Positions 1 through 64,000 of a DNA stretch of 64,000 nt are shown piece after piece. Positions within the stretch are counted from its first letter, which is position 1. Each line of letters opens with the position of its first letter. The notes under the pieces are model-generated. The model saw nothing but the letters and a program-made list of their open reading frames with translations. It did not search any database and was not told where the DNA came from. Source of the DNA: Escherichia coli (GTDB lineage: Bacteria; Pseudomonadota; Gammaproteobacteria; Enterobacterales; Enterobacteriaceae). The translations under genes and the position numbers were made by a program. The DNA lies in assembly GCF_024700885.2 (NCBI RefSeq), contig NZ_CP117016.1. The stretch is one strand, 5' to 3'.

Positions 1-37
1 ATAATTAACACCGCAAAAAGTGCCAAAAATCGCAAAA

Positions 38-104
38 TGACTACACCAGTGACTACACCGTTCGGTGCACTGTATGAAACAACGTGGAACAAATAGACAC
101 AAGA
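38..104. repeat. Left-end repeat block: tandem gtgactacacc x2 followed by 10-bp phased AACAA repeats; near-identical block at 15068..15144
   Basis: tgactacaccagtgactacaccg at 38..60 is identical to 15068..15090; AACAA at 78, 88, 98. Confidence 0.6.
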
Positions 105-322
105 AATATACAGGCGGATCATCTTTCCAGGGGGAAGCACACCAATTCATGAGGGGCGTTAATGTCGATATGGGGATCCCCACCTACCGGAATTTTTTTC
201 CGGTTAAACGTTAATCAGGCTGGTGGGCTTTACCTGTTCGGTAGGTGTTATGATTATCGTAATACCTTTCCCCCAATGGGGTAAAAGCATCAACCGTAAC
301 GAAAGTCGTTATGGTTGCCACT

Positions 323-463
323 GATACCCCAAATTTGGGTATCACGAGTAAGCCCCAAAATCTGGGTGTTACTCTTACTACCCAAACTACGGGTAGTTTC
401 CGTAGTTTCATGGTCGAGTTGCAGATCTGCAACTCCCCCATTAACCACAGGCGAATTTCCGCC
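323..463. repeat. Cluster of inverted repeats (five or more hairpin-forming palindromes), function unknown
   Basis: gataccccaaatttgggtatc (323..343); ctacccaaactacgggtag (378..396); aaactacgg-gtagttt-ccgtagttt (384..408); perfect 20-bp palindrome gagttgcagatctgcaactc (415..434); ggcgaatttccgcc (450..463). Confidence 0.45.
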
Positions 464-689
464 TTCGGTCATTCCTTAATCATCTGCGTAATCATAATGA
501 TTATTCAGCAAGCGCAATTTTGCGCTTTGCTTAAAGTTCAGCGAGTTACCGCGCCGACTTCCTCAAATTGAGGTTTCCGAAAATATCAGCGGGTTAGCGA
601 TTAAGCTGACCATTAATTAAACTGCGAAAATGTCGTAGTTGTGAGGGGTGTAGCCAACCCATTTTTGGGCCGTCGGGAATATCAACCAG

Positions 690-971
690 TTACCGCCGCA
701 ACCGCTCCGGCTTCTTCCAGTGGTACGTTATTTTCTCCTTCTCCCGATACATCTCCACGCGGCGACGGTAGGCCAGCAACTCAAGAACTCTGGTTCGTAT
801 GTTGCGCATATCCACGCCATTAAGTTCTATACCATCACGGCGCATCACCTCAGCAACAACACGCGCATAGTTTTCGGCTGTCACGCTGTCCGGCTGCGTG
901 GCCTGTTCGTCAGCCTGCTGGCTGATTCCGGCAACGCGGCGGATTAATCCCGTTATTTCGGCTTCTGTCAT
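690..971 (-). CDS. Hypothetical protein, last gene of packaging operon
   Basis: 93-aa ORF starting 14 bp downstream of the terminase large subunit stop on the same strand. Confidence 0.5.
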   Translation of the reverse strand: MTEAEITGLIRRVAGISQQADEQATQPDSVTAENYARVVAEVMRRDGIELNGVDMRNIRTRVLELLAYRRRVEMYREKEKITYHWKKPERLRR

Positions 972-984
972 GCTGCTGACCTCA

Positions 985-2646
985 TTACACCCCGCTAAAT
1001 TCTTCCAGTTTCTGGCGGTGGCTGTCGCTTATATCAAAAGCAAAATCCTCATGCTCTGCCTGGAATGTACCAAACGCCATCAGCGCCGCCACGCTCGGGT
1101 CTATCTTGTTCGGTGATTTTTTCTTGTTCGGCTTGATATTGGCGTTCGCGTCACTCTGCATCACGACGTTACTCATCGACCAGGACAACACCGGATCGCC
1201 ACGATGCACAATCACCCTGCGGTTAACAAAAACTTCGAACGATTTCGCCGCCGGACTGAATCTGAGGTAGGTTTGCGGGAACGGCTCCACCTCAAAACCT
1301 GCCCCCTGTAATTGCGTTCTGAGATGCGTGGCGTTCCACGTATCAAAGCCCACCAGCCTGATATTAAATTTCTCCGCGTCCTGCATGATGTCATCTCTGA
1401 TCCGGTCGTAATCAATGCAGTCGCCAGGCGTTGTGCGTATCCAGCCTGCTTTAGCCCACTGACGATAGATGGCGCGGTTTTTATTGGCGGGGTTCTGTAG
1501 CTGAAATTCCGGCAGATAGTGACGGGAAACCAGCATAATGGTTTTACCGACCGGAAAGGCATAGCACACGCTGGAAATATCGCTGGTTGATGATAAGTCC
1601 AGCCCCGCGTAACACTCCTGGCCGTGTAAATCTTCCTCCGTGAACGTTCCGGCACACTCAGCCCATGCGCCGTTACCCATCCACGGGGTAGCCCCCTGGC
1701 ACCAGATATTAAATCGCTTTGTCATCATCTCCACCCACTGCGACGGAATACCCCGCGCTTTCTGGATGGTTGAGGCCAGTTTTTCACGATCGACGGAAAC
1801 ATCAATATTAGGGTTCGCCTTTATCCACATCGCCGGATCATCAACCTCGTTTTCGTCGTCCAGTTCGTAAATCAGTACAAAAATTGAATCGTTAACCTCT
1901 TCGCCGTCCAGGATCTGGCAGCAATAATCATAGTGCTGCTTACAGGCTGAAACGACGTTGCTGCCTGATGTGGTAATGGCAAATAACAGCCCTTCGGGAC
2001 GTGCGCCCATCCCCAGCTCAAGCGCGGAATAAACGCCGTTATCGGGGTGCAAGTGGTATTCGTCCACGATGGAAAGGCTGGGGTTTGTTCCCTCGATGGT
2101 TGCCGCTTTTGCTGCCAGCGGCTTTAACAGGCTGTTGCTTTTCGGGTGTATCACCTTATGCGCCTGAATATTCACCCGCCTGCGTAACGGTCGGGATAAA
2201 AGGCACATCTGACGCGCATCATCAAAGACGATCCGCGCCTGGTCACGGCTCACCGCTGCGGTGTAGATATCCTGCTGACCGTTCTCCATAATCAGAAACC
2301 AGTTAGCCAGAATCGCGGCGGTCGTGGATTTCGCATTTTTGCGCGGCACTTCGATAAAGGCGCTCGTGTATTTGCGCCGTCCGGTGGCCTTAACCTTAAA
2401 GCCGAGGATGCACGCAAAGGCGAACTGCTGCCACGGCTCCAGCTCAATGGGTCTGCCACGCATCGGTCCTTTTACGTGCGGGCACACCCTGGAAAAGGCA
2501 ATAAACCGCTCCACAACCTCACGATCGAACGTGTAAAGGGGGCTTTTAAGGTCCGAAAAGTACCGTTTAACGGCCTGTTTCAGCCGTTTACAGGCCGGAA
2601 TTTTGCCCGTTTTTACGTCTTCTGCGTACTTATTCCAGGCGGTCAA
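985..2646 (-). CDS. terL: Phage terminase large subunit
   Basis: 553-aa ORF with an N-terminal ATPase region and C-terminal nuclease-like region typical of Terminase_1 family; overlaps terS stop. Confidence 0.9.
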   Translation of the reverse strand: MTAWNKYAEDVKTGKIPACKRLKQAVKRYFSDLKSPLYTFDREVVERFIAFSRVCPHVKGPMRGRPIELEPWQQFAFACILGFKVKATGRRKYTSAFIEVPRKNAKSTTAAILANWFLIMENGQQDIYTAAVSRDQARIVFDDARQMCLLSRPLRRRVNIQAHKVIHPKSNSLLKPLAAKAATIEGTNPSLSIVDEYHLHPDNGVYSALELGMGARPEGLLFAITTSGSNVVSACKQHYDYCCQILDGEEVNDSIFVLIYELDDENEVDDPAMWIKANPNIDVSVDREKLASTIQKARGIPSQWVEMMTKRFNIWCQGATPWMGNGAWAECAGTFTEEDLHGQECYAGLDLSSTSDISSVCYAFPVGKTIMLVSRHYLPEFQLQNPANKNRAIYRQWAKAGWIRTTPGDCIDYDRIRDDIMQDAEKFNIRLVGFDTWNATHLRTQLQGAGFEVEPFPQTYLRFSPAAKSFEVFVNRRVIVHRGDPVLSWSMSNVVMQSDANANIKPNKKKSPNKIDPSVAALMAFGTFQAEHEDFAFDISDSHRQKLEEFSGV

Positions 2647-2986
2647 GCTCGTCCTCTTCTTCTGTTTCCGGTGGGTTTTTACGGCGGCTTATCGGGTCAA
2701 AACCGAGCAAGGAGGCCATTTTTATCATCACCCTTTCAGCGTCTGATTTCGCGCTTAATGCGGGGTTTCTGCTCTCGCCGCCCTGACTGTTAACAATGCT
2801 GAACCCGCGCGCCGCAAGGTCTGCGACGGCTTTCCGGTAAATGGAGTAGTTGACACAATACAGTTCCAGATTGCTCCAGTCGGCGGGGGTCAGGTCTCCC
2901 CGTTCCGCAAGCTGCCGCGATTTTTCCCGCCACTGCTTCACGGCGATGTCATCCAGGTAGGCGGGGGCTTTCGGTGGTCTTGCCAT
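2630..2986 (-). CDS. terS: Phage terminase small subunit (P27-like)
   Basis: 118-aa ORF immediately upstream of and overlapping terL; resembles P27-family small terminases with an acidic C-terminus. Confidence 0.7.
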   Translation of the reverse strand: MARPPKAPAYLDDIAVKQWREKSRQLAERGDLTPADWSNLELYCVNYSIYRKAVADLAARGFSIVNSQGGESRNPALSAKSDAERVMIKMASLLGFDPISRRKNPPETEEEDELDRLE

Positions 2987-3274
2987 GCTTATTTTTCGTC
3001 AGATTATTTTTCAAAAAATTCCCGTGCATAAAAATTTGAGGAGGCGTTCGGTGCCCGGCGGGGTCGGGTTTGTCCTGAAAACGCCCCCCACCCCGTCATA
3101 CAGCCTCATCAGCGATTGCGGAAACATTCCATAACCTCGCGGTCACGGTCGGTTAATCGCTTCGCTGTGATGCGTTCTGCGCGTCCTGACGCTTTATCTT
3201 TATGCCCTGTTTCCTGTGTCTTCCATGCGTCACGCTGCCTTATAAGTCCACGGATAAGGCGGTTTTGTTCCCGC
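2987..3274. other. Candidate cos/packaging site region between HNH gene and terS
   Basis: 288-bp non-coding gap in an HNH-cos-terS-terL arrangement (as in HK97-like cos phages); GC-rich segment cggtgcccggcggggtcggg...ccccccaccccgtc. Confidence 0.3.
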
Positions 3275-3715
3275 TCATTCATCAGCGTCATACATCCAGT
3301 TATTGCGGTTAGCGGCCCGTTCTTCCTCTTCACGAAATCCACCTGCGGCACGCTTGCTTTTTGTTGCCGGATCAAGCCATTTCGTTTTCTGGTTATGACA
3401 CGCCTGGCACAATGGTTGATGGTTCCATTCGGGCCAGAAGAGAACATCATCACCGCCATTAATCGGGATAATGTGATCCACCACCACGGCGGGCGTATAT
3501 ATCCCCTTCTCAAGGCATCGCACGCATAACGGGTTTTTACTCAGATACATGGCGCGGTATTTGTCCCACTGTCTGGAATATCCACGCGCGCGGCGGTGTC
3601 CTCGTCTGGCATCCTCTGCACGCCATGCCGCCCGCCTGTGCTCCTCACACTTGCCGGATTTAACGCGCCTGTTACAGCCTGGTTCTGTGCATCGTCTTAA
3701 TGGTTGCCACGGCAT
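3275..3715 (-). CDS. HNH endonuclease (terminase-associated)
   Basis: 146-aa ORF with Cys pairs and the DHIIP...N..LC..CH..K HNH motif, positioned upstream of terS. Confidence 0.85.
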   Translation of the reverse strand: MPWQPLRRCTEPGCNRRVKSGKCEEHRRAAWRAEDARRGHRRARGYSRQWDKYRAMYLSKNPLCVRCLEKGIYTPAVVVDHIIPINGGDDVLFWPEWNHQPLCQACHNQKTKWLDPATKSKRAAGGFREEEERAANRNNWMYDADE

Positions 3716-4011
3716 CAGTACACCCCCACATCACGGTAAGCCGTCCAGAGTGCGCCTATCGTCATGGGTACGCGTGTTTTTGCGTTATCCGCGACAATCT
3801 GGCGATTTTCATACAGGTGAGCGATAAACATCATGCAGCCAATCTTTATGGCTGGCGTGAACTCCAGCCCGTCATCAAAGCGCCTGCCTATGTGTATCTG
3901 GCACGCCTCAAGCGATGCGGCAATGTATCCGCTGATTAACTGGTCTTCATCGTCGCCATCGATGCGGCAATGGAGTTTCACTTCTTCCAGGGTGATAAGT
4001 TCTTCTGTCAT
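3715..4011 (-). CDS. Head-tail connector protein (gp6-like)
   Basis: 98-aa ORF, MTEELITLEEVK... resembles phage gp6-like head-tail connector family; translationally coupled to neighbours. Confidence 0.65.
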   Translation of the reverse strand: MTEELITLEEVKLHCRIDGDDEDQLISGYIAASLEACQIHIGRRFDDGLEFTPAIKIGCMMFIAHLYENRQIVADNAKTRVPMTIGALWTAYRDVGVY

Positions 4012-4346
4012 TTTTCCGCGCCCTCACGACAAAGAATTTCAAGGCGTGTCCTGGCGGCATCCGGCAGCGGCTGCCCGATGATATTCAGTACACGCCCCGC
4101 CAGCGGCCCCGTACTGACCTTTATCCGGCTGGTGGCGTTGATGTCCTTCCGGTACCGTATCCAGATCCTTACGGTACCAATCGCCAGCTCTGCGCCCGAT
4201 GAAATGGCCTCCTTGCTGCTGACCATGTTCACGCTTGCCCAGAGTGTGTGACCGTCCTCCCACGTTTCGAGTATTTCGCCGGTTATATCCCTGGTCTGTT
4301 TCAGGGTCTGAATCGTTATCCTGTCACGCAGTCGCCCTATGTTCAT
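4008..4346 (-). CDS. Head-tail adaptor / head closure protein
   Basis: ORF 4008..4388; probable start MNIGRLRDRITIQ at 4346, directly after portal stop, typical N-terminus of head-tail joining proteins. Confidence 0.65.
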   Translation of the reverse strand: MNIGRLRDRITIQTLKQTRDITGEILETWEDGHTLWASVNMVSSKEAISSGAELAIGTVRIWIRYRKDINATSRIKVSTGPLAGRVLNIIGQPLPDAARTRLEILCREGAEK

Positions 4347-5554
4347 TCCGGTTTTTCTCCCTCGCTGATTTTTACTTCCTGTTTCCATGCCTGGCTGAAC
4401 TCATCACCACCATCACGCGGTGACAGACCTTCACGTTCGCGGGCTTCGTTCGGACACATAACGCCGGATTTGATGCCGCGCTCATAGGTGGCAAAGCGTT
4501 CGCCAGGTGTGGCCCGTAACAGGTCCGCGCTGTCAAACTCCACCTGATACCGGATACCAGGTACAGGCGAGGCCACCAGCAGGGCGTTTTTTATCTGCTG
4601 CTCAAAGTTCGCCAGCCACGGGCGCATCGTCATGGTGAGAAATGCGCGGCTTGCCTCGCTGAAATTGCTGTAGGTGCTGTTGCTGTATTCCTGCAAAAAA
4701 ATCGGCGAGACGTTGAACATTCGGGCGATGTCTTCAATGGTGAAGCGACGGGAGGCCAGCCATTCAGCATCCTGATTACTCATGCCCAGCTGCTGATAGC
4801 TCATACCCCCTTCAAGGATGGGCGTTTTTCCGGCGTTTCTGGCCCCTTTGTAGCGTTCCAGTGCGGCTAATGCCTGTTTGCCCTTCACGCCGTCCAGCCA
4901 TTCGCCTGACGTGATAACCCCTGCCGCCATCATGCCATCACGCATCACGCTCGCGCCGTGGCGTTGTTGGGCCAGCCCAAGCCCCAGCGATTCGCGGCAG
5001 ATGGTTACAGGTGAGCACCCCATAAAGCCGTCATCCGTGGAGTAACGAAGGTGAAGTACTTCCCACGGTAAATAGTTGCGGGTGTTTCCGGTGTAGGCGT
5101 CAGTGATGCAGTAGCGCCAGTTGTGTTCGCCTGTCTGCTCCACGTTCACCGACTGCGGCGGGTAAGGATGTAAAGCCGCCGGAAAACCATCACGCCCCCA
5201 CTGAATCACCGCATAAGCATTACCGTTTAACAGGCAGTGGCGGATCATCATTCGCTTAAACTGGTAGGGGGTTTGCCATGCGTTCGGGCGCTCGTTGAGG
5301 ATGTGATCGACCGGATGAGAATCAAGCCACTCGCGGGCCTCCTTCCCCTTCTCATTGCGTACCAGGTACAGGTAACACGGCATGGTAGCCACCGCCTCAG
5401 AGATGACCGTCACGGCGTTCATGACGGCGGGCAGTGATTCCGCTGTCCCCGATGATACGTACTCACCCGCCCCCGTGTTCGATGTGCCAGCCAGCGCCAT
5501 AAATTCATCCAGCGTCATGCTGCGCTGCTCTTTTTTTCTTCTGAAAGGCCACAT
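4343..5554 (-). CDS. Portal protein (HK97 family)
   Basis: 403-aa ORF sitting between the prohead protease and adaptor genes, resembling HK97-family portal proteins. Confidence 0.85.
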   Translation of the reverse strand: MWPFRRKKEQRSMTLDEFMALAGTSNTGAGEYVSSGTAESLPAVMNAVTVISEAVATMPCYLYLVRNEKGKEAREWLDSHPVDHILNERPNAWQTPYQFKRMMIRHCLLNGNAYAVIQWGRDGFPAALHPYPPQSVNVEQTGEHNWRYCITDAYTGNTRNYLPWEVLHLRYSTDDGFMGCSPVTICRESLGLGLAQQRHGASVMRDGMMAAGVITSGEWLDGVKGKQALAALERYKGARNAGKTPILEGGMSYQQLGMSNQDAEWLASRRFTIEDIARMFNVSPIFLQEYSNSTYSNFSEASRAFLTMTMRPWLANFEQQIKNALLVASPVPGIRYQVEFDSADLLRATPGERFATYERGIKSGVMCPNEAREREGLSPRDGGDEFSQAWKQEVKISEGEKPE

Positions 5555-5555
5555 A

Positions 5556-6128
5556 TCACACCCCCGCTAAATCCACCCACCAGCGGCGATTATCCGCACG
5601 CGGCATTTTTTCGGGGTGCTGCTCATACAGGGAACGGCGGGCCAGCTCCACGCCGGAATCGGGGTAAGCCGGTACCGATGTAACGGTAATTTCGTACAGT
5701 TCCGCCACCAGCACGGTGCGCACGCATGGATCTGTTGTGGTATCCCATACATCCTTACGGGAGCGAAAGCCAAAGCTCATCCCCGAGATGTCCCCACGCT
5801 TAACCAGTTCGATAACGTCGCGCCCTGTACTGGTATCCGGTGGGGTCAGTTCAAAGCGTAACCCTGTTTCGTCCTCTTCCAGTTTCAGCGTGCCGGAACG
5901 GGTGCGCCCCAGTAACATGCTGTGGTCATGCTCATACAGGCCGCGAACGTCATTACCCGCCGCAAGCCACTCAGTAAACGCCCCCCGCTGGAATTTTTCG
6001 TAAAACTCCCCCCATAGCAGTTCTGAAAGCTTATCCCAGCGAACAACGTAGCCCGTCAGCGTACCGGCTCCGCTGGTAGTGATTTCCGATGACCGGATTT
6101 CCATACTCTTCATAATTTTTTCACCCAT
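5556..6128 (-). CDS. Prohead maturation protease (HK97 family)
   Basis: 190-aa ORF immediately downstream of the capsid gene, resembling HK97 prohead protease. Confidence 0.85.
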   Translation of the reverse strand: MGEKIMKSMEIRSSEITTSGAGTLTGYVVRWDKLSELLWGEFYEKFQRGAFTEWLAAGNDVRGLYEHDHSMLLGRTRSGTLKLEEDETGLRFELTPPDTSTGRDVIELVKRGDISGMSFGFRSRKDVWDTTTDPCVRTVLVAELYEITVTSVPAYPDSGVELARRSLYEQHPEKMPRADNRRWWVDLAGV

Positions 6129-6167
6129 AAAACACTAAAGGGGCTTTTAAGCCCCTTCTGTATGCTG

Positions 6168-7325
6168 TTAATCGTCGTCCTGTGGCAGTTCCAGAATCTT
6201 GATCGCGTTCGAATCCACCACGCCACCGCCTAAATATTTCTGCGTGAAAATTTTGATGAAGCCCGGCTCTGTGAGGTTGTCCGGTCTGGTGCGAACACCT
6301 GTTTCGTGATCAACAATGTAGTAACCGCGTTTGAAGTCACCCAGGGCAATAACGTTATCCGGCATAAACTCCAGATATTCGACCGGAAGGCCCAGTAACG
6401 TATCAGGATCACCCGCCTGTAAACGGTCGCGCCAGATGTAATCACCGTTCGCGTTCTTCACCTTCTGAAGTTTTGCCGCCGTCGTGGAGTTAACCACCCA
6501 GACCGCGTTTTTGCGGTATTTTTTACGTAATGCAAATTTCAGGTCGATCAGCGGGTCCGCAGATGTCCACGCCAGAGATTCGGAAGGTTTAATTACCTGC
6601 AACGTACCAAAATCACGCTCTTTGTCGTTCTTCTCTGCACGGGGTACGGATAAAAAGCCTTTTGCTTTTTTGTCACCGTCGCCCACAACCAGATCGCTTT
6701 CTTCGGTTTCCGTGAAGTTGTCGCCAATCTCGCCCGTCAGCCATGAAAGGATGTCCACATCGGAAAAATCCACGATTTCCTGCGTGGTGCGCGGGTACGC
6801 ATAGACCGGATACAGCTTAATGCTCACCTCGTTAATCTGCGGGGTGCTGGTCTGTTCGCGTGCCTTACCCTCTTCACCGTGGTTAACGGTCGCACCGCCA
6901 GCGGAAACAAGCTGCTTAAACTCGTTGCTGCTGATTTTCTTCACGGTACAGATGCGGCGCATGGTGGATTCATCCGTCAGCATTCGCATGATTTCGGTGT
7001 TCAGTTCGGGGATAACGGTATAACCACCATCAGCGGGAACGCCTGTACTTAATGCGCGGGTTTCACCTGTCAGAATGTAGTGACGTAGTTCGGCTGGGTC
7101 AGTGGTCTGACTGCTTTTACCTGGCTTGCTGCGCTCTTCGTCTGCAATGGCTTCAAGGCGGGAAATGTCTTTATCGAGGGATTCAGCTTTAGCGCGTAAT
7201 TCGTCAAATTTTGCGCCCTCAGCATCGTTAAGACTGCGGTTTTCTTTTTCCGCGTTCTCCAGCATGTCGCGCATCTGATTTTTAATGGCGGTTTTCTGCT
7301 GGCGTAATTCGATTATTCTCGGCAT
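6168..7325 (-). CDS. Major capsid protein (HK97 fold) with N-terminal delta/scaffold domain
   Basis: 385-aa ORF with a coiled-coil-rich N-terminus followed by HK97-like capsid region. Confidence 0.85.
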   Translation of the reverse strand: MPRIIELRQQKTAIKNQMRDMLENAEKENRSLNDAEGAKFDELRAKAESLDKDISRLEAIADEERSKPGKSSQTTDPAELRHYILTGETRALSTGVPADGGYTVIPELNTEIMRMLTDESTMRRICTVKKISSNEFKQLVSAGGATVNHGEEGKAREQTSTPQINEVSIKLYPVYAYPRTTQEIVDFSDVDILSWLTGEIGDNFTETEESDLVVGDGDKKAKGFLSVPRAEKNDKERDFGTLQVIKPSESLAWTSADPLIDLKFALRKKYRKNAVWVVNSTTAAKLQKVKNANGDYIWRDRLQAGDPDTLLGLPVEYLEFMPDNVIALGDFKRGYYIVDHETGVRTRPDNLTEPGFIKIFTQKYLGGGVVDSNAIKILELPQDDD

Positions 7326-7584
7326 AAAAAAAGTCCTGGGGTTAAGTAAGGAACTCCAGGACGCGGCAAAAACTCAACCGTTTTTCATAAGGAAATCAGC
7401 AATCGCACCGATCGTTTTCCCGCCTGGTAATGAATATTGGCGAGAACATTAACAGGCGGAAAAGTGGCCCCAGCGTCCTGGCACCACGGGCGAGAATAAT
7501 CATGATTCAGTTCGGGTAAAATATGCCGATCCGCTCAGTGAACAACGTGGAACAACCACGAACAAATAATTTACAAAACATGAC
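7326..7584 (-). promoter_or_regulatory. Upstream region of capsid/packaging operon containing 10-bp phased AACAA repeats (7541..7565)
   Basis: 259-bp non-coding gap between an upstream terminator and the capsid start; gtgaacaacgtggaacaaccacgaacaa. Confidence 0.45.
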
Positions 7585-7605
7585 AAAAAGCCGGATTGCT
7601 CCGGC
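7585..7605 (-). terminator. Rho-independent terminator ending the replication/early operon
   Basis: Minus-strand hairpin gccggagcaatccggc followed by TTTTT, immediately after the stop of the 93-aa ORF. Confidence 0.6.
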
Positions 7606-7612
7606 TGTGTGA

Positions 7613-7894
7613 TTATCTGTCCTGGTAATTTCGCCATATTTCATTACCAGCACCATCCATACCCATTTCGGCATAAGTGCGATCGACCGCCTTTTTCAGG
7701 TCTCCGTAGTTATCCGGCGGCTCCGGTGGCCTCTGTGCCTTCCTGGAACATTCCAGCCGTCGCATCGTGATGTGATGCCGTTCCTTGTCTGTCTCCACCA
7801 GTTGCATGACTTCACCCCATCGCGCCGACGCTCTCCGGTAAAAGCCTTTCGCCTCCAGTTCTTCCGCTATGCGGTCATGTACCATCGTCCCCAC
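7613..7894 (-). CDS. Hypothetical protein
   Basis: 93-aa ORF in operon with the SSB gene. Confidence 0.5.
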   Translation of the reverse strand: MGTMVHDRIAEELEAKGFYRRASARWGEVMQLVETDKERHHITMRRLECSRKAQRPPEPPDNYGDLKKAVDRTYAEMGMDGAGNEIWRNYQDR

Positions 7895-7897
7895 CCC

Positions 7898-8308
7898 TCA
7901 GAACGGAATATCATCACCGTAAGGGTCATCGCCTCCCGCTGGTGGCTGATTACCCTGTGTGCCTGTGGTCTTGCGTCGGCTCCCACCAGGACGTGCCGCA
8001 CGGGCACTGATTACGCTGTCTGCAATAACCTGATAACCCTGCCGCGTTTCCCCGTTCTGTCCGGTCCACTGGCTGACCTGCATCGTGCCGGATACGCTGG
8101 CAACGTCGCCTTTTTGATGTTTAGCCAGGAAGTCGGCCTGCTTACCAAATGCGATGACCGATAGCCATAACGTCGCCTGTCCATCCTGTGCCTGGCTGCA
8201 TGGCAGCGATACCGCCATACGCGCCAGCGTCATCGGTGTACCCTTGCTGGTCTGTTTTACCTGCGGGTCGTCCACCAGCCGCCCGTAAGCTGCTATCTGT
8301 GCTGTCAT
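7898..8308 (-). CDS. ssb: Single-stranded DNA-binding protein (SSB-like)
   Basis: 136-aa ORF with OB-fold-like core, Gly/Pro-rich linker and C-terminal DDIPF tail as in bacterial SSB. Confidence 0.75.
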   Translation of the reverse strand: MTAQIAAYGRLVDDPQVKQTSKGTPMTLARMAVSLPCSQAQDGQATLWLSVIAFGKQADFLAKHQKGDVASVSGTMQVSQWTGQNGETRQGYQVIADSVISARAARPGGSRRKTTGTQGNQPPAGGDDPYGDDIPF

Positions 8309-8583
8309 GATTCCACCTCTCCGGTTTTAACGTTGATGGTTGTTACCTGTTCCGCTTCGGCAATCTCCCGCTCTGTCAGCGTGGCAAAATTTGCCGCCGT
8401 CGTGGTCATGAATGCGCTTATCAGTTTGGGATGTGCTTTCGCGTATCCTTCCCCCGCGTGGCGGTCTATCGTTCTGATTGCCACCTTTAAAGCGTGCTCT
8501 GTCATGTCTAACGCGCGATATTTCGGTTCTGTTCTGTCTCTGCGTTTTTTGAGTGATTTATTAAATTTCCCTGAAGTGTGCAT
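8305..8583 (-). CDS. Hypothetical protein
   Basis: 92-aa ORF between the iteron origin and the SSB gene, overlapping the SSB start. Confidence 0.5.
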   Translation of the reverse strand: MHTSGKFNKSLKKRRDRTEPKYRALDMTEHALKVAIRTIDRHAGEGYAKAHPKLISAFMTTTAANFATLTEREIAEAEQVTTINVKTGEVES

Positions 8584-8629
8584 ATTTATTTTTACCCCCT
8601 CGTTTAAAAAGTTTTGAGTTGTGCCTCCC

Positions 8630-8860
8630 CTTGTCTACCTTATCTACCTTAGTGGCCCTCATACCAGTAATGGCGCGGCTTTCAGCGGGGTAGAGTGCTT
8701 TTATCCACTATCTACCCCGTGTCTACCTCCCTGTCTGATTCAGGTAAAATCAGGTAGAGAGGGTAGATAGTGGGTAGACAGTAAAAAAAGGTTATCTACC
8801 TAACTTAATGCACTGAATTAAATGTATTTTTCTTTACTCAGGTAGACAGGGTAGACAGCA
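8630..8860. repeat. Iteron array, putative island replication origin
   Basis: Ten or more copies of T(A/G)TCTACC in both orientations (e.g. tgtctacct, tatctacct, caggtagagagggtagatagtgggtagacag, caggtagacagggtagacag) immediately 3' of the primase gene. Confidence 0.7.
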
Positions 8861-8871
8861 ATTACAAAAAA

Positions 8872-10626
8872 TTATAAAAACGCGTCGCACTCGTCTGTTG
8901 TTATTGCGTTAGTCTGCGTTACTCCCTTAACTTTCCGCGTAATATATTCATGTCCGTAAACTTTCGCGGCTGGCTTCATAGCCTTGCCAAAGTCATTTAC
9001 GTTTAGCGGTTTGCTCCTGCCTGCGTACGCCATAAACGCCAGATAGACGCGGTAAAGGCTGTTTCTGGTCGTGTACTTCACTGAATCGCCACCGCCGCCC
9101 ATCATCAGGCCGCGTGCTTCCTCCAGAAAATTCAGGAACTGGCAAAACTCAATAACCGGATCCGTCTGTTGCTTTATTGCCAGAGCTTCATCACCGTCAC
9201 GCTGTTCCAGTAGTAAAGCCCGTGCCTTCTCAGGGTCGGTAAAGTTCGCCAGCAATCGGCGGATAATGACAGGGATTTCAGCCGCGATCTTTTCCGGTAG
9301 CTCCCTGTCTTTTTCGGCCTCACTGACGATATTGTCGAAACGGAAAATCACGCGACGACGTGCCACACCTCCGGCCCGTTCGGTGAATATCATCGGGTTA
9401 TTGTTGGTCGCCAGCACCACCGCCCTGATTACCGCCGTGAAACGCTTTTCGTATTTCGGGTTAATTTCCACGGGGTCACCGCCCGTGATTTTCTTGATGC
9501 CCGTTCCTTCGCCTGTATATTTCGGCTGGTCAGCCAGGACGATAAGACGACTCCCGACAACCTGCGCACGTCCACCAGCATCATCAAGCGATGTCATTTC
9601 AGCGCTTACCGTGTTCTGTTTCCCTGCCAGAAGGCTGGCTATGTGTGTGAATGTACTTTTACCGCTCCCGCCGTCTCCGGTGGCCTCAATAAACATCTGC
9701 CAGTCGTACCGGTTCGCCATAATCATGTACAGCGCGGCACATATACGCATCATCTTGCGCGGGTCTTTTCCGGCTGCGTGCTCAAGCCATTTATGAAAGT
9801 TTGGCGCGTTATCGCGGATGTTCTCCCCTGGTGCTGGTGGCGTGTACTCAATGCCGTTGTGCGTGGTGATCCAGTTCTCCGGCGTGTGCGGGGAAAATTC
9901 CCCCGTTTTCAGGTCAAGCGCACCATTGGCGAACGGCAACAAATCGCCGGACGGCTCGCCCATTGGTTCGGCAATAACTTTTAACGCTTCCACGGCGTTA
10001 TTGATTACGCGCTTGCTGAAAGTGGCCCTGTGCTCTGAATAGATCGCCACCATTTCGCGGCTAAGTTCCATTGTGCTGACCGGACACCATACCCCGCCGC
10101 GCCATACGTGAACGATTTCACTTTCAGGATGTACGCAAACGCCATCAAAGCGATCGGCAAGCAGTTGCGCGCGCTCACTGTCCGCCATCTGCGAAAGTTG
10201 CGCCTTTTGCTTTACCGGAAGCTCAATGACCAGACCATCAGAAAGATTCTGGCGCTCACGGGCCAGATATTCGCGCCAGTTCTCCACCTTCTGACCGTGC
10301 ATACCATCAGGGTAAAAATTTGCATCCTGTACGCCTGCCGCCGCCAGCTTCTGACCAATCGCCTTTATCATTACTGGCGCAAGATATCCGGCCCTGAATA
10401 TGCGCACGGATTTTCTGCCTTCCGGCACAATTTGCAGCTTATCCAGTTCGGATAACTGCTGCTCCCCAAGCCACACAGGAGGCTCATTATCTCCGGCCAT
10501 ACGCGCGTCATGTTCCTGCCATTGTTTTGCGTGTGACCAGGCATCACTACCCGCAAAAATAATGACTTCTGTTTCTTTGTGTTTTATGCCGCGTGACTGC
10601 TGTTTTACGTTCGGTGCCAGTTTCAT
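8872..10626 (-). CDS. Replication initiator: phage/plasmid primase with D5/P4-type NTPase (helicase) domain
   Basis: 584-aa ORF with Walker A GDGGSGKST and downstream motifs typical of P4-family primase C-terminal domain; followed by iterons. Confidence 0.8.
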   Translation of the reverse strand: MKLAPNVKQQSRGIKHKETEVIIFAGSDAWSHAKQWQEHDARMAGDNEPPVWLGEQQLSELDKLQIVPEGRKSVRIFRAGYLAPVMIKAIGQKLAAAGVQDANFYPDGMHGQKVENWREYLARERQNLSDGLVIELPVKQKAQLSQMADSERAQLLADRFDGVCVHPESEIVHVWRGGVWCPVSTMELSREMVAIYSEHRATFSKRVINNAVEALKVIAEPMGEPSGDLLPFANGALDLKTGEFSPHTPENWITTHNGIEYTPPAPGENIRDNAPNFHKWLEHAAGKDPRKMMRICAALYMIMANRYDWQMFIEATGDGGSGKSTFTHIASLLAGKQNTVSAEMTSLDDAGGRAQVVGSRLIVLADQPKYTGEGTGIKKITGGDPVEINPKYEKRFTAVIRAVVLATNNNPMIFTERAGGVARRRVIFRFDNIVSEAEKDRELPEKIAAEIPVIIRRLLANFTDPEKARALLLEQRDGDEALAIKQQTDPVIEFCQFLNFLEEARGLMMGGGGDSVKYTTRNSLYRVYLAFMAYAGRSKPLNVNDFGKAMKPAAKVYGHEYITRKVKGVTQTNAITTDECDAFL

Positions 10627-10922
10627 TTTTTACCCCTGAATCCGTTAATCATGGTTTTCAGCTTCTGGATGTTTGCCCGTGCCCTGGCGTTGCTGGTGGA
10701 CACGTTATGCGGCGCGGTCTGTACCAGAGAAAAATCACGCCGGAACTGATAAACAGGCATCACGCAATCATATTCGTAACCTTCACGGCGGTAGGTTACG
10801 CGCCGTTCTTCCACGCCCTTAATCATTACCGTGCCGCCGTACTGGTCGCGGTAAATATCGCCGCGCGTAAATTTAGGGTGAGTGTTGCCACTGGCAGTTA
10901 AGCCAGAATATTTAAGTTTCAT
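10623..10922 (-). CDS. Hypothetical small protein (accessory operon gene 7)
   Basis: 99-aa ORF whose stop overlaps the primase start (ATGA). Confidence 0.5.
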   Translation of the reverse strand: MKLKYSGLTASGNTHPKFTRGDIYRDQYGGTVMIKGVEERRVTYRREGYEYDCVMPVYQFRRDFSLVQTAPHNVSTSNARARANIQKLKTMINGFRGKK

Positions 10923-10927
10923 TATTT

Positions 10928-11161
10928 TTATTCTCCGGTGTGCTGTTCTTTATATCTGTCGTGCAATAGATCTATTTCTTGCAGTTCCATTATTACAGGC
11001 TCAAGAAGCGTTATTAATGCCGTGGCAATTCTTGATTTTTGTTTGTCGCGTTCATTGTCGCCAAGTGTTTCAAGCCATATGCGCAATATTTCCAGCATGT
11101 TTTCACTGTGAGAAAGTGCAAGAAATGCGCGGTCTATTGTTTCGTGGTAAATATCACGCAT
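10928..11161 (-). CDS. Hypothetical small protein (accessory operon gene 6)
   Basis: 77-aa ORF, same strand, tightly packed. Confidence 0.45.
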   Translation of the reverse strand: MRDIYHETIDRAFLALSHSENMLEILRIWLETLGDNERDKQKSRIATALITLLEPVIMELQEIDLLHDRYKEQHTGE

Positions 11162-11387
11162 GGCTTACATCCTCAGGAAATTTTCTTCTATAACGCGCCT
11201 CTGCCACATATTCCGCATAATCGGCGGCGATATTCAGTACATCAAGCCCCGTTGATTTATATTCTCTCGTGGAAAGTAAGAAAAAAGCCGCTCTAATAAG
11301 TTCTGGCATTGACGAAAGCGCATCAGCCGCATCATCAGGAACGCCGGAAAATTCCTGTTTCAGGGAATTAAAACGATCATCACGCAT
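11154..11387 (-). CDS. Hypothetical small protein (accessory operon gene 5)
   Basis: 77-aa acidic ORF overlapping its neighbours by 8 bp. Confidence 0.45.
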   Translation of the reverse strand: MRDDRFNSLKQEFSGVPDDAADALSSMPELIRAAFFLLSTREYKSTGLDVLNIAADYAEYVAEARYRRKFPEDVSHA

Positions 11388-11763
11388 GTTTACCCCCCTG
11401 AATGACCTGATAACCGCAACTGGTCAGCAACTCGATAAATTCCGGCAGTGTGCCGAAACAGCAATCATCACGCAGCCGTTCACAGGATACCTCGACGCCG
11501 TTTTCGTAGTGACTCACCATACATCCGGTAAAATGCAGATCATCATCGTGATGGCTCGTTGACGGCTTAATCAGTCGCGCACGTTCCGCCAGTTCCAGCA
11601 ATGCTTCAACGCTTCCGGCAATTGCACCATCCGGCAGGTGATAATTACGCACTATGCGCCCGTTCTCCACATTGACCAGCAACTGCCCGGTAAATTTCTC
11701 ATCAAACTGAATGCTGTTAAGGTCAGAAATTGACAGATTATGCATGGTGCACCTCCTGCACAT
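11380..11763 (-). CDS. Hypothetical protein (accessory operon gene 4)
   Basis: 127-aa ORF; start may be the internal Met at 11745 (MHNLSI...). Confidence 0.5.
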   Translation of the reverse strand: MCRRCTMHNLSISDLNSIQFDEKFTGQLLVNVENGRIVRNYHLPDGAIAGSVEALLELAERARLIKPSTSHHDDDLHFTGCMVSHYENGVEVSCERLRDDCCFGTLPEFIELLTSCGYQVIQGGKHA

Positions 11764-12016
11764 CAGCCATGATAATTTTTCCGGCCTTATCCAGTGCCTG
11801 ATCGGCTTTTAGCTGCACAAATGCTAAATAATGGAAGATGCATTCTGATTCTCTGGCTGCGTGTTTATGCGCCCTGTCAGCAATAACAGAAATATCAATA
11901 AGCGCGTGCATCAGCGTAGTGAGCGCGGCGGCGGCTGCGTCCGGTGTGGTTTTATTGCACATGTACCCCTCCGCATTTTTTTTCGTTAGAAATAAGCGTT
12001 CTTCTTTCCTGTTCAT
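11738..12016 (-). CDS. Hypothetical small protein (accessory operon gene 3)
   Basis: 92-aa ORF; start may be the internal Met at 11962, which would remove most of the overlap with the upstream gene. Confidence 0.45.
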   Translation of the reverse strand: MNRKEERLFLTKKNAEGYMCNKTTPDAAAAALTTLMHALIDISVIADRAHKHAARESECIFHYLAFVQLKADQALDKAGKIIMADVQEVHHA

Positions 12017-12182
12017 CGCTCAGGAATACGCAGACCTCACCGCTAAGGCGTTTAAGTAAGCCGATGATTGCCCCTGATTCGCTGTCGGTCATCATGCCAG
12101 GGTAATCCTCTGCCAGTGCGCAAATAACTTCGATTTGGTGGGCGCGTTCTGCTGCCTGTTGTAGTGTGATTTCCTGGCTCAT
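11952..12182 (-). CDS. Hypothetical small protein (accessory operon gene 2)
   Basis: 76-aa ORF, start overlaps the stop of the upstream gene. Confidence 0.45.
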   Translation of the reverse strand: MSQEITLQQAAERAHQIEVICALAEDYPGMMTDSESGAIIGLLKRLSGEVCVFLSDEQERRTLISNEKKCGGVHVQ

Positions 12183-12379
12183 AAGCCTACCCCCTGACGA
12201 ATACGGGCAGCAAATACCATCACGCAGCCAGCCGGAGATTGCTGGCGTGCTTCCTGTTCGCTGGTGGCCTCAATGGTAATCACGCGCGGTTGTGCCGTGC
12301 TCAGGGCGATAAAACGCCAGATGTATTTATTCAGGTTGTGCGAGTCCCGCCCTTGCGGGTGTGTGGTATGATTTCTCAT
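12179..12379 (-). CDS. Hypothetical small protein, first gene of leftward operon (Cro-like position)
   Basis: 66-aa ORF starting MRNHTT at 12379; the 340-aa ORF in the track is read-through across the regulatory region. Confidence 0.4.
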   Translation of the reverse strand: MRNHTTHPQGRDSHNLNKYIWRFIALSTAQPRVITIEATSEQEARQQSPAGCVMVFAARIRQGVGL

Positions 12380-12476
12380 AGCTACCTCGATACTTTCGCT
12401 ATCGTTGGTGGTTAGAAGCCCGGTTAGTGTTAGCGCACTGCCGGGTTTCGTCGTTTCTGCACCTTGCGCCAACAAG

Positions 12477-12528
12477 GTGTTGAACACCAATTTAAACCCA
12501 GGTGTTAAACACGTCAAGTGTTGAACAC
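12477..12528. promoter_or_regulatory. Three palindromic operators GTGTTnAACAC between divergent promoters
   Basis: gtgttgaacac (12477..12487), gtgttaaacac (12502..12512), gtgttgaacac (12518..12528) in the gap between divergent gene sets. Confidence 0.6.
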
Positions 12529-12578
12529 TTATTTTTTTTCCTGCATACTGCATTTGTTTTTTATGAGGGGTACACCAC

Positions 12579-12758
12579 ATGGCGACAAAAGCGGTAAACG
12601 CAAAATCACAAACCGTTGCGGCAAGGGTTCCGCATGAAGTTATGAACAATGTTGAGGCGGTAAAAATGCCTGGCGAAAGTACGGGGCAATTTGTTACTGC
12701 GGCATTAAAACGAGAAGTTGAATATCGCCAGCGGCGCAAGGCCAAAGAACCAGAGTAA
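12579..12758 (+). CDS. Putative ribbon-helix-helix transcriptional regulator
   Basis: 59-aa ORF (below the track cutoff) with a Shine-Dalgarno-like gagggg upstream; beta-strand/helix/helix pattern typical of Arc/MetJ/CopG family; adjacent to operators. Confidence 0.5.
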   Translation: MATKAVNAKSQTVAARVPHEVMNNVEAVKMPGESTGQFVTAALKREVEYRQRRKAKEPE

Positions 12759-12800
12759 TCACCATCAGCGCCGTGGTGTAAGGTATTACGGCGCATTGCT

Positions 12801-12989
12801 ATGCAGGACAACACAATGACCGATAAAGAATTGACCAAAACATTATCACCGGCACGGAAAAGACGGCGCAGAAAGATAGAGCATGAATCAGAAAGATTCG
12901 CGCCATGTGCTTTTGCCCTTGAGCAATTCCTTAAAGAGTACAGGGAAAAGCGCTCATTGCAGGTATGGCAACGAACTGAACCAGACTGA
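12801..12989 (+). CDS. Hypothetical small basic protein
   Basis: 62-aa ORF downstream of the RHH gene on the same strand, followed by a terminator. Confidence 0.4.
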   Translation: MQDNTMTDKELTKTLSPARKRRRRKIEHESERFAPCAFALEQFLKEYREKRSLQVWQRTEPD

Positions 12990-13083
12990 TTGCATTGCCC
13001 ACCAGCCTGATAACGGCTATCATCCCCGTGCTTATGTTTGGGATCACACACACAAACGGCGCAGCGGGTTATCTGTTCAGAAA

Positions 13084-13113
13084 GGCGGCTCCATTTCGGG
13101 GCCGCTTTTTTTA
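13084..13113 (+). terminator. Rho-independent terminator of rightward regulatory transcript
   Basis: Hairpin gcggctcc-attt-cggggccgc followed by TTTTTTT. Confidence 0.55.
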
Positions 13114-13258
13114 TACCTGAAAAACCCCAATTTTGTTGTTTTTCAGTTTCACCAGGGCGAACGAATCCCCGCCCACGTTCTGGCGTATATTCAATCTTCA
13201 TGGTTATAGCTCTGTGTTCAGATGATTGATGTGTGGCGGCTGCGTGCCGCCAGCGTGA

Positions 13259-13528
13259 TTAATGAACTGCCTTGCAGCTATCCTTCCAGGCCAGAACCTC
13301 GGATAAAGACCAGCCAACGGAACGACCGCCAAGTTTACGACGTGATGGGAATTGTCCGGCCTTTTCCAGGCGGTAGCGACACGTACGGCTAAGGCCGGTT
13401 AGTTTTTCGCATTCTTTTTCACGTATAAACCGATCAGTGCTTAACACTATTGCCCCCCTTTCGTTTCTTAAAGAGTCATCAGGTGTCTTATTGTGTCGTA
13501 TTGTTCCCGCTAGAGTGATGAATGGCAA
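13259..13528 (-). CDS. alpA: AlpA-family phage transcriptional regulator / excisionase-like
   Basis: 89-aa ORF; C-terminal region ...LTGLSRTCRYRLEKAGQFPSRRKLGGRSVGWSLSEVLAW matches AlpA-family pattern; adjacent to int; true start may be downstream. Confidence 0.8.
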   Translation of the reverse strand: MPFITLAGTIRHNKTPDDSLRNERGAIVLSTDRFIREKECEKLTGLSRTCRYRLEKAGQFPSRRKLGGRSVGWSLSEVLAWKDSCKAVH

Positions 13529-13720
13529 ATACTGAGGATGTATGATTTACAGAAAATGAAACAGTAAGAATAAAATTTTTTAAATTCATGTTAATACAAA
13601 GGCATAAAATATTGTTCCATGCCTTTTTTCTCGCTCTTTAAAGAGTGATTCGCTAGTGTACAAAAAACCAGTAACGCATTAAAAATCAGCTACTTATAAA
13701 TCCGTACGCTTTTTCGCCTC

Positions 13721-13765
13721 TTGTTCGTAGTTGTTCCACATTGTTGCTCATTGTTGCACGTTGTA
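13721..13765. promoter_or_regulatory. Five 10-bp phased TTGTT repeats (reverse-complement of AACAA array) between int and alpA
   Basis: ttgttcgtag ttgttccaca ttgttgctca ttgttgcacg ttgta at exact 10-bp spacing. Confidence 0.5.
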
Positions 13766-13812
13766 TCTGTTCGCATATCCAGTATGCGCATACTGAAAAA
13801 ACACGAAAAAAA

Positions 13813-15042
13813 TTATTTTCTTCTGGCTACGGGTAGCGTGGTTACGTTTTCATGTGTTCCCGCCAGTATCCCTAACCGCTCCGTCCACATATCCAGCGCA
13901 TTGCGTTTCGCATCCAGATAACGGGAATGATTATAAACTCGCTGCATTCCTGGCATCTGGTGGCCTGTAAGCTGCTCCACGACATGCGGATCAACGCCTA
14001 AATCGTTCAGCATGGTTGTAAAGGTGCGCCGGATGTCATGCAGTGACCAGTGAGGGTGATTAAGCCTCCTGTACGCTAATCTTCCATACTGCGATACGCT
14101 GGCCTCCTGTTTCACTTCCCCCAGCAATAAGCCCGTGTGCCTGTTCTGCTCCACCAGCTGCGTGACGAACGGCAGGATCGCTTCCGGTATGGGCCGGAAT
14201 ATTGCGACCTTCGTTTTGCTGTGCTCCTTCGGAACGGTCCATAGCATTTCCGTAAAATCCCACTCCCCGATCTCCGATAACCTCAGTTCTACCGTTCTGG
14301 CTCCGAAGACAATCAGGAGGCGGATTAACGCGACGTAGTAAGGGGAGAATATTTTTTTGTCCAGTGCCTGCAATAATTCGCCAAGTTCTTTGTTACTTAA
14401 GACACGTTCGCTTATATCCGGTTTTTTCCCAACGTCCGCAACGTTCAGATCGTCCAGAACGTTGCTGATTGCATAGCGCCGCCTACGGCAGAACTTAAGC
14501 GCCTGTTTGCACGCCTGTAGCACGAATCCGGCAGTAACAGGCGTTCGCTTTGCCACCTGGTCAAAACAGGCCAGCCAGTGCCGTAGCTCGCATTTATCCA
14601 GCGGCATAGCACCAATCTGCTGTATTACGTGATTATTAAGTCGCCTTTTCAGGGCGATATAATCCACGCGGTTTTCCTTTACGTAATACTCAAGCCAGTA
14701 GGTGAGCGCATCGCCAACCGTTACGGGCTTTAACGCTTCCTGTACGGTGTAATTCATCTCATGACGTGGATTTTTCCCCTCAGCCAGCCATGTGCGACAC
14801 TGTGCGGCTTTTTCCCTGGCTGCTTTCAGGCTCAGATCAGGATAACTTCCCAGCTTAATGCGTTCGGGTCGTGTCTCCCTTCCCGTTCCGGCCCTGTATG
14901 TGAAATACCAGGTCAATTTCCCTGATGTTAAATATTTCACGCTCAGGTTTCCGCCATCACTATAAAACGTGTTTTTCTCCGCTGGCTTACCATGAAGTTT
15001 CCTTAGCAAGGTATCGCTCAGTTTGTTCATTGCTCTGCTCAC
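13813..15042 (-). CDS. int: Tyrosine-type site-specific integrase (P4-like)
   Basis: 409-aa ORF with catalytic-domain motifs (HDIRRTF, GHQ, VYNHSRY) at the island end next to the chromosomal junction. Confidence 0.92.
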   Translation of the reverse strand: MSRAMNKLSDTLLRKLHGKPAEKNTFYSDGGNLSVKYLTSGKLTWYFTYRAGTGRETRPERIKLGSYPDLSLKAAREKAAQCRTWLAEGKNPRHEMNYTVQEALKPVTVGDALTYWLEYYVKENRVDYIALKRRLNNHVIQQIGAMPLDKCELRHWLACFDQVAKRTPVTAGFVLQACKQALKFCRRRRYAISNVLDDLNVADVGKKPDISERVLSNKELGELLQALDKKIFSPYYVALIRLLIVFGARTVELRLSEIGEWDFTEMLWTVPKEHSKTKVAIFRPIPEAILPFVTQLVEQNRHTGLLLGEVKQEASVSQYGRLAYRRLNHPHWSLHDIRRTFTTMLNDLGVDPHVVEQLTGHQMPGMQRVYNHSRYLDAKRNALDMWTERLGILAGTHENVTTLPVARRK

Positions 15043-15067
15043 GTTTTACCCCCTCTTTACGAAAAAG

Positions 15068-15144
15068 TGACTACACCAGTGACTACACCGATCGTTGCAC
15101 AAAGGGCTACAACGTGAAACAAGCTGGAACAAGGAAAATCACAA
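15068..15144. repeat. Right-end repeat block, copy of 38..104
   Basis: tgactacaccagtgactacaccg (15068..15090) then phased AACAA at 15118, 15128, 15140. Confidence 0.6.
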
Positions 15145-15215
15145 ATCTATTGATAATCAAAAACATAATGCACAGCCTGAAACATTATGAAACAGCAAAA
15201 AACACTAAATGATAA

Positions 15216-16124
15216 AATGCTGTTATTCTTAACCCGCTGGTGCAACACATGGTCCGCTGGCGTGTGCCGCGTGTACTGGCAGTGTCGATTTTGATGACCA
15301 TCATCGTGATGGCGATGGTGTTGCTGTTAGCTTATCTGGGTTCCGCACTCAACGAGTTGACGCGGACGTTACCGCAATATCGCAACTCTATTATGACGCC
15401 GCTGCAAGCTCTTGAACCGTTGTTGCAACGCGTAGGGATTGACGTCTCAGTTGACCAACTGGCGCATTACATTGATCCGAACGCGGCGATGACGTTGCTC
15501 ACCAACTTATTGACGCAGTTATCTAATGCCATGTCATCAATCTTTTTATTGCTGCTGACGGTGCTGTTTATGCTGCTCGAAGTGCCACAATTGCCCGGAA
15601 AATTTCAGCAAATGATGGCGCGTCCGGTTGAAGGGATGGCGGCGATTCAGCGTGCGATTGACAGTGTGTCTCATTATCTGGTGCTGAAAACAGCCATCAG
15701 CATCATCACCGGCCTGGTCGCCTGGGCGATGCTCGCCGCACTCGATGTTCGCTTCGCTTTTGTCTGGGGATTGCTGGCCTTTGCGCTTAATTACATCCCG
15801 AATATTGGTTCAGTTCTCGCGGCAATCCCCCCTATTGCTCAGGTACTGGTGTTTAATGGCTTCTACGAAGCGTTGCTGGTGCTGGCGGGATATCTGCTGA
15901 TTAATCTGGTCTTCGGCAATATTCTGGAGCCACGCATCATGGGGCGTGGGCTGGGGCTTTCCACATTGGTGGTATTTTTGTCGTTGATTTTTTGGGGATG
16001 GTTGTTAGGACCGGTGGGTATGCTGCTTTCCGTGCCGTTGACAATTATTGTCAAAATTGCGCTTGAACAAACAGCGGGAGGTCAAAGCATCGCCGTTCTG
16101 TTAAGCGATCTCAATAAAGAGTGA
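15216..16124 (+). pseudogene. tqsA: tqsA (AI-2 exporter) truncated at 5' end by island insertion
   Basis: Reading frame matches TqsA from about residue 47 ([13 protein letters not shown]...) to the native stop; in-frame stop at 15213..15215 and island sequence upstream; N-terminal 46 codons and promoter absent from window. Confidence 0.8.
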
Positions 16125-16144
16125 CGGCCTCCGCAGAGGCCGTC
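16123..16144. terminator. Hairpin between convergent tqsA and pntB
   Basis: gacggcctc-cgca-gaggccgtc; no strong T-run. Confidence 0.35.
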
Positions 16145-16148
16145 AGGG

Positions 16149-17540
<1,392 letters not shown>

Positions 17541-17547
17541 TTACCCC

Positions 17548-19143
<1,596 letters not shown>

Positions 19144-19603
19144 TCATGTACGAGCTAAATGTTACTCCGTTAAAATAAATTAGTAACAAACGCCCTATAA
19201 CGTACTGAAAATTATGCCTGTGATCTAGCGCCAAAAATCAGTATTTCGGCGTGAACTCGCAAAATATTAACGATTCAGCCGTGATAGTGGGATAAACACC
19301 TTAGAACGGCGGATAAAGACTGATAATTGTCTTCGGCGGTCGGGTAAAACGAGACATCGCCCCGGCACGAATCACTACTTAACATTAAATTAACTTATAC
19401 AATTCAGTTGCTTCAGTAGTAATGATGCTGATACGGCTGTTTTTTAAGCATAGACGGTCATTTGAGCAGGATTAAAATTGGCTTAAGGAATGTGATATGA
19501 AAAATGACGCAGACAGTTACACCGTTTAAATGCAATAATCAGCCACGTTTCTCGTTAATAACAATACCAGTACCTGGTTTGCGCAAGGCGAAGGATTATT
19601 TTT

Positions 19604-20548
19604 ATGAAGCTTAAGAACACCCTCCTGGCGTCGGCACTGCTTTCTGCTACGGCATTCTCCGTTAACGCAGCAACAGAACTGACACCGGAGCAAGCGGCAG
19701 CGGTTAAACCTTTTGACCGTGTAGTGGTTACCGGTCGTTTTAATGCTATTGGCGAAGCGGTGAAAGCCGTTTCTCGTCGCGCAGATAAAGAAGGTGCCGC
19801 CTCTTTTTATGTTGTCGACACTTCTGATTTTGGTAACAGCGGTAACTGGCGTGTGGTCGCTGACCTCTATAAAGCCGATGCTGAAAAAGCAGAAGAAACA
19901 AGTAATCGCGTAATTAACGGTGTTGTCGAACTGCCGAAAGATCAGGCCGTTCTGATTGAACCGTTTGACACGGTCACCGTCCAGGGCTTCTATCGTAGCC
20001 AGCCAGAAGTCAATGATGCCATCACCAAAGCGGCAAAAGCGAAAGGTGCCTACTCTTTCTACATCGTTCGTCAAATCGATGCCAACCAGGGCGGCAACCA
20101 GCGTATTACTGCATTCATCTATAAAAAAGATGCTAAGAAACGTATCGTCCAGAGCCCGGATGTGATCCCGGCAGATTCCGAAGCAGGACGTGCAGCTCTG
20201 GCTGCCGGTGGCGAAGCTGCGAAGAAAGTTGAGATCCCGGGTGTTGCGACTACCGCATCACCAAGTTCTGAAGTCGGTCGCTTCTTTGAAACCCAGTCAT
20301 CAAAAGGCGGGCGTTACACCGTCACGCTCCCGGATGGCACTAAAGTCGAAGAACTGAACAAAGCGACCGCAGCGATGATGGTCCCGTTCGACAGCATCAA
20401 ATTCTCTGGCAACTACGGCAACATGACTGAAGTCTCCTATCAGGTTGCGAAACGTGCCGCGAAGAAAGGTGCTAAGTATTACCACATCACCCGCCAGTGG
20501 CAGGAACGTGGTAATAACCTGACCGTCAGCGCAGATCTGTATAAATAA
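19604..20548 (+). CDS. ydgH: Periplasmic DUF1471-repeat protein
   Basis: 314-aa ORF with signal peptide and three repeated domains. Confidence 0.95.
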   Translation: MKLKNTLLASALLSATAFSVNAATELTPEQAAAVKPFDRVVVTGRFNAIGEAVKAVSRRADKEGAASFYVVDTSDFGNSGNWRVVADLYKADAEKAEETSNRVINGVVELPKDQAVLIEPFDTVTVQGFYRSQPEVNDAITKAAKAKGAYSFYIVRQIDANQGGNQRITAFIYKKDAKKRIVQSPDVIPADSEAGRAALAAGGEAAKKVEIPGVATTASPSSEVGRFFETQSSKGGRYTVTLPDGTKVEELNKATAAMMVPFDSIKFSGNYGNMTEVSYQVAKRAAKKGAKYYHITRQWQERGNNLTVSADLYK

Positions 20549-20568
20549 CTATTCAGTTACTCCTATAA

Positions 20569-20597
20569 GGCGGCTTGATGCCGCCTTTCGCATTTTT
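20569..20597 (+). terminator. Rho-independent terminator after ydgH
   Basis: ggcggc-ttgat-gccgcc then tttcgcattttt. Confidence 0.6.
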
Positions 20598-20733
20598 AGT
20601 CACAAATTTCCCCGCGACCATTGCATGCAGACACATCTCTTCGTAAAATCCCGCGCTTCAGTGGCAAACTCCATTTTTATGCGTTTTGCCCTAATATTTA
20701 TTCTTCTTATCACGTTTTAATCACTGGATATCG

Positions 20734-22116
20734 ATGGAAAAGAAACTGGGACTGAGCGCACTCACCGCGCTGGTATTAAGCTCAATGCTGGGCGCGGGTG
20801 TTTTCAGTCTGCCGCAAAATATGGCGGCAGTTGCCAGCCCGGCAGCACTGCTCATCGGCTGGGGCATTACTGGCGCTGGCATTTTATTGCTGGCCTTTGC
20901 CATGCTGATCCTCACGCGCATTCGTCCCGAACTTGACGGCGGTATCTTTACCTATGCCCGCGAAGGGTTTGGCGAGCTAATCGGCTTTTGTTCCGCATGG
21001 GGATACTGGCTGTGCGCAGTCATCGCCAACGTCTCCTATCTGGTGATCGTTTTTTCCGCGTTAAGCTTTTTTACGGACACGCCGGAATTGCGCCTGTTTG
21101 GCGATGGTAATACCTGGCAATCGATCCTCGGTGCATCGGCTTTATTGTGGATTGTTCACTTTTTGATCCTGCGCGGAGTGCAAACCGCTGCCAGCATTAA
21201 CCTGGTGGCGACACTGGCAAAATTGTTGCCGCTGGGTCTGTTTGTTGTGCTGGCGATGATGATGTTCAAACTGGATACCTTCAAGCTCGACTTCACCGGA
21301 CTTGCACTTGGCGTACCCGTTTGGGAACAGGTGAAAAACACCATGCTGATCACCCTGTGGGTTTTCATTGGTGTGGAAGGTGCCGTGGTTGTTTCTGCGC
21401 GTGCGCGTAATAAACGTGATGTTGGCAAAGCGACACTGCTGGCGGTTCTCTCCGCTCTGGGCGTTTACTTGCTGGTAACGCTGCTTTCGCTGGGCGTGGT
21501 GGCACGTCCTGAACTGGCTGAAATTCGTAACCCGTCAATGGCCGGTCTGATGGTGGAAATGATGGGACCGTGGGGCGAAATCATCATCGCTGCCGGTTTG
21601 ATCGTTTCCGTTTGCGGCGCGTACTTAAGCTGGACCATCATGGCGGCAGAAGTTCCGTTCCTGGCTGCCACTCATAAAGCATTCCCGCGCATTTTTGCGC
21701 GCCAGAACGCACAAGCTGCGCCATCCGCCTCACTGTGGTTGACCAACATCTGCGTGCAAATTTGTCTGGTACTCATCTGGCTGACCGGTTCCGATTACAA
21801 CACGTTGCTGACCATCGCCTCAGAAATGATTCTGGTGCCCTATTTCCTGGTCGGCGCGTTCTTGCTGAAAATCGCAACCCGTCCACTGCATAAAGCGGTA
21901 GGTGTCGGTGCCTGCATTTATGGCTTATGGTTATTGTACGCCTCTGGTCCAATGCACTTGCTGTTATCCGTTGTTCTGTATGCGCCGGGGCTGCTGGTTT
22001 TCCTGTATGCGCGTAAAACGCATACACATGATAACGTACTGAACCGCCAGGAAATGGTGCTAATTGGCATGCTGTTAATTGCCTCAGTTCCGGCGACCTG
22101 GATGCTGGTGGGATAA
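20734..22116 (+). CDS. ydgI: Putative arginine:ornithine antiporter (APC family)
   Basis: 460-aa polytopic membrane ORF recognised as YdgI/ArcD-like. Confidence 0.95.
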   Translation: MEKKLGLSALTALVLSSMLGAGVFSLPQNMAAVASPAALLIGWGITGAGILLLAFAMLILTRIRPELDGGIFTYAREGFGELIGFCSAWGYWLCAVIANVSYLVIVFSALSFFTDTPELRLFGDGNTWQSILGASALLWIVHFLILRGVQTAASINLVATLAKLLPLGLFVVLAMMMFKLDTFKLDFTGLALGVPVWEQVKNTMLITLWVFIGVEGAVVVSARARNKRDVGKATLLAVLSALGVYLLVTLLSLGVVARPELAEIRNPSMAGLMVEMMGPWGEIIIAAGLIVSVCGAYLSWTIMAAEVPFLAATHKAFPRIFARQNAQAAPSASLWLTNICVQICLVLIWLTGSDYNTLLTIASEMILVPYFLVGAFLLKIATRPLHKAVGVGACIYGLWLLYASGPMHLLLSVVLYAPGLLVFLYARKTHTHDNVLNRQEMVLIGMLLIASVPATWMLVG

Positions 22117-22152
22117 CGTTCATCCCATCGTTGGATAGCAAAGGAGATAACG

Positions 22153-22875
22153 ATGGGTAAAGCCCAGCCCTTGCCAATATTAATTACTGGCGGAGGTCGT
22201 CGCATCGGCCTCGCACTCGCCTGGCATTTCATTAATCAAAAGCAACCGGTGATTGTCAGCTATCGGACGCACTATCCAGCCATTGATGGACTGATTAAGG
22301 CAGGTGCGCAGTGTATTCAGGCTGATTTTTCGACCAACGACGGTGTGATGGCGTTTGCCGATGAAGTACTAAAAAGCACCCATGGTCTGCGTGCTATTTT
22401 GCATAACGCCAGCGCGTGGATGGCGGAAAAACCGGGAGCGCCACTGACCGACGTACTGGCTTGCATGATGCAGATCCACGTTAATACCCCATACCTGCTC
22501 AACCATGCGCTGGAAAGATTACTGCGTGGGCACGGACACGCCGCCAGTGATATCATTCACTTTACCGATTATGTGGTGGAGCGCGGTAGCGACAAACATA
22601 TTGCCTATGCTGCAAGCAAGGCGGCACTGGATAATATGACCCGCTCGTTTGCCCGCAAGCTGGCACCGGAAGTGAAAGTGAATTCTATTGCGCCATCGCT
22701 GATCCTGTTTAATGAGCATGATGATGCCGAATATCGACAACAGGCGCTGAATAAATCACTGATGAAAACCGCGCCTGGCGAGAAAGAAGTGATCGACCTG
22801 GTCGATTACTTACTTACCAGCTGCTTTGTCACCGGACGCAGTTTCCCTCTTGATGGCGGTCGTCATCTGCGTTAA
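22153..22875 (+). CDS. folM: Dihydromonapterin reductase / alternative dihydrofolate reductase
   Basis: 240-aa SDR-family ORF recognised as FolM. Confidence 0.95.
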   Translation: MGKAQPLPILITGGGRRIGLALAWHFINQKQPVIVSYRTHYPAIDGLIKAGAQCIQADFSTNDGVMAFADEVLKSTHGLRAILHNASAWMAEKPGAPLTDVLACMMQIHVNTPYLLNHALERLLRGHGHAASDIIHFTDYVVERGSDKHIAYAASKAALDNMTRSFARKLAPEVKVNSIAPSLILFNEHDDAEYRQQALNKSLMKTAPGEKEVIDLVDYLLTSCFVTGRSFPLDGGRHLR

Positions 22876-23207
22876 TGCAGCTTAATCCAGCATATAATCA
22901 ACACCCATGCGCTTATCCCCCAGCATGCAACAGAACCAACAAAAGCGGCGGGCAAGCGCATCATTCCGGTGAAATACCACAGCGACGCCAGGTAAACAAA
23001 ATAGGGAATAATCGACCACATGCTAAAAATGATGGTTGCGCGTAAGGCTTCAATGCCGCGTTCGCTGGCAACAATATAATGCGCGATGAGCGCAAAGGTC
23101 GGGAAAAGTGGAATCAGCCCGGCGATATAATAATTTTTCGTTTTTGCTAAAACACCAATCAACAGCACTACCAGCGCACCGAGCGCGGCTTTGATTACCA
23201 GCCCCAT
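22872..23207 (-). CDS. ydgC: GlpM-family inner membrane protein
   Basis: 111-aa hydrophobic ORF. Confidence 0.9.
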   Translation of the reverse strand: MGLVIKAALGALVVLLIGVLAKTKNYYIAGLIPLFPTFALIAHYIVASERGIEALRATIIFSMWSIIPYFVYLASLWYFTGMMRLPAAFVGSVACWGISAWVLIICWIKLH

Positions 23208-23335
23208 CTTTTTACCTTAACACCTCCATAACAAGTCATCAGTAGAATACCTGATGAAAGCTTGTTTAGAAACGATTGATAGTAAGTAAAAACAGCGCGG
23301 TGTATTGTGACGTTTTTATATCTACCGTGAATGTT

Positions 23336-24055
23336 ATGAACACTATCGTATTTGTGGAAGATGATGCGGAAGTCGGTTCACTGATTGCCGCGTACCTGGC
23401 AAAACATGATATGCAGGTTACCGTAGAGCCGCGCGGCGACCAGGCCGAAGAAACCATTTTGCGAGAAAATCCGGATTTGGTGTTACTCGATATCATGCTA
23501 CCAGGCAAGGACGGCATGACCATTTGTCGTGATTTACGCGCAAAGTGGTCCGGACCGATTGTTCTTCTAACCTCTCTCGATAGCGATATGAACCACATCC
23601 TGGCACTGGAAATGGGTGCCTGCGACTATATTCTCAAAACGACGCCCCCTGCTGTTTTGTTAGCGCGTTTACGTTTGCATTTGCGTCAGAATGAGCAAGC
23701 CACACTGAGCAAAGGTCTTCAGGAAACGTCTCTGACTCCCTACAAAGCCCTGCATTTCGGCACGTTGACCATCGATCCTATCAACCGCGTAGTCACCCTG
23801 GCTAACACTGAAATCTCGCTCTCGACAGCTGATTTCGAATTATTGTGGGAATTAGCTACCCATGCTGGGCAAATCATGGACCGCGATGCATTGCTGAAAA
23901 ATTTACGTGGCGTCAGTTATGACGGACTGGATCGTAGCGTGGACGTGGCTATTTCGCGGTTAAGAAAAAAACTGCTCGATAACGCCGCAGAACCTTATCG
24001 CATTAAAACTGTGCGTAACAAAGGCTATCTTTTTGCGCCTCATGCATGGGAATAA
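23336..24055 (+). CDS. rstA: Two-component response regulator RstA
   Basis: ORF 23276..24055; start placed at MNTIVFVEDD (23336) giving 239 aa; receiver plus winged-helix domains. Confidence 0.95.
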   Translation: MNTIVFVEDDAEVGSLIAAYLAKHDMQVTVEPRGDQAEETILRENPDLVLLDIMLPGKDGMTICRDLRAKWSGPIVLLTSLDSDMNHILALEMGACDYILKTTPPAVLLARLRLHLRQNEQATLSKGLQETSLTPYKALHFGTLTIDPINRVVTLANTEISLSTADFELLWELATHAGQIMDRDALLKNLRGVSYDGLDRSVDVAISRLRKKLLDNAAEPYRIKTVRNKGYLFAPHAWE

Positions 24056-24058
24056 GCG

Positions 24059-25360
24059 ATGAAAAAACTGTTTATCCAGTTTTACCTGTTATTGTTTGTC
24101 TGCTTCCTTGTGATGTCTCTGCTGGTCGGGCTGGTGTACAAATTTACCGCCGAACGCGCGGGCAAACAGTCGCTGGATGATTTGATGAACAGTTCGCTGT
24201 ATCTGATGCGTAGCGAATTGCGTGAGATCCCCCCACACGACTGGGGTAAGACGCTGAAAGAGATGGATTTAAATCTCTCTTTCGATCTGCGTGTCGAGCC
24301 ACTGAGTAAATACCATCTGGATGATATTTCCATGCACCGGCTGCGTGGCGGCGAAATTGTCGCTCTGGACGATCAGTACACCTTTTTGCAACGTATCCCG
24401 CGCAGCCACTACGTGCTGGCAGTTGGTCCTGTTCCTTATCTTTATTACCTCCATCAGATGCGATTACTGGATATCGCCCTGATCGCTTTTATTGCCATTT
24501 CCCTCGCCTTTCCGGTGTTTATCTGGATGCGTCCGCACTGGCAGGATATGTTAAAACTGGAAGCAGCGGCGCAACGATTTGGCGATGGGCATCTCAGTGA
24601 GCGTATCCACTTTGATGAGGGTTCGAGCTTTGAACGACTTGGCGTCGCATTTAACCAGATGGCGGACAATATCAACGCCTTGATTGCCAGCAAAAAACAG
24701 CTTATCGACGGAATCGCTCACGAACTGCGAACGCCGTTAGTGCGCTTGCGTTATCGACTGGAGATGAGTGATAACCTGAGCGCCGCCGAATCCCAGGCAT
24801 TGAATCGCGATATCAGTCAACTTGAAGCTTTAATTGAAGAGCTACTGACTTATGCCCGACTCGATCGCCCACAAAACGAGCTTCATCTTAGCGAACCAGA
24901 CCTGCCGTTGTGGCTGTCAACGCATCTGGCAGACATTCAGGCAGTAACACCCGATAAAACGGTACGGATTAAAACGCTCGCGCAAGGCCATTATGCGGCG
25001 TTGGATATGCGCTTAATGGAGCGTGTGCTGGATAATTTGCTCAATAACGCCCTGCGCTACTGCCATTCAACGGTTGAAACCAGCCTGCTACTGTCGGGGA
25101 ATAGAGCGACATTAATTGTTGAGGATGATGGCCCAGGGATTGCCCCAGAAAACCGCGAACATATCTTTGAACCTTTTGTTCGCCTCGATCCCAGCCGGGA
25201 TCGCTCAACCGGCGGCTGCGGGCTGGGGTTGGCGATTGTCCACTCTATAGCACTGGCAATGGGCGGTACGGTTAATTGTGACACCAGCGAACTGGGTGGT
25301 GCCCGCTTCTCGTTTAGTTGGCAGTTATGGCATAACATCCCGCAATTTACCTCTGCCTGA
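24059..25360 (+). CDS. rstB: Sensor histidine kinase RstB
   Basis: 433-aa ORF with TM segments, HAMP, H-box (HELRTPL) and ATPase domain. Confidence 0.96.
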   Translation: MKKLFIQFYLLLFVCFLVMSLLVGLVYKFTAERAGKQSLDDLMNSSLYLMRSELREIPPHDWGKTLKEMDLNLSFDLRVEPLSKYHLDDISMHRLRGGEIVALDDQYTFLQRIPRSHYVLAVGPVPYLYYLHQMRLLDIALIAFIAISLAFPVFIWMRPHWQDMLKLEAAAQRFGDGHLSERIHFDEGSSFERLGVAFNQMADNINALIASKKQLIDGIAHELRTPLVRLRYRLEMSDNLSAAESQALNRDISQLEALIEELLTYARLDRPQNELHLSEPDLPLWLSTHLADIQAVTPDKTVRIKTLAQGHYAALDMRLMERVLDNLLNNALRYCHSTVETSLLLSGNRATLIVEDDGPGIAPENREHIFEPFVRLDPSRDRSTGGCGLGLAIVHSIALAMGGTVNCDTSELGGARFSFSWQLWHNIPQFTSA

Positions 25361-25402
25361 CACTACGCGCACGGTGGTCAAGTCACCACCATTGTGCTAT
25401 AA

Positions 25403-27765
<2,363 letters not shown>

Positions 27766-27878
27766 GGCCTGCTCCTCACCTGATTAATTTTTTCTTTCTG
27801 TTTTGCTTTCGTTAAGCAACTTTTAGCTCACTCATTATTTACTATTTGATAACAAATGTTTGGTCTTTCGTGCCATGT

Positions 27879-27906
27879 AAAAAAACCGCCCCGAAGGGCG
27901 GCTCTG
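27879..27906 (-). terminator. Rho-independent terminator after fumA
   Basis: Minus-strand hairpin cagagccgcccttcggggcgg followed by TTTTTTT. Confidence 0.65.
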
Positions 27907-27907
27907 T

Positions 27908-29554
27908 TTATTTCACACAGCGGGTGCACTGTGTGAGTTGTATCTGCTGGAAGAAGTCATTTCCTTTATCATCCACAAGGATAAACGCCGGGAAATCTTC
28001 CACTTCAATTTTCCAGATGGCTTCCATTCCCAGTTCCGGATATTCAACACATTCCAGGCTCTTAATGCTTCCCTGCGCCAATACAGCTGCCGGACCACCG
28101 ATACTACCGAGGTAGAAACCGCCGTGTTTTTTACAAGCATCCGTCACCTGCTGGCTGCGGTTGCCTTTCGCCAGCATGATCATACTTCCGCCCTGCGCTT
28201 GCAGTTGATCGACATAAGAATCCATCCGTCCGGCGGTCGTTGGGCCAAGAGAACCGGAGGCATAACCTTCCGGCGTTTTGGCCGGACCCGCATAGTAAAT
28301 CGGATGATCTTTGATGTACTGCGGCAGCCCTTCACCGTTATCCATCCGCTCTTTCAGTTTGGCGTGAGCAATATCACGACCGACGATAATCGTGCCGTTA
28401 AGCGATAAGCGTGTAGAAACGGGGTACTGCGACAACTGTGCGAGGATCTCTTTCATCGGACGGTTAAGGTCAACGCGCACCGCTTCGCCTTCTCCCGTTT
28501 TGCGCAGCTCTTCCGGAATATATTTGCCTGGATTATGTTCCAGTTTTTCGATCCAGATCCCCTGACGGTTGATCTTCGCTTTGATATTACGGTCAGCGGA
28601 ACAGGAGACGCCCATTCCGACCGGGCAGGATGCGCCGTGACGTGGCAGGCGAATCACGCGGATGTCGTGAGCGAAGTATTTACCACCAAACTGCGCACCC
28701 AGACCAAGATTTTGCGCTTCGATCAGCAATTCTTTTTCCAGTTCCACATCGCGGAACGCCTGACCGTGCTCATTCCCTTCCGTTGGCAATTCATCATAGT
28801 ATTTAGCGGAAGCCAGTTTCACCGTTTTAAGGTTCGTTTCCGCAGAAGTTCCACCAATCACAAATGCAATATGATAGGGAGGACAGGCCGCCGTACCCAG
28901 CGTGCGCATCTTCTCAACCAGGTAATTTTTCAGTTTCCCCGGCGTTAGTAACGCTTTGGTTTCCTGATAGAGATACGTCTTGTTTGCCGAACCGCCACCT
29001 TTGGCGATACAGAGGAATTTGTACTCGTCGCCATCAACGGCATAAAGATCGATCTGCGCTGGTAGATTGGTGCCGGTATTCACCTCTTTATACATATCCA
29101 GCGGCGCGTTTTGCGAGTAGCGCAGATTATCTTCGATATAAGTGTTATAGACACCGCGTGCCAGCGCCGCTTCATCACCGCCACCGGTCCATACACGCTG
29201 CCCTTTTTTACCAACAATAATCGCGGTGCCGGTATCCTGACAGGTTGGCAGAACGCCTTTCGCCGCGATGTCGGAGTTGCGCAGGAATTGCAGCGCCACA
29301 TATTTATCATTTTCGCTGGCTTCCGGGTCACGCAGAATGTCGGCCACCTGTTGTTGGTGAGCCGGACGCAGCATAAATGACGCATCATGAAACGCCTGAC
29401 GCGCCAACAAAGTTAACGCTTCGGGTGCGACTTTCAAAATCTCCTGCCCTTCAAATTCAGATACGCTAACGTGTTCGCTGGTTAGCAGGTAATACTCAGT
29501 ATCATCTTTTTTGAGTGGAAAAGGAGCCTGATAATGAAAGGGTTTGTTTGACAT
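27908..29554 (-). CDS. fumA: Fumarate hydratase class I (aerobic)
   Basis: 548-aa ORF recognised as FumA. Confidence 0.97.
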
Positions 29555-29752
29555 TGTTCTCTCACTTACTGCCTGGTTTGGTTATGCTCTGGGCGGGTGT
29601 TCCGTTGCCCTGTTAAAAGCGAGTAACAATATCCTACACACTTTTTTAACAAAAACTGAGACTAGTACGACTTTTTGCGGCTCCAGGTTACTTCCCGTAG
29701 GATTCTTGCTTTAATAGCGGGATTAATTTCCACATTAAAACAGGGATTGATC

Positions 29753-30928
29753 ATGCAAAAACTCATTAACTCAGTGCAAAACTATGCCTGGGGCAGCAAA
29801 ACGGCGTTGACTGAACTTTATGGTATGGAAAATCCGTCCAGCCAGCCGATGGCCGAGCTGTGGATGGGCGCACATCCGAAAAGCAGTTCACGGGTGCAGA
29901 ATGCCGCCGGAGATATCGTTTCACTGCGTGATGTGATTGAGAGTGATAAATCGACTCTGCTCGGAGAGGCCGTTGCCAAACGCTTTGGCGAACTGCCTTT
30001 CCTGTTCAAAGTATTATGCGCAGCACAGCCGCTCTCCATTCAGGTTCATCCAAACAAACGCAATTCTGAAATCGGTTTTGCCAAAGAAAATGCCGCAGGT
30101 ATTCCGATGGATGCCGCCGAGCGTAACTATAAAGATCCTAACCACAAGCCGGAGCTGGTTTTTGCGCTGACGCCTTTCCTTGCGATGAACGCGTTTCGTG
30201 AATTTTCCGAGATTGTCTCCCTACTCCAGCCAGTCGCAGGTGCACATCCGGCGATTGCTCACTTTTTACAACAGCCTGATGCCGAACGTTTAAGCGAACT
30301 GTTCGCCAGCCTGCTGAATATGCAGGGGGAAGAAAAATCCCGCGCGCTGGCGATTTTAAAATCGGCGCTCGACAGTCAGCAGGGTGAACCGTGGCAAACG
30401 ATTCGTTTAATTTCTGAATTTTACCCGGATGACAGCGGTCTGTTCTCCCCGCTGTTGCTGAATGTGGTGAAATTGAATCCTGGCGAAGCGATGTTCCTGT
30501 TCGCTGAAACGCCGCACGCTTACCTGCAAGGCGTAGCGCTGGAAGTGATGGCGAACTCCGATAATGTGCTGCGTGCGGGTCTGACGCCTAAATATATTGA
30601 TATTCCGGAACTGGTTGCCAATGTGAAGTTCGAAGCCAAACCGGCTAACCAGTTGTTGACCCAGCCGGTGAAACAAGGTGCAGAACTGGACTTCCCGATT
30701 CCTGTTGATGATTTTGCCTTCTCGCTGCATGACCTTAGTGATAAAGAAACCACCATCAGCCAGCAGAGTGCCGCCATTTTGTTCTGCGTCGAAGGCGATG
30801 CAACGCTGTGGAAAGGTTCTCAGCAGTTACAGCTTAAACCGGGTGAATCAGCGTTTATTGCCGCCAACGAATCACCGGTGACTGTCAAAGGCCACGGCCG
30901 TTTAGCGCGTGTTTACAACAAGCTGTAA
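29753..30928 (+). CDS. manA: Mannose-6-phosphate isomerase
   Basis: ORF 29675..30928; start placed at MQKLINSVQNYAWGS (29753) giving 391 aa. Confidence 0.97.
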   Translation: MQKLINSVQNYAWGSKTALTELYGMENPSSQPMAELWMGAHPKSSSRVQNAAGDIVSLRDVIESDKSTLLGEAVAKRFGELPFLFKVLCAAQPLSIQVHPNKRNSEIGFAKENAAGIPMDAAERNYKDPNHKPELVFALTPFLAMNAFREFSEIVSLLQPVAGAHPAIAHFLQQPDAERLSELFASLLNMQGEEKSRALAILKSALDSQQGEPWQTIRLISEFYPDDSGLFSPLLLNVVKLNPGEAMFLFAETPHAYLQGVALEVMANSDNVLRAGLTPKYIDIPELVANVKFEAKPANQLLTQPVKQGAELDFPIPVDDFAFSLHDLSDKETTISQQSAAILFCVEGDATLWKGSQQLQLKPGESAFIAANESPVTVKGHGRLARVYNKL

Positions 30929-31028
30929 GAGCTTACTGAAAAAATTAACATCTCTTGCTAAGCTTATTAAAGGCTTATAACACCTTCAGGCGGCCAGTCC
31001 GCCTGATTTCATTTTATGGATAATCATT

Positions 31029-32537
31029 ATGAATAAATCGCTGGTAGCGGTAGGCGTCATTGTTGCGCTAGGCGTAGTCTGGACAGGCGGCGCATGGTAT
31101 ACAGGCAAGAAGATTGAAACCCATCTCGAAGACATGGTCGCGCAGGCGAACGCGCAACTCAAACTGACCGCTCCTGAATCCAACCTGGAAGTCAGTTATC
31201 AAAACTATCATCGCGGCGTATTCAGCAGCCAGTTGCAACTGTTGGTGAAACCCATTGCCGGGAAAGAAAATCCGTGGATTAAAAGCGGTCAGAGCGTCAT
31301 CTTCAACGAATCGGTTGATCATGGTCCCTTCCCCCTTGCCCAGCTAAAAAAACTGAACCTGATCCCGTCGATGGCATCAATTCAAACCACGCTGGTTAAT
31401 AACGAAGTTAGCAAGCCACTGTTTGATATGGCAAAAGGTGAAACGCCTTTTGAGATTAACTCCCGCATTGGTTACAGCGGAGATTCCAGTTCCGATATTT
31501 CGCTCAAGCCGCTGAATTACGAGCAAAAGGATGAAAAAGTCGCCTTTAGCGGCGGCGAGTTCCAGTTAAATGCGGACAGAGACGGCAAAGCTATCTCCCT
31601 TTCCGGGGAGGCGCAAAGTGGTCGGATAGACGCAGTTAACGAATACAACCAGAAAGTGCAGTTGACCTTTAATAATCTGAAAACCGACGGTTCCAGCACG
31701 CTGGCAAGTTTTGGTGAGCGCGTAGGAAACCAAAAACTGTCACTGGAAAAAATGACCATTTCAGTGGAAGGCAAAGAACTGGCACTGCTGGAAGGCATGG
31801 AGATCAGCGGTAAATCGGATCTGGTCAATGACGGTAAAACGATCAATAGCCAACTGGATTACTCGCTAAACAGCCTGAAGGTACAGAATCAGGATCTGGG
31901 CAGTGGCAAGCTGACTCTAAAAGTCGGCCAAATTGATGGCGAAGCCTGGCATCAGTTTAGCCAGCAATATAACGCGCAAACTCAGGCGCTGCTGGCACAG
32001 CCAGAAATTGCCAACAATCCCGAACTTTATCAGGAGAAAGTGACGGAAGCCTTCTTTAGCGCCCTGCCGCTGCTGCTGAAAGGCGATCCGGTGATTACTA
32101 TCGCGCCACTAAGCTGGAAAAACAGTCAGGGTGAAAGTGCGCTGAATCTGTCGCTGTTCCTGAAAGATCCGGCAACGACTAAAGAAGCGCCGCAAACGCT
32201 GGCGCAGGAAGTAGACCGTTCGGTTAAATCTCTGGATGCGAAACTGACCATTCCGGTGGATATGGCAACTGAGTTGATGACTCAGGTAGCGAAGCTGGAA
32301 GGTTATCAGGAAGATCAAGCGAAAAAACTGGCGAAACAGCAAGTTGAAGGTGCGTCAGCAATGGGGCAGATGTTCCGTCTGACCACCTTGCAGGACAATA
32401 CCATCACCACCAGCCTGCAATATGCTAACGGTCAGATCACGTTAAACGGGCAGAAAATGCCACTGGAAGATTTTGTTGGGATGTTTGCGATGCCGGCATT
32501 AAACGTTCCGGCTGTACCCGCTATTCCGCAGCAGTAA
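31029..32537 (+). CDS. ydgA: DUF945-family protein
   Basis: 502-aa ORF with N-terminal signal anchor. Confidence 0.93.
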   Translation: MNKSLVAVGVIVALGVVWTGGAWYTGKKIETHLEDMVAQANAQLKLTAPESNLEVSYQNYHRGVFSSQLQLLVKPIAGKENPWIKSGQSVIFNESVDHGPFPLAQLKKLNLIPSMASIQTTLVNNEVSKPLFDMAKGETPFEINSRIGYSGDSSSDISLKPLNYEQKDEKVAFSGGEFQLNADRDGKAISLSGEAQSGRIDAVNEYNQKVQLTFNNLKTDGSSTLASFGERVGNQKLSLEKMTISVEGKELALLEGMEISGKSDLVNDGKTINSQLDYSLNSLKVQNQDLGSGKLTLKVGQIDGEAWHQFSQQYNAQTQALLAQPEIANNPELYQEKVTEAFFSALPLLLKGDPVITIAPLSWKNSQGESALNLSLFLKDPATTKEAPQTLAQEVDRSVKSLDAKLTIPVDMATELMTQVAKLEGYQEDQAKKLAKQQVEGASAMGQMFRLTTLQDNTITTSLQYANGQITLNGQKMPLEDFVGMFAMPALNVPAVPAIPQQ

Positions 32538-32551
32538 TTCACAGCCAAAAC

Positions 32552-32583
32552 GCCGGAGATTTTTCTCTCCGGCATTTTTTTCT
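32552..32583. terminator. Bidirectional rho-independent terminator between ydgA and uidC
   Basis: gccggaga-tttttc-tctccggc flanked by A-run and T-run. Confidence 0.75.
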
Positions 32584-33848
32584 TACTTCAGCATAAAGTC
32601 ATACTGAATACTCATTTTCACATCCCAGTAATTCAGGTGATCGCCCAGTGTACTGCCATCTCGCTTTTCCCGCCCTTTATCGGCAGCAAGAAAGAAATTC
32701 ATCCCTTGTAACGGCCCTTCGCTGACCCGATAGTTCATACCACCTAAGATACCCGCGCCTTCAATCCGCACATCTCGTTTACTGGATTCATAGCCGCGAG
32801 TCACAATCGGTGCAAATGTCAGTGTAAATTGCGGCGTTAAACGATAGTTGACGCCCAATTGCCAGGACTGCATTCCTTCACGGTTACGATCAAGACTTAA
32901 TGAAAAGGGATAGCCAATGTCGGTATCCACCACGGCACCATTCATTGCATGGCGCAAATAACCACCACTGCCAAATACGCTTCCCCACAGCGCATTCCAG
33001 GTCAATTGTCCACTAACCAACGCCGTTTCATTGGGCTGGCTGGTATTACGACTTAAACCTTCGAGTTGCGCGTAAAAACCGAGCAACTCCCCTTTCAACG
33101 TATAATTCGGGTCGAGCGGTATGCTTTTCTCGAGAATACTTTGTATCTGATTGGAAACATCTTTCTGTACCGATGCCCCCAGAGAATAGCGACTGGTATC
33201 ATCATGCCAACTGGCGGCTAAAAAAGAACGTGCGCGATGTTTATCGTATTTTCCCGTCTGGCTGTTATACACCCCTTCATCACGAATACCGGTTGTTGAA
33301 TCGGTCCATAAAAATACTCGTGAACGCCACATTCCCCACAGATCAATATTTGGCGTTAAAGCCCAATAACCTAATGCTCCTTCAGAAACTGTCGGTAATG
33401 TTCGTTGCGAACTGCCAGCCATTAACGGAATACGATAAGGTAAGCTACCATAACTATAATCCGTCCCGAAGCGACCTAATTTAAGCAGACTACTTTCACT
33501 GGGTTTTATTTTTACTGCCCCTAGGGCAAAGCCAAAACTTTTATCACCATCAAGATACCACCGGGTACTCATATCAGCACGAGCACCTAATTTATAAACA
33601 TAATACGCCCCGCCTTCAACACCAATAATATTGGAATAATAACCACTATTGAAATCGAGCAATCCTCCCTGTACCCATGCGTAAATATCTCTTCCCGCGC
33701 CAGCACTGGGCTTATCAGCCCTGCGCAATTCGTTTTTCAGTCTGATGCGTAGTCCCGCTTCATCGTCAGCCAGTTGCGCCGCGTAAGCAGAGGTAAGGCC
33801 AGAGGCAGCCGTCAGGCAAATAACGGCCATGGCCACTATTTTTCTCAT
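32583..33848 (-). CDS. uidC: Outer membrane porin for glucuronides
   Basis: 421-aa ORF with signal peptide and beta-barrel-like C-terminal F. Confidence 0.95.
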   Translation of the reverse strand: MRKIVAMAVICLTAASGLTSAYAAQLADDEAGLRIRLKNELRRADKPSAGAGRDIYAWVQGGLLDFNSGYYSNIIGVEGGAYYVYKLGARADMSTRWYLDGDKSFGFALGAVKIKPSESSLLKLGRFGTDYSYGSLPYRIPLMAGSSQRTLPTVSEGALGYWALTPNIDLWGMWRSRVFLWTDSTTGIRDEGVYNSQTGKYDKHRARSFLAASWHDDTSRYSLGASVQKDVSNQIQSILEKSIPLDPNYTLKGELLGFYAQLEGLSRNTSQPNETALVSGQLTWNALWGSVFGSGGYLRHAMNGAVVDTDIGYPFSLSLDRNREGMQSWQLGVNYRLTPQFTLTFAPIVTRGYESSKRDVRIEGAGILGGMNYRVSEGPLQGMNFFLAADKGREKRDGSTLGDHLNYWDVKMSIQYDFMLK

Positions 33849-33886
33849 AGTTGCACCTTTGATGTTCTGATTATTTTTATTGAATA

Positions 33887-37119
<3,233 letters not shown>

Positions 37120-37458
37120 TTAACCAATTCTGTGTTGCACACAGTTATCTGTGAGAAACCCATGGAAGAGAAATGGAAATAAAAAGAACTGACACCGCGA
37201 TCAAAAAACCAAAAACTGCAATACCCACAGCGTGATATAGATCGCATTAATCTTTAAAACAGCGTTGACATAAGCCACAAAATAAGCAATCGAACGTTCG
37301 TTCGAGCATATTGGGAACGATAAACTCTCATGACATATGGCTACGGTGAATATTTAGGGGGGAATTCTCCGAACCCAGGAAGGATATTTTTTGCACAGAG
37401 AAATTACGATATGAAACGCGGGCTCAGTTGTCACCAGCCCGCGGAAAGAGAGAGAGGA

Positions 37459-38049
37459 TCAGGATGCGGTTAAGATACCGCCAATCATCGCGCGTAATCC
37501 CTGAGCAAACGACGCTTCACGCGCCAGATCTTCCGCTTCGATATCGGCCAGTACACCGTAGGTCAGATCCAGCAGTAAACGTGAAGTCATTGCCGTGTTG
37601 ATGTCTGGGCTTATCTCGCCTTTTTGCTGGGCATCACGCATCCGCTGGGCAACAAATTCCGTGATCGTCATATGTTTATTTTTAAGCATGGCGGCGACCT
37701 GTGGGTTACGCATCCCTTCCGCCATAATTTCGACCACCAGCGCCCGTTGTCCAAAGGCTTCATGGGTGAGAGAGACAATAGACTCGACCATATAGTCAAC
37801 GAAATGAATCCCTTCAATCGGTTCCCGGAAACGGGCCAGCGCCCTCTCCTGGTCTTGTAAGATAATCGCCTGAATCAAGGCTTCTTTGGAGATGAAATGG
37901 TGATAGAGTGTCCCGGGACTAATGGCGCAAGATTTACAGATGGCTTTCATCGAGGCACTGTGAAATCCATTTTCTGAAAAAATCTCTCTGGCAGCATTGA
38001 GGATCCGGGTCCGTGTCGGTTGTGCTTCAGTCTGCATGTTATCCATCAT
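37459..38049 (-). CDS. uidR: TetR-family repressor of the uid operon
   Basis: 196-aa ORF with N-terminal HTH. Confidence 0.96.
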   Translation of the reverse strand: MMDNMQTEAQPTRTRILNAAREIFSENGFHSASMKAICKSCAISPGTLYHHFISKEALIQAIILQDQERALARFREPIEGIHFVDYMVESIVSLTHEAFGQRALVVEIMAEGMRNPQVAAMLKNKHMTITEFVAQRMRDAQQKGEISPDINTAMTSRLLLDLTYGVLADIEAEDLAREASFAQGLRAMIGGILTAS

Positions 38050-38277
38050 TAAACCATTATAGTTAGCGTGAATAACTAGTTTACCGCGTTGTCAGGTGAG
38101 CGCCTATCATTGCTGTTGAATAGTGCGAAGGCACACTCTATTCGTATACTTTTCACCCAGCTATTGGTTAACCAATAGCCGTGATTTGGCTGCCAGTTGT
38201 TTCGCAGAGACGTTGATGAATTACACACGCTATCCCGGTAAACAACACATACGGCTGTTTACCGGTTCGTTAGTGTA

Positions 38278-39045
38278 TTAATTGAGCTCCTGTACCCCAC
38301 CACCGGAGACGGTGAGAATTTGTCCGCTTACCCAGCTGGCTGCAGGCGAGCAAAGGAACAGCGCCGCGTTAGCAATATCTTGCGGTTGGCCCAGACGTCT
38401 GATCGGCGTGTGCTGTAACATTTTTTGTTCAATTTCTGGTGTAATAACGGATTTCAGGGCATCGGTTAATATTGCCCCCGGCGCAATGCCATTCACCCGA
38501 ATATTTTTTTCACCCAGGTCAAACGCCATATTTCTGACCAGATGACTGGCCGCAGCTTTAGATGATGCATAAGAAGTCATGTTTATATTTTTATTTTCTG
38601 CCGCCATAGAAGTGATGGTCAGAATAACGCCACCGCCATTTTTTTCCATTTCTGGCGCAACAAGTTGTGACAGATGGAAAAAAGAAAACACATTCAGTTC
38701 ATAAGCACGGCGAAAATCCGCCATTGGCATATCAAACGGTTTAGGACCACCGCCACCGGCGTTGTTAACCAGAATATCAACTTTACCCAGCTTACTGACG
38801 GCAAAGTCTGCCAGTGCAGAGAGTTCCTGTTCGGAAGTAATATCACAACGGCAGGCAAATGCCTGACCACCCAGTTGTTGAATTTCATCTACAACATGGT
38901 TAGCTGCGTCGGCGTTAATATCACTGACCACCACAGATGCGCCAGCTGTCGCGAATGTAATGGCAATTTCTTTACCAATACCTGCACCGGCACCTGTGAT
39001 GATGGCACATTTTCCGTCGAGTCTCAGGTTGTCAGAATTAAACAC
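38278..39045 (-). CDS. hdhA: 7-alpha-hydroxysteroid dehydrogenase
   Basis: 255-aa SDR ORF with GAGAGIG Rossmann motif. Confidence 0.96.
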   Translation of the reverse strand: MFNSDNLRLDGKCAIITGAGAGIGKEIAITFATAGASVVVSDINADAANHVVDEIQQLGGQAFACRCDITSEQELSALADFAVSKLGKVDILVNNAGGGGPKPFDMPMADFRRAYELNVFSFFHLSQLVAPEMEKNGGGVILTITSMAAENKNINMTSYASSKAAASHLVRNMAFDLGEKNIRVNGIAPGAILTDALKSVITPEIEQKMLQHTPIRRLGQPQDIANAALFLCSPAASWVSGQILTVSGGGVQELN

Positions 39046-39156
39046 ATAAACCTCCTGTGAACTTCAGTAAAAATAAAAGGCACCGCCTGTGTGCCACATT
39101 TTTTATCATTAACCTTGAGGAAAGGACACTACCAGGTATAGCAGATAAAGAGAGGA

Positions 39157-41952
<2,796 letters not shown>

Positions 41953-41961
41953 GGATAAGAT

Positions 41962-43134
41962 ATGTTCGATTTTTCAAAGGTCGTGGATCGTCATGGCACA
42001 TGGTGTACGCAGTGGGATTATGTCGCTGACCGTTTCGGCACTGCTGACCTGTTACCGTTCACGATTTCAGACATGGATTTTGCCACTGCCCCCTGCATTA
42101 TCGAGGCGCTGAATCAGCGCCTGATGCACGGCGTGTTTGGCTACAGCCGCTGGAAAAACGATGAGTTTCTCGCGGCTATTGCCCACTGGTTTTCCACCCA
42201 GCATTACACCGCAATTGATACGCAGTCGGTAGTGTATGGCCCTTCTGTTATCTACATGGTCTCGGAACTGATTCGTCAGTGGTCTGAAAAAGGTGAAGGC
42301 GTGGTGATCCACACACCCGCCTATGACGCATTTTACAAGGCCATTGAAGGTAACCAGCGCACAGTAATGCCCGTCGCTTTAGAGAAGCGGGCTGACGGCT
42401 GGTTTTGCGATATGGGCAAGCTGGAAGCCGTGTTGGCGAAACCAGAATGTAAAATTATGCTCCTGTGTAGCCCACAGAATCCTACCGGGAAAGTGTGGAC
42501 GTGCGATGAACTGGAGATCATGGCTGACCTGTGCGAGCGTCATGGTGTGCGGGTTATTTCCGATGAAATCCATATGGATATGGTTTGGGGCGAGCAGCCG
42601 CATATTCCCTGGAGTAATGTGGCGCGCGGAGACTGGGCATTGCTAACGTCGGGATCGAAAAGTTTCAATATTCCCGCCCTGACCGGTGCTTACGGGATTA
42701 TAGAAAATTGCAGCAGCCGTGATGCCTATTTATCGGCACTGAAAGGACGTGATGGCCTTTCTTCCCCTTCAGTACTGGCGTTAACTGCCCATATCGCCGC
42801 CTATCAGCAAGGCGCGCCGTGGCTGGATGCCTTACGCGTCTATCTGAAAGATAACCTGACGTATATCGCAGATAAAATGAACGCCGCGTTCCCTGAACTC
42901 AACTGGCAGATCCCGCAATCCACTTATCTGGCCTGGCTTGATCTACGTCCGTTGAATATTGACGACAACGCGTTGCAAAAAGCGCTTATCGAGCAAGAGA
43001 AGGTCGCGATCATGCCGGGGTATACCTACGGTGAAGAAGGTCGTGGTTTTGTCCGTCTCAATGCCGGCTGCCCACGTTCGAAACTGGAAAAGGGTGTTGC
43101 TGGATTAATTAACGCCATCCGCGCTGTTCGTTAA
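41962..43134 (+). CDS. malY: Bifunctional beta-cystathionase / maltose regulon modulator
   Basis: 390-aa PLP-aminotransferase-fold ORF. Confidence 0.96.
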   Translation: MFDFSKVVDRHGTWCTQWDYVADRFGTADLLPFTISDMDFATAPCIIEALNQRLMHGVFGYSRWKNDEFLAAIAHWFSTQHYTAIDTQSVVYGPSVIYMVSELIRQWSEKGEGVVIHTPAYDAFYKAIEGNQRTVMPVALEKRADGWFCDMGKLEAVLAKPECKIMLLCSPQNPTGKVWTCDELEIMADLCERHGVRVISDEIHMDMVWGEQPHIPWSNVARGDWALLTSGSKSFNIPALTGAYGIIENCSSRDAYLSALKGRDGLSSPSVLALTAHIAAYQQGAPWLDALRVYLKDNLTYIADKMNAAFPELNWQIPQSTYLAWLDLRPLNIDDNALQKALIEQEKVAIMPGYTYGEEGRGFVRLNAGCPRSKLEKGVAGLINAIRAVR

Positions 43135-43237
43135 CCCCAATTGCGCAACGTAAAAAATCGTTGCGCAATCGTGGATTTTTACCCTGCTTTGTTTTTATAA
43201 TGGTGCGCACTTTTATATCCAGAAAAAGAGTGCGACC

Positions 43238-44239
43238 ATGATTGATACCACCCTGCCATTAACTGATATCCATCGCCACCTTGATGGCAACATTCGTCCC
43301 CAGACCATTCTTGAACTTGGCCGCCAGTATAATATCTCGCTTCCTGCACAATCCCTGGAAACACTGATTCCCCACGTTCAGGTCATTGCCAACGAACCCG
43401 ATCTGGTGAGCTTTCTGACCAAACTTGACTGGGGCGTTAAAGTTCTCGCCTCTCTTGATGCCTGTCGCCGCGTGGCATTTGAAAACATTGAAGATGCATC
43501 CCGTAACGGCCTGCACTATGTCGAGCTGCGTTTTTCACCGGGCTACATGGCAATGGCTCATCAGCTGCCTGTAGCGGGTGTTGTCGAAGCGGTGATCGAT
43601 GGCGTATGTGAAGGTTGCCGTACCTTTGGTGTGCAGGCGAAGCTTATCGGCATTATGAGCCGGACCTTCGGTGAAGCCGCCTGTCAGCAAGAGCTGGAGG
43701 CCTTTTTAGCCCATCGTGACCAGATTACCGCACTTGATTTAGCCGGTGATGAACTTGGTTTCCCGGGAAGTCTGTTCCTTTCTCACTTCAACCGCGCGCG
43801 TGATGCGGGCTGGCATATTACCGTCCATGCAGGCGAAGCTGCCGGGCCGGAAAGCATCTGGCAGGCGATTCGTGAACTGGGGGCGGAACGTATTGGACAT
43901 GGCGTAAAAGCCATTGAAGATCGGGCGCTGATGGATTTTCTCGCCGAGCAGCAAATTGGTATTGAATCCTGTCTGACCTCCAATATTCAGACCAGCACCG
44001 TGGCAGAGCTGGCGGCACATCCGCTGAAAACGTTCCTTGAGCATGGCATTCGTGCCAGCATTAACACTGACGATCCCGGCGTACAGGGAGTGGATATCAT
44101 TCACGAATATACCGTTGCCGCGCCGGCTGCTGGGTTATCCCGCGAGCAAATCCGCCAGGCGCAGATTAATGGTCTGGAAATGGCTTTCCTCAGCGCAGAG
44201 GAAAAACGCGCACTGCGAGAAAAAGTCGCTGCGAAGTAA
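43238..44239 (+). CDS. add: Adenosine deaminase
   Basis: 333-aa ORF beginning [21 protein letters not shown]. Confidence 0.97.
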
Positions 44240-44246
44240 CAAAAAT

Positions 44247-44274
44247 GGATGGTGCTAATTGCACCATCCTCTTT
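44247..44274. terminator. Bidirectional terminator between add and ydgJ
   Basis: ggatggtgc-taatt-gcaccatcc then tcttttc. Confidence 0.6.
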
Positions 44275-45315
44275 TCACGCAAGGCACAGCGTCGCGCGAT
44301 GTTTGGCGGATTCGATGCCCAGCTCAATCAACTCCATTACCTGGATTGCCTGACTTGCCGGAACCGGATTTTCACCATCGCCATTTAACGCATCACGAAT
44401 AGCCGCATAGTAAGCCGGATAATTCCCTGGTACTGTCAACAGCGTTTCTTCGACACGTTCCTCACCTTCCACGCGGGTAAGTACGCCATCACGCATATCG
44501 TAGCCCCAGTCTTCCTGCGGCAGACGCTCGCCATTTTTCAGACGTTCTTCCTGTGGATCGAGGCCATATTTCACATAACTGCCTCGGGATCCATGCACGA
44601 TATAACGTGCTGACTCAGCGGCTGCCAGCATGGTGCCGTGTAAAATGACTCGCCGCTGCGGATAGGACAAGATGGCGTGGAAATAATCAGTCGACTGCGC
44701 TCCGGGCCGTAACTGTGCCAAATCTACCGTCATGCTAACCGGTAAACCAAATAGCGTAATGGCCTGATCAAGAAGATGCGGTGCTAAATCGTACCAGATA
44801 CCGCTGCCAGGGCCGCCCTGTTCACGCCAACGATCGCGCACCTGCGGACGGAAGCGGTCAAAATGAGACTCAAAGTAAGCAACTTCACCCAGTACGCCTT
44901 CCGCGAGCAAACCTTTTAGCGTCAGGAAATCGCTATCCCAGCGACGGTTATGGAATACAGACAGCACACGCCCCAGGCTTTTTGCCAGCGCTTCCAGCTC
45001 TCGCGCTTGTGACAGTGTCACGGTAAAGGGTTTATCAACGACCACATGTTTACCCGCCTCAAGCGCCGCTTTGGCTAACGGGAAATGGGTATCGTTGGGT
45101 GTAGGAATGACAATCAGGTCTATGTTGGGATCGTTAAACAGATGCTTCGGCTCAGAGACAACCGTAACCGTTGGCCAGTCGGCTTTTACTTTTGTTTCAT
45201 TGCTGCTGGAGATTACCGCCAGTTCCAGCCCGGGCGTGCCCGCAATCAGGGGCGCATGGAAGGTTTTGCTCGCATAACCATACCCAATCAACCCAACACG
45301 GATGTTGTCGCTCAT
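44275..45315 (-). CDS. ydgJ: Gfo/Idh/MocA-family oxidoreductase
   Basis: ORF 44275..45354; start placed at MSDNIRVGLIGYGY (45315) giving 346 aa. Confidence 0.95.
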   Translation of the reverse strand: MSDNIRVGLIGYGYASKTFHAPLIAGTPGLELAVISSSNETKVKADWPTVTVVSEPKHLFNDPNIDLIVIPTPNDTHFPLAKAALEAGKHVVVDKPFTVTLSQARELEALAKSLGRVLSVFHNRRWDSDFLTLKGLLAEGVLGEVAYFESHFDRFRPQVRDRWREQGGPGSGIWYDLAPHLLDQAITLFGLPVSMTVDLAQLRPGAQSTDYFHAILSYPQRRVILHGTMLAAAESARYIVHGSRGSYVKYGLDPQEERLKNGERLPQEDWGYDMRDGVLTRVEGEERVEETLLTVPGNYPAYYAAIRDALNGDGENPVPASQAIQVMELIELGIESAKHRATLCLA

Positions 45316-45557
45316 GTCATTGCCTCTCATTGAAGTATGATGGCTATTTGACACTATCCTTTACCCTCGCTCAACAGTTTAATAACCTGCCAGCAATAAG
45401 GGATGTTGTTTAACTTAAGTCAAAAAAATAGCGAATTTTCCAACGACAAAAGCTAAATATCGCAAAAACCTCAGTAAAAATCTTGCTGGAGCTATTATTG
45501 CTAAGTAACATTTACCCCCTGAAGTTAATGGATCAATCAACAGAGATGTGGGCTGTA

Positions 45558-45683
45558 ATGAATCGTCTTATTGAATTAACAGGTTGGATCGTTCTTGTCG
45601 TTTCAGTCATTCTTCTTGGCGTGGCAAGTCACATTGACAACTATCAGCCACCTGAACAGAGTACTACGGTACAACACAAGTAA
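45558..45683 (+). CDS. blr: Small membrane protein Blr (41 aa)
   Basis: MNRLIELTGWIVLVVSVILLGVASHIDNYQPPEQSTTVQHK within ORF 45483..45683. Confidence 0.85.
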   Translation: MNRLIELTGWIVLVVSVILLGVASHIDNYQPPEQSTTVQHK

Positions 45684-45955
45684 GCTCTGCGCTTGTAGAG
45701 CGACATGCTGCCCGTCCGGGTGCATGTTTTCACTTGTCGGATATTAAACCAGGAATTTATTATCTTGTTCGATGTTGTTGGTGATTGTCAGAGATAGTAA
45801 AGCGCGTTACTCTTTTCAGAGCAGTTTTTCATCCCTGAATATTTGCCATCAGCGCATTCTTATTATTGTAATAACACAAGCGTTCACTTTTGGTGAAATT
45901 TTATCATCACTAATAATACCTACCCCTTTGGTATTAATTATTTTATGGACCTTTT

Positions 45956-46171
45956 ATGACTGTTCAGGACTACTTATTAAAATTTCGCAAAATCAGTTCA
46001 CTCGAAAGTCTGGAAAAACTCTACGACCATCTTAATTACACCCTGACGGACGATCAGGAACTGATCAATATGTATCGTGCTGCCGATCACCGTCGCGCAG
46101 AGCTGGTTTCTGGCGGGCGTTTGTTTGACCTCGGCCAGGTACCGAAGTCCGTCTGGCACTATGTCCAATAA
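45956..46171 (+). CDS. cnu: Hha-family nucleoid-associated protein Cnu (YdgT)
   Basis: 71-aa ORF recognised as Cnu. Confidence 0.95.
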
Positions 46172-46256
46172 AGAAAGTAGCGATCGGTTATAAAAGCCTT
46201 ATAATAACGCCCCTAAAATTAGATTTGCCTGTTTGCGCCGCTATTCTGGAGAACCT

Positions 46257-46697
46257 ATGACCACCACAACGCCACAACGTATTGGAGGCTGGTTGCTTGG
46301 CCCATTGGCCTGGCTTTTAGTCGCTCTGTTAAGTACGACGCTGGCGTTGTTGCTGTATACCGCTGCGTTATCTTCTCCGCAAACATTTCAAACGCTCGGC
46401 GAACAAGCACTGACGACACAAATCTTATGGGGCGTTTCTTTTATTACCGCTATCGCCATGTGGTATTACACACTGTGGTTGACCATCGCTTTCTTTAAAC
46501 GTCGGCGTTGTGTTCCTAAACACTATATTATCTGGCTGCTTATTTCCGTATTGCTGGCAGTAAAAGCGTTCGCTTTTTCACCCGTGGAAGATGGCATAGC
46601 CGTTCGCCAGTTACTGTTTACTTTGTTGGCAACCGCATTGATCGTCCCCTATTTTAAACGCTCGTCGCGGGTGAAAGCGACGTTTGTGAATCCGTAA
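46257..46697 (+). CDS. ydgK: Inner membrane protein (DUF2569)
   Basis: ORF 46233..46697; start placed at MTTTTPQRIGGW (46257) giving 146 aa. Confidence 0.93.
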   Translation: MTTTTPQRIGGWLLGPLAWLLVALLSTTLALLLYTAALSSPQTFQTLGEQALTTQILWGVSFITAIAMWYYTLWLTIAFFKRRRCVPKHYIIWLLISVLLAVKAFAFSPVEDGIAVRQLLFTLLATALIVPYFKRSSRVKATFVNP

Positions 46698-46773
46698 TAA
46701 CCTTACAGTTAACCTGTTGTCGCCTGCTCTGGATTAACGGATAATAGGCGGCTTTTTTATTTCAGGCCGAAAA

Positions 46774-47354
46774 ATGACTGACTACCTGTTACTGTTTGTC
46801 GGAACTGTACTGGTCAATAACTTTGTACTGGTCAAGTTTCTCGGTCTCTGTCCGTTTATGGGGGTTTCCAAAAAGCTGGAAACCGCGATGGGCATGGGGC
46901 TGGCTACAACGTTTGTGATGACGCTGGCGTCTATTTGCGCCTGGCTTATCGATACGTGGATTTTGATCCCGCTTAATCTGATTTACCTGCGCACCCTGGC
47001 GTTTATTCTGGTGATTGCTGTGGTTGTGCAGTTCACCGAGATGGTAGTGCGCAAAACCAGCCCGGTGCTTTACCGTCTGCTGGGGATTTTTTTGCCGCTT
47101 ATCACCACCAACTGTGCAGTGCTCGGCGTGGCATTGCTGAATATCAATCTCGGGCACAATTTCTTGCAGTCGGCGCTGTACGGTTTTTCCGCCGCTGTCG
47201 GTTTCTCGCTGGTGATGGTGCTCTTCGCCGCCATCCGCGAACGCCTTGCTGTGGCTGATGTCCCGGCACCTTTTCGCGGTAATGCCATTGCGTTAATTAC
47301 CGCAGGTCTTATGTCTCTGGCCTTTATGGGCTTTAGTGGTTTGGTGAAGTTGTA

Positions 47355-47355
<1 letters not shown>
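46774..47355 (+). CDS. rsxA: SoxR-reducing system / Rnf-type complex subunit A
   Basis: 193-aa membrane ORF. Confidence 0.96.
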
Positions 47356-50052
<2,697 letters not shown>

Positions 50053-51111
50053 ATGGTATTCAGAATAGCTAGCTCCCCTTATACCCATAACCAGCGCCAA
50101 ACATCGCGCATTATGCTGTTGGTGTTGCTCGCAGCCGTGCCAGGAATCGCAGCGCAACTGTGGTTTTTTGGTTGGGGTACTCTCGTTCAGATCCTGTTGG
50201 CGTCGGTCAGTGCTCTGTTAGCCGAAGCTCTCGTACTCAAACTACGCAAGCAGTCGGTAGCCGCAACGTTGAGAGATAACTCAGCATTGCTGACAGGCTT
50301 ATTGCTGGCGGTAAGTATTCCCCCCCTCGCGCCATGGTGGATGGTCGTACTGGGTACGGTGTTTGCGGTGATCATCGCTAAACAGTTGTATGGCGGTCTG
50401 GGGCAAAACCCGTTTAATCCGGCAATGATTGGTTATGTGGTCTTACTGATCTCCTTCCCGGTGCAGATGACCAGCTGGTTACCGCCGCATGACATTGCGG
50501 TCAACATCCCTGGTTTTATCGACGCCATACAGGTTATTTTCAGCGGTCATACCACCAGTGGTGGTGATATGAACACGCTACGCTTAGGTATTGATGGCAT
50601 TAGTCAGGCGACACCGCTGGATACATTTAAAACCTCTGTCCGCGCAGGTCATTCGGTTGAACAGATTATGCAATATCCGATCTACAGCGGTATTCTGGCG
50701 GGCGCTGGTTGGCAATGGGTAAATCTCGCCTGGCTGGCTGGCGGCGTGTGGTTGCTATGGCAGAAAGCGATTCGCTGGCATATTCCCCTCAGCTTCTTAG
50801 TAACGCTGGCGTTATGCGCAACGTTGGGCTGGTTGTTCTCACCAGAAACACTGGCATCACCGCAAATTCATCTGCTGTCTGGTGCGACTATGCTCTGCGC
50901 ATTCTTTATTTTGACTGACCCGGTTACTGCTTCTACGACCAATCGTGGTCGTCTGATGTTCGGCGCGCTGGCGGGCTTATTAGTCTGGTTGATCCGCAGT
51001 TTCGGCGGCTATCCTGACGGCGTGGCTTTTGCCGTCCTGCTGGCGAACATCACGGTTCCTCTGATCGATTACTACACGCGTCCGCGCGTCTACGGACATC
51101 GCAAAGGGTAA
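50053..51111 (+). CDS. rsxD: Rnf-type complex subunit D
   Basis: 352-aa membrane ORF. Confidence 0.96.
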
Positions 51112-51114
51112 ACC

Positions 51115-51735
51115 ATGCTGAAAACTATCCGAAAACACGGCATTACACTGGCACTATTTGCAGCGGGTTCTACAGGGTTAACTGCGGCCATCAACCAGAT
51201 GACCAAAACGACAATTGCTGAACAGGCCAGTCTGCAACAAAAGGCGTTATTTGATCAGGTGCTGCCAGCCGAACGCTATAACAATGCGCTGGCACAGAGT
51301 TGCTATCTGGTAACTGCGCCAGAGTTAGGTAAAGGTGAGCATCGGGTTTACATCGCCAAACAGGATGACAAACCGGTAGCCGCCGTTCTGGAAGCAACCG
51401 CGCCAGATGGCTATTCTGGTGCGATTCAGCTGCTGGTGGGAGCCGATTTTAACGGCACGGTACTAGGCACGCGCGTGACAGAGCACCACGAAACGCCAGG
51501 GCTTGGCGATAAAATCGAACTGCGCCTTTCTGACTGGATCACCCATTTTGCGGGTAAAAAAATCAGTGGTGCGGATGATGCGCACTGGGCGGTGAAGAAA
51601 GATGGTGGTAATTTCGACCAGTTCACCGGCGCGACGATTACTCCGCGCGCGGTGGTAAATGCGGTAAAACGCGCCGGATTGTACGCTCAGACGTTACCGG
51701 CACAACTTTCTCAACTTCCTGCCTGTGGAGAATAA
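51115..51735 (+). CDS. rsxG: Rnf-type complex subunit G
   Basis: 206-aa ORF. Confidence 0.96.
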
Positions 51736-51738
51736 AGC

Positions 51739-52434
51739 GTGAGCGAAATTAAAGACGTTATTGTTCAGGGGTTGTGGAAAAACAACTCTGCGCTGGTCCA
51801 GTTGCTCGGCCTTTGTCCGCTGCTGGCGGTCACGTCCACTGCCACCAACGCCCTGGGTTTAGGACTTGCGACTACGCTGGTACTGACGCTGACCAACCTG
51901 ACCATTTCGACGCTGCGTCACTGGACGCCAGCCGAGATCCGCATTCCCATTTACGTGATGATCATCGCCTCGGTGGTCAGCGCTGTACAGATGCTGATCA
52001 ACGCCTACGCCTTTGGCCTGTATCAATCATTAGGGATTTTTATTCCGCTGATTGTCACTAACTGTATCGTTGTGGGCCGCGCTGAAGCCTTCGCCGCCAA
52101 AAAAGGTCCGGCGCTTTCGGCACTGGACGGCTTTTCAATTGGTATGGGCGCAACCTGCGCCATGTTCGTGCTGGGTTCACTACGCGAAATAATCGGCAAT
52201 GGCACGTTGTTTGACGGTGCAGATGCGCTGTTAGGTAGCTGGGCAAAAGTATTACGCGTGGAAATTTTCCACACCGACTCCCCTTTCCTGCTGGCGATGC
52301 TGCCACCAGGTGCATTTATTGGCCTGGGACTGATGCTGGCAGGAAAATACCTGATTGATGAAAGAATGAAAAAGCGCCGTACTGAAGCAGCTGCCGAACG
52401 TGCATTGCCAAACGGTGAAACAGGGAATGTCTGA
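51739..52434 (+). CDS. rsxE: Rnf-type complex subunit E
   Basis: 231-aa ORF with GTG start. Confidence 0.95.
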
Positions 52435-53069
52435 TGAACAAAGCAAAACGCCTGGAGATCCTCACTCGCCTGCGTGAGAACAATCCTCATCCCACCACCG
52501 AGCTTAATTTCAGTTCGCCTTTTGAATTGCTGATTGCCGTACTGCTTTCCGCTCAGGCGACCGATGTCAGTGTTAATAAGGCGACGGCGAAACTCTACCC
52601 GGTGGCTAATACACCTGCAGCGATGCTTGAACTGGGCGTCGAAGGGGTGAAAACCTATATCAAAACCATTGGTCTTTATAACAGCAAAGCAGAAAATATC
52701 ATCAAAACCTGCCGTATCTTACTGGAACAGCATAATGGCGAGGTTCCGGAAGATCGTGCTGCGCTTGAAGCCCTGCCTGGTGTAGGTCGTAAAACAGCCA
52801 ACGTCGTATTAAACACTGCATTCGGCTGGCCGACTATTGCTGTCGACACGCACATTTTCCGCGTTTGTAATCGTACTCAATTTGCGCCGGGGAAAAACGT
52901 CGAACAGGTAGAAGAAAAGCTACTGAAAGTGGTTCCGGCAGAGTTTAAAGTCGACTGCCACCATTGGTTGATCCTGCACGGGCGTTATACCTGTATTGCC
53001 CGCAAGCCTCGCTGTGGCTCTTGTATTATTGAAGATCTTTGTGAATACAAAGAGAAAGTTGACATCTGA
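52434..53069 (+). CDS. nth: Endonuclease III
   Basis: 211-aa ORF with HhH-GPD region and C-terminal 4Fe-4S Cys cluster. Confidence 0.97.
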   Translation: MNKAKRLEILTRLRENNPHPTTELNFSSPFELLIAVLLSAQATDVSVNKATAKLYPVANTPAAMLELGVEGVKTYIKTIGLYNSKAENIIKTCRILLEQHNGEVPEDRAALEALPGVGRKTANVVLNTAFGWPTIAVDTHIFRVCNRTQFAPGKNVEQVEEKLLKVVPAEFKVDCHHWLILHGRYTCIARKPRCGSCIIEDLCEYKEKVDI

Positions 53070-53679
53070 AGAAAAGGGGTAACACCGATTACCCCATTCA
53101 TAACCTTTCTTTATCCTCTTTTAAAACATCTTTTTAACGTCAATGATGCCATTGCTTAGCGTTATCATCAGGTAATCCGTTTGCGGATAACCAAAAATGC
53201 AGGTTAATTGTTTTTTTAATAGCGAAATTTTCTATTCATTCGTGATCAAGATCACGATGCTGTGGCAATGTAAAAACATTGCAAGAACTAGGTTAAAATC
53301 ATTTAAATTTACACACGCAACAAATATTGACCTACAAAACATTACACTGGCTATTTTTCAGAAACTGGACTATCTCACTAGGAAAAACGCTAAATAGCAG
53401 AACATATCGCCGTTAAGCCATCATCCCCCTCTCAGGGTAGTGAAAAAATCTGCCGTTACGTTTTTTGAAAAATTTAACGCTGGATAACATTTCCCGGAAT
53501 GGTTGAATTCCCCGCCTCAGTTATATGTAACAGATTATTACAAAGGACTTGTCTGAAAGTGCAAGATAGTGAACATTACCTGCCGTTTCCCCTCCCACTA
53601 TAACAATTGCGCGTATGTTTTTTAGGCATAACGCGAGAAAGCACCCCCGTTAATATGGGATGTAAAAAAAGAGGTAAAA

Positions 53680-55182
53680 GTGTCCACTGCAAACCAAAAA
53701 CCAACTGAAAGCGTCAGTTTGAACGCTTTCAAACAACCGAAGGCGTTCTATCTCATCTTCTCGATTGAGTTATGGGAACGTTTTGGTTATTACGGCCTAC
53801 AAGGAATTATGGCTGTTTACCTGGTTAAACAACTGGGTATGTCTGAAGCGGATTCAATCACCCTTTTCTCTTCCTTTAGTGCCCTGGTTTATGGTCTGGT
53901 CGCTATCGGCGGCTGGTTAGGTGACAAGGTACTGGGTACTAAACGCGTAATTATGCTTGGCGCTATTGTGCTGGCGATTGGTTATGCTCTGGTTGCCTGG
54001 TCTGGTCACGACGCCGGTATCGTTTATATGGGTATGGCGGCTATTGCGGTCGGTAACGGCCTGTTTAAAGCTAACCCGTCTTCTCTGCTTTCTACATGCT
54101 ATGAGAAAAACGACCCGCGTCTGGACGGTGCATTCACCATGTACTACATGTCCGTCAACATCGGCTCTTTCTTCTCTATGATCGCCACCCCGTGGCTGGC
54201 CGCGAAATACGGCTGGAGTGTTGCGTTTGCGTTGAGCGTTGTAGGCCTGCTGATCACTATCGTTAACTTCGCCTTCTGCCAACGCTGGGTTAAGCAGTAC
54301 GGTTCAAAACCAGACTTCGAGCCTATCAACTACCGTAACCTGCTGCTGACCATTATTGGTGTTGTGGCACTGATCGCTATCGCCACCTGGCTGCTGCACA
54401 ATCAGGAAGTTGCGCGTATGGCGCTGGGCGTTGTTGCCTTTGGTATCGTGGTTATCTTCGGTAAAGAAGCCTTCGCGATGAAAGGTGCTGCGCGTCGTAA
54501 AATGATCGTTGCCTTCATCCTGATGCTCGAAGCCATTATCTTCTTCGTGCTGTACAGCCAGATGCCAACGTCACTGAACTTCTTTGCGATTCGTAACGTT
54601 GAACACACCATTCTGGGCCTGGCCGTAGAACCTGAGCAGTATCAGGCACTGAACCCGTTCTGGATCATCATTGGTAGCCCGATTCTGGCCGCTATCTATA
54701 ACAAGATGGGCGATACCCTGCCGATGCCAACTAAGTTTGCAATCGGTATGGTGATGTGTTCTGGTGCGTTCCTGATTCTGCCGCTGGGTGCAAAATTCGC
54801 GTCTGACGCAGGTATCGTGTCTGTAAGCTGGCTGGTCGCAAGCTATGGCCTGCAGAGTATCGGGGAACTTATGATCTCTGGTCTGGGTCTGGCAATGGTT
54901 GCTCAACTCGTTCCGCAGCGTCTGATGGGCTTCATTATGGGTAGCTGGTTCCTGACCACTGCCGGTGCAAACCTGATTGGTGGTTATGTTGCGGGTATGA
55001 TGGCTGTGCCGGATAACGTTACCGATCCACTGATGTCACTGGAAGTCTATGGTCGCGTATTCTTGCAGATTGGTGTCGCTACTGCCGTTATTGCAGTACT
55101 GATGCTGCTGACCGCGCCGAAACTGCACCGCATGACGCAGGATGACGCTGCAGACAAAGCGGCGAAAGCTGCTGTAGCGTAA
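53680..55182 (+). CDS. dtpA: Dipeptide/tripeptide permease A (POT family)
   Basis: 500-aa ORF with GTG start; 610-bp upstream non-coding region. Confidence 0.96.
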
Positions 55183-55203
55183 AATTCAGGGAAACTCTTT
55201 TAC

Positions 55204-55238
55204 AAGCCGCTAACTTTTCGTTAGCGGCTTTTTTTTTG
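55204..55238 (+). terminator. Rho-independent terminator after dtpA
   Basis: aagccgctaac-ttttc-gttagcggctt followed by a T-run. Confidence 0.8.
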
Positions 55239-55287
55239 TTCAGCAACGCACTACCATACTTTAAACCACAGACAAAAGGAGTTACCG

Positions 55288-55893
55288 ATGAAATTGTTCT
55301 ACAAACCGGGCGCCTGCTCTCTCGCTTCCCATATCACCCTGCGTGAGAGCGGAAAGGATTTTACGCTCGTCAGTGTGGATTTAATGAAAAAACGTCTCGA
55401 AAACGGTGACGATTACTTTGCCGTTAACCCTAAGGGACAGGTACCTGCATTGCTGCTGGACGATGGTACTTTGCTGACGGAAGGCGTAGCGATTATGCAG
55501 TATCTTGCCGACAGCGTCCCCGACCGCCAGTTGCTGGCACCGGTAAACAGTATTTCCCGCTATAAAACCATCGAATGGCTGAATTATATCGCCACCGAGC
55601 TGCATAAAGGTTTCACACCTCTGTTTCGCCCTGATACACCGGAAGAGTACAAACCGACAGTTCGCGCGCAGCTGGAGAAGAAGCTGCAATATGTGAACGA
55701 GGCACTGAAGGATGAGCACTGGATCTGCGGGCAACGATTCACAATTGCTGATGCCTATCTGTTTACGGTTCTGCGCTGGGCATACGCGGTGAAACTGAAT
55801 CTGGAAGGGTTAGAGCACATTGCGGCATTTATGCAACGTATGGCTGAACGTCCGGAAGTACAAGACGCGCTGTCAGCGGAAGGCTTAAAGTAA
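55288..55893 (+). CDS. gstA: Glutathione S-transferase
   Basis: 201-aa ORF recognised as GstA. Confidence 0.96.
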
Positions 55894-55899
55894 TAGCCA

Positions 55900-55935
55900 T
55901 CGGCCCACAGGTCGTTGTGGGCCGAAATGAGATAT
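55900..55935. terminator. Hairpin between convergent gstA and pdxY
   Basis: ggcccaca-ggtcgt-tgtgggcc. Confidence 0.55.
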
Positions 55936-55936
55936 T

Positions 55937-56800
55937 TCAGAGCTTTGTTGCGCTGAAATAATGTTCTGGTTTGGCAATACGATCCTGAGCAGCAACCACT
56001 TGCAGCTCATATTCCTGCATTGCTTTGGTGGTCACCATGATTTCGTATACTGCAGCGGTCACATGTTCCAGGGCCTCCTGCAGCGTTGCCCCCTGAAGCA
56101 GTTTCACCAGCAGTAAACCGCTCGTCACATCACCAACACCTACCGGCTGGCGCATACCAAAATCCACCAGCGGACGGCTGATATGCCAGGCTTCATCGGC
56201 GGTAACCAGCAGCATTTCAAAACGGTCACGGCTGTAGCCAGCTCGCGCCAGGTGTTTAACCAACACAATTTGTGGCCCTTGCGCAATGAGTTCACGCGCT
56301 GCCAGAACCGCTTCTTCGACGTTATTTACCGGATGCTCACAGAGTATTTCCAGCTCAACCAGATTCGGCGCAATGATATCGCTGGCAGGCAAACCGTGCC
56401 GCACATGAAACTCTGCGACACCCGGTGCAACGATACAGCCTTTTTCCGGATGACCCATTACCGGATCGCAAAAATATTTCGCCTGCGGATTCGCTGCTTT
56501 CACCTGACGAACGATACCGAGGATATGTTCCCCCTGCTCCGCCGAACCCAGATAGCCACTTAATACGGCATCACAGGTGTGTAATTTATCAATGGCGGCA
56601 ATGCCTTGCACAATTTCGGTTAAATGGCTGGGCGGCATCACGCAGCCAGTCCATTTGCCGTATTGAGTGTGATTAGAAAATTGAACGGTGTTCAGCGGCC
56701 AGACGTTCGCGCCCAGGCGGCGCATCGGAAACTCTGCCGCACTGTTACCCGCATGACCATAAACAACGTGAGACTGGATAGCGAGAATATTTTTCATCAT
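55937..56800 (-). CDS. pdxY: Pyridoxal kinase 2
   Basis: 287-aa ORF recognised as PdxY. Confidence 0.96.
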
Positions 56801-56858
56801 GTTCCCTGTATAAAAACCAGGGGGAGTGATTTCTCACTCCCCCTTTCCACTTAATGCA

Positions 56859-58133
56859 TTATTTCCAGCAAATCAGACAGTAATTCTTTTTGCCGCGACG
56901 CAGTAAGGTAAAACGACCAAACAGACGATCTTCTTCTTTAAAGAAGTATTCAGGATCGGACTGTTTTTCACCGTTAATGGTGATGGCATTGGAAGCGATA
57001 GTTTTACGCGCCTGACCACGAGAAGGTTGCAGTTCAGAATCGACCAGCGCCTGCATCAGGTCTGCGCCCTTTTCCATCTCAACCATCGGTACGCCGTCCT
57101 GCGCCAGCTGTTCGAAGTCCGCTTCACTCAGCGCACTCAAGGAACCGCTGAACAGGCATTCGGTAATACGTTTTGCCGCCTGTAAACCTTCTTCACCGTG
57201 AACCAGACGAGTCACCTGCTCCGCCAGTACATACTGGGCGCGCGGTGCTTTACCGCTGTTTTTATCTTCTTCTTCCAGGGCGTTGATCTCTTCAATGCTC
57301 ATAAAGGTGAAGAACTTCAGGAAGCGGTAAACGTCGGCATCCGCAGTGTTGATCCAGAACTGGTAGAATTTGTACGGGCTGGTTTTCTTCGGATCCAACC
57401 AGACTGCGCCGCCTTCAGTTTTACCAAATTTGGTGCCGTCTGCTTTGGTGATCAGCGGAACGGTCAGGCCAAACACCTGATTCTGATGCAGACGACGGGT
57501 CAGGTCGATACCAGAAGTGATGTTACCCCACTGGTCAGAACCACCAATTTGCAGCACCACACCGTACTGTTTGTTCAGACAGGCGAAGTCATAACCCTGC
57601 AACAGGTTGTAGGAAAACTCAGTGAACGAAATCCCCTGATCTTCACGGTTGAGACGCTGCTTAACCGCTTCTTTGTTGATCATCTGGTTAACGGAGAAGT
57701 GTTTGCCAATATCGCGCAGGAAGGTCAGCACATTCATATTGCCGAACCAGTCATAGTTGTTCGCCGCGATAGCAGAGTTTTCTCCACAGTCGAAATCGAG
57801 GAACGGGGCAACCTGCTTGCGGATTTTGTCCACCCACTCCTGAACAGTTTCTTCGGTGTTCAGCTTACGCTCAGCAGCTTTGAAGCTCGGGTCGCCAATC
57901 AGACCCGTCGCGCCGCCTACCAGCGCAACCGGCTTGTGGCCCGCCTGCTGGAAGCGTTTCAGGCATAACAATGGAACAAGATGCCCCAAATGCAAGCTGT
58001 CAGCGGTAGGATCGAAGCCGCAATAGAGCGCGATCGGGCCTTGCGCCAGTCGCTCTGCTAACGCTTCCTCGTCCGTCACCTGGGCTACCAGCCCCCGCTC
58101 TTGCAATTGTTTAATCAAGTTACTGCTTGCCAT
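56859..58133 (-). CDS. tyrS: Tyrosyl-tRNA synthetase
   Basis: ORF 56859..58145; start placed at [14 protein letters not shown] (58133) giving 424 aa; HIGH-type motif and KFGKT present. Confidence 0.97.
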
Positions 58134-58261
58134 CAAAATCTCCATGTATATAACGACTGCACCTTTGCCGGTACACGACTTTTCGCCAGATGCGAAAGAG
58201 ACATAGAATAAAGTGCCAGAATCAGGAGTACCAGCGATTAAAGCAAGATTTTTGCATCTTT

Positions 58262-58918
58262 TCAGGGGGCAAGACGATCAATCTTCCACGCATCATTTTC
58301 ACGCTGGTACAAAAAGCGGTCATGCAGGCGATGCTCACCGCCCTGCCAGAACTCAATCTGTTCAAGGCTGACGCGAAAACCGCCCCAAAAACTCGGCAAT
58401 GGCACTTCGCCCTGTTGAAACTTCTGCTTCAGCTCCAGGAATTTACTTTCAAGGATACCGCGGGCAGAAATGCGACTGGACTGCTTCGAAACCCATGCAC
58501 CAATCTGGCTATCACGGGGGCGACTATGAAAATATTTCATCACTTCGAGAGTCGAAAGTCGTTCAGCTTTACCGATCACCATCACCTGGCGCTCAAGGGT
58601 ATGCCACGGGAACAGCAGGCTAACGCGCGGATTATTTTCGATTTGATGTGCTTTACGGCTGCCGAGGTTGGTGTAAAACACCATGCCTTTTTCGTCGTAA
58701 TGTTTGAGCAAAACGATGCGCTGATAAGGCTGACCATGTTCATCCACGGTAGCGACCACCATCGCGGTAGGGTCCGCCAGTTTGGCTTCACACGCCTGAG
58801 AGAGCCAGCGTTCAAAAAGGGTTAATGGATCGGCGGGAAGATCGCGGCGGCGTAATCCGCCTTTGGTGTATTCACGGCGCAGATGCGCGATTTGCTGCAA
58901 TTCGTCGTTATCAGACAT
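58262..58918 (-). CDS. pdxH: Pyridoxine/pyridoxamine 5'-phosphate oxidase
   Basis: 218-aa ORF recognised as PdxH. Confidence 0.97.
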
Positions 58919-58976
58919 GGTTTTCTTTACGGATTGTCAGTGGGTGACGCTATTGTGCGCCGCCCCTGGAAAAATC

Positions 58977-59306
58977 TCAACGCTGTGGATTTTGTAACTG
59001 ACAGTTATTCAAGACGATGCGGTCGCGTTTATAGACAGTCGCTTCCTCGCCTTTCGACCAGAAAACATAGATCCCGTCGGTGTAACGTGCACCAGACGCA
59101 GAAATGCCCTGTTTGAGATGCAGTAGTTGATTATCGTAAACAAAACTGACTTCCTGGCGCGGATTATTCAGTTTGACCGTCAACGGTTTTTCATCACACT
59201 GGTATTCCAGCGTATCGGTTTGCATGCGCTCAACCAGTTGATTGAACGCGCTACAGCCGGTGAGAAGCACCGGCAAACAGATCAGTAACAGTTTTTTCAT
59301 AGACAT
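58977..59306 (-). CDS. mliC: Membrane-bound lysozyme inhibitor of C-type lysozyme (lipoprotein)
   Basis: 109-aa ORF with lipobox LTGC. Confidence 0.93.
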
Positions 59307-59403
59307 TTCCCGAAGACTTTCCTGGTCTGGAGGGCAATACGCCCTCCCTAACGTTCCAAGTGTAACGGCAGACGCGGTAAGAAAAATTCAGTTAACTCTG
59401 ATA

Positions 59404-60513
59404 TCACGGGTTAGCAGGGAAAATAGCCCCCAGTACCGTCTCCTGGCTTGCGCCAGTGACGGAAGGCAGATTTCCTGGTAATCCCGCCAGCGTACGCCAG
59501 GCAAGCCAGGCGAAAGCCAATGCTTCCATGTCATCGCCACTAATGCCAACGGCATCGGTGGTGGTGACTTCTGTGCCTGGCAGTAATGCCGCCAGACGCG
59601 CCATGAGTAGCGGATTACGACTTCCTCCACCACATACCATCAATCGTTCGCAGCCACCGCTCAACAAAACTTGTTCAGAAATGGTCACGGCGGTGAGTTC
59701 TGCCAGTGTCGCCTGTACATCTCGGGGATCAACACCCGGAAAATGGCGCAAATGGCGCTCCAGCCAACCGTAGTTAAAGTATTCGCGTCCGGTGCTTTTC
59801 GGTGCAGGTTGCGAGAAATACGGGTCGCTAAGCATATTTTGCAGCAGTGGGAGAATGACTTTACCCGCCCGTGCCCACTCGGCATCTTTATCGTAAGGTT
59901 TACCTGCCTGACGCCAGATCCAGGCATCCATCAGCATGTTACCTGGGCCGGTATCGTAGCCCCCTACCGGCTGCCCAGGAATGAGCAGTGACAGATTGGC
60001 GATGCCGCCAATATTGAGCACCATTCGTCGCTCGGTTGGGTGAGCCAGCAGCGCATGATGGAACGCAGGTACCAGCGGTGCGCCTTGTCCTCCCAAGGCA
60101 ATATCGCGACGACGAAAATCACCGACAACCGTAATTCCGGTGCGTGCCACAATTTGATTGTTATCGCCAATCTGTAAAGTGTGTGGTGCCACGCCCGTCG
60201 GTTCATGCCAGACGGTTTGACCGTGACAGCCGATCGCAACGATATCTCTCGCCTGCAGGTTTTGTTCCTTAAGCAAGGCATTGACCGCATCAGCAAAAAG
60301 TCGCCCGAGTTGAGTATCAAGCTGTCCAAACTGAGAAAGTGTAAGCTGCTGGCCCTGGCAAATATCCAGTACAGCCTGTTTCAGAGACACCGGGATCGGC
60401 CAGCTCAAACTTGCCAGCTGTGCGACCCGGTGTTCATCAATTGTCGCCAACACAACATCAACACCATCAAGGCTGGTGCCTGACATAACGCCAATAAAGC
60501 GGCCCGATTTCAT
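59404..60513 (-). CDS. anmK: Anhydro-N-acetylmuramic acid kinase
   Basis: 369-aa ORF recognised as AnmK. Confidence 0.96.
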
Positions 60514-60786
60514 AGTTCATCCTTTTTCAATCTGACGTTTGCGCACCACTCAAACATAAACTTTTCGTGAATACCATGCGGAATGACCGATTTTTACCGT
60601 TGGTAGTAAAACATTATCTTCAAATCAATAATCATCATGAATGTTTTGTTTATAATTGGTTGATCCTACTTTCATTATGATTTGCTCATATTTGGTAGAA
60701 CATGTAACCATGGATTCACATATGCCATATACTTTGACCATGAGGGATGCTTGCGTGGCGTTTCATGGTGAACAGGAGATTTTTCA

Positions 60787-61254
60787 ATGATTAAACGCGT
60801 ATTGGTTGTTTCAATGGTAGGTCTGTCTCTTGTCGGTTGTGTTAATAACGACACCCTGTCAGGGGATGTTTATACCGCTTCTGAAGCGAAACAAGTACAG
60901 AATGTCAGCTATGGCACCATCGTTAACGTACGTCCGGTACAGATTCAGGGCGGTGATGATTCCAACGTTATCGGCGCAATTGGCGGTGCTGTTCTTGGTG
61001 GTTTCCTGGGGAATACTGTTGGTGGCGGAACCGGGCGTTCTCTGGCTACTGCAGCAGGCGCTGTTGCAGGTGGCGTAGCCGGTCAGGGCGTACAGAGTGC
61101 AATGAACAAAACGCAGGGTGTCGAGCTGGAAATTCGTAAAGACGATGGTAATACCATCATGGTGGTACAGAAACAAGGCAACACTCGTTTCTCTCCGGGC
61201 CAACGTGTCGTACTGGCCAGCAATGGCAGTCAGGTGACCGTTTCCCCGCGCTAA
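60787..61254 (+). CDS. slyB: Outer membrane lipoprotein SlyB
   Basis: 155-aa ORF with lipobox LVGC and Gly-rich region. Confidence 0.96.
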   Translation: MIKRVLVVSMVGLSLVGCVNNDTLSGDVYTASEAKQVQNVSYGTIVNVRPVQIQGGDDSNVIGAIGGAVLGGFLGNTVGGGTGRSLATAAGAVAGGVAGQGVQSAMNKTQGVELEIRKDDGNTIMVVQKQGNTRFSPGQRVVLASNGSQVTVSPR

Positions 61255-61264
61255 ATAAGTTTGC

Positions 61265-61290
61265 GTGTGGTCAGGTTACTGACCACACGT
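61265..61290. terminator. Bidirectional hairpin between slyB and slyA
   Basis: gtgtggtcag-gttact-gaccacac. Confidence 0.55.
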
Positions 61291-61300
61291 CCCCTTCATT

Positions 61301-61741
61301 TCACCCTTTGGCCTGTAACTCAATGATATTATGCTCAAGTTTTGCGATGAGCTTAATCAGTTGTTCCAGTTCCTCTGCGGAGATGCCATATAAAATTTCC
61401 GCGCGGGTTTTGTTAATAACAGCTTCCATTTCGCTGATCAGCGGCTCTGCCTTTTCCGTCAGTTTAATACGTTTAGCCCGACGATCGCTGGCACAAGTTT
61501 GACGCGAAATTAACCCTTTTTCTTCCAGTTGGTCCAGAGTACGGACCAGTGATGGCTGCTCGATGCCAATCGCTTTTGCCAGTTGAATTTGCGACTGGTC
61601 TGGAGGTAACTGATGGATATTGTGTAACGTAACCCAATGGGTTTGTGTTAACTCCAGCGGTTTCAGGCGATGGTCTATCAGAGCACGCCATATGCGCACC
61701 AACCGTGCCAGATCAGAACCTAGTGGCGATTCCAATTTCAT
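61301..61741 (-). CDS. slyA: MarR-family transcriptional regulator SlyA
   Basis: 146-aa ORF; true start may lie two codons downstream. Confidence 0.95.
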
Positions 61742-61935
61742 CTCCTTATAATTAGCTTGCTAAGATATAATGCGGCTTTTAGAATAGTGTGCAGCAATTG
61801 TATTGCTAAAACAAATGTATTGCTGCATTTGGTTACCGTCAGACATATTTTTCAGAAATTGCGCGTAAATTTTTCGCACTTAAAGAATATTTATTAATCT
61901 AACGCAATATATTCGGTCGTAAAGGAATCTACTTT

Positions 61936-62172
61936 GTGAAGTTTATGCTCAATGCAACAGGATTGCCCTTACAAGATCTGGTGTTCGGTGCGTCCGTCTA
62001 CTTTCCTCCGTTTTTCAAAGCCTTCGCGTTTGGATTCGTCATCTGGCTTGTCGTACACCGCCTGCTTCGTGGCTGGATCTACGCCGGTGACATCTGGCAT
62101 CCCTTGTTAATGGATTTATCGCTGTTTGCGATTTGCGTTTGCCTTGCCCTGGCAATACTGATTGCGTGGTAA
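61936..62172 (+). CDS. ydhI: Small inner membrane protein (DUF1656)
   Basis: 78-aa ORF. Confidence 0.9.
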
Positions 62173-62174
62173 CT

Positions 62175-63032
62175 ATGTCAATTAAAACAATTAAGTATTT
62201 CTCAACAATCATTGTAGCGGTAGTTGCGGTTCTTGCCGGATGGTGGCTGTGGAATTATTACATGCAATCTCCGTGGACACGCGACGGGAAAATACGCGCA
62301 GAACAGGTTTCTATCACCCCTCAGGTGTCGGGACGTATTGTTGAGCTGAATATAAAAGACAACCAACTGGTTAACGCGGGGGATCTTCTGCTCACGATCG
62401 ATAAAACGCCCTTTCAGATCGCCGAGCTGAACGCACAGGCTCAGCTGGCGAAAGCGCAATCTGACCTCGCAAAAGCCAATAACGAAGCGAATCGTCGTCG
62501 TCATCTCTCACAAAATTTTATTTCTGCCGAAGAACTCGATACCGCTAACCTCAATGTTAAAGCGATGCAGGCCAGTGTTGATGCCGCACAGGCGACGCTG
62601 AAACAGGCACAATGGCAACTGGCGCAAACGGAAATTCGCGCCCCGGTGAGTGGATGGGTGACTAACCTCACTACCCGCATCGGCGATTACGCTGACACCG
62701 GGAAACCGCTGTTTGCCCTTGTCGACAGCCACTCGTTTTACGTCATTGGTTATTTTGAAGAAACCAAGTTGCGCCATATCCGCGAAGGTGCACCAGCACA
62801 AATTACCCTCTATAGTGATAACAAAACGTTACAGGGTCACGTTTCCAGTATCGGTCGGGCGATTTATGATCAGAGCGTTGAAAGTGACTCAAGCCTTATT
62901 CCGGATGTGAAACCTAACGTCCCCTGGGTTCGCCTCGCCCAACGCGTTCCCGTCCGCTTTGCGCTGGATAAAGTCCCAGGCGATGTCACGCTGGTGTCGG
63001 GCACCACCTGTAGCATTGCCGTAGGTCAATAA
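62175..63032 (+). CDS. ydhJ: HlyD-family membrane fusion protein
   Basis: ORF 62133..63032; start placed at MSIKTIKYF (62175) giving 285 aa. Confidence 0.93.
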
Positions 63033-64000
63033 TGAACGCATCGTCATGGTCCTTGCGCAATTTGCCCTGGTTCAGGGCCACGCTGGCGCAATGGCGTTAT
63101 GCGTTACGCAATACCATTGCCATGTGTCTGGCGCTGACGGTTGCCTATTATTTAAATCTGGATGAGCCCTATTGGGCGATGACCTCGGCTGCAGTGGTTA
63201 GCTTTCCCACCGTTGGCGGTGTCATCAGCAAAAGCCTCGGACGCATCGCTGGCAGTTTGCTGGGAGCCATTGCAGCACTGATTCTTGCCGGACATACGCT
63301 CAACGAACCGTGGTTTTTTCTTTTGAGCATGTCGGCGTGGCTTGGCTTTTGTACCTGGGCCTGCGCGCACTTCACGAATAACGTCGCGTATGCATTTCAA
63401 CTGGCGGGCTACACGGCTGCCATCATCGCCTTTCCGATGGTTAATATTACTGAGGCCAGCCAGCTATGGGATATCGCTCAGGCACGCGTTTGCGAGGTGA
63501 TAGTCGGTATTTTGTGCGGCGGCATGATGATGATGATCCTGCCGAGCAGTTCCGATGCTACTGCCCTTTTAACCGCATTGAAAAACATGCACGCCCGATT
63601 ACTGGAACATGCCAGTTTACTCTGGCAGCCTGAAACAACCGATGCCATTCGTGCAGCACATGAGGGGGTGATTGGACAGATACTGACCATGAATTTGCTC
63701 CGTATCCAGGCTTTCTGGAGCCACTATCGTTTTCGCCAGCAAAACGCACGCCTTAATGCGCTGCTCCACCAGCAATTACGTATGACCAGTGTCATCTCCA
63801 GCCTGCGACGTATGTTGCTCAACTGGCCCTCACCGCCAGGTGCCACACGAGAAATTCTCGAACAGTTGCTGACGGCGCTCGCCAGTTCGCAAACAGATGT
63901 TTACACCGTCGCACGTATTATCTCCCCGCTACGCCCGACCAACGTCGCCGACTACCGGCACGTCGCCTTCTGGCAGCGACTACGTTATTTTTGCCGCCTA
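63032..64000 (+). CDS. ydhK: FUSC-family efflux membrane protein, 5' partial (runs off window end)
   Basis: ATG at 63032 overlapping the ydhJ stop; open frame [21 protein letters not shown]... continues to the window end. Confidence 0.88.

Follow-up and report, generated by a model that had tools for sequence, protein, structure and literature searches.

Capsid-forming PICIs and related satellites

The experimentally characterized prototype of the capsid-forming PICIs (cf-PICIs) of E. coli is EcCIEDL933, presumably identical to CP-933C in EDL933, and we take Sp7 of strain Sakai to be its equivalent. Experiments with the prototype demonstrated that its packaging genes are required for transfer of the island only, that the tails come from the helper phage and that alpA, whose product activates E. 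coli PICIs and regulates their excision, is required. The capsid of EcCIEDL933, for which a structure is available (PDB 9GYI), has T=4 geometry, and capsids of this type are described as small T=4 shells, as opposed to T=7. In proteobacterial cf-PICIs, the head and packaging genes are described as following the order capsid-protease-portal-connectors-hnh-terS-terL. EcCIGN02175 and KpCIDSM30104 possess adaptor and connector proteins that are 35-40% and 61-63% identical to those of the EcCIEDL933 type (He et al. 2025). Classical PICIs, which lack portal, connectors and TerL, rely on the heads and the terminase of the helper and on a lambda-like cosN with Rpp.

Here we analyze an island located at the start of a 64,000-nucleotide stretch of E. 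coli DNA (the window). We consider it, with a probability of roughly 92%, to be an intact cf-PICI of the EcCIEDL933 lineage with tqsA as its integration site.

Boundaries and integration site

The island is bracketed within tqsA by 9-bp direct repeats TGCTGTTAT, which were mapped by comparison with the empty tqsA site present in K-12. The attR core (15218..15226) is the place where tqsA resumes, and the attL core (-45..-37, outside the window) was read in the flanking sequence (L001 11955-11963). The element thus extends from -36 to 15226 and measures 15,263 bp between the att cores, which falls within the size of about 10-18 kb given for cf-PICIs by He et al. 2025. The first-pass annotation, which had described a single island of approximately 15 kb and proposed to recover the left junction from the flanking DNA, placed the element nearly exactly: the att cores are now mapped at both ends, the left one 37-45 bp away from position 1. 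The same annotation had warned that tail or lysis genes to the left of position 1 would turn the element into an ordinary prophage. Such genes were looked for and are absent, since the left end is reached after 36 bp of island sequence and beyond it lie only the attL core, a 5' fragment of tqsA and mdtJI, which leaves no hidden tail or lysis genes there. At least 80% of the island is conserved in 157 complete E. coli genomes.

The site distinguishes the island from EcCIEDL933/Sp7, which is integrated between phoQ and roxA with a core of about AAATATGTCC; the integrases are still 91% identical. The tyrosine integrase gene (13813..15042, minus strand; phrog_1, 7e-72, full length; 91.2% identical to the Sp7 integrase) is located next to the attR arm.

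Head and packaging module

All genes listed in the first-pass annotation (integrase, AlpA, primase, SSB and the head and packaging set) were recovered on the minus strand by PHROGs matches, and the matches of the structural ORFs to phage head families in profile searches are strong. The packaging module runs from 7325 down to 985 on the minus strand in the order capsid-protease-portal-connectors-hnh-terS-terL. It begins with the HK97-fold major capsid protein (6168..7325; PHROGs 3.5e-88), which is identical to PDB 9GYI at 382 of 385 positions (99.2%) and conserves S93, D257, K290, D295, E319 and R345, i.e., every mutationally validated residue. The capsid gene is followed by those of the HK97-family prohead protease (5556..6128; phrog_80, 1.9e-67; 97.4% identical to Sp7), the portal protein (4343..5554; phrog_12, 2e-115; 99%), the head closure/head-tail connector Hc1 (4008..4346; phrog_25, 7.9e-35; 96.4%), the head-tail adaptor Ad1 (3715..4011; phrog_40, 8.4e-36; 99%) and the HNH endonuclease of the packaging module (3275..3715; phrog_144, 8e-45; 99.3%). 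A 60-aa ORF (3109..3291; phrog_3173, 7.5e-37; 100%) precedes the P27-family small terminase TerS (2630..2986; phrog_83, 2.6e-39; 100%) and the large terminase TerL (985..2646; phrog_9, 2e-179; 98.4%). The last gene of the island encodes a 93-aa protein of phrog_1561 with no assigned function (690..971, minus strand), which is 87% identical to its Sp7 homologue.

In HK97-type HNH-dependent cos phages, cos is located between the HNH gene and terS, and the putative cos region of the island was therefore placed at 2987..3108, between the small ORF and terS. For phage vB_KppS-Ant, the linear record opens 22 bp ahead of terS, and its other end lies beyond HNH and a small ORF. By its place in the gene order, the 60-aa ORF would be the equivalent of EcCIEDL933 gene 1792, mutation of which severely lowers transfer according to the prototype paper.

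The gene order is the same in EcCIEDL933/Sp7, and the packaging module as a whole is 97.3% identical to that of Sakai Sp7 at the DNA level over 6.9 kb, with proteins 96-100% identical over their full length. Sp7 has one additional small gene upstream of the capsid gene. The island shares family, architecture and a tail-less-capsid life style with EcCIGN02175 and KpCIDSM30104 of He et al. 2025 but carries an adaptor and a connector of the EcCIEDL933 type instead, and therefore its tail partner is predicted to be HK106-like rather than HK022-like. More distantly, the capsid of the Rhodobacter capsulatus gene transfer agent (RcGTA) is the next-best solved relative (E=9e-47); HK97 and RcGTA have in common with the island the HK97-fold capsid, the prohead protease, the SxGxxAD motif for maturation (residue 93) and cos packaging assisted by HNH. 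Unlike RcGTA, the island packages itself and has an integrase, att sites and its own origin.

PHROGs searches confirmed that there are no tail or lysis genes between capsid and integrase: none of the 28 ORFs searched (shorter overlapping ORFs left out) matched tail or holin/lysis families. Unlike HK97 and RcGTA, the island carries no tail, lysis or lysogeny-switch genes inside its att boundaries and is thus not a functional temperate phage. All 11 cfPICI core components of SatelliteFinder (int, alpA, primase, capsid, protease, portal, two head-tail connectors, HNH, TerS and TerL) are intact, and the assignment to the cf-PICIs holds on the published size, module and no-tail/no-lysis criteria of He et al. 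2025.

Phage-like head and terminase genes without tails could also be what is left of a cryptic defective prophage from which deletions removed the tail and lysis genes and which has ceased to be mobile, and the Sakai homologue is indeed annotated as 'prophage Sp7; untypable'. We regard this as very improbable. Exact att repeats stand at the ends of a compact 15.3 kb unit, all packaging genes are intact and nearly identical to those of a prototype whose function as a satellite has been proven by mutagenesis and EM, the int-alpA-primase module is of the PICI type and not lambdoid, and no phage has more than six homologues in common with the prototype (Alqurainy et al.).

Replication module and early region

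Upstream of the capsid gene lie genes for a PerC-family regulator (7613..7885, minus strand; phrog_994, 4.5e-46), which RefSeq names as a PchE homologue and which is 86.5% identical to the Sakai pchE product, and for a single-stranded DNA-binding protein, SSB (7898..8308, minus strand; phrog_44, 1e-40); SSB and PerC homologues are found at equivalent places in EcCIEDL933/Sp7. The iteron-type replication origin noticed earlier (8627..8861) is borne out by a cluster of TCTACC/GGTAGA hexamers directly downstream of the primase gene: 11 copies are present here versus 14 in the remaining 63.7 kb of the window, and a stretch of 72% A+T (8785-8845) lies inside the cluster. The P4-family primase, the presumed replication initiator (8872..10626, minus strand; phrog_864, 1.2e-175), scores 109.1 bits against TIGR01613 (cut-off 108.7). 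It matches Sp7 over residues 1-163 only, i.e., it is a different, P4-type allele with its own iterons.

Further upstream, six small early ORFs (10623..12182, minus strand), one of them a DUF4222 protein and five hypothetical, replace those of EcCIEDL933/Sp7; none of the six matched a defense system. The early/replication operon starts with a gene for an Icd-like small protein (12179..12379, minus strand; NF033153, 1.9e-18; phrog_6196, 1.2e-45). A divergent small gene of the YlcI/YnfO family (12579..12758, plus strand; NF041551, 2e-16) follows, and the leftward promoter between the two genes has a GTGTTCAACAC palindrome on either side. Sp7 lacks the divergent gene, and a related locus has a HicB-family gene at its position. 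RefSeq annotates an 'icd-like' pseudogene at 12754-13201; no protein-family match was obtained in this stretch, which is probably a non-coding leader. The AlpA gene (13259..13447, minus strand; phrog_2790, 2.5e-17; 98.4% identical to Sp7) lies between this stretch and the integrase gene.

The differences from Sp7 in site, primase, origin and early genes are the usual mosaicism of such islands. They also bear on the possibility that the island is a genuine cf-PICI by descent that is stranded here, being unable to be induced or to replicate because of early-region rearrangement (the ylcI/ynfO segment, the 'icd-like' pseudogene, the swapped primase and origin) or for want of a compatible helper. 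Positions 10937-12760 and the larger part of the primase are unlike the prototype, RefSeq flags a pseudogene, no helper prophage is present within the 64 kb window, and 0 of 17 resident EDL933 prophages induce the prototype according to the published work. Nevertheless, such a fate appears unlikely: 530 genomes have the same primase/origin module and 620 the ylcI-Icd module, so that both are common conserved PICI modules and not damage, while the supposed pseudogene has the look of a leader. The near-100% identity of the island in many unrelated isolates, moreover, suggests recent spread.

The front half of the island, int-alpA-primase-ori, is similar to that of classical E. coli PICIs (EcCICFT073 type), with which AlpA-dependent induction would be shared. 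Classical PICIs also end in the same phrog_1561 gene, have a 123-bp hairpin block in their distal module and carry the same arm repeats, ACTACACC twice and then phased GAACAA. P4-like satellites are defined by psu, sid and delta (capsid-size and late-control genes). With its P4-family primase, AlpA/Vis-like regulator, P4-type integrase and a distal end module common to classical PICIs, the island might be taken for a P4-like satellite or for a classical PICI that remodels helper capsids, but the probability of this is negligible. No psu, sid or delta homologues were found among the ORFs searched in PHROGs, and only the primase, the regulator and the integrase are shared with P4-like satellites, membership in which was rejected. 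Unlike classical PICIs, the island encodes a complete set of head and terminase proteins of its own and lacks a lambda-type cosN; its portal, adaptor, connector and TerL are forbidden in the SatelliteFinder PICI model, which its gene content contradicts, and are diagnostic of cfPICI.

Repeats in the att arms and an antisense RNA

The distal, attL-side arm (1..690), in which no ORF has a family match in PHROGs, contains ACTACACC in tandem at 37-59 and AACAA-N5-AACAA once, at 78-92, as well as a block rich in hairpins (310-450; fold z=-7.4, both strands); the 123-bp hairpin block of the distal arm is missing from Sp7. In the attR arm, GTGACTACACC occurs twice, followed by phased AACAA units (15064..15142, plus strand), and this region is a 76-nt direct repeat of window positions 34-109. 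Five phased AACAA half-sites are located in the int-alpA intergenic region (13721..13765, minus strand), and three more (7541..7575, plus strand) 216 bp upstream of the capsid gene, directly after a terminator-like hairpin of perC (7606-7589). The latter are a candidate activator site for the packaging operon, and phased AACAA is present at the matching position (-240/-230) ahead of capsid in about 40 related loci.

Phased AACAA repeats are thus found at four places, namely the two att arms and the regions ahead of alpA and of the capsid operon; EcCIEDL933/Sp7 has them at the same four positions. They are putative AlpA sites.

On the plus strand at 12380..12458, facing the ribosome-binding site of the gene for the Icd-like protein, a small antisense RNA is predicted; it is about 79 nt long and has two hairpins and a T-rich tail. 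It shows strong covariation and is conserved in 45 copies across cf-PICI loci, including Sakai Sp7. The RNA reaches the threshold of no Rfam family. SymR is an RNA that starts beside the start codon of symE on the opposite strand, and the antisense RNA is similarly placed; P1 c4 and P4 CI RNAs provide further analogies. The SymR model (RF01809) matches it over the full length with 33.3 bits (E=3.5e-4 in 1.15 kb), far under the gathering threshold of 61 bits, and membership in this family was rejected. The two-hairpin shape is common to both RNAs; the target here, however, is not symE but the Icd-like gene that heads the satellite replication operon.

Proposed life cycle

Because its proteins are 96-100% identical to those of the characterized prototype, the mechanism proposed for the island is taken from there, and its inducibility, cos position and tail specificity are predictions. 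A helper siphophage would turn on alpA; AlpA would then, together with the integrase, bring about excision and also activate early transcription. The P4-type primase would fire the adjoining iteron origin to produce concatemers. The capsid protein, protease and portal of the island are expected to build small T=4 heads; its HNH, TerS and TerL, cutting at its own cos, would fill them with island DNA alone. Helper-made tails, predicted to be of the HK106 type as for EcCIEDL933, would dock through the adaptor and head-closure proteins, the island itself producing neither tails nor lysis proteins. Helper induction through alpA, self-packaging in small heads and dependence on helper tails, which experiments have shown for the prototype only, are likewise predictions for the island. 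Since the prototype has another replication module and another sequence downstream of alpA, induction and replication behavior could differ.

Concluding remarks

The island is a further member of a family that is already described and experimentally characterized. As to the suggestion that this particular element and its cargo might be undescribed, the packaging module is a near-copy of that of the prototype, there are many sequenced carriers, and no special cargo, including defense or virulence genes, was detected in the island.

In its early region, we tentatively propose a previously undescribed RNA brake, in which the 79-nt antisense RNA, transcribed from an extended -10 promoter of its own and ending at its own terminator, lies over the Icd-like ribosome-binding site and could act as a negative regulator, and a single protein, probably AlpA, which would bind the phased AACAA repeats and couple excision to head-gene expression; as a whole, this scheme is possible rather than probable. 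Gram-negative PICIs are said to lack a negative regulator. If the scheme is true, the antisense RNA could supply it.

Assignment of the island to the cf-PICI family

[quoted passage not shown] Two published definitions were considered. [quoted passage not shown] Every sequence-level feature of both is present in the island, in support of the cf-PICI reading of the first-pass annotation, and the gene order is that described for proteobacterial cf-PICIs.

The left flank was read from the chromosome of E. coli MLI114 (NZ_CP117013.1, reverse strand), which is identical base for base over the whole 64 kb window. According to the RefSeq annotation, a 144-bp 5' fragment of tqsA lies approximately 30 bp to the left of window position 1, and the remainder of the gene occupies 15219-16124. 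In the alignment with the uninterrupted tqsA of K-12, identity extends on the left up to base 137 and on the right from base 129, and this overlap (bases 129-137) means that a 9-bp core, TGCTGTTAT, is duplicated at both junctions. The attR core is at 15218-15226; the attL core is at -45..-37, so that the left junction, which could not be read from the window, has been recovered. The island is therefore 15,263 bp long (-36..15226). Leftward beyond the tqsA fragment the RefSeq annotation lists mdtJ, mdtI and ydgD, i.e., ordinary chromosome, and the tail or lysis genes that would make the element part of a longer prophage are not found there.

The insertion splits tqsA, which codes for the autoinducer-2 exporter, at codons 43-46 of 344, and carriers of the island thus lack an intact tqsA at that locus. 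A tRNA scan found none, which means that the insertion is not a tRNA-targeting one, and a literature search for tqsA together with PICI returned nothing relevant. To the right, window 15227-64000 is ordinary E. coli core chromosome (pntBA, rstAB, tus, fumCB, manA, uidRABC, malXY and the rsx operon, then tyrS, slyAB and ydhIJK), with no prophage and no helper candidate in it.

Gene content

The ORFs were identified by PHROGs profile searches, with NCBIfam, PADLOC and Rfam in addition. The minus strand carries all island genes, with the exception of one gene and a doubtful 60-aa ORF. From right to left it encodes the integrase (13813-15042), AlpA (13259-13447), an Icd-like small protein (12179-12379, also matched by NCBIfam), six small ORFs with no assigned function (10623-12182), a primase (8872-10626) whose score also passes the curated TIGR01613 cut-off (P4 family), a 92-aa uncharacterised protein, SSB (7898-8308) and a PerC-family regulator (7613-7885). 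The head and packaging genes follow: the major capsid protein (6168-7325), prohead protease (5556-6128), portal (4343-5554), head closure protein (4008-4346), head-tail adaptor (3715-4011), HNH endonuclease (3275-3715), a 60-aa ORF (3109-3291), TerS (2630-2986) and TerL (985-2646), with a 93-aa uncharacterised protein (690-971) at the end. The integrase, AlpA, primase, SSB and full head and packaging set proposed earlier were thus each matched by a PHROGs profile, and the proposed lack of tail and lysis genes was borne out, as none of the 28 ORFs searched matches tail, baseplate, fibre, holin or endolysin families in PHROGs. This gene content contradicts the possibility that the island is a P4-like satellite or a classical PICI. 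NCBIfam adds just the Icd-like, YlcI/YnfO and P4-primase matches and a weak ANR/PerC match. The label "holin protein" borne in Sakai by the homologue of 3275-3715 was rejected as a misannotation of the HNH gene.

The proposed iteron origin is real: immediately downstream of the primase gene, a 246-bp segment holds TCTACC/GGTAGA 11 times, in both orientations, against 14 times in the remaining 63.7 kb, and includes a 72% A+T stretch. Downstream of alpA, an uninterrupted 340-aa ORF (12179-13201, minus strand) was rejected as a real protein. Its family match (Icd-like) is limited to the last approximately 48 residues, the first 149 residues are without a match, the YlcI/YnfO gene sits inside it on the opposite strand, and RefSeq annotates the stretch as a pseudogene plus a 66-aa gene; its upstream portion probably represents a hairpin-rich non-coding leader.

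The suggestion that the element may carry undescribed cargo found no support, as PADLOC gave no defence-system match for the ten uncharacterised ORFs tested. He et al. expect immune systems in two variable regions, one on each side of the packaging operon. Both are small here, one with the PerC homologue and the other with the 93-aa gene and 690 bp in which no ORF has a family match. Rfam at gathering thresholds found nothing in the whole 64 kb.

Comparison with the prototype

The capsid protein is identical at 382 of 385 positions to PDB 9GYI, which He et al. give as the model deposited for the EcCIEDL933 capsid. Residue S93 of the maturation motif is present, and so are D257, K290, D295, E319, R345 and the 227-248 loop, which He et al. 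tested by mutagenesis. A search with the capsid gene found a homologous island of 15,461 bp in O157:H7 Sakai, located between phoQ and roxA and annotated as "prophage Sp7; untypable". Since the Sp7 capsid has the same 382/385 identity to that of the window, Sp7 was taken as the equivalent of EcCIEDL933.

The comparison with a prototype of E. coli cf-PICIs, proposed in the first-pass annotation, was made with Sp7 and revealed near-identity across the whole packaging module (97.3% DNA identity over window 678-7611). DNA identity is 92.9% over 7585-8559 and 94.1% over 12761-15218, which includes alpA, int and the attR arm, whereas no similarity is seen in the origin, the early ORFs and the larger part of the primase. 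At the protein level, TerS and the 60-aa ORF at 3109-3291 are 100% identical, followed by HNH (99.3%), portal and adaptor (99.0% each), TerL and AlpA (98.4% each), protease (97.4%), head closure protein (96.4%) and integrase (91.2%), while the Sp7 primase matches over the first 163 residues only (82%). The island is therefore a mosaic in which the packaging module and the int-alpA end of the prototype are combined with a different replication module. De Sousa et al. described exactly such an exchange, in which PICIs and cf-PICIs swap the half next to the integrase. The integration site differs as well: the core of Sp7 is approximately AAATATGTCC, between phoQ and roxA, versus TGCTGTTAT in tqsA. 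The integrases (window 13813-15042 and 19724-20953 of the Sp7 locus) are 91% identical although their sites and cores differ.

In the prototype, mutating any island packaging gene abolishes transfer of the island and not that of the helper, helper tail mutants abolish transfer of both alike, and alpA is required. This experimental record, the exact att ends and the fully intact genes contradict the idea that the island is a decayed prophage.

Repeats and hairpins at the island ends

The motif AACAA-N5-AACAA occurs nine times in 64 kb, seven of them in the island at four intergenic places, where it forms 10-bp-phased repeats: the attL arm (78-92), a position 216 bp upstream of the capsid gene (7541-7575), the int-alpA spacer (13721-13765) and the attR arm (15108-15132). 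Sp7 has the phased repeat at the same four places, and approximately 40 related loci have it at -240/-230 of the capsid gene. These repeats are candidate AlpA binding sites, which may link excision to late-gene activation. In both arms they are adjoined by tandem ACTACACC repeats, and a classical PICI end contains TAACTACACC twice in the same arrangement beside its phased repeat; the tandem repeats may be arm-type sites of the integrase. The tandem repeats, of the form (G/A)TGACTACACC with a 12-bp period, lie at 37-59 and 15067-15089, within a stretch of 76 nt that is directly repeated at both island ends.

A hairpin-rich block at 310-450 folds very strongly whichever strand is taken (z=-7.4 for both). 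Classical PICIs carry the same 93-aa gene at their distal end, and the sequence downstream of it there matches the 123-bp core of the block (318-440) at 94% identity; Sp7 is without this core. The copies of the block have diverged little, with one hairpin deleted in one of them. A search of the phage collection with the block and the left arm gave no match.

An antisense small RNA

A small RNA of approximately 79 nt (12380-12458, plus strand) lies exactly opposite the ribosome-binding site of the Icd-like gene and folds into two hairpins (z=-4.45). It belongs to no Rfam family at threshold; SymR matches it over its full length at 33.3 bits, below the threshold of 61. Compensatory changes were already seen among seven diverged E. 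coli copies. When these seven were used to build a covariance model, 838 kb of related loci yielded 45 copies, and in those loci that were oriented by the capsid gene every copy is on the strand opposite to it. Sp7 (18339-18418 of its locus) and vB_KppS-Ant carry one copy each. In an alignment of 31 distinct sequences, which was fitted to the model and thus favours the structure, 97% of cells pair versus 36-50% for slid partners, double changes occur in 15 of the 25 pairs, and none of 500 shuffles reach the observed values. The plus strand is the folded one because the frequent G-U pairs would become A-C mismatches on the other. Both subfamilies retain a T-rich terminator tail as well as a TGnTATGAT-like (extended) -10 box, which is located 7 nt upstream. 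A literature search combining Icd-like with antisense returned nothing relevant, and no description of the small RNA module was found.

Adjoining the small RNA (12460-12758) is a YlcI/YnfO-family gene divergent from the Icd-like operon, with the leftward promoter flanked by two perfect GTGTTCAACAC palindromes; the gene and palindromes are possibly a small repressor/operator pair. Sp7 is without this region, and another relative (L010) has a HicB-family gene in the place of the YlcI/YnfO gene. The module is present in at least 620 E. coli genomes (at least 80% coverage).

Proposed life cycle

The near-identity to the prototype allows the following scenario to be proposed. A helper siphophage would induce alpA, and AlpA, for which autoactivation was demonstrated in EcCICFT073, would activate its own synthesis and trigger excision and early transcription. 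The primase would then fire the iteron origin, the capsid operon would make T=4 heads of approximately 47 nm (the size of the prototype structure), and HNH, TerS and TerL would package island DNA from the island's own cos. Tail-less heads would be released and subsequently joined to tails. That this allele is non-inducible in its present hosts is a realistic residual doubt.

No site resembling lambda cosN (GGGCGGCGACCT) was found in the element beyond chance, and the island is therefore without a lambda-type cos. In the HK97 arrangement, cos lies between HNH and terS, which makes the 122-bp gap upstream of terS (2987-3108) a candidate. The 16.5 kb linear record of vB_KppS-Ant starts 22 bp before terS, consistent with this candidate, though the start may be an annotation convention. 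The 1-690 arm is an alternative candidate. The ends of 54 loci found in IMG/VR are uninformative for cos, since almost every locus was predicted as a prophage within an isolate genome. The vB_KppS-Ant record itself (LR881103.1, "Escherichia phage vB_KppS-Ant", 16,548 bp) was submitted as an induced phage and is organised like a cf-PICI: terS-terL comes first and is followed by the int, primase, capsid, portal and connector genes and, at the place of HNH, a 444-bp ORF. The 765-aa gene following terL is labelled "tape measure" and is probably a misannotated accessory gene.

According to He et al., tail specificity is set by the adaptor and connector, and the EcCIEDL933 pair works with HK106 and not with HK022 tails. 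The same specificity is predicted for the island, whose adaptor and connector share 99% and 96% identity with the EcCIEDL933 type.

Distribution and significance

Among 5,426 complete E. coli genomes, 157 carry the island nearly whole (at least 80% coverage), with 100% identity in many of them, and its hosts include human, dog and environmental isolates. The capsid gene is found in 360 of these genomes and the replication module (at least 80% coverage) is commoner (530). Judged from sequence, this wide distribution suggests that the island is a real vehicle of horizontal transfer needing only foreign tails.

The value of the island lies mainly in correct annotation, as such regions still go under the names of cryptic prophages or generic phage genes in genome annotations. 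The packaging module of the prototype is found here with another integration site and replication module, which makes the island a natural comparison for interchangeable cf-PICI parts. The antisense RNA and the phased repeats provide testable handles on the silencing and switch-on of Gram-negative PICIs, which the literature calls an unresolved question.

Follow-up and report, generated by a model that had tools for sequence, protein, structure and literature searches.

Helically phased TTGTTC-type arrays as candidate AlpA operators in a capsid-forming PICI of Escherichia coli

The stretch of DNA analyzed here, hereafter the window, comprises 64,000 nucleotides of the Escherichia coli contig NZ_CP117016.1 and carries a 15.3-kb capsid-forming PICI (cf-PICI) whose insertion site is tqsA. 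On the basis of the RefSeq annotation of the identical region, together with its origin, the island has the gene content of the EcCIEDL933 type of cf-PICI (10.1101/2022.09.08.507074): about 15 kb with int, alpA, a replicase of the primase type and an ori beside it, as well as HNH, TerS, TerL, portal, protease, major capsid and connector genes, and without tail or lysis genes. The origin (8620-8870) is a separate, typical one that lies directly 3' of the primase gene, as described for Gram-negative PICIs (PMC6092414), and contains an AT-rich stretch surrounded by at least 12 TRTCTACC iterons of both orientations. Comparison of attL and attR defines the crossover core, of which the circular attP contig L087 has one copy between both arms (integrated junctions are visible in L088). 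The framing features are as follows.

Window -44 to -36 (off-window): attL copy of the crossover core TGCTGTTAT, from the attL/attR comparison
15218-15226, + strand: attR crossover core TGCTGTTAT, inside tqsA, from the same comparison
13813-15042, - strand: int, annotated as a tyrosine recombinase with PF13356 (E 1e-17), the N-terminal arm-DNA-binding domain, and PF00589
13259-13447, - strand: alpA (62 aa; PF05930, E 6e-17), the proposed array binder
7589-7606, - strand: intrinsic terminator that ends the upstream perC-ssb transcription unit, directly before the late array

Within this island the word TTGTTC/GAACAA is repeated once per helical turn in four clusters.

75-103, - strand: int-distal arm array, three phased units, - strand reading cTTGTGtctatTTGTTccacgTTGTTtc; array score 31.8; part of a duplicated 76-nt module
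7541-7578, - strand: late array, TTGTTC three times at exact 10-bp spacing, preceded by conserved TTTGTAAAT; score 30.2
13721-13774, + strand: int-alpA array, six phased units (TTGTT four times, TTGTA, TGTTC); score 34.3
15098-15144, - strand: int-proximal arm array, five phased units, between the Int pair (see below) and the crossover core; score 31.3

The units of each array run head-to-tail in uniform orientation at 10-bp spacing, with one 12-bp step, and, with respect to the - strand genes, the int-alpA array runs in the reverse direction to the other three. The first-pass annotation of this DNA had noticed the phasing and proposed a comparison with shuffled sequence, which bears it out: the pattern AACAA-N5-AACAA (AACAANNNNNAACAA) has 9 matches in the window versus 0.24 +/- 0.45 expected, a count reached in none of 100 shuffles, and 7 of the 9 lie within the four arrays. 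A relaxed scan for NACAA/TTGTN runs (at least three units at 9-12 bp spacing) finds such runs in the window only at 78-98, 7541-7582, 13721-13761 and 15098-15140, plus a weak run at 45765. With a PWM-based score for three-unit arrays, whose null maximum per 32 kb has a mean of 17.6 and a 95th percentile of 21.7, the four sites reach 30-34; no other site in the 64 kb exceeds the threshold, nor does any array in roughly 150 kb of chromosomal flanks. Some details of the earlier description need correction. The array at 7541, 7551 and 7561 upstream of the capsid operon is where it had been placed, and the positions 78, 88 and 98 of the left-hand array are right, but the copy at 98 is CACAA. The right-hand array was also correctly located; its copy at 15140 is CACAA, however, the step from 15128 is 12 bp instead of 10, and there are two further in-phase units, CACAA at 15098 and TACAA at 15108. 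The int-alpA array does begin at 13721 in the opposite orientation, but its units are not five identical copies. Moreover, the outer arrays are not at the island ends: given the position of the two core copies, they lie 75-140 bp inside the att arms.

Lack of conservation in homologous islands, named at the outset as a finding that would speak against these arrays, is not what we see, for all related E. coli PICIs examined have them at corresponding places, and independent islands from four att sites have them at the same positions too. The alpA-promoter array is present in 59 of 59 related IMG/VR loci (32 distinct sequences) and in L002-L006, the int-upstream arm array in all 17 IMG/VR loci that cover that region, and the late cassette in 20 further IMG/VR loci. 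Along the homologous arm of eight fis-site islands (the footprint includes Kosakonia, Raoultella, Tenebrionibacter, Enterobacter, Phytobacter, Erwinia and Buttiauxella), the GTT cores are invariant at a 10-bp period and the spacers variable. This pattern bears on the notion that no specific protein is involved, the arrays being phased intrinsic curvature or an artefact of chance or duplication. An A/T-rich pentamer at exact 10-bp phasing would suit such an origin, which we nevertheless regard as very improbable, because AACAA does not qualify as an A-tract, the G/C of the core is among the invariant positions, the cores are conserved across genera where the spacers have diverged, and the enrichment is far above that of shuffled sequence.

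The arms contain a second motif, missed in the first pass: two copies of ACTACACC at a 12-bp period, once per arm.

39-59, + strand: int-distal att arm pair, GACTACACC-agt-GACTACACC, 12-bp period, candidate Int arm-type sites
15069-15089, + strand: int-proximal arm pair, GACTACACC twice, 27-47 bp before the int start codon

Exact copies of the pair are confined to the two arms, with none elsewhere in the window; there is one pair per arm in six of six E. coli islands, and the pair is conserved in seven other genera as GTGTAGTC/GTGCAGTC. Its geometry equals that of the P4 pairs annotated as 'attP arm sequence repeat', tandem 12-bp pairs of which one adjoins the int start and the second belongs to the opposite arm. 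Confinement to att with presence in both arms, which is expected of Int arm-type sites, is thus a property of the ACTACACC pairs and not of the arrays. Pair and array together make up the 76-nt module, present in both arms (34-109 and 15064-15139, 76% identical). On the proximal side the int start (15042) is followed by the pair, the array and then the core, and this order is the same in L017, L139 and the fis-site islands. Viewed from the core, the distal array comes only after the Int pair, and the layout with the array between pair and core is therefore found in one arm only; this distal position is unusual for a directionality factor and counts against binding by AlpA. The distal pair is retained in L012 and L007, and the array units there number two and none, respectively.

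The first-pass annotation had named Int and AlpA as candidate binders. The tandem arm sites P'1-P'3 of lambda, spaced by about 10 bp, lend some appeal to the view that the arrays are arm-type sites for the N-terminal domain of Int, with internal copies through which Int would regulate alpA and the capsid operon; the arrays in both att arms of E. coli islands and the PF13356 domain of Int agree with it. That role is better filled by the ACTACACC pairs, however, which occur once per arm, never internally, and with the P4 arm-repeat geometry. Furthermore, in lineages in which the Int N-domain is only 28-30% identical, the pair motif is wholly different (ATGGTACCC in L017, TGGTCCAAA in L139), whereas the array motif is still CTTGTTTCA/CTGTTTCA and AlpA is 60-66% identical; in both loci that array is the sole phased TGTT cluster in 12-13 kb. 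No TTGTT array was found in EcCIMP1, whose AlpA is only 34% identical. In this comparison of two lineages with divergent Int and conserved AlpA plus one negative, the array motif persists, as far as the sequences tell, wherever AlpA is at least 60% identical, and the pair motif follows the arm-binding domain of Int; therefore, we regard Int as the partner of the pairs and AlpA as that of the arrays. The additional arrays at the alpA and late promoters, and the L007 distal arm devoid of one, also argue against Int. We thus consider Int an unlikely binder and AlpA the better candidate.

Several properties of the AlpA protein are consistent with this assignment. Its AlphaFold model (pLDDT 86.5) has excisionases as best fold matches in Foldseek, namely the GIsul2 excisionase 8c3t (TM 0.83/0.90; profile match E 4.5e-11), followed by RdfS as second best, and then Pukovnik Xis and TorI. 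From this model AlpA is an excisionase-fold winged-helix protein, and its phage homologues are annotated 'excise'. In EcCICFT073, the alpA promoter is activated by AlpA itself, and expression of the protein leads to excision and replication, in keeping with its published status as master switch of Gram-negative PICIs (PMC6092414); induction of cf-PICIs needs alpA (10.1101/2022.09.08.507074), and the AlpA of PICMI acts as an excisionase (PMC10803314). That excision needs alpA has thus been published for homologues. In our literature search we found no definition of AlpA binding sites or of AlpA binding to these units, and no account of how AlpA links excision, autoactivation and, in cf-PICIs, capsid gene expression. 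The EcCICFT073 Pint-lacZ fusion, whose fragment presumably carries the array, is unaltered in expression by AlpA (PMC6092414), an observation that does not favor AlpA as binder. The AlpA-type (Q-like) antiterminators of Pseudomonas aeruginosa were also considered and rejected as a model. They are defined by more than 140 aa, an N-terminal ring-forming segment, a C-terminal HTH, a single element (GGGACG; PMC9371919) between -35 and -10 and the need for a downstream pause and terminator, whereas PICI AlpA has only 62 aa and the winged helix alone, and the arrays are multi-copy and upstream of the -35.

Hence we propose, with a probability of roughly two in three and from sequence evidence, that the arrays are operators for the 62-aa AlpA in excision, self-activation and expression of the capsid operon. 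AlpA monomers would occupy TTGTTC-type units head-to-tail, one per helical turn. At the five-unit int-proximal array, an AlpA filament would bend the arm such that Int could assemble the excisive complex, and the distal arm has its own copy of this 76-nt module. The six-unit array upstream of alpA may serve positive autoregulation, as reported for the homologous EcCICFT073, and the three-unit array directly after the terminator, upstream of a weak promoter, would turn on the capsid and packaging operon. The latter promoter is predicted as follows.

7493-7520, - strand: predicted weak sigma-70 late promoter, -35 TTTACC (7520-7515), 16-nt spacer, -10 TATTCT (7498-7493), TSS at about 7486

This promoter scores below the threshold of a simple scan, and the centres of the late array would lie at about -57, -67 and -77 from the predicted TSS. 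The succession of array, 17-19 nt, TTTAC(A/T/C), 16 nt and TAnnTT is kept in L005, L010, L013, L014, L095 and L136, and array and predicted promoter have this geometry in at least seven distinct late cassettes across genera, with unrelated genes downstream. The early suggestion that one protein couples excision to late gene activation stands as an inference, in that the same phased motif is found in the int-proximal arm and upstream of this conserved weak predicted late promoter, in E. coli as in other genera. Islands of the EcCICFT073 type (L002, L003, L004 and L006) have no late array even if AlpA is nonetheless their master regulator, which is a point against the AlpA proposal.

Other proteins could in principle read such sites. 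Regulators of the OmpR/PhoB type recognize 10-bp phased direct repeats, and a host winged-helix response regulator of this type, or PerC, DUF4222 or YlcI of the island, might be the binder. The GAAACA/GGAACA/GACACA units presumably resemble OmpR half-sites with GxxAC, and PerC is encoded directly upstream of the late array. This is improbable, however, since arrays are present in L003, L004 and L005 without annotated PerC and L002 has PerC and no late array; among Pfam-recognized proteins near the site, L017 and L139 share only Int and AlpA with the window; the motif is absent from EcCIMP1, an island of the same host species with an unrelated AlpA; and the roughly 150 kb of chromosomal flanks are free of above-threshold arrays. 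Less probable still, we judge it highly unlikely that the arrays are iterons for the P4-type primase/helicase (cf. P4 ori/crr), with a double module arising after circularization. We take TTGTTCCAC to resemble the P4 type I iteron TGTTCACC, and the arm modules are 233 bp apart in the circular form; yet the island has its distinct TRTCTACC iteron set next to the primase gene, and L003 and L004, which have a different replicase (RepA helicase), retain the same arrays.

By analogy, the arrays match the TorI, P2 Cox and P4 Vis systems and would thus represent a kind of system already known. In KplE1 (CPS-53), TorI binds 5-bp cores (GTTCG/GATCG/GTCCG), two of them in one block and three, 2 nt apart, in another; these cores adjoin the arm sites of IntS and overlap PintS (PMC2951348). 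Like the island, KplE1 has a small excisionase-fold protein, one of the AlpA fold matches, with 10-bp-phased sites in the int-proximal arm that lie upstream of int and beside Int arm-type sites distinct from them. It differs in that the described TorI sites belong to the int-proximal arm, whereas the island has a module copy in the distal arm and the motif at two internal promoters, and in that TorI represses PintS, whereas EcCICFT073 AlpA is reported to leave Pint unaffected. P2 Cox, which activates the PLL promoter of satellite P4, resembles the role proposed for AlpA as one small protein that is both excisionase and transcription regulator, with direct repeats about one turn apart. P4 has three 10-bp tandem repeats upstream of vis/PLL (CACTTAAAGT CATTTAAAGC CACTTAAAGC, annotated 'ori type 2 repeat'), which we take to be Cox sites. 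Cox differs from AlpA, the satellite's own protein, in being a helper-phage protein acting in trans; moreover, it is not PF05930 and its motif TTAAAGNCA is unrelated.

P4 Vis (ORF88), named 'excisionase and transcriptional regulator', is, like AlpA, an AlpA-family protein of a satellite. In work by Cali et al. from 2004, Vis is said to regulate late promoters, to be needed for excision and to bind between int and the attP core. In the P4 attP sequence, phased GGACAA/GGAAGA/GGACGA units lie in the interval from the P4 pair to the core. Vis acts on PLL as a repressor, not as an activator, and P4 motifs are unlike those of the island. Vis and PICI AlpA are only distantly related (PMC6092414). As for other excisionases, the ICE protein RdfS is likened to AlpA by its fold. 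In lambda, head-to-tail winged-helix monomers of Xis form a filament (X1-X1.5-X2) that bends the arm; the underlying direct repeats are spaced by one turn and lie in the stretch from an Int arm site to the core. The Xis sites are on one arm only, and Xis is not known to activate promoters at late genes.

The analysis provides candidate operators at base-pair resolution and their separation from the Int arm sites, together with the definition of the att core and attP layout and the prediction of the late promoter. A ACTACACC-type 12-bp pair accompanied by a 10-bp phased TTGTTC array offers a signature for PICI boundaries and regulons in Enterobacterales. More tentatively, a single 62-residue excisionase-fold protein might run the whole induction of the satellite family via one kind of phased operator, serving at attR as directionality factor, at its own promoter as autoactivator and at the capsid operon as upstream activator, and the duplicated arm module might provide a circle-specific AlpA/Int step. 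Since the 76-nt module is on both arms, the two copies would stand in tandem upstream of int only in the excised circle, where about 330 bp would hold 8 AlpA units and 4 Int sites, and the step could be int expression or a block to re-integration.

The array upstream of alpA deserves separate mention. The sole conserved promoter-like block is found about 95-145 bp downstream of it, and judging from the sequence the geometry of the array is atypical for a simple upstream activator and not convincing as such; its reversed orientation and its distance from that block weigh against AlpA binding. Closer to the gene there is another, weaker feature.

13482-13507, - strand: second, weak cluster of phased units (GGAACAAtacgaCACAAtaagaCACC), 35-60 bp before the alpA start codon, from sequence reading

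Comparable CACAA runs are found in L002 and L004.

Phased repeats lie at all four places of the capsid-forming PICI in tqsA where the first-pass annotation had reported AACAA arrays, as inspection of the window sequence confirms, and each att arm additionally carries a tandem repeat of 12-bp period (hereafter the pair) that this annotation had missed. The elements are the following.

75 to 103: array of 10-bp phased TTGTTC/GAACAA units, int-distal arm
7541 to 7578: late array
13721 to 13774: int-alpA array
15098 to 15144: array of the int-proximal arm
39-59 and 15069-15089: pairs of the two arms, candidate Int arm-type sites
13259 to 13447, minus strand: AlpA, 62 aa, the proposed array binder
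13813 to 15042, minus strand: Int, tyrosine recombinase

The positions of the copies stand, except that the third copy at both ends reads CACAA instead of AACAA, one step of the reportedly exact 10-bp spacing measures 12 bp, and the right-end and int-alpA arrays contain five in-phase and six units, respectively, rather than three and five. AACAA-N5-AACAA occurs nine times in the window against 0.24 expected, a count reached by none of the shuffled sequences, and seven of these nine matches fall inside the four arrays. Runs of NACAA/TTGTN (at least three units at 9-12 bp spacing) are confined to 78-98, 7541-7582, 13721-13761 and 15098-15140, plus a weak one at 45765. We then scored three phased units together with a 10-bp wide weight matrix derived from 16 units, the informative positions of which are TTGT, the T that follows and a weaker C-C-A thereafter. 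The array score is 30-34 at the four sites and no other place in the 64 kb lies above threshold (maximum per Markov-shuffled 32-kb sequence: mean 17.6, 95th percentile 21.7). The chromosomal intergenic sequence cTTGTTCgatgTTGTTGgtgaTTGTC (45765-45790) has three phased island-like units with an array score under the null threshold, which are probably due to chance.

The island region is 100% identical to a sequence of E. coli MLI114, in which the RefSeq genes are all on the minus strand:

int, the 62-aa HTH gene (alpA), Icd-like, DUF4222
P4-family primase, ssb, perC
then major capsid, prohead protease, portal, head closure, connector, HNH, TerS, TerL

This gene content agrees with that of the published capsid-forming PICI EcCIEDL933 (10.1101/2022.09.08.507074), and at least 80% of the query is present in about 135 of 5,426 complete E. 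coli genomes. The island interrupts tqsA; comparison of its two junctions gives TGCTGTTAT as the core, 9 bp long, present at 15218-15226 and again at window position -44 to -36. An 11.1-kb IMG/VR contig (L087, IMGVR_UViG_3300045988_152974; 1-320 and 10900-11098) with a 119-nt terminal overlap represents the excised circle of a tqsA-type PICI and gives attP directly, with a single core copy between the arms and arm modules 233 bp apart, while the integrated junctions are visible in another locus, L088. Since the core is mapped by the junctions, the circle and L088, the 'end' arrays can be placed within the att arms, with 75-140 bp between them and the crossover, and not at the island ends as previously claimed. 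Towards int, the order in the circle is a three-unit array, pair, about 75 bp, core, about 75 bp, a five-unit array, pair and int. Between the array of the proximal arm and the core, TATCAATAGATTT (15143-15155, minus strand) closely resembles the IHF consensus WATCAANNNNTTR and is a candidate IHF site.

In the window the pair reads GACTACACC-agt-GACTACACC, without any further exact copy, and together with the array it forms a 76-nt module, the two copies of which are in direct orientation and share 76% identity. Each of five other E. coli PICIs has exactly two ACTACACC pairs, and EcCIMP1 has TACCCCCAT twice at the place of the pair. The same geometry is present in P4, where the annotated 'attP arm sequence repeats' are tandem 12-bp pairs located 16-39 bp upstream of int and in the other arm, and the integrase of P4 has an arm-binding domain of the same family as that of the island Int. 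A scan of viral contigs for GTGTAGTC-N4-GTGTAGTC, which sought islands having the Int pair without AlpA, returned 120 loci but was uninformative, since none of them had an Int homologue and lacked one of AlpA; the other loci are probably chance matches to a large extent, by a rough estimate from pattern length and database size.

The arrays are conserved in homologous islands, the lack of which had been proposed as grounds for dismissing them. Five further E. coli PICIs from four att sites (EcCICFT073 at phoQ/roxA, two at smrA/abgR, one at allC/allE and one at tqsA) all retain above-threshold arrays, in both arms and between int and alpA only, with the late position additionally in one of them (L005). 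In IMG/VR, 68 loci encode an AlpA at least 87% identical. All 59 of them that include the stretch upstream of alpA have the array there, in 32 distinct sequences; the array upstream of int occurs in 17 of 17 loci, and 20 loci carry the late cassette. More distant islands adjacent to fis, from Kosakonia, Raoultella, Tenebrionibacter, Enterobacter, Phytobacter, Erwinia, Buttiauxella and one metagenome (AlpA 63-69% identical), align in the int-proximal arm with GTT invariant at 10-bp period and variable spacers, their units being grouped as four plus three and followed by a GTGTAGTC/GTGCAGTC pair. At the level of sequence, such invariant cores with variable spacers are a phylogenetic footprint of phased sites. 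The pair is never missing from the distal arm, which has two array units in L012 and none in L007. A recurrent sub-maximal phased site, TTTTTTCCTCTGTTGTGTCTGTTTGTTTCAGA (score 26.7), occurs in L056 (4401), L110 (6713) and 14 other IMG/VR PICI loci, 4.5-6 kb downstream of alpA and opposite in strand to the genes; the window island does not have it. A classical PICI at phoQ/roxA of E. coli O157:H7 (NZ_CP038305, 15001-17983), with an AlpA identical to that of the window (WP_000953272.1), carries an IS3 element directly upstream of the int start that splits int from its att arm.

The arrays had been attributed to either integrase or AlpA. The P4 geometry of the pairs and the make-up of the distal arm, both given above, bear on the choice between them, as do lineages with divergent Int and the fold of AlpA.

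Repeats of islands with divergent Int or AlpA (identity to the window proteins)
L017: Int N-domain 30%, pair ATGGTACCC; AlpA 60%, array CTTGTTTCA
L139: Int N-domain 28%, pair TGGTCCAAA; AlpA 66%, array CTGTTTCA / CTGTTTCG
EcCIMP1: Int N-domain 36%, pair TACCCCCAT; AlpA 34%, array none

From lineage to lineage, the sequence of the pair thus changes together with the Int N-domain. In both L017 and L139, core and pair flank the array, which is the sole phased cluster of that kind in the 12-13-kb locus; EcCIMP1, a natural control with unrelated AlpA, has no TTGTT arrays. These three islands are a small sample: an IMG/VR scan for further lineages with divergent Int and conserved AlpA retained close relatives only, and of 18,763 AlpA relatives in a profile search the seven nearest representatives inspected came from contigs of 0.6-3.5 kb that do not include the sequence upstream of int.

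AlpA belongs to PF05930, and its predicted model (pLDDT 86.5) has a beta-helix-helix-wing-helix fold best matched by the GIsul2 excisionase (8c3t, TM 0.83/0.90), RdfS, Pukovnik Xis and TorI; its phage homologues carry the annotation 'excise'. Experiments published for homologues agree with AlpA as the array binder: in EcCICFT073 it activates its own promoter and its expression leads to excision and replication (PMC6092414), cf-PICI induction needs alpA (10.1101/2022.09.08.507074), as does EcCIMP1 excision, and the AlpA of PICMI behaves as an excisionase (PMC10803314). Three points sit less easily with AlpA: Pint of EcCICFT073 is not altered by it (PMC6092414), the distal-arm array lies outside the pair, and the array upstream of alpA points the other way, at about 95-145 bp from the sole conserved promoter-like block.

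Other readings were also considered. PerC as binder was rejected from its presence and absence across islands. Replication iterons were rejected in view of a separate TRTCTACC origin (8620-8870) directly 3' of the primase gene, where at least 12 copies (TGTCTACC/TATCTACC), pointing in either direction, surround an AT-rich stretch, the layout of Gram-negative PICI origins (PMC6092414); moreover, islands with a RepA-type helicase and no primase retain TTGTT arrays. The same iteron, CTATCTACC, is found in a Raoultella island (L011, 9533-9560). The analogy with the Pseudomonas AlpA antiterminator was also rejected, this being a different, Q-like protein with a single-site element (PMC9371919).

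A direct precedent is TorI, whose five sites, three of which are spaced by 2 nt, have the 5-bp cores GTTCG/GATCG/GTCCG and lie beside separate IntS arm sites (PMC2951348). In function, AlpA and its arrays would follow the pattern of TorI, P2 Cox, P4 Vis and lambda Xis, in which a small excisionase-fold protein acts on phased direct repeats and sometimes also serves as transcription factor. P4 (NC_001609, 3966-4077 and 9176-9205) has 10-bp phased GGACAA/GGAAGA/GGACGA between the Int arm pair and the attP core and three 10-bp tandem repeats (CACTTAAAGT...) upstream of vis; its architecture is that of the PICI, with different motifs. Our literature search found no paper that defines PICI AlpA sites; the AlpA-array reading is useful and directly testable, even if its functional pattern is already familiar to specialists.

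We infer the following binding steps. Upon helper-phage induction alpA expression would rise, and AlpA would fill the six-unit array upstream of its gene in a positive feedback. In the proximal arm it would fill the array that separates the Int pair from the core and bend this arm for excisive recombination, carried out by Int bound at the pairs. On the three-unit late array, AlpA would recruit RNA polymerase to a weak late promoter.

The late cassette, TTTGTAAAT-n2-TTTGTTC-n4-TGTTC-n4-TGTTC, is kept in the window, L005, L010, L013, L014, L095, L136 and others, with unrelated sequence downstream. After 17-19 nt it is followed by TTTAC(A/T/C), a 16-nt spacer and TAnnTT. This conservation predicts a promoter in the window with -35 at 7520-7515, -10 at 7498-7493 and start around 7486, from which the units, just after a terminator (7589-7606), would be centred at about -57, -67 and -77. 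A simple scan found no strong sigma-70 promoters at the arrays, the late hexamers being below its reach, so that these positions derive from cross-island conservation only; weak hexamers are as expected if the promoter is activator-dependent. In islands of the EcCICFT073 type the late control region is a different one and lacks the array.

Between the int-alpA array and alpA lie a conserved block, TTGTACACTAGCGAATCACTCTTTAAAG (13636-13663, minus strand), with a promoter-like TTGTAC-16-TTAAAG, and a hairpin with a 12-bp stem, AAAGGCAT...ATGCCTTT (13598-13626). Both are conserved in two other E. coli PICIs (L002 and L004) and may constitute the helper-phage-responsive promoter and leader of alpA. 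The predicted late leader (7420-7486, minus strand) begins with a stable hairpin, GUGGUGCCAGGACGCUGGGGCCAC; UUUU and then another hairpin come next (MFE -32.6 kcal/mol, z -4.8). This could form an attenuator or RNA-stability element; other late cassettes have a conserved GAGTGGCACTCAGACGTGAGCCGCC in this place.

Follow-up and report, generated by a model that had tools for sequence, protein, structure and literature searches.

The island in tqsA and its terminal repeats

The window analysed in this work (the whole stretch of 64,000 nucleotides) carries at its left end an island of ~15.27 kb that splits the tqsA gene and whose features are collected in Table 1. Its int gene encodes a tyrosine integrase, in which Pfam identifies the Arm-DNA-bind_3 domain at aa 8-95 (E=1.1e-17) and the Phage_integrase domain at aa 214-375; structures of N-terminal domains in the PDB align to aa 8-95 (3JTZ, 3RMP) and to aa 17-102 (3JU0). 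The small regulator encoded by alpA, labelled by PGAP in an identical island as 'helix-turn-helix transcriptional regulator', is probably the activator and directionality factor of the island; the role of AlpA in E. coli PICIs, including the need for it in excision, has been described previously (PMC6092414). The gene content (int, alpA, primase/rep, capsid, protease, portal, connectors, HNH and TerS/TerL) fits a capsid-forming PICI, a class defined with a size of ~10-15 kb (bioRxiv 10.1101/2022.09.08.507074), and no tail or lysis genes are present in the RefSeq annotation of a copy of the island that is identical over positions 1..2500 of the window and 99.5% identical over 13500..16500. Further marks of the class are induction through AlpA by a helper phage and the packaging of its members into small capsids of their own, fitted with helper tails. 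Judged from its genes, the island is a capsid-forming-PICI-like satellite. It shares the above set of genes and the lack of tail and lysis genes with EcCIEDL933, the prototype capsid-forming PICI, and is similar to it in size (~15.3 kb and 15.4 kb, respectively); this comparison concerns size and gene content, and the text of the EcCIEDL933 paper (bioRxiv 10.1101/2022.09.08.507074) mentions neither att arm sites nor a tqsA site.

Table 1. Features of the tqsA island, in positions of the window
Feature	Position	Strand	Basis or remark
Inner int-distal att arm, between off-window core and doublet	1..37	+	Identical to L001 16001..16037 and MLI114
Int-distal arm-type doublet (putative)	38..60	+	Invariant 8-mers ACTACACC at 40..47 and 52..59
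ACAA/GAACAA array, 10-bp phased, 3 units, in the int-distal tail	79..102	+	Candidate AlpA (RDF/activator) site
Internal 3-unit phased array AACAACGTGGAACAACCACGAACAA	7542..7565	+	Between PerC-like gene and capsid operon
alpA, small HTH regulator of the AlpA family	13259..13447	-	ORF translation
Phased ACAA array, 5 units	13721..13764	- (alpA-coding strand)	Between int stop codon and alpA
int, tyrosine integrase with N-terminal arm-binding domain	13813..15042	-	Pfam, PDB alignments
Int-proximal arm-type doublet (putative)	15068..15090	+	8-mers ACTACACC at 15070..15077 and 15082..15089
ACAA/GAACAA phased array, 4 units	15099..15132	+	Between int-proximal doublet and core
Crossover region, int-proximal junction	15211..15226	+	Three-way alignment of attB (K-12), attL and attR
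tqsA 3' part	15227..16124	+	Separated by the island from the first ~45 codons

The sequence-only reading had placed the 5' part of tqsA and the true left junction outside the window, in agreement with two complete genomes that are identical to the window in this region, CFSAN061761 and MLI114. To the left of positions 1..37, both contain the core, the tqsA 5' end and mdtJI, and the crossover block TGCTGTTAT, which follows the tqsA 5' end, terminates 38 nt to the left of position 1; L001 and MLI114, which match positions 1..37, continue leftwards into TGCTGTTAT and then into the tqsA 5' end. Since the tqsA 5' end and mdtJI are found directly to the left of the window in two genomes of identical sequence, the element is a single island. 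The arm sequence of positions 1..37 is conserved among islands at other attB sites, and both pieces of tqsA are annotated by PGAP as partial pseudogenes.

At the int-proximal junction, attL, attR and attB are identical over the block TGCTGTTAT at 15218..15226, which is all that the tqsA attB of K-12 has in common with the junctions. A conserved core-type site GATAAAA (15211..15217) precedes the 7-bp overlap TGCTGTT (15218..15224), and when the attL/attR identity blocks of four islands are superimposed in the register of their arms, the intersection consists of only these 7 nt, directly after GATAAAA. Only the O157 island has a perfect core-type inverted repeat (GATAAAA-TATGTCC-TTTTATC), that of the tqsA island being imperfect. 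The true limits of the island and its reconstructed attP are now fixed for this window.

The 23-mer TGACTACACCAGTGACTACACCG occurs as an exact match at both ends of the island, on the + strand, and these two copies, previously noted as an identical direct repeat, are the only ones in the 64-kb window. No third copy with up to 3 mismatches was found in the 64 kb, and 100 dinucleotide-preserving shuffles yielded 0 matches, with a chance expectation of 0. Each copy opens a module of 76 nt (34..109 and 15064..15139 in the repeat search), and the 76% identity of these modules agrees with the earlier description of similar but diverged sequence behind each 23-mer; the resemblance fades at ~112 and ~15143. 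The 23-mer is itself a tandem repeat with a unit of 11/12 nt, (A/G)TGACTACACC, at positions 37, 49, 15067 and 15079, and has the structure of a doublet, ACTACACC-N4-ACTACACC, with a period of 12 bp. On the int-coding strand ACTACACC reads GGTGTAGT, and the int-proximal doublet begins 26 nt upstream of the GTG start codon of int. The tqsA attB of K-12 does not contain ACTACACC. The notion, implied by the title of the earlier observation, that the 23-mer marks the ends of the island has to be amended: the ends are formed by the 7-9-bp core TGCTGTT(AT), and the repeats lie inside it, by 78 nt on the int-distal side and by 128 nt on the int-proximal side.

Geometry of the doublets in related islands

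The doublet ACTACACC-N4-ACTACACC is present, in one and the same orientation, on each arm of four islands that occupy four different attB sites and whose integrases are 75-91% identical; only the 8-mer is invariant within the doublet. The four islands differ in their cores, each having its own, and in their packaging modules, from which the doublet is therefore independent. Counted from its last base, the int-proximal doublet is 129 nt away from the first base of the overlap in each of the four islands (132 nt to the centre of the overlap); on the other side, the first 8-mer of the int-distal doublet starts 79, 79, 79 and 78 nt after the last base of the overlap (82 nt, or 81 nt in one island, from the centre). 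In attPs reconstructed for five further loci from other clades, the doublets are spaced by 212-214 nt; in the two most distant loci the spacing is off, at 226 and 188 nt.

In a survey of 77 diverse relatives (Int identity 25-57%), the 130 nt upstream of int contained an exact repeat of 8 nt or more in 65 loci (84%), as compared to 1.1% of random windows, and all 65 repeats have a period of 12, though periods of 9-15 were permitted. In 10 of the 77 loci no repeat of at least 7 nt was found upstream of int. The 8-mers are clade-specific and include GGTGTAGT, GTGCAGT, GGTGTATCA, GTGGGGTAA, TGTATAAACA, TGTATTGC, GTGTAACCA and others; among the relatives there is also a GTGGGGTA type. These data provide a rule for delimiting PICI-type islands, in which a doublet with a 12-bp period is sought upstream of int, followed by its co-oriented twin, and the crossover is then placed outside them, 128 nt from the first and 78 nt from the second.

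Covariation and the putative reader of the doublets

The type of the 8-mer is predicted by the identity of the arm domain with an AUC of 0.95, as compared to 0.71 for the rest of Int and 0.84 for AlpA; these values are drawn from related, linked loci, and co-inheritance of adjacent DNA could explain a part of the arm-domain signal, since the doublet lies only 26 nt from the arm-domain codons. There are 14 pairs of loci with 90-100% identical AlpA proteins and different doublets, and 10 pairs with a common doublet and AlpA proteins less than 45% identical. In the identical-AlpA pairs, the DNA identity is 82-87% in the tail, 20-45% in the doublet and 35-62% in the region coding for the arm domain, and returns to 90-97% at the 3' end of int and in alpA.

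We consider it likely, on the basis of sequence comparisons, that the island's own integrase binds the two 23-mers as arm-type sites, two on each arm of attP. Int possesses a separate N-terminal arm domain, the repeats are unlike the core and covary with the arm domain, and the 7-nt overlap common to attP and attB lies beside core-type sites. The sequence-only reading had already suggested an Int arm-site architecture of attL and attR, and this gains support from the location of the doublets inside the element on both arms and their absence from the empty site, as well as from the fixed distances to the crossover in four islands at four attB sites and the covariation with Arm-DNA-bind_3. Int arm-type sites are an ordinary, already known kind of feature, and the same layout recurs across many related integrases.

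In the mechanism we infer, recombination across the 7-bp overlap TGCTGTT would have brought the island into tqsA. Excision would yield a circle in which 213 nt separate the two co-oriented doublets; the overlap would fall within this interval, at a distance of 78 nt from the int-distal doublet and of 128 nt from the int-proximal one. Following the scheme of heterobivalent tyrosine integrases, an Int tetramer would place its catalytic and core-binding domains on GATAAAA, the overlap and the imperfect inverted copy, its N-terminal Arm-DNA-bind_3 domains would reach the four ACTACACC sites, and bending of the DNA would then close the intasome. Integration would leave one doublet at each end of the island, which would give rise to the pair of repeats originally noticed. 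Int bound 26 nt upstream of the start codon of its own gene might also autoregulate int, but a promoter search around the int-proximal doublet, in 14950..15300, gave this idea no direct support, as it turned up no sigma-70 consensus.

Among the other explanations, it is rather improbable that the doublets are bound by AlpA or another accessory or host protein and not by Int. Such a reader would accord with the need for AlpA in the excision of E. coli PICIs (PMC6092414), with the partial prediction of the doublet type by the AlpA type (AUC 0.84), and with the binder of the analogous motif of helper-embedded PICIs (HE-PICIs) having been left open (PMC10111431). Nonetheless, near-identical AlpA proteins coexist with different doublets in the 14 pairs, and dissimilar ones with a shared doublet in the 10 pairs, the DNA identity drops exactly at the doublet and the arm-domain codons and stays at 82-97% in the tail and alpA, and a host protein of the IHF kind would not need clade-specific 8-mers. 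We also deem it unlikely that the int-proximal copy serves mainly as an operator for transcription or translation of int and that the distal copy merely arose by duplication and takes no part in recombination. The proximity of the int start codon would fit an operator, as would the case of KplE1, in which arm sites over the int promoter confer negative autoregulation (PMC2951348). However, no promoter consensus was found, and all the islands examined, as well as loci of other clades, retain the distal copy at an exact distance from the overlap, which would be unexpected for a functionless duplicate. An operator function is moreover compatible with the proximal copy being an arm site, and hence is not a true alternative.

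We give virtually no credence to the possibility that the left copy belongs to a second, tandemly integrated island, either as its int-proximal end, as the sequence-only reading had alternatively proposed for the start of the window, or as its decayed remnant. The left module indeed resembles the int-proximal one (76% over 76 nt) and the window is cut just before it, but neither an int gene nor an int leader occurs to the left of the left repeat in CFSAN061761 and MLI114, which refutes the proposal for these sequenced relatives; positions 1..37 are unlike an int leader and match an int-distal arm leading to the core and the tqsA 5' end, and the same two-ended layout with the same distances is found in single islands at three other attB sites. 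An att core usually shows itself by identical direct repeats at the two ends of an island, and yet the chance that the 23-mer is such a core, an integration direct repeat or the island boundary is minimal. This reading was rejected because the 23-mer does not occur in attB, because the block of real identity, TGCTGTTAT, is situated farther out than the repeats, by 78 and 128 nt, and because one and the same doublet goes with four different cores in the islands. Finally, genes for a terminase, an HNH protein, a portal and a capsid belong to the island itself, in keeping with terminal repeats that act as the packaging ends (pac/cos-like) of a capsid-forming satellite, a role that is nevertheless extremely improbable: these doublets are also found at both ends of relatives whose packaging modules are unrelated or missing, track the arm domain of Int, and hold a position fixed with respect to the att overlap and not to terS.

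Comparison with known systems and the phased arrays

The attP of lambda Int contains the arm-type sites P1, P2 and P'1-P'3 plus sites for Xis and IHF. The tqsA island resembles this system in its heterobivalent integrase with an N-terminal arm-binding domain, in arm sites that are unlike the core sites and are arranged as adjacent direct repeats on both sides of a 7-bp overlap, and in an array of accessory-protein sites between arm site and core. It differs from lambda in the type of the arm domain (Arm-DNA-bind_3), in the symmetric layout of 2+2 exact doublets as opposed to 2+3 sites, in the presence of a candidate RDF array on both arms, and in the transcription of int away from the att site, with a doublet in the int leader. 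In the IntS-TorI system of KplE1/CPS-53 (Panis et al. 2010, PMC2951348), int likewise abuts an att arm with arm-type sites upstream of int, the RDF sites are interleaved, and separate transcripts serve int and the RDF gene; however, the KplE1 sites have been mapped experimentally and overlap a -10 box (PMC2951348), whereas in the tqsA island no promoter was located and autoregulation of int is a conjecture.

The closest parallel in geometry is the 'doubled motif' tgTGTATTGCantgTGTATTGCa of HE-PICIs, whose copies lie 132+/-2 and 81+/-2 nt from the attP centre (Tommasini, Mageeney & Williams 2023, PMC10111431). In both systems an element carries two co-oriented copies of a tandem 8-mer of 12-bp period, one ~81 nt and the other ~132 nt away from the centre of attP, the latter beside int; their integrases are homologous, alpA follows int, and the HE-PICI unit on the int strand, TGTGTATT, is related to GGTGTAGT of the tqsA island. 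On the other hand, the core 8-mer of HE-PICIs, TGTATTGC, is different from ACTACACC (GGTGTAGT on the int strand), the Int of the tqsA island belongs to another clade (40-45% identical to the Ints beside TGTATTGC doublets), and HE-PICIs target late genes of a lambdoid helper prophage, as opposed to chromosomal tqsA and other host sites in the present family. The motif was reported not to be found in other PICIs, and its binder was left open among Int arm domains, AlpA and an unknown protein (PMC10111431); here the doublet architecture is found in many clades and the covariation points to the arm domain of Int, a computational answer, Int rather than AlpA, to that open question.

On balance, we incline to the view that the 23-mer is one case of a rigid attP design of the Arm-DNA-bind_3 (P4/PICI-type) integrases, in Enterobacterales and beyond, in which two exact doublets of 12-bp period, ~213 nt apart, surround a 7-bp overlap, the 8-mers and the arm domains form a readable recognition code, and doublet and arm domain evolve or are exchanged as a unit between conserved AlpA-associated flanks. 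If this is true, the family-wide design would identify the reader of the doubled motif of HE-PICIs and would contradict the statement that other PICIs are devoid of it. The natural pairs of arm domains and 8-mers could be used to study or re-engineer arm specificity in a large family of integrases.

The diverged tail behind each doublet, made up of GAACAA units in a 10-bp phase, follows AlpA and not Int, and appears to be an element separate from the doublet, a putative site whose most likely reader is AlpA; the assignment of the neighbouring phased array to AlpA constitutes a testable prediction. Phased arrays of at least 3 units number 4 in the island, as compared to 0.005 expected per shuffled island. 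The 5-unit array has the same placement between the int stop codon and alpA in L003 and L004, and the array between the int-proximal doublet and the core is kept in L003, L004 and L005.

The repeat at the island ends and the limits of the island

The sequence-only reading had described an identical 23-bp direct repeat at both ends of the island, each copy followed by similar, diverged sequence. This description is confirmed as written: the 23-mer TGACTACACCAGTGACTACACCG has exact matches at both ends, and the 76-nt segments that contain them (see the table) are 76% identical, the similarity stopping beyond. No further copy was found in the window with up to 3 mismatches allowed, and 100 shuffles gave 0 matches. 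Internally the 23-mer is a tandem repeat of an 11/12-nt unit (hereafter the doublet). The right copy begins 26 nt upstream of the int start codon, and tqsA sequence picks up again ~130 nt to the right of it.

When the unoccupied attB in tqsA of K-12 was aligned with both junctions (the left one taken from a genome that matches window 1..2500 at 100% identity), the sequence common to all three proved to be TGCTGTTAT alone, with an imperfect nnnTAAC after it. This alignment puts the 23-mer within the element, where 78 nt separate the int-distal copy from the overlap and 128 nt the int-proximal copy, and the repeat was therefore rejected as the att core; its 8-mer, ACTACACC, has zero occurrences in the empty K-12 site. 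In lambda nomenclature, the int-proximal junction would be attL/P'. The proposal that the window might begin in a second, tandemly integrated island is refuted by the upstream sequence of CFSAN061761 and MLI114 (the latter matching the window at 100% across int and the right junction as well), in both of which the left identity block is preceded by the first ~45 tqsA codons and then by mdtJI. As the core, the tqsA 5' end and mdtJI all stand to the left of position 1, the island is single.

In an island copy that equals the window over 1..2500 and shares 99.5% identity with it over 13500..16500, RefSeq places all genes from the left window edge to ~15.2 kb on the minus strand. They encode an integrase, an AlpA-type small HTH protein, Icd-like proteins, DUF4222, a primase, SSB, PerC, the major capsid protein, prohead protease, portal, head-closure and connector proteins, HNH, and the small and large terminase subunits; no tail or lysis genes are annotated in the island. 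This gene set and the island's size are those that define capsid-forming PICIs in the published definition. The int-tqsA junction occurs in ~246 of 5,426 complete E. coli genomes. The target gene, which encodes the AI-2 exporter, is split after ~codon 45. At the right junction an in-frame TGA TAA precedes the tqsA frame, so that no new start codon is supplied; RefSeq treats both pieces as partial pseudogenes, and carriers of the satellite are probably tqsA-null.

Features of the island and its junctions (window coordinates unless stated otherwise)
Feature	Position	Strand	Location or remark
23-mer, left copy	38..60	+	int-distal arm
23-mer, right copy	15068..15090	+	int-proximal arm
76-nt similar pair	34..109 and 15064..15139		
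Array, 3 units	79..102	+	int-distal arm
Array, 4 units	15099..15132	+	int-proximal arm
Array, 3 units	7542..7565	+	upstream of capsid operon
Array, 5 units	13721..13764	-	upstream of alpA, alpA coding strand
int	13813..15042	-	
A/T-rich ATAATCAAAAACATAATG	15143..15165		between array and core, int-proximal arm
Identity block, right end	15218..15226		
Identity block, left end	off-window, ending 38 nt before position 1		attL core at 15955..15963 of L001, a tqsA island locus matching the left end of the window
Right junction with tqsA 3' part	15189..16124		other part at the off-window left junction
terL	985..2646		
Primase gene	8872..10626	-	
Inverted repeat TATCCACTATCTACCC / GGGTAGATAGTGGGTA	8702..8717 / 8761..8776		43-nt spacer
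Chi sites in island	219, 1350, 4128, 4573, 5577, 5705, 7938, 8272, 9572, 9833, 10692, 12260, 12999, 14151		counted over 1..15226
Chi with longer context	214..231, 1345..1362, 12997..13011		

Geometry of the doublets in related islands and in other clades

Homologues of the int-proximal arm were found in 1,037 complete genomes. Three diverged relatives, inserted at phoQ|roxA (in O157:H7), smrA|abgR and clpS|cspD, were compared; they are satellites with the same int-alpA backbone and different packaging modules, with integrases that share 91, 84 and 75% identity with the Int of the tqsA island. In each of the three, both arms bear the doublet in one and the same orientation, and the sole part invariant across the islands is the 8-mer, in the arrangement ACTACACC-N4-ACTACACC-G, the first three bases of the unit being GTG, TTA, TTG or ATG. 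Alignment of the int-proximal arms holds as far as a conserved GATAAAA, beyond which the islands run into their four different targets. When the attL/attR identity blocks of the four islands (TGCTGTTAT, AAATATGTCC, TCACGATATT and ATAACTATCAT) are placed in the register of the arms, their only common positions are the 7 nt immediately after GATAAAA (TGCTGTT, TATGTCC, TCACGAT and AACTATC), as would be expected for a 7-bp overlap region; the attP core reconstructed for the O157 island is the perfect inverted repeat GATAAAA-TATGTCC-TTTTATC. From the last base of the int-proximal doublet to the first base of the overlap the distance is 129 nt in all four islands, and from the last base of the overlap to the first base of the int-distal doublet it is 79 nt in tqsA, phoQ|roxA and smrA|abgR and 78 nt in clpS|cspD, which corresponds to 132 nt (int-proximal) and 81-82 nt (int-distal) from the overlap centre. 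Three of the four islands keep the ATAATCAAAAACATAATG stretch and the fourth keeps part of it (at homologous positions in the related islands L003-L005); it seems to bear a loose resemblance to an IHF site (WATCAANNNNTTR).

Tommasini, Mageeney and Williams (PMC10111431) described a 'doubled motif', tgTGTATTGCantgTGTATTGCa, in helper-embedded PICIs (HE-PICIs), where it has two co-oriented copies, one 81+/-2 and the other 132+/-2 bp away from the centre of attP; according to these authors it was not found elsewhere among PICIs, and they left its binder undecided among the integrase arm domains, AlpA and an unknown protein. The repeat of the tqsA island shares with this motif the period, copy number, orientation and distances, but it has another 8-mer and is associated with another integrase clade. 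The integrases encoded beside TGTATTGC doublets are 40-45% identical to the tqsA-island Int, and on the int strand a relationship between the units is easy to see (GGTGTAGT vs TGTGTATT). An integrated element with this class of integrase is expected to have arm-type sites at both ends, and the exact architecture is already published for the sister clade. Three IMG/VR loci with TGTATTGC doublets (L064, L046 and L078) contain a third full arm unit, TTGCAATACACA, ~25-35 nt from the doublet on the int side; therefore, the 2+2 layout can be 3+2 in some clades, as in these HE-PICI-type elements.

A wider survey covered 80 diverse relatives (Int identity 25-57%), of which 77 were usable. They were drawn from a set of contigs with one genome per species, and their genera include Serratia, Yersinia, Hafnia, Xenorhabdus, Proteus, Pectobacterium, Klebsiella and Shewanella. 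An exact repeat of at least 8 nt within 130 nt upstream of int is present in 65 of the 77 loci, and its period is 12 in all 65, with periods of 9-15 permitted in the search; the background rate is 1.1% (4,800 random windows from the same loci). The 8-mers are clade-specific, and include GGTGTAGTC, GTGCAGTC, GGTGTATCA, GTGGGGTAA, TGTATAAACA, TGTATTGCA, GTGTAACCA and GTGTACCCA. Islands short enough for the far end to fall in the locus possess a second, co-oriented doublet, with the attL/attR identity block between the two. The spacing between doublets in the reconstructed attP is 213 nt in the tqsA island and 212-214 nt in five loci of other clades; for the two loci that are most distant it is 226 and 188 nt. 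Beyond the literature that we found, the 2+2 design with a 12-bp period and ~213-nt spacing is general over many clades, with clade-specific 8-mers. A scan of viral contigs for ACTACACCNNNNACTACACC added no diversity: of 120 loci, only 8 encoded an Int homologue (84-99% identical in every case), the remaining hits being unrelated. In 52 non-redundant loci of the survey (from L247-L326), the sequence that flanks the int-proximal doublet towards the core weakly resembles the doublet unit, in phase, at -12, -24 and -36 nt, with a mean of 3.0-3.5 of 8 matches vs ~2.1 in the background, which is too little to claim a third arm unit; this similarity may reflect degenerate extra arm sites or mere overlap with the A/C-rich array.

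Candidate partners of the doublet and of the neighbouring array

The Int of the tqsA island contains the Pfam domain Arm-DNA-bind_3 (aa 8-95, E=1e-17) ahead of the catalytic domain, and this segment aligns to the solved isolated N-terminal domains of CP4-like and phage integrases. A much less likely reader of the doublet is AlpA, whose identity predicts the doublet type with an AUC of 0.84 over the 51 loci with a classifiable doublet; the corresponding values are 0.95 for the arm domain and 0.71 for the rest of Int. By their arm domains the ACTACACC and TGTATTGC groups are cleanly distinct (identity is 56.8% or more inside the TGTATTGC group and never exceeds 50.0% across groups), whereas AlpA, located for this comparison by tblastn coordinates, gives no such division (down to 37% within the TGTATTGC group and up to 56% between). 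Against AlpA as the reader stand ten pairs of loci that share a doublet with AlpA below 45% identity, and 14 pairs in which AlpA is 90-100% identical and the doublets nevertheless differ. The arm domains are just 46-63% identical in 12 of these 14 pairs, and 81% identical in the remaining two, where the doublets GTGCAGT and GTGTAGT are one base apart. In an example from Xenorhabdus (loci L268 and L299), a TGTATAAACA-type and a GTGGGGTAA-type Int go with identical AlpA. These discriminating cases come from other genera; a search of E. coli genomes with alpA, int and the arm for the same alpA beside a different int returned no alpA-only matches.

The doublet is assigned to Int mainly because it varies in step with the arm domain, while the flanks on either side are conserved. 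In two pairs with identical AlpA, the DNA identity profile stands at 82-87% in the 40 nt that adjoin the doublet towards the core. It drops to 20-45% in the doublet itself and to 35-62% in the codons of the arm domain, climbs across the body of int, and is 90-97% from the 3' end of int to the end of alpA. From this covariation of linked sequences we infer that the Int arm domain is the reader of the doublet, which supports the earlier proposal of Int arm-site architecture at both ends; a covariation that ties the doublet to the arm domain goes beyond the literature that we found. Locus L252 (Enterobacter soli) is nearly isogenic with loci L253 and L257 (Phytobacter and Kosakonia): one base distinguishes its doublet from theirs (GTGCAGTC vs GTGTAGTC), and they share 81% identity in the arm domain and 94-96% in AlpA. 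This natural comparison could reveal which residue reads the differing base.

The diverged tail that follows each doublet is a second element, composed of ACAA/GAACAA units with 10-bp phasing. Arrays of at least three units are expected 0.005 times per shuffled island, and the placements in the arms and at alpA are seen again in the relatives. Among the diverse loci, tails are mostly 73-83% identical in pairs with AlpA at least 90% identical and different doublets (background median 62%, 95th percentile 68%), and 47-67% identical, i.e. at background, in pairs with the same doublet and AlpA below 60%. The tail thus follows AlpA, not the doublet, a relationship which likewise goes beyond the literature that we found. 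AlpA of E. coli PICIs switches on both its own promoter and the island operon, and excision requires it (PMC6092414); for this reason it is reasonable to predict, with middling confidence, that AlpA binds the phased arrays. Those upstream of the capsid operon and of alpA would then be candidate AlpA operators that couple excision to the activation of island genes; a search of the available literature for AlpA operator sites in PICIs found no relevant paper.

Proposed intasome, Chi sites and a candidate origin

We propose that an Int tetramer would bridge the core (GATAAAA, the 7-bp overlap and the inverted partner) and four arm sites, two per arm, with the doublets 213 nt apart in attP. The arms would be shaped by AlpA arrays beside each doublet, probably together with a host bending protein, and integration would turn the two doublets into the repeats observed at the island ends. 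As the int-proximal doublet sits in the int leader, Int bound there might also damp int expression, in analogy to the Int-mediated damping of int in KplE1 (PMC2951348). For the tqsA island we only infer such autoregulation, since a scan of 14950..15300 for promoters and terminators found nothing.

The island is strongly enriched in Chi (GCTGGTGG), with 14 sites in 15.2 kb (6 on the plus and 8 on the minus strand) vs 6 in the other 48.8 kb of the window, for the whole of which shuffles expect 2.0. A density of ~1 Chi per kb, on both strands, is likewise seen in the three related islands, with totals of 12, 13 and 12 sites. It is possible that this richness protects linear satellite DNA from RecBCD; a search of the available literature for Chi enrichment in satellites found no relevant paper. 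Three of the sites share a longer identical context, ATCAGGCTGGTGGGC(TTT): one copy is close to the int-distal arm, and the other two are inverted, one falling within terL. The 18-nt perfect match is not due to chance. Finally, the gap immediately downstream of the primase gene contains an inverted repeat (16 nt, 94% complementary) that may mark the replication origin of the satellite.

Follow-up and report, generated by a model that had tools for sequence, protein, structure and literature searches.

What could a dense cluster of palindromes do at the edge of an integrated island, in a gap that lies between its last gene and its attachment site? This question is raised by positions 323–463 of a 64,000-nucleotide stretch of Escherichia coli DNA (hereafter, the window), for which the first-pass annotation had reported at least five inverted repeats, including a perfect 20-bp palindrome with a BglII site, downstream of a packaging operon near the left end of an island. 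Each of these observations was reproduced. Five perfect inverted repeats (stem ≥7, loop ≤10) were counted in 323–463 against 0.08 ± 0.28 in 2,000 dinucleotide shuffles, none of which reached five, and eight were counted in 165–600 against 0.28 expected. The densest 141-bp hairpin windows of the 64 kb all fell within 261–421, and RNA folding of 280–480 gave z = −8.3 for the minus strand and −9.0 for the plus strand. The hairpins extend past 323–463, from about 171 to 670, and the end coordinate 463 cuts through a longer hairpin at 444–469 (inner stem 449–464). The cluster forms the conserved central part of a non-coding "end cassette" carried by E. coli phage-inducible chromosomal islands (PICIs), which are phage satellites, and its position and sequence lead us to favour, tentatively, the view that this cassette serves as a structural boundary or insulator behind the final late gene.

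The island and its non-coding end

Window 1–15226 was identified as a capsid-forming PICI (cf-PICI) inserted in tqsA, where direct-repeat junctions mark its ends. It combines int and replication genes with its own capsid, protease, portal, connector, HNH, TerS and TerL genes, has no tail or lysis genes, measures approximately 15 kb and uses a specific att site, a gene content that was compared with that described for cf-PICIs (bioRxiv 10.1101/2022.09.08.507074). The HNH, TerS and TerL proteins gave Pfam matches, and the gene annotation was taken from FORC_069, which carries an identical island. Transcription runs in one direction on the minus strand of the window, from int through the replication genes and the capsid and packaging genes to orf93; such unidirectional transcription has been reported for Gram-negative PICIs (PMC6092414). 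The palindrome cluster lies in the 690-bp non-coding gap between attL and the following gene.

690–971, minus strand: orf93 (93 aa), which closes the late operon and whose 3' end is abutted by the module in most islands

In the excised form, this gap sits between the late operon and attP-int. The order was directly visible in L151, a circular 10.8-kb episome, on which orf93, the module, hairpin X, Chi, attP and int follow one another in a single direction. The product of orf93 matched phrog_1561, an unnamed PHROG (E = 2.9e-56), and no Pfam or NCBIfam family was found for it. It has 1,028 relatives, and the named ones among 120 listed all belong to E. coli or Shigella; a search of one genome per species confirmed none. 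Its AlphaFold model was poor (pLDDT 65) and gave no fold match better than E = 1.4. A tRNA/tmRNA scan of the whole window found none.

The four-hairpin module and the surrounding array

The central part of the cluster was resolved into the following features.

318–440, no strand: four-hairpin module of 123 bp, a discrete cassette with sharp homology boundaries, which occurs alone in unrelated flanks at 92–95% identity
322–344, no strand: hairpin 1, TGATACCC-CAAATTT-GGGTATCA, with an 8-bp stem and a 7-nt loop
328–339: inverted repeat CCCAAATTTGGG
346–374, no strand: hairpin 2, imperfect, with an outer stem (346–351/369–374) and an inner stem (354–357/363–366) given by folding
353–435, no strand: invariant core of 83 bp, with stems, loops and linkers all nearly invariant
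377–408, no strand: hairpin 3, in two mutually exclusive forms (377–397 or 384–408), with overlapping alternative repeats at 377–397, 384–399 and 384–408
416–435, no strand: perfect 20-bp palindrome GAGTTGCAGATCTGCAACTC, which contains AGATCT (BglII) and GATC (Dam site)
444–480, plus strand: hairpin X, with inner stem AGGCG/CGCCT (449–464), outer ACC/GGT (444–469) and the U-rich tail CATTCCTTAATC

Hairpin 3 is built on a 9-nt direct repeat, with GTAGTTTC at 393–400 and 402–409, and deletion of one 9-nt repeat in the L036- and L068-type copies removes its second form. The 20-bp palindrome is unique within the window even when three mismatches are allowed, and no second copy of the palindrome or of its half-sites was found elsewhere in the window. 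In other copies of the module its centre G is often A, which breaks the perfect symmetry, and in L068 the centre is AATT instead of GATC with the symmetry kept. Three CCC-N7-GGGT dyads centred at 333, 360 and 387 are spaced by 27 bp and differ in their outer bases; the longer motif TACCC-N7-GGGTA is exact at 325–341 and 379–395, and with up to one mismatch it occurs four times in the window against 0.94 expected. A lambda-type nut site, defined by a CGCTCTTA-like boxA that precedes a spacer and a short hairpin, all sense-strand and downstream of a promoter, was considered for TGCTCTTAC (TACTCTTAC at 370–378) together with hairpin 3 and judged a coincidence, as both lie on the plus strand, antisense to all island genes, with no promoter upstream. 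An RfaH ops-like reading of GGCGGTAACTGG was dropped, with 9 of 12 positions matched and a location that is wrong for ops.

An intrinsic terminator was taken as a GC-rich stem-loop with a U-rich tract directly behind it on the transcribed strand. None of the four module hairpins has a U-tract, and a terminator scan of window 1–689 on both strands flagged nothing, hairpin X included. Hairpin X adjoins the module and is terminator-like in the plus-strand reading, where its tail is weaker than that of copies in other islands, ACCGAGGGCGGAATTCCGCCTTCGGT+TACTTATTGT, which the scan flagged as terminator-like on the operon strand (L151 and L003). Among the module copies, it follows on the plus strand in 25, including the window, and on the operon strand in 23; whichever side it is on, a reading in the terminator direction of hairpin X always passes the module first. 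In the 23 operon-strand copies, homology ends at the hairpin X tail.

The module sits in an array of short palindromes, many of which carry an IHF-consensus tail, and Chi sites are enriched, at 1.9 per kb in the end regions compared with 0.31 per kb in the whole window (approximately 6-fold).

171–204, no strand: leftmost palindromes of the array, TGGGGATCCCCA (171–182) and ACCGGAATTTTTTTCCGGT (186–204)
219–226, plus strand: Chi site GCTGGTGG, approximately 100 bp left of the module
293–313, no strand: hairpin CCGTAACGA-AAG-TCGTTATGG, immediately left of the module
476–508, no strand: repeat unit with the palindrome TAATCATAATGATTA (489–503)
510–548, plus strand: unit of hairpin AAGCGCAATTTTGCGCTT (510–527), spacer and tail GTTCAGCGAGTTA (536–548), the tail being IHF-consensus-like with three mismatches
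561–596, plus strand: unit of hairpin CCTCAAATTGAGG (561–573), spacer TTTCCGAAAA and tail TATCAGCGGGTTA (584–596), one mismatch from WATCAANNNNTTR
658–692, plus strand: unit of hairpin CCCATTTTTGGG (658–669), spacer and TATCAACCAGTTA (680–692), an exact IHF consensus overlapping the stop codon of orf93

Matches to WATCAANNNNTTR follow the hairpins at a distance of 10–11 nt, and lie forward in 71 cases and reverse in only 4, although many of them are orthologous copies of one another. The cf-PICIs of Xenorhabdus show the same IHF-consensus motif 2 nt past the TerL stop, followed by a hairpin. Stems of the unit hairpins are unrelated between units and their complementarity is kept; many array palindromes are perfect through the centre, and their loop-length distribution differed only weakly from the control. 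The hairpin at 293–313 recurs in L067, L069 and L070 with the stem kept and the loop variable, and the palindrome at 489–503 has the orthologues TGGTCATTATGACCA or TGGTCATCATGACCA, a double compensatory change. Two other readings of these units were rejected: terminators on either strand, as the tails are inconsistent, and a XerCD/dif-like site at 484–508, which by eye gave too few XerD-arm matches.

We also considered a small minus-strand protein, MKLRKLPVVWVVRVTPRFWGLL..., for which an ATG at 411–409 is kept in most copies and the 9-nt deletion is in frame. Its ORF, however, runs to 66, 26, 13 or 0 codons across copies, its start codon is lost in L050, no ribosome-binding site precedes it, and its substitutions mix synonymous and non-synonymous changes. 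The earlier impression that the cluster holds no convincing ORF is borne out, and a protein product is scarcely credible.

Distribution, conservation and possible roles

The module was found at 802 places in 705 of 5,426 complete E. coli genomes (approximately 13%), in 63 IMG/VR contigs and in 46 metagenome copies; the latter, collected with a 17-mer, added no new divergent variants and hence no extra covariation. Three PICI types with different packaging genes carry it, namely cf-PICIs, the Rpp type and the protease-capsid-fusion type, and every copy whose surroundings were examined lies in a PICI end region. The palindromes thus persist in related islands, contrary to the lack of conservation that the first-pass annotation had named as a ground for refutation. 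In all three types the cassette is always placed in the gap that separates the final late gene from att or from cargo. The islands are inserted in tqsA, next to clpS, next to phoQ or beside a tRNA-gene fragment, and their integrases are annotated differently. The O157 island L070 has the same flanks and is otherwise similar, with the module absent; published O157 small RNAs (Esr41 and others) were rejected as matches, since they map to other islands. No homologue of the module was detected in 50,697 phage records, in which the palindrome gave only chance-level matches of 20–21 nt, and none was detected in 80 TerL-bearing loci of other genera (TerL 67–82% identical), a covariance-model search included. 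The end region itself is mosaic, with sharp breakpoints, duplications, repeat-to-repeat deletions and a variable number of units. In the literature on PICI cos, IHF and palindromes that was searched, we found no description of the element.

This distribution bears on the suggestion of the first-pass annotation that the cluster might be a recombination or packaging signal, neither part of which was upheld. As a distal attP arm or accessory sequence, the cluster would aid integration or excision, and its location on the att side, near IHF-consensus sites typical of attP arms, is in keeping with this. The att core TGCTGTTAT, however, was located at L001 14957–14965 and window 15218–15226, and the arm repeats GACTACACCAGTGACTACACC at 39–59 and 15069–15089, with neither core nor arm repeat inside 318–469. 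The module lies 360–480 bp from the core here, and in L151 it is set approximately 230 bp beyond the outermost arm repeat; the distance to att is variable, the module accompanies several insertion sites and differently annotated integrases, and L070 does without it. Participation in attachment is thus very unlikely.

A cos or pac signal of the capsid-forming island appears more improbable still. The cluster does lie downstream of terL, it has the palindromic character common among cleavage sites, and flanking Chi sites are sometimes oriented to protect ends that would be cut inside the module, although the window has no inward-facing Chi right of the module. Against this, Rpp-type PICIs carry the same module downstream of rpp and an exact lambda-type cosN upstream of it, where the functional lambda-type cos of these islands has been located (PMC6739421, PMC9026076), and the module is absent from the cf-PICIs of the 80 other species mentioned above. 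The lambda-type cosN GGGCGGCGACCT, which in such sites has cosQ and cosB beside it and precedes the small-terminase or rpp gene, had no match within two mismatches in window 1–9000. A non-coding block conserved across genera occupies the canonical HNH-terS position upstream of terS, at about 3002–3094 of the window, and this block is probably the cos site of cf-PICIs, being the best candidate found from sequence.

Conservation within the module is uneven. Across 44 loci the 83-bp core was 97.2% identical, compared with 83.6% for orf93 and 84.7% for the hairpin-1 segment of the same loci; the IMG/VR loci were chosen by an exact 20-mer, which inflates core identity, and subtraction of these 20 nt leaves approximately 96% (arithmetic on 97.2%). 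Hairpin 1 keeps only its stem, in which both-sided changes replaced C-G with U-A in five sequences and A-U with C-G in one, and its loop varies among CAAATTT, TTTATTT, TGTATTT and AAAATAT. The outer pairs of hairpin 2 are often broken (in 10 and 8 of 26 sequences), and its inner stem and loop are invariant. Altogether, 2 of the 33 pairs of the module changed on both sides, both in hairpin 1 and through few independent events, and the other helices are invariable. Outside the module, a compensatory change was observed between TAATCAT/ATGATTA and TGGTCAT/ATGACCA. In 124 non-redundant hairpins, wobble mismatches showed no strand bias (15 G.T versus 16 A.C), and the folding energies of the plus and minus strands in 20 arrays were mixed and confounded by base composition.

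Could such a cluster arise without a function of its own, as recombination scars and palindromes that are self-generated by template switching and unit duplication, around a module recently spread by recombination? The mosaic structure, the variable unit number, the enriched Chi sites, the dispensability of the module and the close similarity of all known copies suit this explanation. However, the loop of hairpin 1 has diverged as fast as the gene next to it, and the contiguous 83 bp has stayed at 97%; recent spread alone would not put this boundary of constraint in one and the same place in all lineages. Stems are also kept through both-sided changes, and the layout of IHF motif and hairpin recurs in Xenorhabdus. 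We consider absence of function unlikely.

Another explanation treats the module as a functional RNA cargo, either freed from the late transcript at its 3' end or made as a transcript of its own, whose conserved loops would, as a sponge or regulator, target an RNA or protein of the host or helper. PICIs keep accessory genes in the zone that holds the module (PMC6092414), and an Abi gene adjoins it in L068. Its patchy, dispensable occurrence in E. coli-type sequences only would suit cargo, and the 23 copies with an operon-strand hairpin X, at whose tail homology stops, resemble a 3'UTR-derived sRNA. On the other hand, one RNA strand cannot serve both these and the 25 copies with hairpin X on the other side and strand, and the wobble pairs favour neither strand. 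Rfam 15 gave no match at E ≤ 1 in window 1–3000 and only an unrelated, sub-threshold symR-like match in 1–16000; a scan found no promoter-like site in or beside the module, and complementarity to the rest of the island was nowhere above chance. An RNA cargo is accordingly judged rather unlikely.

The near-invariance of the core, loops and linkers included, agrees with a sequence-specific protein-binding array on double-stranded DNA, in which the CCC-N7-GGGT dyads and the 20-bp palindrome would serve as binding sites for a protein of the host, the PICI or the helper phage. Nearby IHF bends might then aid a nucleoprotein complex, for instance in late-operon/int coupling, topology or helper interaction. 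The excess of TACCC-N7-GGGTA matches, the regular 27-bp spacing, the long palindromes symmetric through their centres, the symmetric change from GATC to AATT in L068, the unbiased wobble pairs and the flanking IHF-consensus sites all point in this direction. Yet the integrase, replication and packaging genes differ between module-bearing islands and offer no common candidate partner; L003 has no orf93, and no DNA-binding fold was obtained from the orf93 model. None of these sites recurs at another point of the island, such as a regulatory region. The outer bases are not the same in the three dyads, the G-to-A polymorphism breaks the palindrome in many copies, and hairpin 1 and the unit palindromes swap half-sites while keeping complementarity, which is unusual for protein operators. 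Such an array is conceivable and, on balance, doubtful.

The boundary function that we tentatively prefer would operate mainly at the transcript level. The tandem hairpins would form in single-stranded nucleic acid, chiefly in a transcript crossing the island end, which could be read-through of the late operon or plus-strand read-in from the truncated tqsA. They may hold up or end transcription, hairpin X being the terminator-like element, and block 3' exonucleases, so that the late mRNA would obtain a defined, stable 3' end and the late genes, attP/int and the host flank would be insulated from one another. The IHF-consensus tails, to which IHF would bind, and the enriched Chi sites may be DNA-level companions that probably bend the stretch and make it prone to recombination; the mosaic, cassette-like make-up of the stretch would follow from this. 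The constant place of the cassette in the three PICI types, the single-direction order of L151, the strongly non-random hairpin potential, the stems kept through both-sided changes or, in unrelated units, through complementarity, and the operon-strand hairpin X flagged in L151 and L003 argue for such a boundary. Unbiased wobble pairs fit an element that needs to fold on either strand, the Xenorhabdus layout is similarly placed after the last packaging gene, and dispensability with variable copy number suits an accessory boundary better than an essential cis site. Several observations, however, sit less easily with it: the module hairpins have no U-tract and the scan of 1–689 found no terminator; a hairpin-only barrier leaves the loop and linker conservation of 97%, against 84% in the adjacent gene, unexplained; the missing wobble asymmetry and the centre-perfect palindromes fit DNA-level symmetry equally; and covariation amounts to few independent events, confined within the module to hairpin 1.

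For the core at 353–435 specifically, we suggest as a possibility, to be held with reserve, a sequence-specific element common to the three packaging types, which may act as a late-transcript regulatory RNA or as a binding centre for a host or helper factor. If so, satellites could use it to sense or manipulate the helper, or to couple late transcription to int and excision.

Significance and comparison with known systems

PICIs, and cf-PICIs especially, are under active study as gene-transfer agents and delivery vehicles, and a description of their non-coding ends was not found in the PICI literature searched. The cassette is common, better conserved than the adjacent gene and shared by satellites with quite different packaging. 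It is a candidate for the element that ends the late operon and shields int, attP and the host flank, or alternatively for a regulatory site or RNA, and it may be used as a compact marker for such islands and as a deletion target in synthetic PICI engineering.

The cassette resembles intrinsic terminators, terminator-insulators and stabilising 3'UTR hairpins in its location after the last gene of a one-way unit, its GC-rich stems and the U-rich tail of hairpin X, but its module hairpins have no U-tracts and its sequence conservation is far above what a terminator needs. With the cos sites of lambda-type helpers, Rpp-type PICIs and HNH-dependent HK97-type systems, it shares a non-coding location near terminase genes with IHF-type motifs nearby; it differs from the lambda type in that a cosN-like sequence is missing from the module and its vicinity, and from the HNH-dependent type in lying downstream of terL rather than between hnh and terS. 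Like the P and P' arms of the lambda attP used by a tyrosine integrase, it is next to att and has IHF-consensus motifs, but its distance is too great and not constant, and it occurs independently of the integrase type.

PeSL stem-loop cassettes mediate module shuffling in T4-type phages and carry early promoters. They share with the PICI cassette the repeated stem-loop units at module borders and the tie to mosaicism and cassette exchange; the latter differs in host, element type and sequence, and no promoter is detectable in it. The REP/BIME elements of E. coli form arrays of GC-rich palindromes in transcribed regions between genes where operons end; they are credited with stabilising the mRNA upstream of them and with binding nucleoid proteins, and BIME-1 (RIP/RIB) in particular has the arrangement REP, IHF site, REP. 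The PICI cassette stands apart from them, as it has no evident REP consensus, a stem that differs in each unit and an 83-bp invariant core without a BIME counterpart, and the copies whose surroundings were examined lie in PICIs only rather than dispersed around the chromosome. What it has in common with REP/BIME is the set of short GC-rich palindromes at an operon end, the IHF consensus at a fixed distance and the variable copy number.

The host island and its att sites

Window 1-1000 matches E. coli FORC_069 without a difference, and the annotation of that genome identifies the element: it is a capsid-forming PICI (cf-PICI) of ~15.2 kb located in tqsA and similar to EcCIEDL933 (bioRxiv 10.1101/2022.09.08.507074). 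Apart from two small ORFs, every island gene lies on the minus strand.

Features of the island and of related loci (window coordinates unless another record is named)
1-15226: island genes int, regulators, primase, SSB, PerC, capsid, protease, portal, closure, connector, HNH, TerS (Terminase_4), TerL and a 93-aa ORF (orf93)
15218-15226: right att core TGCTGTTAT; the left copy lies immediately beyond the window start
39-59 and 15069-15089: tandem arm-type repeats GACTACACCAGTGACTACACC
39-59, 15069-15089, 78-112 and 15108-15142: att-flanking repeats; in the circular record NZ_CP148328.1, 10650-10720 and 20-165
416-435: perfect 20-bp palindrome GAGTTGCAGATCTGCAACTC, holding a BglII/Dam site
536-548, 584-596 and 680-692: IHF-like tails
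~3002-3094, minus strand: strongly conserved non-coding hnh-terS block, at the canonical cos position
Xenorhabdus locus L083, 5660-5680, sense strand: motif TAAC...TTGAT, present in 15+ Xenorhabdus loci (L083-L125)

The att core is flanked on both sides by tandem direct repeats GACTACACC(AGT)GACTACACC, with GAACAA/TGTTCG repeats close by, which resemble binding sites of the integrase arm type and the excisionase type. The att-proximal motif AACAACGTGGAACAA(CCACGAACAA) occurs a third time at 7541-7585, in the gap that precedes the capsid operon, and may be a shared regulator-binding site tying att to the late promoter. The SymR antitoxin RNA family matched 12380-12452 on the plus strand, antisense to island genes, at a level below threshold (33 bits against a gathering score of 61, E = 0.005). 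In FORC_069, a lambdoid prophage interrupts ynfG with its integrase end ~11 kb to the left of the island (locus L001, 1-4000, outside the window); it encodes RecE, Gam, Bet, Exo and IntD and could be a helper phage of this PICI.

The palindromic gap and its conserved module

From the positions of the att core, the arm repeats and the last late gene, the palindrome cluster lies within a 690-bp non-coding gap between orf93 (690-971) and attL. The inverted repeats described in the first-pass annotation at 323-463, including the perfect 20-bp palindrome, were confirmed: counting stems of at least 7 and loops of at most 10, five perfect repeats were found vs 0.08 expected, and none of 2,000 dinucleotide shuffles attained five. 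The densest 141-bp windows of the 64 kb were all located here, and 280-480 folded as RNA exceeded the stability of shuffles by 8-9 standard deviations on both strands. The limits assigned to the cluster did not hold, as the palindromes span ~171 to 670 and the proposed end bisects a hairpin at 444-469; short palindromes are arrayed over the entire gap. The statement that it contains no convincing ORF agrees with our search, in which a conserved ORF was ruled out. No known RNA family matched.

Many of these palindromes form a repeating unit of ~48-55 bp, composed of a hairpin (GC-rich stem, A/T centre), a 10-11-nt A/T-rich spacer and a uniformly oriented tail ATCAACNGGTTAG, which fits the IHF consensus WATCAANNNNTTR; the IHF and terminator assignments used here are consensus matches. 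The tail at 680-692 matches exactly and overlaps the orf93 stop codon. Stems differ in each unit with complementarity retained, and orthologous units exhibit double compensatory changes, e.g., TAATCATAATGATTA vs TGGTCATTATGACCA. In Xenorhabdus cf-PICIs (TerL 77% identical), an exact IHF-consensus motif lies 2 nt past the TerL stop, followed by a T-run and hairpin, a placement equal to that at the orf93 stop; downstream of TerL, the sense-strand density of such motifs is 0.39 per kb vs 0.04 per kb elsewhere. This indicates that the motif-plus-hairpin layout predates the module described below.

A BLAST search of 5,426 complete E. coli genomes showed that 318-440, a module of four hairpins, acts as a unit. 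It occurred in 705 of them at 802 places, nearly always with at least 90% identity, though such counts overstate independent events because many copies are orthologous; the flanks were frequently unrelated to those in the window. Further copies were found in 63 IMG/VR contigs, chosen by the exact palindrome, and in metagenomes (46 copies). Carriers were cf-PICIs, Rpp-type PICIs with capsid-like, decoration and rpp genes, and a third PICI type with a protease-capsid fusion, one member of which was deposited as a circular 10.8-kb E. coli "plasmid". This record (NZ_CP148328.1) is an episomal PICI containing int, primase, the protease-capsid fusion, a DUF1441 protein, orf93 and the module, and it shows the attP junction directly. 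In most islands the module adjoins the orf93 3' end, so that 441-651 is additional material in this window. Some islands hold two copies, and an O157 island flanked in the same way has none. No copy was found in 50,697 phage records, nor by BLAST or covariance model in 80 loci from other Enterobacterales and Pasteurellales that contain TerL; in the plasmid collection the carriers were E. coli records only. This species restriction refers to representative genomes and TerL-bearing loci. In one Rpp-type PICI, a gene of the abortive-infection family (L068, 3103-3864) occupies the space separating the module from the island end and runs convergently to the late operon, which marks this stretch as a cargo zone.

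Candidate packaging and recombination signals

The cluster had also been proposed as a packaging signal. The module is absent from relatives in other genera, and in Rpp-type PICIs cosN lies upstream of rpp (PMC6739421; PMC9026076). A lambda-type cos was ruled out for the module, which lies downstream of rpp in Rpp-type PICIs having an exact cosN upstream, and no cosN was found near the module. It is also unlikely to be the cf-PICI cos, because the relatives without it possess a conserved hnh-terS block. This block, GGGGTGGGGG..GACAAAC..CCTCCTCAAATTTTTATGCACGG.AATTTTTTTGAAAATAA, is common to E. coli, Klebsiella, Citrobacter, Proteus and Xenorhabdus cf-PICIs and, judged by sequence, is the strongest candidate for the cf-PICI cos; the two bioRxiv cf-PICI papers searched for "cos" give no position for that site. 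The suggested recombination signal, taken as an att site, was rejected, since the att core and arm repeats lie elsewhere, the distance to att is variable and the integrases are different.

Chi is ~6-fold enriched in PICI end regions, reaching 1.9 per kb in the non-coding ends of related islands, and the whole island is Chi-rich. Both strands together carry 14 copies of Chi GCTGGTGG in the 15.2-kb island (1-15226) vs 6 in the other 48.8 kb (15227-64000). This richness could protect rolling-circle or injected linear DNA against RecBCD, as the island annotation holds no Gam gene. Left of the second module copy in another island (L009, ~4650-4770), three direct repeats ATAACCCGCAA, 20-22 bp apart, have TAACCCGC in common with the unit tails and look like iterons.

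Possible functions and relation to known elements

An alignment of 26 distinct copies revealed two conservation regimes within the module. In hairpin 1 (322-344) the stem is retained, two of its pairs having changed on both sides, and the loop varies freely. In the 83-bp core (353-435; hairpins 2 and 3 and the palindrome), stems, loops and linkers are all nearly invariant. In 44 loci with 83.6% orf93 identity to the window, the core was 97.2% identical (~96% by our own arithmetic when the selecting 20-mer is omitted) and the hairpin-1 segment 84.7%. Hairpin 3 has two mutually exclusive forms on a 9-nt direct repeat, one repeat of which is deleted in some copies; the palindrome centre G is commonly A, and one diverged copy has the centre AATT with symmetry preserved. 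Long palindromes in general tend to be symmetric through the centre. Variation in hairpins 2-4 is too small for covariation to settle their structure. The gap region is a mosaic of breakpoints, duplications and deletions between repeats, as neutral recombination debris might be, but the abrupt constraint shift inside one contiguous block weakens this explanation, which we rate improbable.

Single mismatches in 124 non-redundant hairpins would form G.U pairs on the plus strand in 15 cases vs 16 on the minus, so that no strand is favoured. A scan flagged no promoter-like or terminator-like site in the window's gap; in two other islands it classed hairpin X (GGCGGAATTCCGCCTTCGGT plus a U-rich tail), which follows the module, as a terminator-like element of the operon strand. 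Hairpin X is on the operon strand in 23 copies and on the opposite strand in 25, including the window (444-480), where it would halt read-in from the truncated tqsA. In the circular episome, orf93, an IHF-like motif, a hairpin, the module, hairpin X, Chi, attP and int follow one another in a single direction.

We tentatively favour a structural boundary that ends a one-way late transcription unit, because position, structure-preserving substitutions, lack of strand bias, the two hairpin X placements and dispensability all fit. The hairpins would fold in any transcript crossing the island end and, with hairpin X, would stall or terminate its synthesis and shield the 3' end of the late mRNA; the late genes, attP/int and host flank would thus be insulated from each other. 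IHF-type motifs and Chi would be DNA-level companions, also rendering the stretch recombination-prone. Such a boundary does not explain the near-invariance of the core, and for this reason two alternatives stay serious: a sequence-specific protein-binding array, which is rather unlikely, and a functional RNA carried as cargo, which is more doubtful.

No description of this end element was found in the PICI literature searched. Its nearest analogue in logic is REP/BIME of E. coli, especially BIME-1, which is arranged as REP, IHF site and REP. The PICI hairpins differ in having no common consensus and in being restricted to PICIs, and BIMEs are not known to contain anything comparable to the invariant 83-bp core. 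By analogy, the array would work like REP/BIME and is not a family member; it is best filed as an extragenic palindromic or terminator-insulator element, specific to E. coli phage satellites.

Follow-up and report, generated by a model that had tools for sequence, protein, structure and literature searches.

A probable cos site in the 122-bp spacer upstream of terS in an Escherichia coli cf-PICI

Where is the DNA of an island that encodes its own capsid and terminase cut for packaging, and how would the cutting machinery tell it from the DNA of the helper phage? The question is raised here by a 64,000-nucleotide stretch of an Escherichia coli genome (hereafter the window), in which an HNH endonuclease gene is followed by a 288-bp gap (2987-3274) and the terminase genes terS and terL. 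From this order and a GC-rich tract in the gap, the original prediction proposed that an island-specific cos site lies between the HNH gene and terS.

The island and the gap upstream of terS

Positions 1 to ~15218 of the window are a phage satellite, a capsid-forming PICI (cf-PICI) that is inserted in tqsA and encoded on the minus strand. Many complete E. coli genomes carry a 14.5-kb copy of it at 100% identity, likewise in a split tqsA, and PGAP annotation of the identical locus places ~15.2 kb between the split tqsA halves. The 288-bp gap shares 99.3% identity with islands in genomes of O157:H7, the serotype of the strain EDL933 that harbours the prototype cf-PICI, EcCIEDL933 (10.1101/2022.09.08.507074). 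By its ORFs and Pfam matches, the island conforms to the definition of a cf-PICI given by He et al., which includes a lack of tail and lysis genes and a size of 10-18 kb (10.1101/2025.02.11.637232).

The ORF map and Pfam matches, all on the minus strand, identify an integrase (13813-15042), an AlpA-like regulator, a D5-type primase (8872-10626), a major capsid protein (6168-7325), a prohead protease (5556-6128), a portal (4343-5554), a head-closure protein (4008-4388), and a connector (3715-4011). The capsid/protease/portal/connector operon is closed by hnh, a small ORF, terS, and terL, and the proposed order of HNH gene, gap, terS, and terL on one strand is thus borne out. The HNH endonuclease (3275-3715; Pfam HNH, E = 1.8e-8; phrog_144, E = 8e-45) is 39% identical to HK97 gp74 (E = 2e-19) and is presumed to be the accessory nuclease of the terminase. 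TerL (985-2646), of HK97 type with ATPase and nuclease domains (Pfam TerL_ATPase and TerL_nuclease), shares 27% identity with HK97 gp2 (E = 3e-47). TerS (2630-2986) belongs to the P27 family of small terminases (Pfam Terminase_4, E = 1.3e-23; TIGR01558; phrog_83), and a BLASTP comparison finds no similarity between it and HK97 gp1.

The boundaries of the gap are exact at the level of ORFs, running from the HNH stop to the terS start, but the gap is not empty: more than half of it is a gene. PGAP annotates a minus-strand CDS of 60 aa at 3109-3291 (WP_000174068.1) that overlaps the HNH stop. Its product matches phrog_3173, a PHROG of unknown function, over residues 4-60 (E = 7.5e-37); because the match begins at residue 4, a start at 3282, giving 57 aa, is suggested and is probably the true one. 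Pfam and NCBIfam hold no family for the protein, and an AlphaFold2 model shows two helices (pLDDT 75). Across the fetched loci, 105 distinct protein variants share an invariant C-terminal R..R.RE...CFRNR motif; 50-aa and 57-60-aa forms are separated by in-frame indels, and the alignment keeps frame. In the last 14 codons, the entropies of the three codon positions are 0.26/0.18/0.69, with third positions varying most. The small ORF is a real gene. Its 3' end was considered as a DNA-level cos sequence and rejected, because its third codon positions vary like those of ordinary coding DNA. Since 3109-3291 is coding, true non-coding DNA is confined to the 122 bp at 2987-3108, and this spacer is taken as the cos region.

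Layout and conservation of the spacer

The GC-rich tract noted in the gap does exist and falls within the spacer: positions 3041-3097 are 71.9% GC against 51% island-wide, a value reached by only 0.15% of 57-nt windows in the island. Adjoining it, positions 2987-3040 are 27.8% GC and lie in the lowest 0.75% of island windows. Read along the minus strand, the spacer begins with a G-run box, GGGGTGGGGGGCGTTTTCAGGAC (3072-3094), at -44..-22 from the predicted lower-strand nick. It is followed by a GC-rich variable spacer, AAACCCGACCCCGCCGGGCAC (3051-3071), which ends in a conserved ..CAC right before the predicted nick, and by the predicted cleavage core, CGAACGCCTC (3041-3050), a cosN-like element of 10 nt that would form a 3' cohesive end. 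The first bases of the predicted left end, CTCAAATTTTT (3030-3040; +1..+11), are also those with which a related IMG/VR contig (described below) starts. After them come AT, GCACGG (3027-3022), GA, ATTTTTT (3019-3013), and GAAAAATAA, up to the terS ATG at 2986, which is +55 from the predicted cut. The GCACGG-GA-ATTTTTT stretch (3013-3027; +14..+28) is the candidate TerS element, comparable to cosB; because the island TerS has no detectable kinship to HK97 gp1, this putative assignment is drawn from position and conservation only. The 26-nt core motif has one copy in the 64-kb window, with 0 chance matches expected.

E. coli and Klebsiella variants align ungapped across the site. The distance from ..AC to CTCAAATTTTT is 10 nt in all 100 of 100 distinct integrated variants, an apparent '12'-nt spacing class being a regex artefact of GGACAC. 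The 10-mer itself varies, in 16 forms around C-R-N-M-Y-S-C-Y-Y-C. In a 133-sequence alignment, column entropy is 0.04 at +1..+11, 0.07 in the T-tract, 0.16 in GCACGG, 0.22 in the G-run box, 0.39 at 3051-3055, 0.47 in the 10-mer, and 0.97 in the variable spacer (about -16..-6; 3056-3068); third codon positions of HNH, the small ORF, and terS give 0.69-1.0. The spacer motifs and their spacing are therefore conserved more strongly than the neighbouring coding DNA. Part of the 133-sequence set was retrieved with the motifs themselves, and less biased subsets accordingly weigh more. In segments retrieved through the G-run alone, the left-end motif CA[AGT]ATTTTT stands at fixed spacing in 73/73 distinct segments and the GCACGG box with its T-tract in 71 of the 73. 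For diverged E. coli islands, BLAST detects only the small-ORF 3' end and the spacer.

The layout extends to more distant elements. The G-run box, kept in E. coli and Klebsiella cf-PICIs, is recognisable in Pasteurella Pmp7/8 and in Acinetobacter phage AbIPP1. Pmp7/8, found by TerS protein only (66% TerS identity), keep the arrangement as GGTGGGGGGGAATTTTGAAAAG...GAAC|CGCCCCCCCA|ATCAAATTTTTACGCAAGGCAATTTTTT, with GCAAGGCAATTTTTT at the offset of the window's candidate TerS box; AbIPP1 (38% TerS identity) has a looser version, GGGGGAGGGTGGGTTTTGAC...GAATGAC|CGCCCCCTAA|AGTACATTTTTACG. Recombinant variants that join halves of different E. coli types also exist.

Ends of linear DNA in related islands

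The hnh-terS spacer is where linear cf-PICI DNA ends in three independent public assemblies. The most precise is IMG/VR contig 3300022664_000095, a unit-length contig of 15,518 bp from a related, Klebsiella-type cf-PICI. It is stored as two pieces (L220, 1-14263; L101, 14264-15518) that join seamlessly inside the head-closure gene, so the ends in the spacer are the true ends of the contig. It starts CTCAAATTTTTACGCACGG... (longer: CTCAAATTTTTACGCACGGTG...), with the terS ATG at position 61, and ends ...CCGCAAGGCAC (longer: ...GGTTTTCAGGACAAAACCCAAGCCGCAAGGCAC), that is, ...GGCAC. Its nearest integrated relatives share these flanks and read ...GCAAGGCAC-CACCCGCCCC-CTCAAATTTTT... (longer third part: CTCAAATTTTTACG). 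The contig thus lacks exactly 10 nt that are present between the end motifs in every integrated relative. End repair removes 3' overhangs and fills in, and so duplicates, 5' overhangs, the logic used by PhageTerm. The loss of 10 nt from both ends is accordingly what an overhang of the HK97 kind (10 nt, 3') would leave behind. From this one assembly, as opposed to reads, we infer the 3' polarity and 10-nt length of the overhang.

The second assembly, vB_KppS-Ant (LR881103), is a 16,548-bp cf-PICI: KpCIDSM30104 virion DNA deposited as a Klebsiella phage. Its first bases are ACGAAAAGG..., 22 nt ahead of terS, and its last are ...GGTTTTCAGGAC. An integrated copy with identical TerS in GCA_000742135.1, which we take to be the genome of the K. 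pneumoniae DSM 30104 strain, reads GAACACGAGGGCGCCAGGCAC-CACCCGCCCC-CTCAAATTTTTTCGCACGGTGATTTTTTTGAAAATAAA between the Ant end points, so that 21 + 10 + 38 nt have been lost, centred on the same 10-mer. A search of public assemblies for the exact Ant TerS protein returned only integrated copies. The phages from which Ant was sequenced (Nextera XT) and assembled (SPAdes) had been prepared on K. pneumoniae DSM 30104, in whose genome the authors noted a region with >99% identity to Ant (PMC8006926). Its eroded ends are, in our view, consistent with poor coverage of molecule ends in tagmentation libraries. The third assembly, PQ569648, is a chimeric 106.5-kb 'Klebsiella phage' record whose last ~15.9 kb are a cf-PICI; the island part is joined at terS ATG+1 and stops within the final codons of the small ORF.

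For the window's own variant, one isolate-genome contig ends ...CCGGGCACC (...GGGCACC), 1 nt past the predicted nick. The other end of this contig is a gene-trimmed provirus boundary, for which reason it is counted as weak support, and a repeat may have caused the assembly to break at GGGCACC. Unit-length DNA whose ends are fixed at the spacer is therefore seen in relatives (the 15,518-bp contig, Ant, and PQ569648) and, for the window variant, at the isolate contig only. The flush contig and the virion assemblies share ~70-72% nucleotide identity with the window across hnh-terS and 83% TerS identity. The assembly flush with the predicted nicks is a single one (3300022664_000095), and a virion origin is stated for Ant, not for this contig. 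A script examined every fetched locus for ends close to the motifs; three more pattern scans of IMG/VR and one metagenome scan gave no second flush-ended contig. Apparent ends of two loci (L176 and L245) are storage-chunk boundaries, and the int end of another (L201) reflects gene-based provirus trimming; all were discarded. The AbIPP1 record is rotated to start at the terS ATG, and where it begins and ends is thus uninformative for cos. According to He et al., packaged DNA of KpCIDSM30104 has cohesive ends through which it re-anneals into concatemers (10.1101/2025.02.11.637232).

Packaging model and relation to known systems

The best-characterized point of reference is phage HK97. Its record opens with GTTTGAATTTAACGCTAACCCGATTTTTTT..., places terS at position 50, and closes with ...GGGCAGGGGGGGGGATCAAATCTTCAAAACCTTTGCCCCAAATGACCGCCGCCAAA; a 10-nt 3' overhang is given for HK97 in PMC11331095 and in a figure legend of PMC9410871, other passages of the latter differing among themselves in giving both 10 and 12 nt. 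The HK97 TerS site was placed by EMSA and cryoEM at +15..+29, with T16, a C:G pair at 21, and an A:T tract at 24-29 (PMC11331095); this published numbering matches the record, in which the site reads CTAACCCGATTTTTT. The cos region of HK106, the experimentally shown helper of EcCIEDL933, is identical to that of HK97. The parts of the two sites fall at nearly corresponding positions: a G-run at -46..-33 in HK97/HK106 and -44..-33 in the window, a GC-rich 10-mer after ..AC (CGCCGCCAAA and CGAACGCCTC, respectively), a GC box and T-tract at +15..+29 and +14..+28, and the terS ATG at +50 and +55. In an ungapped alignment anchored at the cut, window and HK97 share 39/105 identities versus 26 +/- 4.4 in shuffles (p about 0.004), and offsets of <=2 nt from the cut anchor score best among those within +/-25.

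Spacer 2987-3108, upstream of terS, is very probably the cos site of this cf-PICI, cut at CGAACGCCTC (3041-3050). The proposed location between the HNH gene and terS thereby finds support in the assembly ends of relatives, the report of cohesive ends, the conservation of the motifs, and the HK97 parallel. The exact cuts, which we infer to lie at 3040/3041 and 3050/3051 in this island, are modelled on one flush contig and the analogy with HK97, and it is possible, if unlikely, that a cos within this spacer is cut with a different length, polarity, or exact position within about 3030-3070. The isolate contig that ends 1 nt further in, at GGGCACC, and the two overhang lengths given for HK97 in PMC9410871 would fit such a shift; against it, precisely 10 nt are missing from the flush contig, no variant departs from a 10-nt module, and two sources agree on a 10-nt 3' overhang for HK97 (PMC11331095; figure legend of PMC9410871). 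It is very improbable that packaging starts elsewhere, for example in the hairpin cluster at 265-470, or proceeds by headful (pac), leaving the spacer merely intergenic. The 265-470 region is exceptionally structured (fold z-scores of -8.7 and -9.7) and widespread in E. coli genomes, but the unit-length contig and Ant are continuous across the accessory region, their only break falling in the hnh-terS spacer; because linear assemblies cross 265-470 without a break, it is not the packaging end. The fixed, unit-length ends of the relatives show no terminal redundancy of the pac (headful) kind, and both the cohesive ends of packaged KpCIDSM30104 DNA (10.1101/2025.02.11.637232) and the placement of an HNH gene next to terS-terL, a hallmark of HK97-like cos systems (PMC9410871), count against packaging from elsewhere or by headful.

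That the spacer motifs instead serve terS-terL expression (through an internal promoter, termination or antitermination, a translational element, or a small RNA) is improbable as well. Such a reading gains from the lack of a strong Shine-Dalgarno sequence at terS, from the position of the spacer inside a long operon, and from the regulatory signals often carried by A/T-rich DNA ahead of genes. The minus (coding) strand of the spacer, however, holds no sigma-70-like promoter or intrinsic terminator, the spacer has no Rfam match, and regulation leaves the assembly ends, the fixed 10-nt module, and the positional match to the HK97 cos unexplained; a dual role in packaging and expression is possible. 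The G-run and C-run form an inverted repeat that might act as a hairpin; this idea was discarded, since other variants do not preserve the 3' arm and share no consistent register of pairing. The overall layout, being like that of the HK97/HK106 cos, might also suggest a copied helper cos on which the helper terminase acts, as in P4 and cos-type SaPIs. This is extremely improbable: the predicted overhang is CGAACGCCTC versus CGCCGCCAAA in the helper and the candidate TerS site GCACGGGAATTTTTT versus CTAACCCGATTTTTT, the window contains no HK97-type cos even when 3 mismatches are allowed, the island has a TerS of its own that belongs to another family than the helper's, and helper terminase mutants leave island transfer unaffected (10.1101/2022.09.08.507074). 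The proposal that the cos is island-specific accordingly holds insofar as the site differs from that of helper HK106; because the site is common to the whole enterobacterial cf-PICI family, it is specific to the family and not to one island.

With the cos placed in spacer 2987-3108, packaging can be pictured as follows. After excision and replication of the island, its own P27-family TerS would bind the A/T-rich side, where the GCACGG and T6 box at +14..+28 is the candidate site. TerL, aided by HNH, would then make staggered nicks flanking CGAACGCCTC (3041-3050), yielding linear molecules of unit length (~15.2 kb) that carry 10-nt 3' cohesive ends and have the packaged order terS-terL-accessory region-att-int-...-capsid-...-HNH-small ORF. 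The G-run box at -44..-22 would be part of the signal, perhaps positioning TerL/HNH or serving in termination like lambda cosQ; this allotment of motifs to proteins is presumptive throughout. Since the cos sequence differs from the helper's HK97-type site and TerS is of another family, each terminase would be expected to cut only its own DNA. In EcCIEDL933, mutation of any named packaging-module gene abolishes island transfer and spares phage transfer, with the converse for phage genes (10.1101/2022.09.08.507074); a distinct cos read by a distinct terminase would explain these separate genetic needs.

A broader version of the cos reading, in which the site would amount to more than a resequenced HK97 cos, adds two parts to it and, taken as a whole, is unlikely. 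In this version, the cos would include the conserved G-run box and the cf-PICI-restricted phrog_3173 protein, whose gene directly precedes the site. The protein would be a fourth packaging factor that aids the island terminase in recognising or cutting its cos; it might correspond to 'hypothetical gene 1792' of EcCIEDL933, the loss of which severely reduces transfer. Separately, the shared layout of a G-run at about -44, ..AC|C-N9|, and an A/T-rich TerS side, seen in E. coli, Klebsiella, Pasteurella, and Acinetobacter elements, could, judging from sequence, be a general signature in HNH-terminase phages and satellites, useful for predicting cos sites at the nucleotide level.

The arrangement in the window is the canonical one for a known element type, refined to the nucleotide, and the understanding of how such systems work is unchanged by it. 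In the cf-PICI preprints (10.1101/2022.09.08.507074; 10.1101/2025.02.11.637232), the cos is neither located nor sequenced, and the journal versions may map it. What is new is the recognition that most of the 'gap' is a gene, together with a prediction, precise to the nucleotide, of where the cut falls and which signals flank it; the assembly ends of relatives support this prediction. An exact cf-PICI packaging signal would allow minimal packageable cassettes and cosmid-like vectors for tail-swappable cf-PICI capsids, in-vitro cleavage assays with the island TerS, TerL, and HNH, and clear-cut tests of what keeps each of the two terminases, island and helper, from acting on the other's DNA. It also provides a sequence rule for recognising packaged cf-PICI genomes and their true ends in viromes, and public 'phage' records are exposed by it as cf-PICIs or cf-PICI chimeras.

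Among known systems, EcCIEDL933 and KpCIDSM30104 are of the same element type and share the window's gene order (10.1101/2022.09.08.507074; 10.1101/2025.02.11.637232). The architecture of KpCIDSM30104 matches that of the window island, and EcCIEDL933 requires its own hnh, terS, and terL (Alqurainy et al., 10.1101/2022.09.08.507074). According to passages of the latter preprint, P4 and cos-packaged SaPIs (e.g., SaPIbov5) are likewise satellites packaged from a cos, and the staphylococcal helpers phi12 and phiSLT have an HNH-assisted terminase. The cos-SaPIs and P4 carry the helper's cos and use the helper terminase, whereas the window island has its own terminase and a different cos. The tripartite logic of lambda cosQ-cosN-cosB, with an upstream element, a nicking core, and a downstream site for the small terminase, may be common to the window. 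Lambda, however, leaves 5' overhangs (as cited in a passage of PMC9410871), has no HNH protein and unrelated terminase subunits, and no lambda-like sequence occurs in the window site.

The closest parallel outside the satellites is HK97, in which the site likewise sits shortly before terS, with the HNH gene on its other side, and TerL and HNH are homologous to those of the island. The two differ in the bases of the overhang and the TerS box, both predicted for the island, identity in the anchored alignment being 37%, and in TerS itself, the P27/Terminase_4 protein of the window having no detectable similarity to gp1. They differ also in what precedes the site: 319 bp free of annotated features from the HNH gene to the right end in HK97, and the phrog_3173 gene in the window. 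A reasonable reading of this pattern is that the upstream and cut half of the site is read by the conserved TerL and HNH, and the downstream half by the divergent TerS.

Mosaic spacers at the predicted cos

Three of the loci retrieved for comparison, L123, L128, and L174, carry mosaic spacers in the table of spacer variants, with the side of the conserved G-run box and the terS side derived from different E. coli cf-PICI types. These mosaics suggest that recombination breakpoints cluster at the predicted cos or in its vicinity.

The accessory end of the island and the ORF following terL

Structure prediction on both strands places five hairpins in succession at window positions 265-470, at the accessory end of the island, and the predicted folding is very strong (z-scores: minus strand -8.7, plus strand -9.7). 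Of 5426 complete E. coli genomes, 1131 carry the hairpin region, whose core lies at ~318-440. It is without annotation and without a match in Rfam, and it may represent a structured RNA that annotation has missed or an array of protein-binding sites. Directly after terL lies a conserved ORF of 93 amino acids on the minus strand (690-971, phrog_1561), for which searches of Pfam and NCBIfam returned zero matches and which may or may not be part of the packaging module.

cf-PICIs within deposited phage records

The record for "Klebsiella phage P12620-1" (PQ569648.1, 106.5 kb) is a chimera, in which a cf-PICI makes up the last ~15.9 kb (about 90.64-106.5 kb), with its junction to other DNA at position 2 of the terS start codon. 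The whole of LR881103.1, named "Escherichia phage vB_KppS-Ant" and described in its own paper as a filamentous ssDNA prophage (PMC8006926), is the capsid-forming PICI that K. pneumoniae DSM 30104 carries. Integrated copies in assembled Klebsiella genomes encode the identical TerS. In vB_KppS-Ant, terL is followed by a 765-aa gene that bears a tape measure annotation and for which no Pfam hit is on record.

A small conserved gene adjoining the probable cos spacer

The small conserved gene at 3109-3291 on the minus strand, assigned to phrog_3173 by its PHROG match, encodes a basic protein with two predicted helices and an invariant C-terminal CFRNR motif. Records of this family in the phage database search are exclusively of cf-PICI type, and the gene is missing in the Pasteurella relatives. 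It may correspond to "hypothetical gene 1792" of the prototype cf-PICI EcCIEDL933, mutation of which severely lowers transfer of that element (10.1101/2022.09.08.507074). Other HNH-terS systems likewise have a small ORF that separates the HNH gene from cos. In Acinetobacter phage AbIPP1 it is annotated (PQ201581.1, 33041-33259), and in the 39413-39732 stretch of coliphage HK97 a 67-codon open frame, read by eye, follows the gene for the HNH protein gp74. Judged by eye, neither of the two resembles phrog_3173.

Follow-up and report, generated by a model that had tools for sequence, protein, structure and literature searches.

Organization of the locus

The window, by which we mean the whole stretch of E. 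coli DNA that was analyzed, is 64 kb long. Its positions 1 to ~15,220 are a capsid-forming phage-inducible chromosomal island (cf-PICI) that has a packaging module of the EcCIEDL933 type and is inserted in tqsA. The features of the island on which our analysis draws are the following.

985..2646, minus strand: large terminase (TerL); PHROG 9, E = 2e-179
2630..2986, minus strand: small terminase (TerS), P27 family; PHROG 83, E = 3e-39
3275..3715, minus strand: HNH endonuclease (packaging cofactor); PHROG 144, E = 8e-45
3715..4011, minus strand: Ad1, gp6-like head-tail adaptor, 98 aa; PHROG 40 and PF05135
4008..4346, minus strand: Hc1, head-closure or head-completion "stopper," 112 aa; PHROG 25, PF05521, and PDB entry 2KZ4
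4343..5554, minus strand: portal protein (403 aa), on which the stack is built; PHROG 12, E = 2e-115
5556..6128, minus strand: HK97-family prohead protease; PHROG 80, E = 2e-67
6168..7325, minus strand: HK97-fold major capsid protein (MCP); PHROG 10, E = 3.5e-88; near-identical to PDB entry 9GYI, E = 6e-255
8872..10626, minus strand: island primase/replicase; PHROG 864, E = 1e-175
13259..13447, minus strand: AlpA-like regulator/excisionase; PHROG 2790, E = 2.5e-17
13813..15042, minus strand: tyrosine integrase; PHROG 1, E = 7e-72

The cf-PICI packaging gene set is represented by eight of eight genes in the expected order on the minus strand, and the nine packaging ORFs are all intact, with translational coupling between them. 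AlpA and the primase/replicase are both present and make up a regulation and replication module of the cf-PICI kind. The island occupies ~15.2 kb between tqsA fragments, with the integrase at one end, and its length lies inside the cf-PICI size range of ~10–18 kb. The insertion site was assigned to tqsA from the annotation of the identical MLI114 locus and from the junction sequences; the right junction is near 15216–15224, and the left junction lies ~35–45 bp before window position 1. A 23-bp direct repeat (38–60 and 15068–15090) was considered as the att core and dropped because the tqsA fragments put the true junctions outside it, indicating that the repeats are more likely arm-type sites of the integrase. 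From 15.3 to 64 kb, the window is core chromosome, pntAB to ydhK, 100% identical to E. coli MLI114. Besides MLI114, genomes of ST1193 carry the island.

No island ORF matches a tail or lysis PHROG, the island contains no ORF of tape-measure size, and the other ORFs tested match families that are not tail families or whose function is unknown. We also found no co-resident prophage or tail genes elsewhere in the 64-kb window. The statement in the first-pass annotation that the island supplies no tail was thus correct for the island and for the rest of the window alike. Besides the packaging genes, the primase, and the integrase, the identical MLI114 record contains no annotated island ORF longer than 136 aa. 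A 340-aa ORF at 12179–13201 in our ORF list has no annotation in that record.

Identity and boundaries of the neck genes

Ad1 matches the PHROG 40 family "head-tail adaptor Ad1" (E = 8e-36) and, through its residues 6–85, most of the family HMM of Pfam PF05135, "gp6-like head-tail connector" (E = 6.4e-12). Hc1 matches PHROG 25, "head closure Hc1" (E = 7e-35), and aligns end to end with Pfam PF05521 (E = 2e-23, model positions 1–106 of 106). Its own structure is PDB entry 2KZ4, deposited as "Putative head-tail adaptor," which is 100% identical over 112/112 residues. In the naming of He et al., Ad1 is the "connector" and Hc1 the "adaptor." Start and stop codons overlap at each of the boundaries, as ATGA between portal and Hc1, ATGA between Hc1 and Ad1, and TGATG between Ad1 and HNH. 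We confirmed that Ad1 and Hc1 are both genuine genes of the minus strand and that their translation is coupled.

An adaptor and a connector had previously been placed at 3715–4388. Both genes stand, but the end at 4388 overshoots, as it follows the longest ORF; the real end is at 4346. We dropped the 126-aa ORF that begins at the first ATG (4388) and preferred a model of 112 aa from the ATG at 4346 because the PF05521 match starts only at residue 15 of the longest ORF, PGAP gives Hc1 as 112 aa in hundreds of genomes, the PDB construct has that same length, and the ATG at 4346, which overlaps the stop codon of the portal gene as ATGA, is preceded by a Shine-Dalgarno sequence, GAGGGAG.

The C-terminal Ad1 motif ALW..YRDVGVY is invariant in the cf-PICI Ad1 sequences of alignment A2 (4/4) and is retained with single substitutions (P or I) across 78 IMG/VR Ad1 sequences. 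When Ad1 was searched as a single sequence against the PDB with phmmer, the match to HK97 gp6 (PDB entry 3JVO) was non-significant (E = 0.39); pairwise BLASTP with HK106 gp6 gave 24% identity (E = 2e-5). A match of profile A2 to 3JVO was discounted as circular, since HK106 gp6 is itself in the alignment. The Hc1 profile matched SPP1 gp16 (PDB entries 2KCA, 5A20, 5A21, and 7Z4W) at E = 2.5e-6. No cf-PICI portal/Ad1/Hc1 complex was present in the PDB copy searched.

Predicted tail capture by the island-encoded neck

Hc1 is 96.4% (108/112) and Ad1 99.0% (97/98) identical to the corresponding proteins of EcCIEDL933, the prototype cf-PICI of E. coli O157:H7 EDL933. The two Hc1 proteins differ by four substitutions (D20A, I21M, V42I, and A97V), and the two Ad1 proteins differ by one residue. 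This closeness to an experimentally tested pair supports the earlier proposal that the two proteins form the interface for the docking of helper tails. In EcCIEDL933, mutation of each packaging-module gene led to loss of transfer, mutation of the homologues in the helper HK106 left island transfer unaffected, and the tails of cf-PICIs are supplied by the helper (Alqurainy et al., 10.1101/2022.09.08.507074).

Swaps of adaptor and connector among cf-PICIs, the EcCIEDL933 pair included, switch capture between HK106 and HK022 tails, and the recipient range is set by the captured tail (He et al., 10.1101/2025.02.11.637232). The connector swap that had been suggested as a check has therefore been carried out by others, with the outcome predicted, and it bears out the claim that the neck sequence decides which tail is captured and hence the host range. 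Tail-less, non-infective particles, which had been put forward as counter-evidence, are the normal released product of cf-PICIs (He et al., 10.1101/2025.02.11.637232) and have no bearing against docking. The tail-docking role of the pair is already published on near-identical proteins and so is not new. Small capsids of its own and transfer only with helper tails are reported for EcCIEDL933 and are predicted for the present allele.

Together, these data favor a reading to which we assign a probability of roughly 0.9, namely that the locus is a cf-PICI with an island-made Ad1/Hc1 collar that captures foreign tails, Hc1 being most likely the selective part. Upon induction, the island would make its own small HK97-fold capsids, and its DNA would be packaged by the island HNH, TerS, and TerL proteins. 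A ring of Ad1, predicted by homology to be a dodecamer, would bind the portal clip, and a distal ring of Hc1 on Ad1 would close the channel and offer a docking surface to a pre-assembled siphovirus tail. Because the island has no tail genes, particles would be infective only after capture of a tail from a helper or bystander phage, and that tail would then determine which cells receive the island. In the neck of JBD30, the portal is a 12-mer, the adaptor a 12-mer, and the stopper a 6-mer, and the tail interface is the stopper (PMC11445458); we infer ring stoichiometry and order in the neck of this island from such homology. Adaptor and connector had earlier been treated as one interface. Both do belong to the neck, but they do not appear to be physically equivalent, as only Hc1 would present a tail-binding face if SPP1 gp15/gp16 and JBD30 are taken as guides.

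Hc1 as the probable selective element

Within the pair, the selective element is most likely Hc1, a view based on sequence comparison, because Hc1 resembles the Hc1 of the tail donor and moves between islands as a single-gene cassette. The island Hc1 shares 47% identity (117 bits) with HK106 Hc1 (gp7), whereas portal, TerL, Ad1, and MCP share only 23–29% with their HK106 counterparts. Scored against HK106 gp7 and HK022 gp9, Hc1 gave 113 and 60 bits for EcCIEDL933, 91 and 82 bits for EcCIGN02175 (sequence taken from an identical island copy in strain GN06667), and 64 and 103 bits for the KpCIDSM30104 type. Locus L093 we take to be KpCIDSM30104, on the strength of an identity fingerprint and of its genome, GCA_000742135.1, being that of the K. 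pneumoniae type strain. On the basis of three islands and two phages, the score pattern agrees in 3/3 cf-PICIs with the published tail usage, which is HK106 only for EcCIEDL933, both for EcCIGN02175, and HK022 only for KpCIDSM30104 (10.1101/2025.02.11.637232). By the same token, the tails captured by this island should be of the HK97/HK106 type rather than the HK022 type.

Among 80 related IMG/VR islands, grouped by a portal identity of at least 95%, Hc1 is the sole hypervariable gene, with a median identity of 54% compared with 84% for Ad1 and ~97–98% for MCP, protease, portal, TerS, and TerL. E. coli Evo1 carries a related island inside an HK97-like prophage; Hc1 of this nested island is 62% identical to the Hc1 of the prophage, against 25–38% for the other shared head proteins (terS, 28%; HNH, 42%). 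The stretch of Hc1 that discriminates HK106 from HK022 in this island comprises the C-terminal 46 residues (67–112; 59% identity versus 29%), whereas the Klebsiella-type Hc1 owes most of its discriminating similarity to the N-terminal part. One "docking epitope" at the C terminus would account for this island but not for the Klebsiella type, and we rejected it as a general rule; as the discriminating regions differ, the comparison points to no single docking epitope.

We regard it as unlikely that Ad1 has an equal or the main part in tail choice, with the pair co-evolving as a unit and the likeness of Hc1 to phage Hc1 reflecting ancestry only. Such a role would be compatible with the published swaps, in which adaptor and connector were always moved together and both of which He et al. 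call divergent (adaptors 35–50% and connectors 61–83% identity; 10.1101/2025.02.11.637232), and both proteins also differ when this island is compared with the EcCIGN02175 lineage (Hc1, 38% identity; Ad1, 60–61%). However, the island Ad1 is equally far (22–25% identity) from the Ad1 proteins of HK106 and HK022, which are 99% identical to each other although the tails differ. Since the two phages share Ad1 but differ in Hc1, in their gp10-family proteins, and in their terminators, Hc1 appears to travel with the tail in phages. In the IMG/VR islands, Hc1 clusters with only 46% identity between them are accompanied by Ad1 proteins that are 97% identical, Ad1 having been compared within and between clusters on the last 90 residues because full-length comparison is confounded by longest-ORF N-terminal extensions. 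Furthermore, the adaptor has no tail interface in solved siphovirus necks (PMC11445458).

The gp10-family and terminator proteins of HK106 and HK022 are only 27–30% identical, and the island encodes neither. This would suit an arrangement in which the island neck proteins merely seal the head and an extra helper neck protein of the HK97 gp10 family is the true specificity determinant, which we consider quite improbable. Both proteins would come with the tail anyway, and altering island-side genes alone re-targets tails (10.1101/2025.02.11.637232), so specificity resides on the side of the island as well.

Finally, a decayed prophage remnant that has lost its tail and lysis genes and keeps its neck genes as relics without a current role is highly implausible: although the head genes are all phage-derived and PGAP labels them as generic phage proteins, the element is compact (15.2 kb) and has the PICI hallmarks int, alpA, primase, PerC, and SSB, the nine packaging ORFs are intact and coupled as described above, 354 complete E. 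coli genomes have the 674-bp neck region intact and at least 95% identical, dozens of isolates from unrelated sources share the entire 15.3-kb island at ~100% identity, and the near-identical EcCIEDL933 is experimentally mobile (10.1101/2022.09.08.507074).

Returning to the island-made collar with Hc1 as its selective part, we consider the odds about even for a stronger proposal, according to which tail choice in cf-PICIs resides essentially in Hc1 alone, as a horizontally swappable single-gene cassette mimicking the head-closure protein of the tail donor, and Hc1-less islands borrow the Hc1 of the helper. Hc1 is absent from some islands (E. coli UMNF18, D8, and EC416; IMG/VR loci L031, L071, and L072). 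If the proposal is true, such islands would dock through an Ad1-Hc1 interface with the borrowed protein, a second mode of tail piracy; tail compatibility, and hence the transfer range of a cf-PICI, would be readable from the similarity of its Hc1 to that of resident or environmental phages; and this island would use tails of the HK97/HK106 kind.

The spread of cf-PICIs between species is possible because tail-less capsids can join the tails of different phages; whether a given tail fits is decided by the adaptor/connector pair, which acts as the coupling. This principle is already established, and the locus adds to it a natural EcCIEDL933-type coupling allele at another chromosomal site and in clinical E. 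coli lineages. Our comparisons suggest that the similarity of Hc1 to phage Hc1 may serve as a simple sequence-based predictor of tail compatibility, which could help in predicting gene flow mediated by satellites or in designing chimeric particles for delivery.

Comparison with known systems

EcCIEDL933 is the closest known system, with packaging proteins 96.4–100% identical to those of this island (portal, 99.0%; MCP, 99.2%; TerS, 100%) and AlpA and SSB at 100 and 98.5% identity, respectively. Both islands have the gene order MCP, protease, portal, Hc1, Ad1, HNH, small ORF, TerS, and TerL. They differ in the insertion site, which is tqsA here and the phoQ-roxA intergenic region for EcCIEDL933, their integrases being 91% identical, and in the replication protein, which is a 584-aa primase here and a 710-aa DUF927 protein in EcCIEDL933 (32% identity).

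The pairs of EcCIGN02175 and KpCIDSM30104, which are the experimentally swapped cassettes, have the same architecture, role, and Pfam families as the pair described here. Their Hc1 proteins are 38 and 37% identical to that of this island, respectively, and Ad1 is 61% identical in both.

HK97 and HK106, the latter being the tail donor used experimentally for EcCIEDL933, have neck proteins of the same families, gp6 (Ad1) and gp7 (Hc1). Over its full length, Hc1 is 48% (HK97) and 47% (HK106) identical to the island protein, whereas Ad1 is only ~24% identical. The order of the neck genes is inverted: in the phages, MCP is followed by Ad1 and then Hc1, and in the island, the portal is followed by Hc1 and then Ad1. 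The phages go on with genes for gp10-family, terminator, and tail proteins, none of which the island has. SPP1 gp15/gp16, lambda gpW/gpFII, and the JBD30 adaptor and stopper share the layout of portal, adaptor ring, stopper ring, and tail, but they are distant in sequence and come from complete phages that make their own tails.

SaPIs, P4, PLE, and non-capsid-forming PICIs are likewise mobile islands that depend on a helper and carry int, alpA, and primase modules. These classical satellites, however, re-model helper capsids and use helper neck proteins, having no portal, Ad1, or Hc1 of their own, and the genes for these three proteins are among the markers by which SatelliteFinder tells cfPICI from PICI (PMC10085698).

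Architecture and setting of the island

Window positions 1-15.2 kb hold a compact mobile element encoded on the minus strand. E. coli MLI114 (NZ_CP117013.1) is 100% identical to the window over its full length; in that record tqsA is split by the element, the left junction lying a few tens of bases ahead of window position 1 and the right one near 15216-15224. The 15.3-64 kb portion is core chromosome (pntAB, then the uid, mal, and rsx operons, to ydhK), in which no prophage was found. Within rsxC, imperfect internal tandem repeats of ~96 bp, roughly 90% identical, occur at 49580-50005; they are ordinary for rsxC and have no bearing on the neck genes.

Genes of the island. Each packaging protein is followed by its identity to the counterpart in EcCIEDL933, the prototype capsid-forming PICI (cf-PICI), and by the median identity to the cf-PICI EcCIGN02175 across 80 IMG/VR loci with a portal at least 95% identical to that of EcCIGN02175.
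13813-15042, minus, integrase
13259-13447, minus, AlpA-like regulator
between AlpA-like regulator and primase, minus, run of small ORFs
8872-10626, minus, primase
7898-8308, minus, SSB
after SSB and ahead of the packaging module, minus, PerC-like regulator
6168-7325, minus, major capsid protein (MCP), first gene of the packaging module; 99.2%; 97.6%
5556-6128, minus, prohead protease; 97.4%; 97.8%
4343-5554, minus, portal; 99.0%; 97.3%
4008-4346, minus, Hc1, 112 aa; 96.4% (108/112); 54.1%
3715-4011, minus, Ad1, 98 aa; 99.0% (97/98); 83.8%
3275-3715, minus, HNH; 99.3%; 91.2%
between HNH and TerS, minus, 60-aa ORF
2630-2986, minus, TerS; 100%; 98.1%
985-2646, minus, TerL; 98.7%; 97.5%
after TerL, end of the packaging module, minus, 93-aa ORF

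No tail or lysis family matches were found among the island ORFs, which bears out the earlier statement that the island supplies no tail. All cf-PICI criteria testable from sequence were observed (size, int/alpA/primase, Proteobacterial packaging-gene order, no tail or lysis genes), and on these features we classify the element as a capsid-forming PICI. A 23-bp direct repeat, TGACTACACCAGTGACTACACCG, a tandem of GACTACACC, lies just within each island end (38-60 and 15068-15090), and similar, TTAACTACACC-type copies occupy equivalent positions in EcCIEDL933; the repeats probably serve as arm-type sites for integrase binding, not as the att core. A 340-aa ORF (12179-13201, minus) has no annotated gene in identical genomes, where the only PGAP calls are an Icd-like protein of 66 aa (12179-12379), an Icd-like pseudogene, and a small YlcI/YnfO gene on the plus strand (12579-12758); the regulatory region appears decayed or rearranged here compared with FORC_069 and EDL933.

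Identity and gene models of Ad1 and Hc1

The first-pass annotation had placed an adaptor and a connector at 3715-4388, a 674-bp region present at ≥95% identity in 354 of 5,426 complete E. coli genomes, chromosomal every time. Both genes were confirmed. For the 98-aa ORF, the family hits are PHROG 40, "head-tail adaptor Ad1" (E=8e-36), and the Pfam family "gp6-like head-tail connector", PF05135 (E=6e-12). For the second ORF, they are PHROG 25, "head closure Hc1" (E=7e-35), and PF05521, the latter aligned along its whole length (E=2e-23). The end at 4388 needed a 42-nt correction: it marks where the longest ORF has its first ATG. We placed the true start at 4346, since in that ORF the PF05521 match begins at residue 15, the PGAP gene model has 112 aa, the resulting protein of 112 aa is 100% identical to the PDB 2KZ4 chain ("Putative head-tail adaptor"), and a GAGGGAG ribosome-binding site precedes a start whose ATGA overlaps the portal stop codon. 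Overlaps of 1-4 nt at portal/Hc1, Hc1/Ad1, and Ad1/HNH are typical of translationally coupled morphogenetic genes. The PDB copy searched held no cf-PICI portal-Ad1-Hc1 complex, only an MCP (9GYI) and the isolated Hc1 (2KZ4).

Published evidence for the docking interface

Gene-by-gene mutation of the EcCIEDL933 packaging module abolished transfer for all but one gene, a hypothetical gene whose mutant showed severely reduced transfer; mutating the homologous genes of the helper phage HK106 killed the phage and kept island transfer, and mutating HK106 tail genes abolished both (Alqurainy et al., 10.1101/2022.09.08.507074). DNA-filled capsids without tails are released by cf-PICIs and join free tails of different phages and species. 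EcCIEDL933 capsids take up tails of HK106 but not of phage HK022, and supplying an adaptor/connector-deleted island with the pair from KpCIDSM30104, EcCIGN02175, or EcCIEDL933 switched the infective tail between HK022 and HK106, both genes being moved jointly (He et al., 10.1101/2025.02.11.637232). There, "adaptor" denotes the PF05521 protein (Hc1) and "connector" the PF05135 protein (Ad1); our identities between EcCIEDL933 and EcCIGN02175 (Hc1 39-40%, Ad1 60%) reproduced the published 40% and 61%.

The proposal that the pair forms the tail-docking interface and sets tail choice is thus supported by published swaps, and the connector swap suggested as its check had already switched tail usage; tail-less, non-infective particles, named as a refutation, are in fact the normal intermediate (10.1101/2025.02.11.637232). 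The docking mechanism is experimentally established for near-identical proteins and the finding is therefore already known, both inference and experiment being contained in the results of He et al. and Alqurainy et al.

Hc1 as the candidate docking face

We put at about one half the probability that Hc1 alone, mimicking the Hc1 of the tail donor, sets and predicts tail compatibility, with islands without Hc1 docking otherwise; if true, this would refine the established model modestly but usefully. In solved siphovirus necks, a portal 12-mer is followed by an adaptor 12-mer and a stopper 6-mer, the latter forming the tail interface (PMC11445458), and our Hc1-sequence profile matched the SPP1 head-completion stopper gp16 (E=2.5e-6). 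Five independent sequence observations point to Hc1 as the docking face, in agreement with this homology.

The island Hc1 is 47% identical to that of HK106 (117 bits, E=2e-40), and portal, TerL, Ad1, and MCP only 23-29%. Between HK106 and HK022, Ad1 is 99% identical, Hc1 28%, the gp10-family protein 28%, and the terminator 30%, placing the phages' own head-tail mosaic joint between Ad1 and Hc1. HK022 (locus L005, 5545-6309) carries a truncated 78-aa HK97/HK106-type gp7 (64 aa of it 89% identical to HK106 gp7), a small ORF, and then its working Hc1, a full-length, divergent second copy (gp9), which looks like the scar of a head/tail module exchange exactly at Hc1.

Hc1 bit scores against HK106 gp7 and HK022 gp9, with reported tail usage.
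This window: 117, 60
EcCIEDL933: 113, 60; HK106 only
EcCIGN02175: 91, 82; both
KpCIDSM30104-type: 64, 103; HK022 only

Reported usage matches the Hc1 scores across the three islands and two phages compared. Ad1 cannot tell HK106 from HK022, its identity to the phage Ad1 being 22-24% in either case. The discriminating Hc1 similarity sits in differing segments among Hc1 types. The KpCIDSM30104 locus (L093) was identified by its identity fingerprint (35%/60% and 49%/84% here; published 35%/63% and 50%/83%) and, as a second basis, by GCA_000742135.1, which we take to be the K. pneumoniae type strain.

Among the 80 IMG/VR loci, Hc1 stood out as the variable gene, forming seven clusters at <80% identity, compared with one for Ad1. 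Identity between the two largest Hc1 clusters is 46%, yet the neighbouring Ad1 proteins are 97% identical, indicating that Hc1 is swapped as a single-gene cassette. Where portals are near-identical, the HNH gene that directly follows Ad1 splits into two groups by identity to EcCIGN02175 (~66% or ~90-100%), which suggests a second recombination-prone cassette adjoining the neck genes.

A nested island and islands without Hc1

In E. coli Evo1 (L101, NZ_CP101915.1, 16021-33295), a related cf-PICI is nested in terL of an HK97-like prophage that keeps complete head and tail modules; the N-terminal terL piece adjoins the island integrase and the C-terminal piece the island terL, a flank pattern also seen in UMNF18 and EC416. 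Island and host-prophage Hc1 are 62% identical (135 bits), HNH endonucleases 42%, and terS, portal, protease, MCP, and Ad1 25-38%, the fifth observation that points to Hc1. Such an integrated satellite would disable prophage packaging, leaving the prophage as a potential tail donor.

Some otherwise complete cf-PICIs lack Hc1, with Ad1 directly after the portal stop: E. coli UMNF18 (L007, 5001-6507), D8 (L008, 4913-6422), EC416 (L100, 3910-5416), and IMG/VR loci L031, L071, and L072. These would need a helper head-closure protein or another way to dock tails. A cfPICI with one core component missing is "Type B" (de Sousa et al.); we found no functional discussion of cf-PICIs without Hc1 in the literature.

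Comparison with the prototype EcCIEDL933

The packaging proteins of EcCIEDL933 are nearly those of the island, four residues separating the two Hc1 proteins. The elements differ in integration site (tqsA for the island, phoQ-roxA for EcCIEDL933); their integrases are 91% identical, and their replication proteins 32%.
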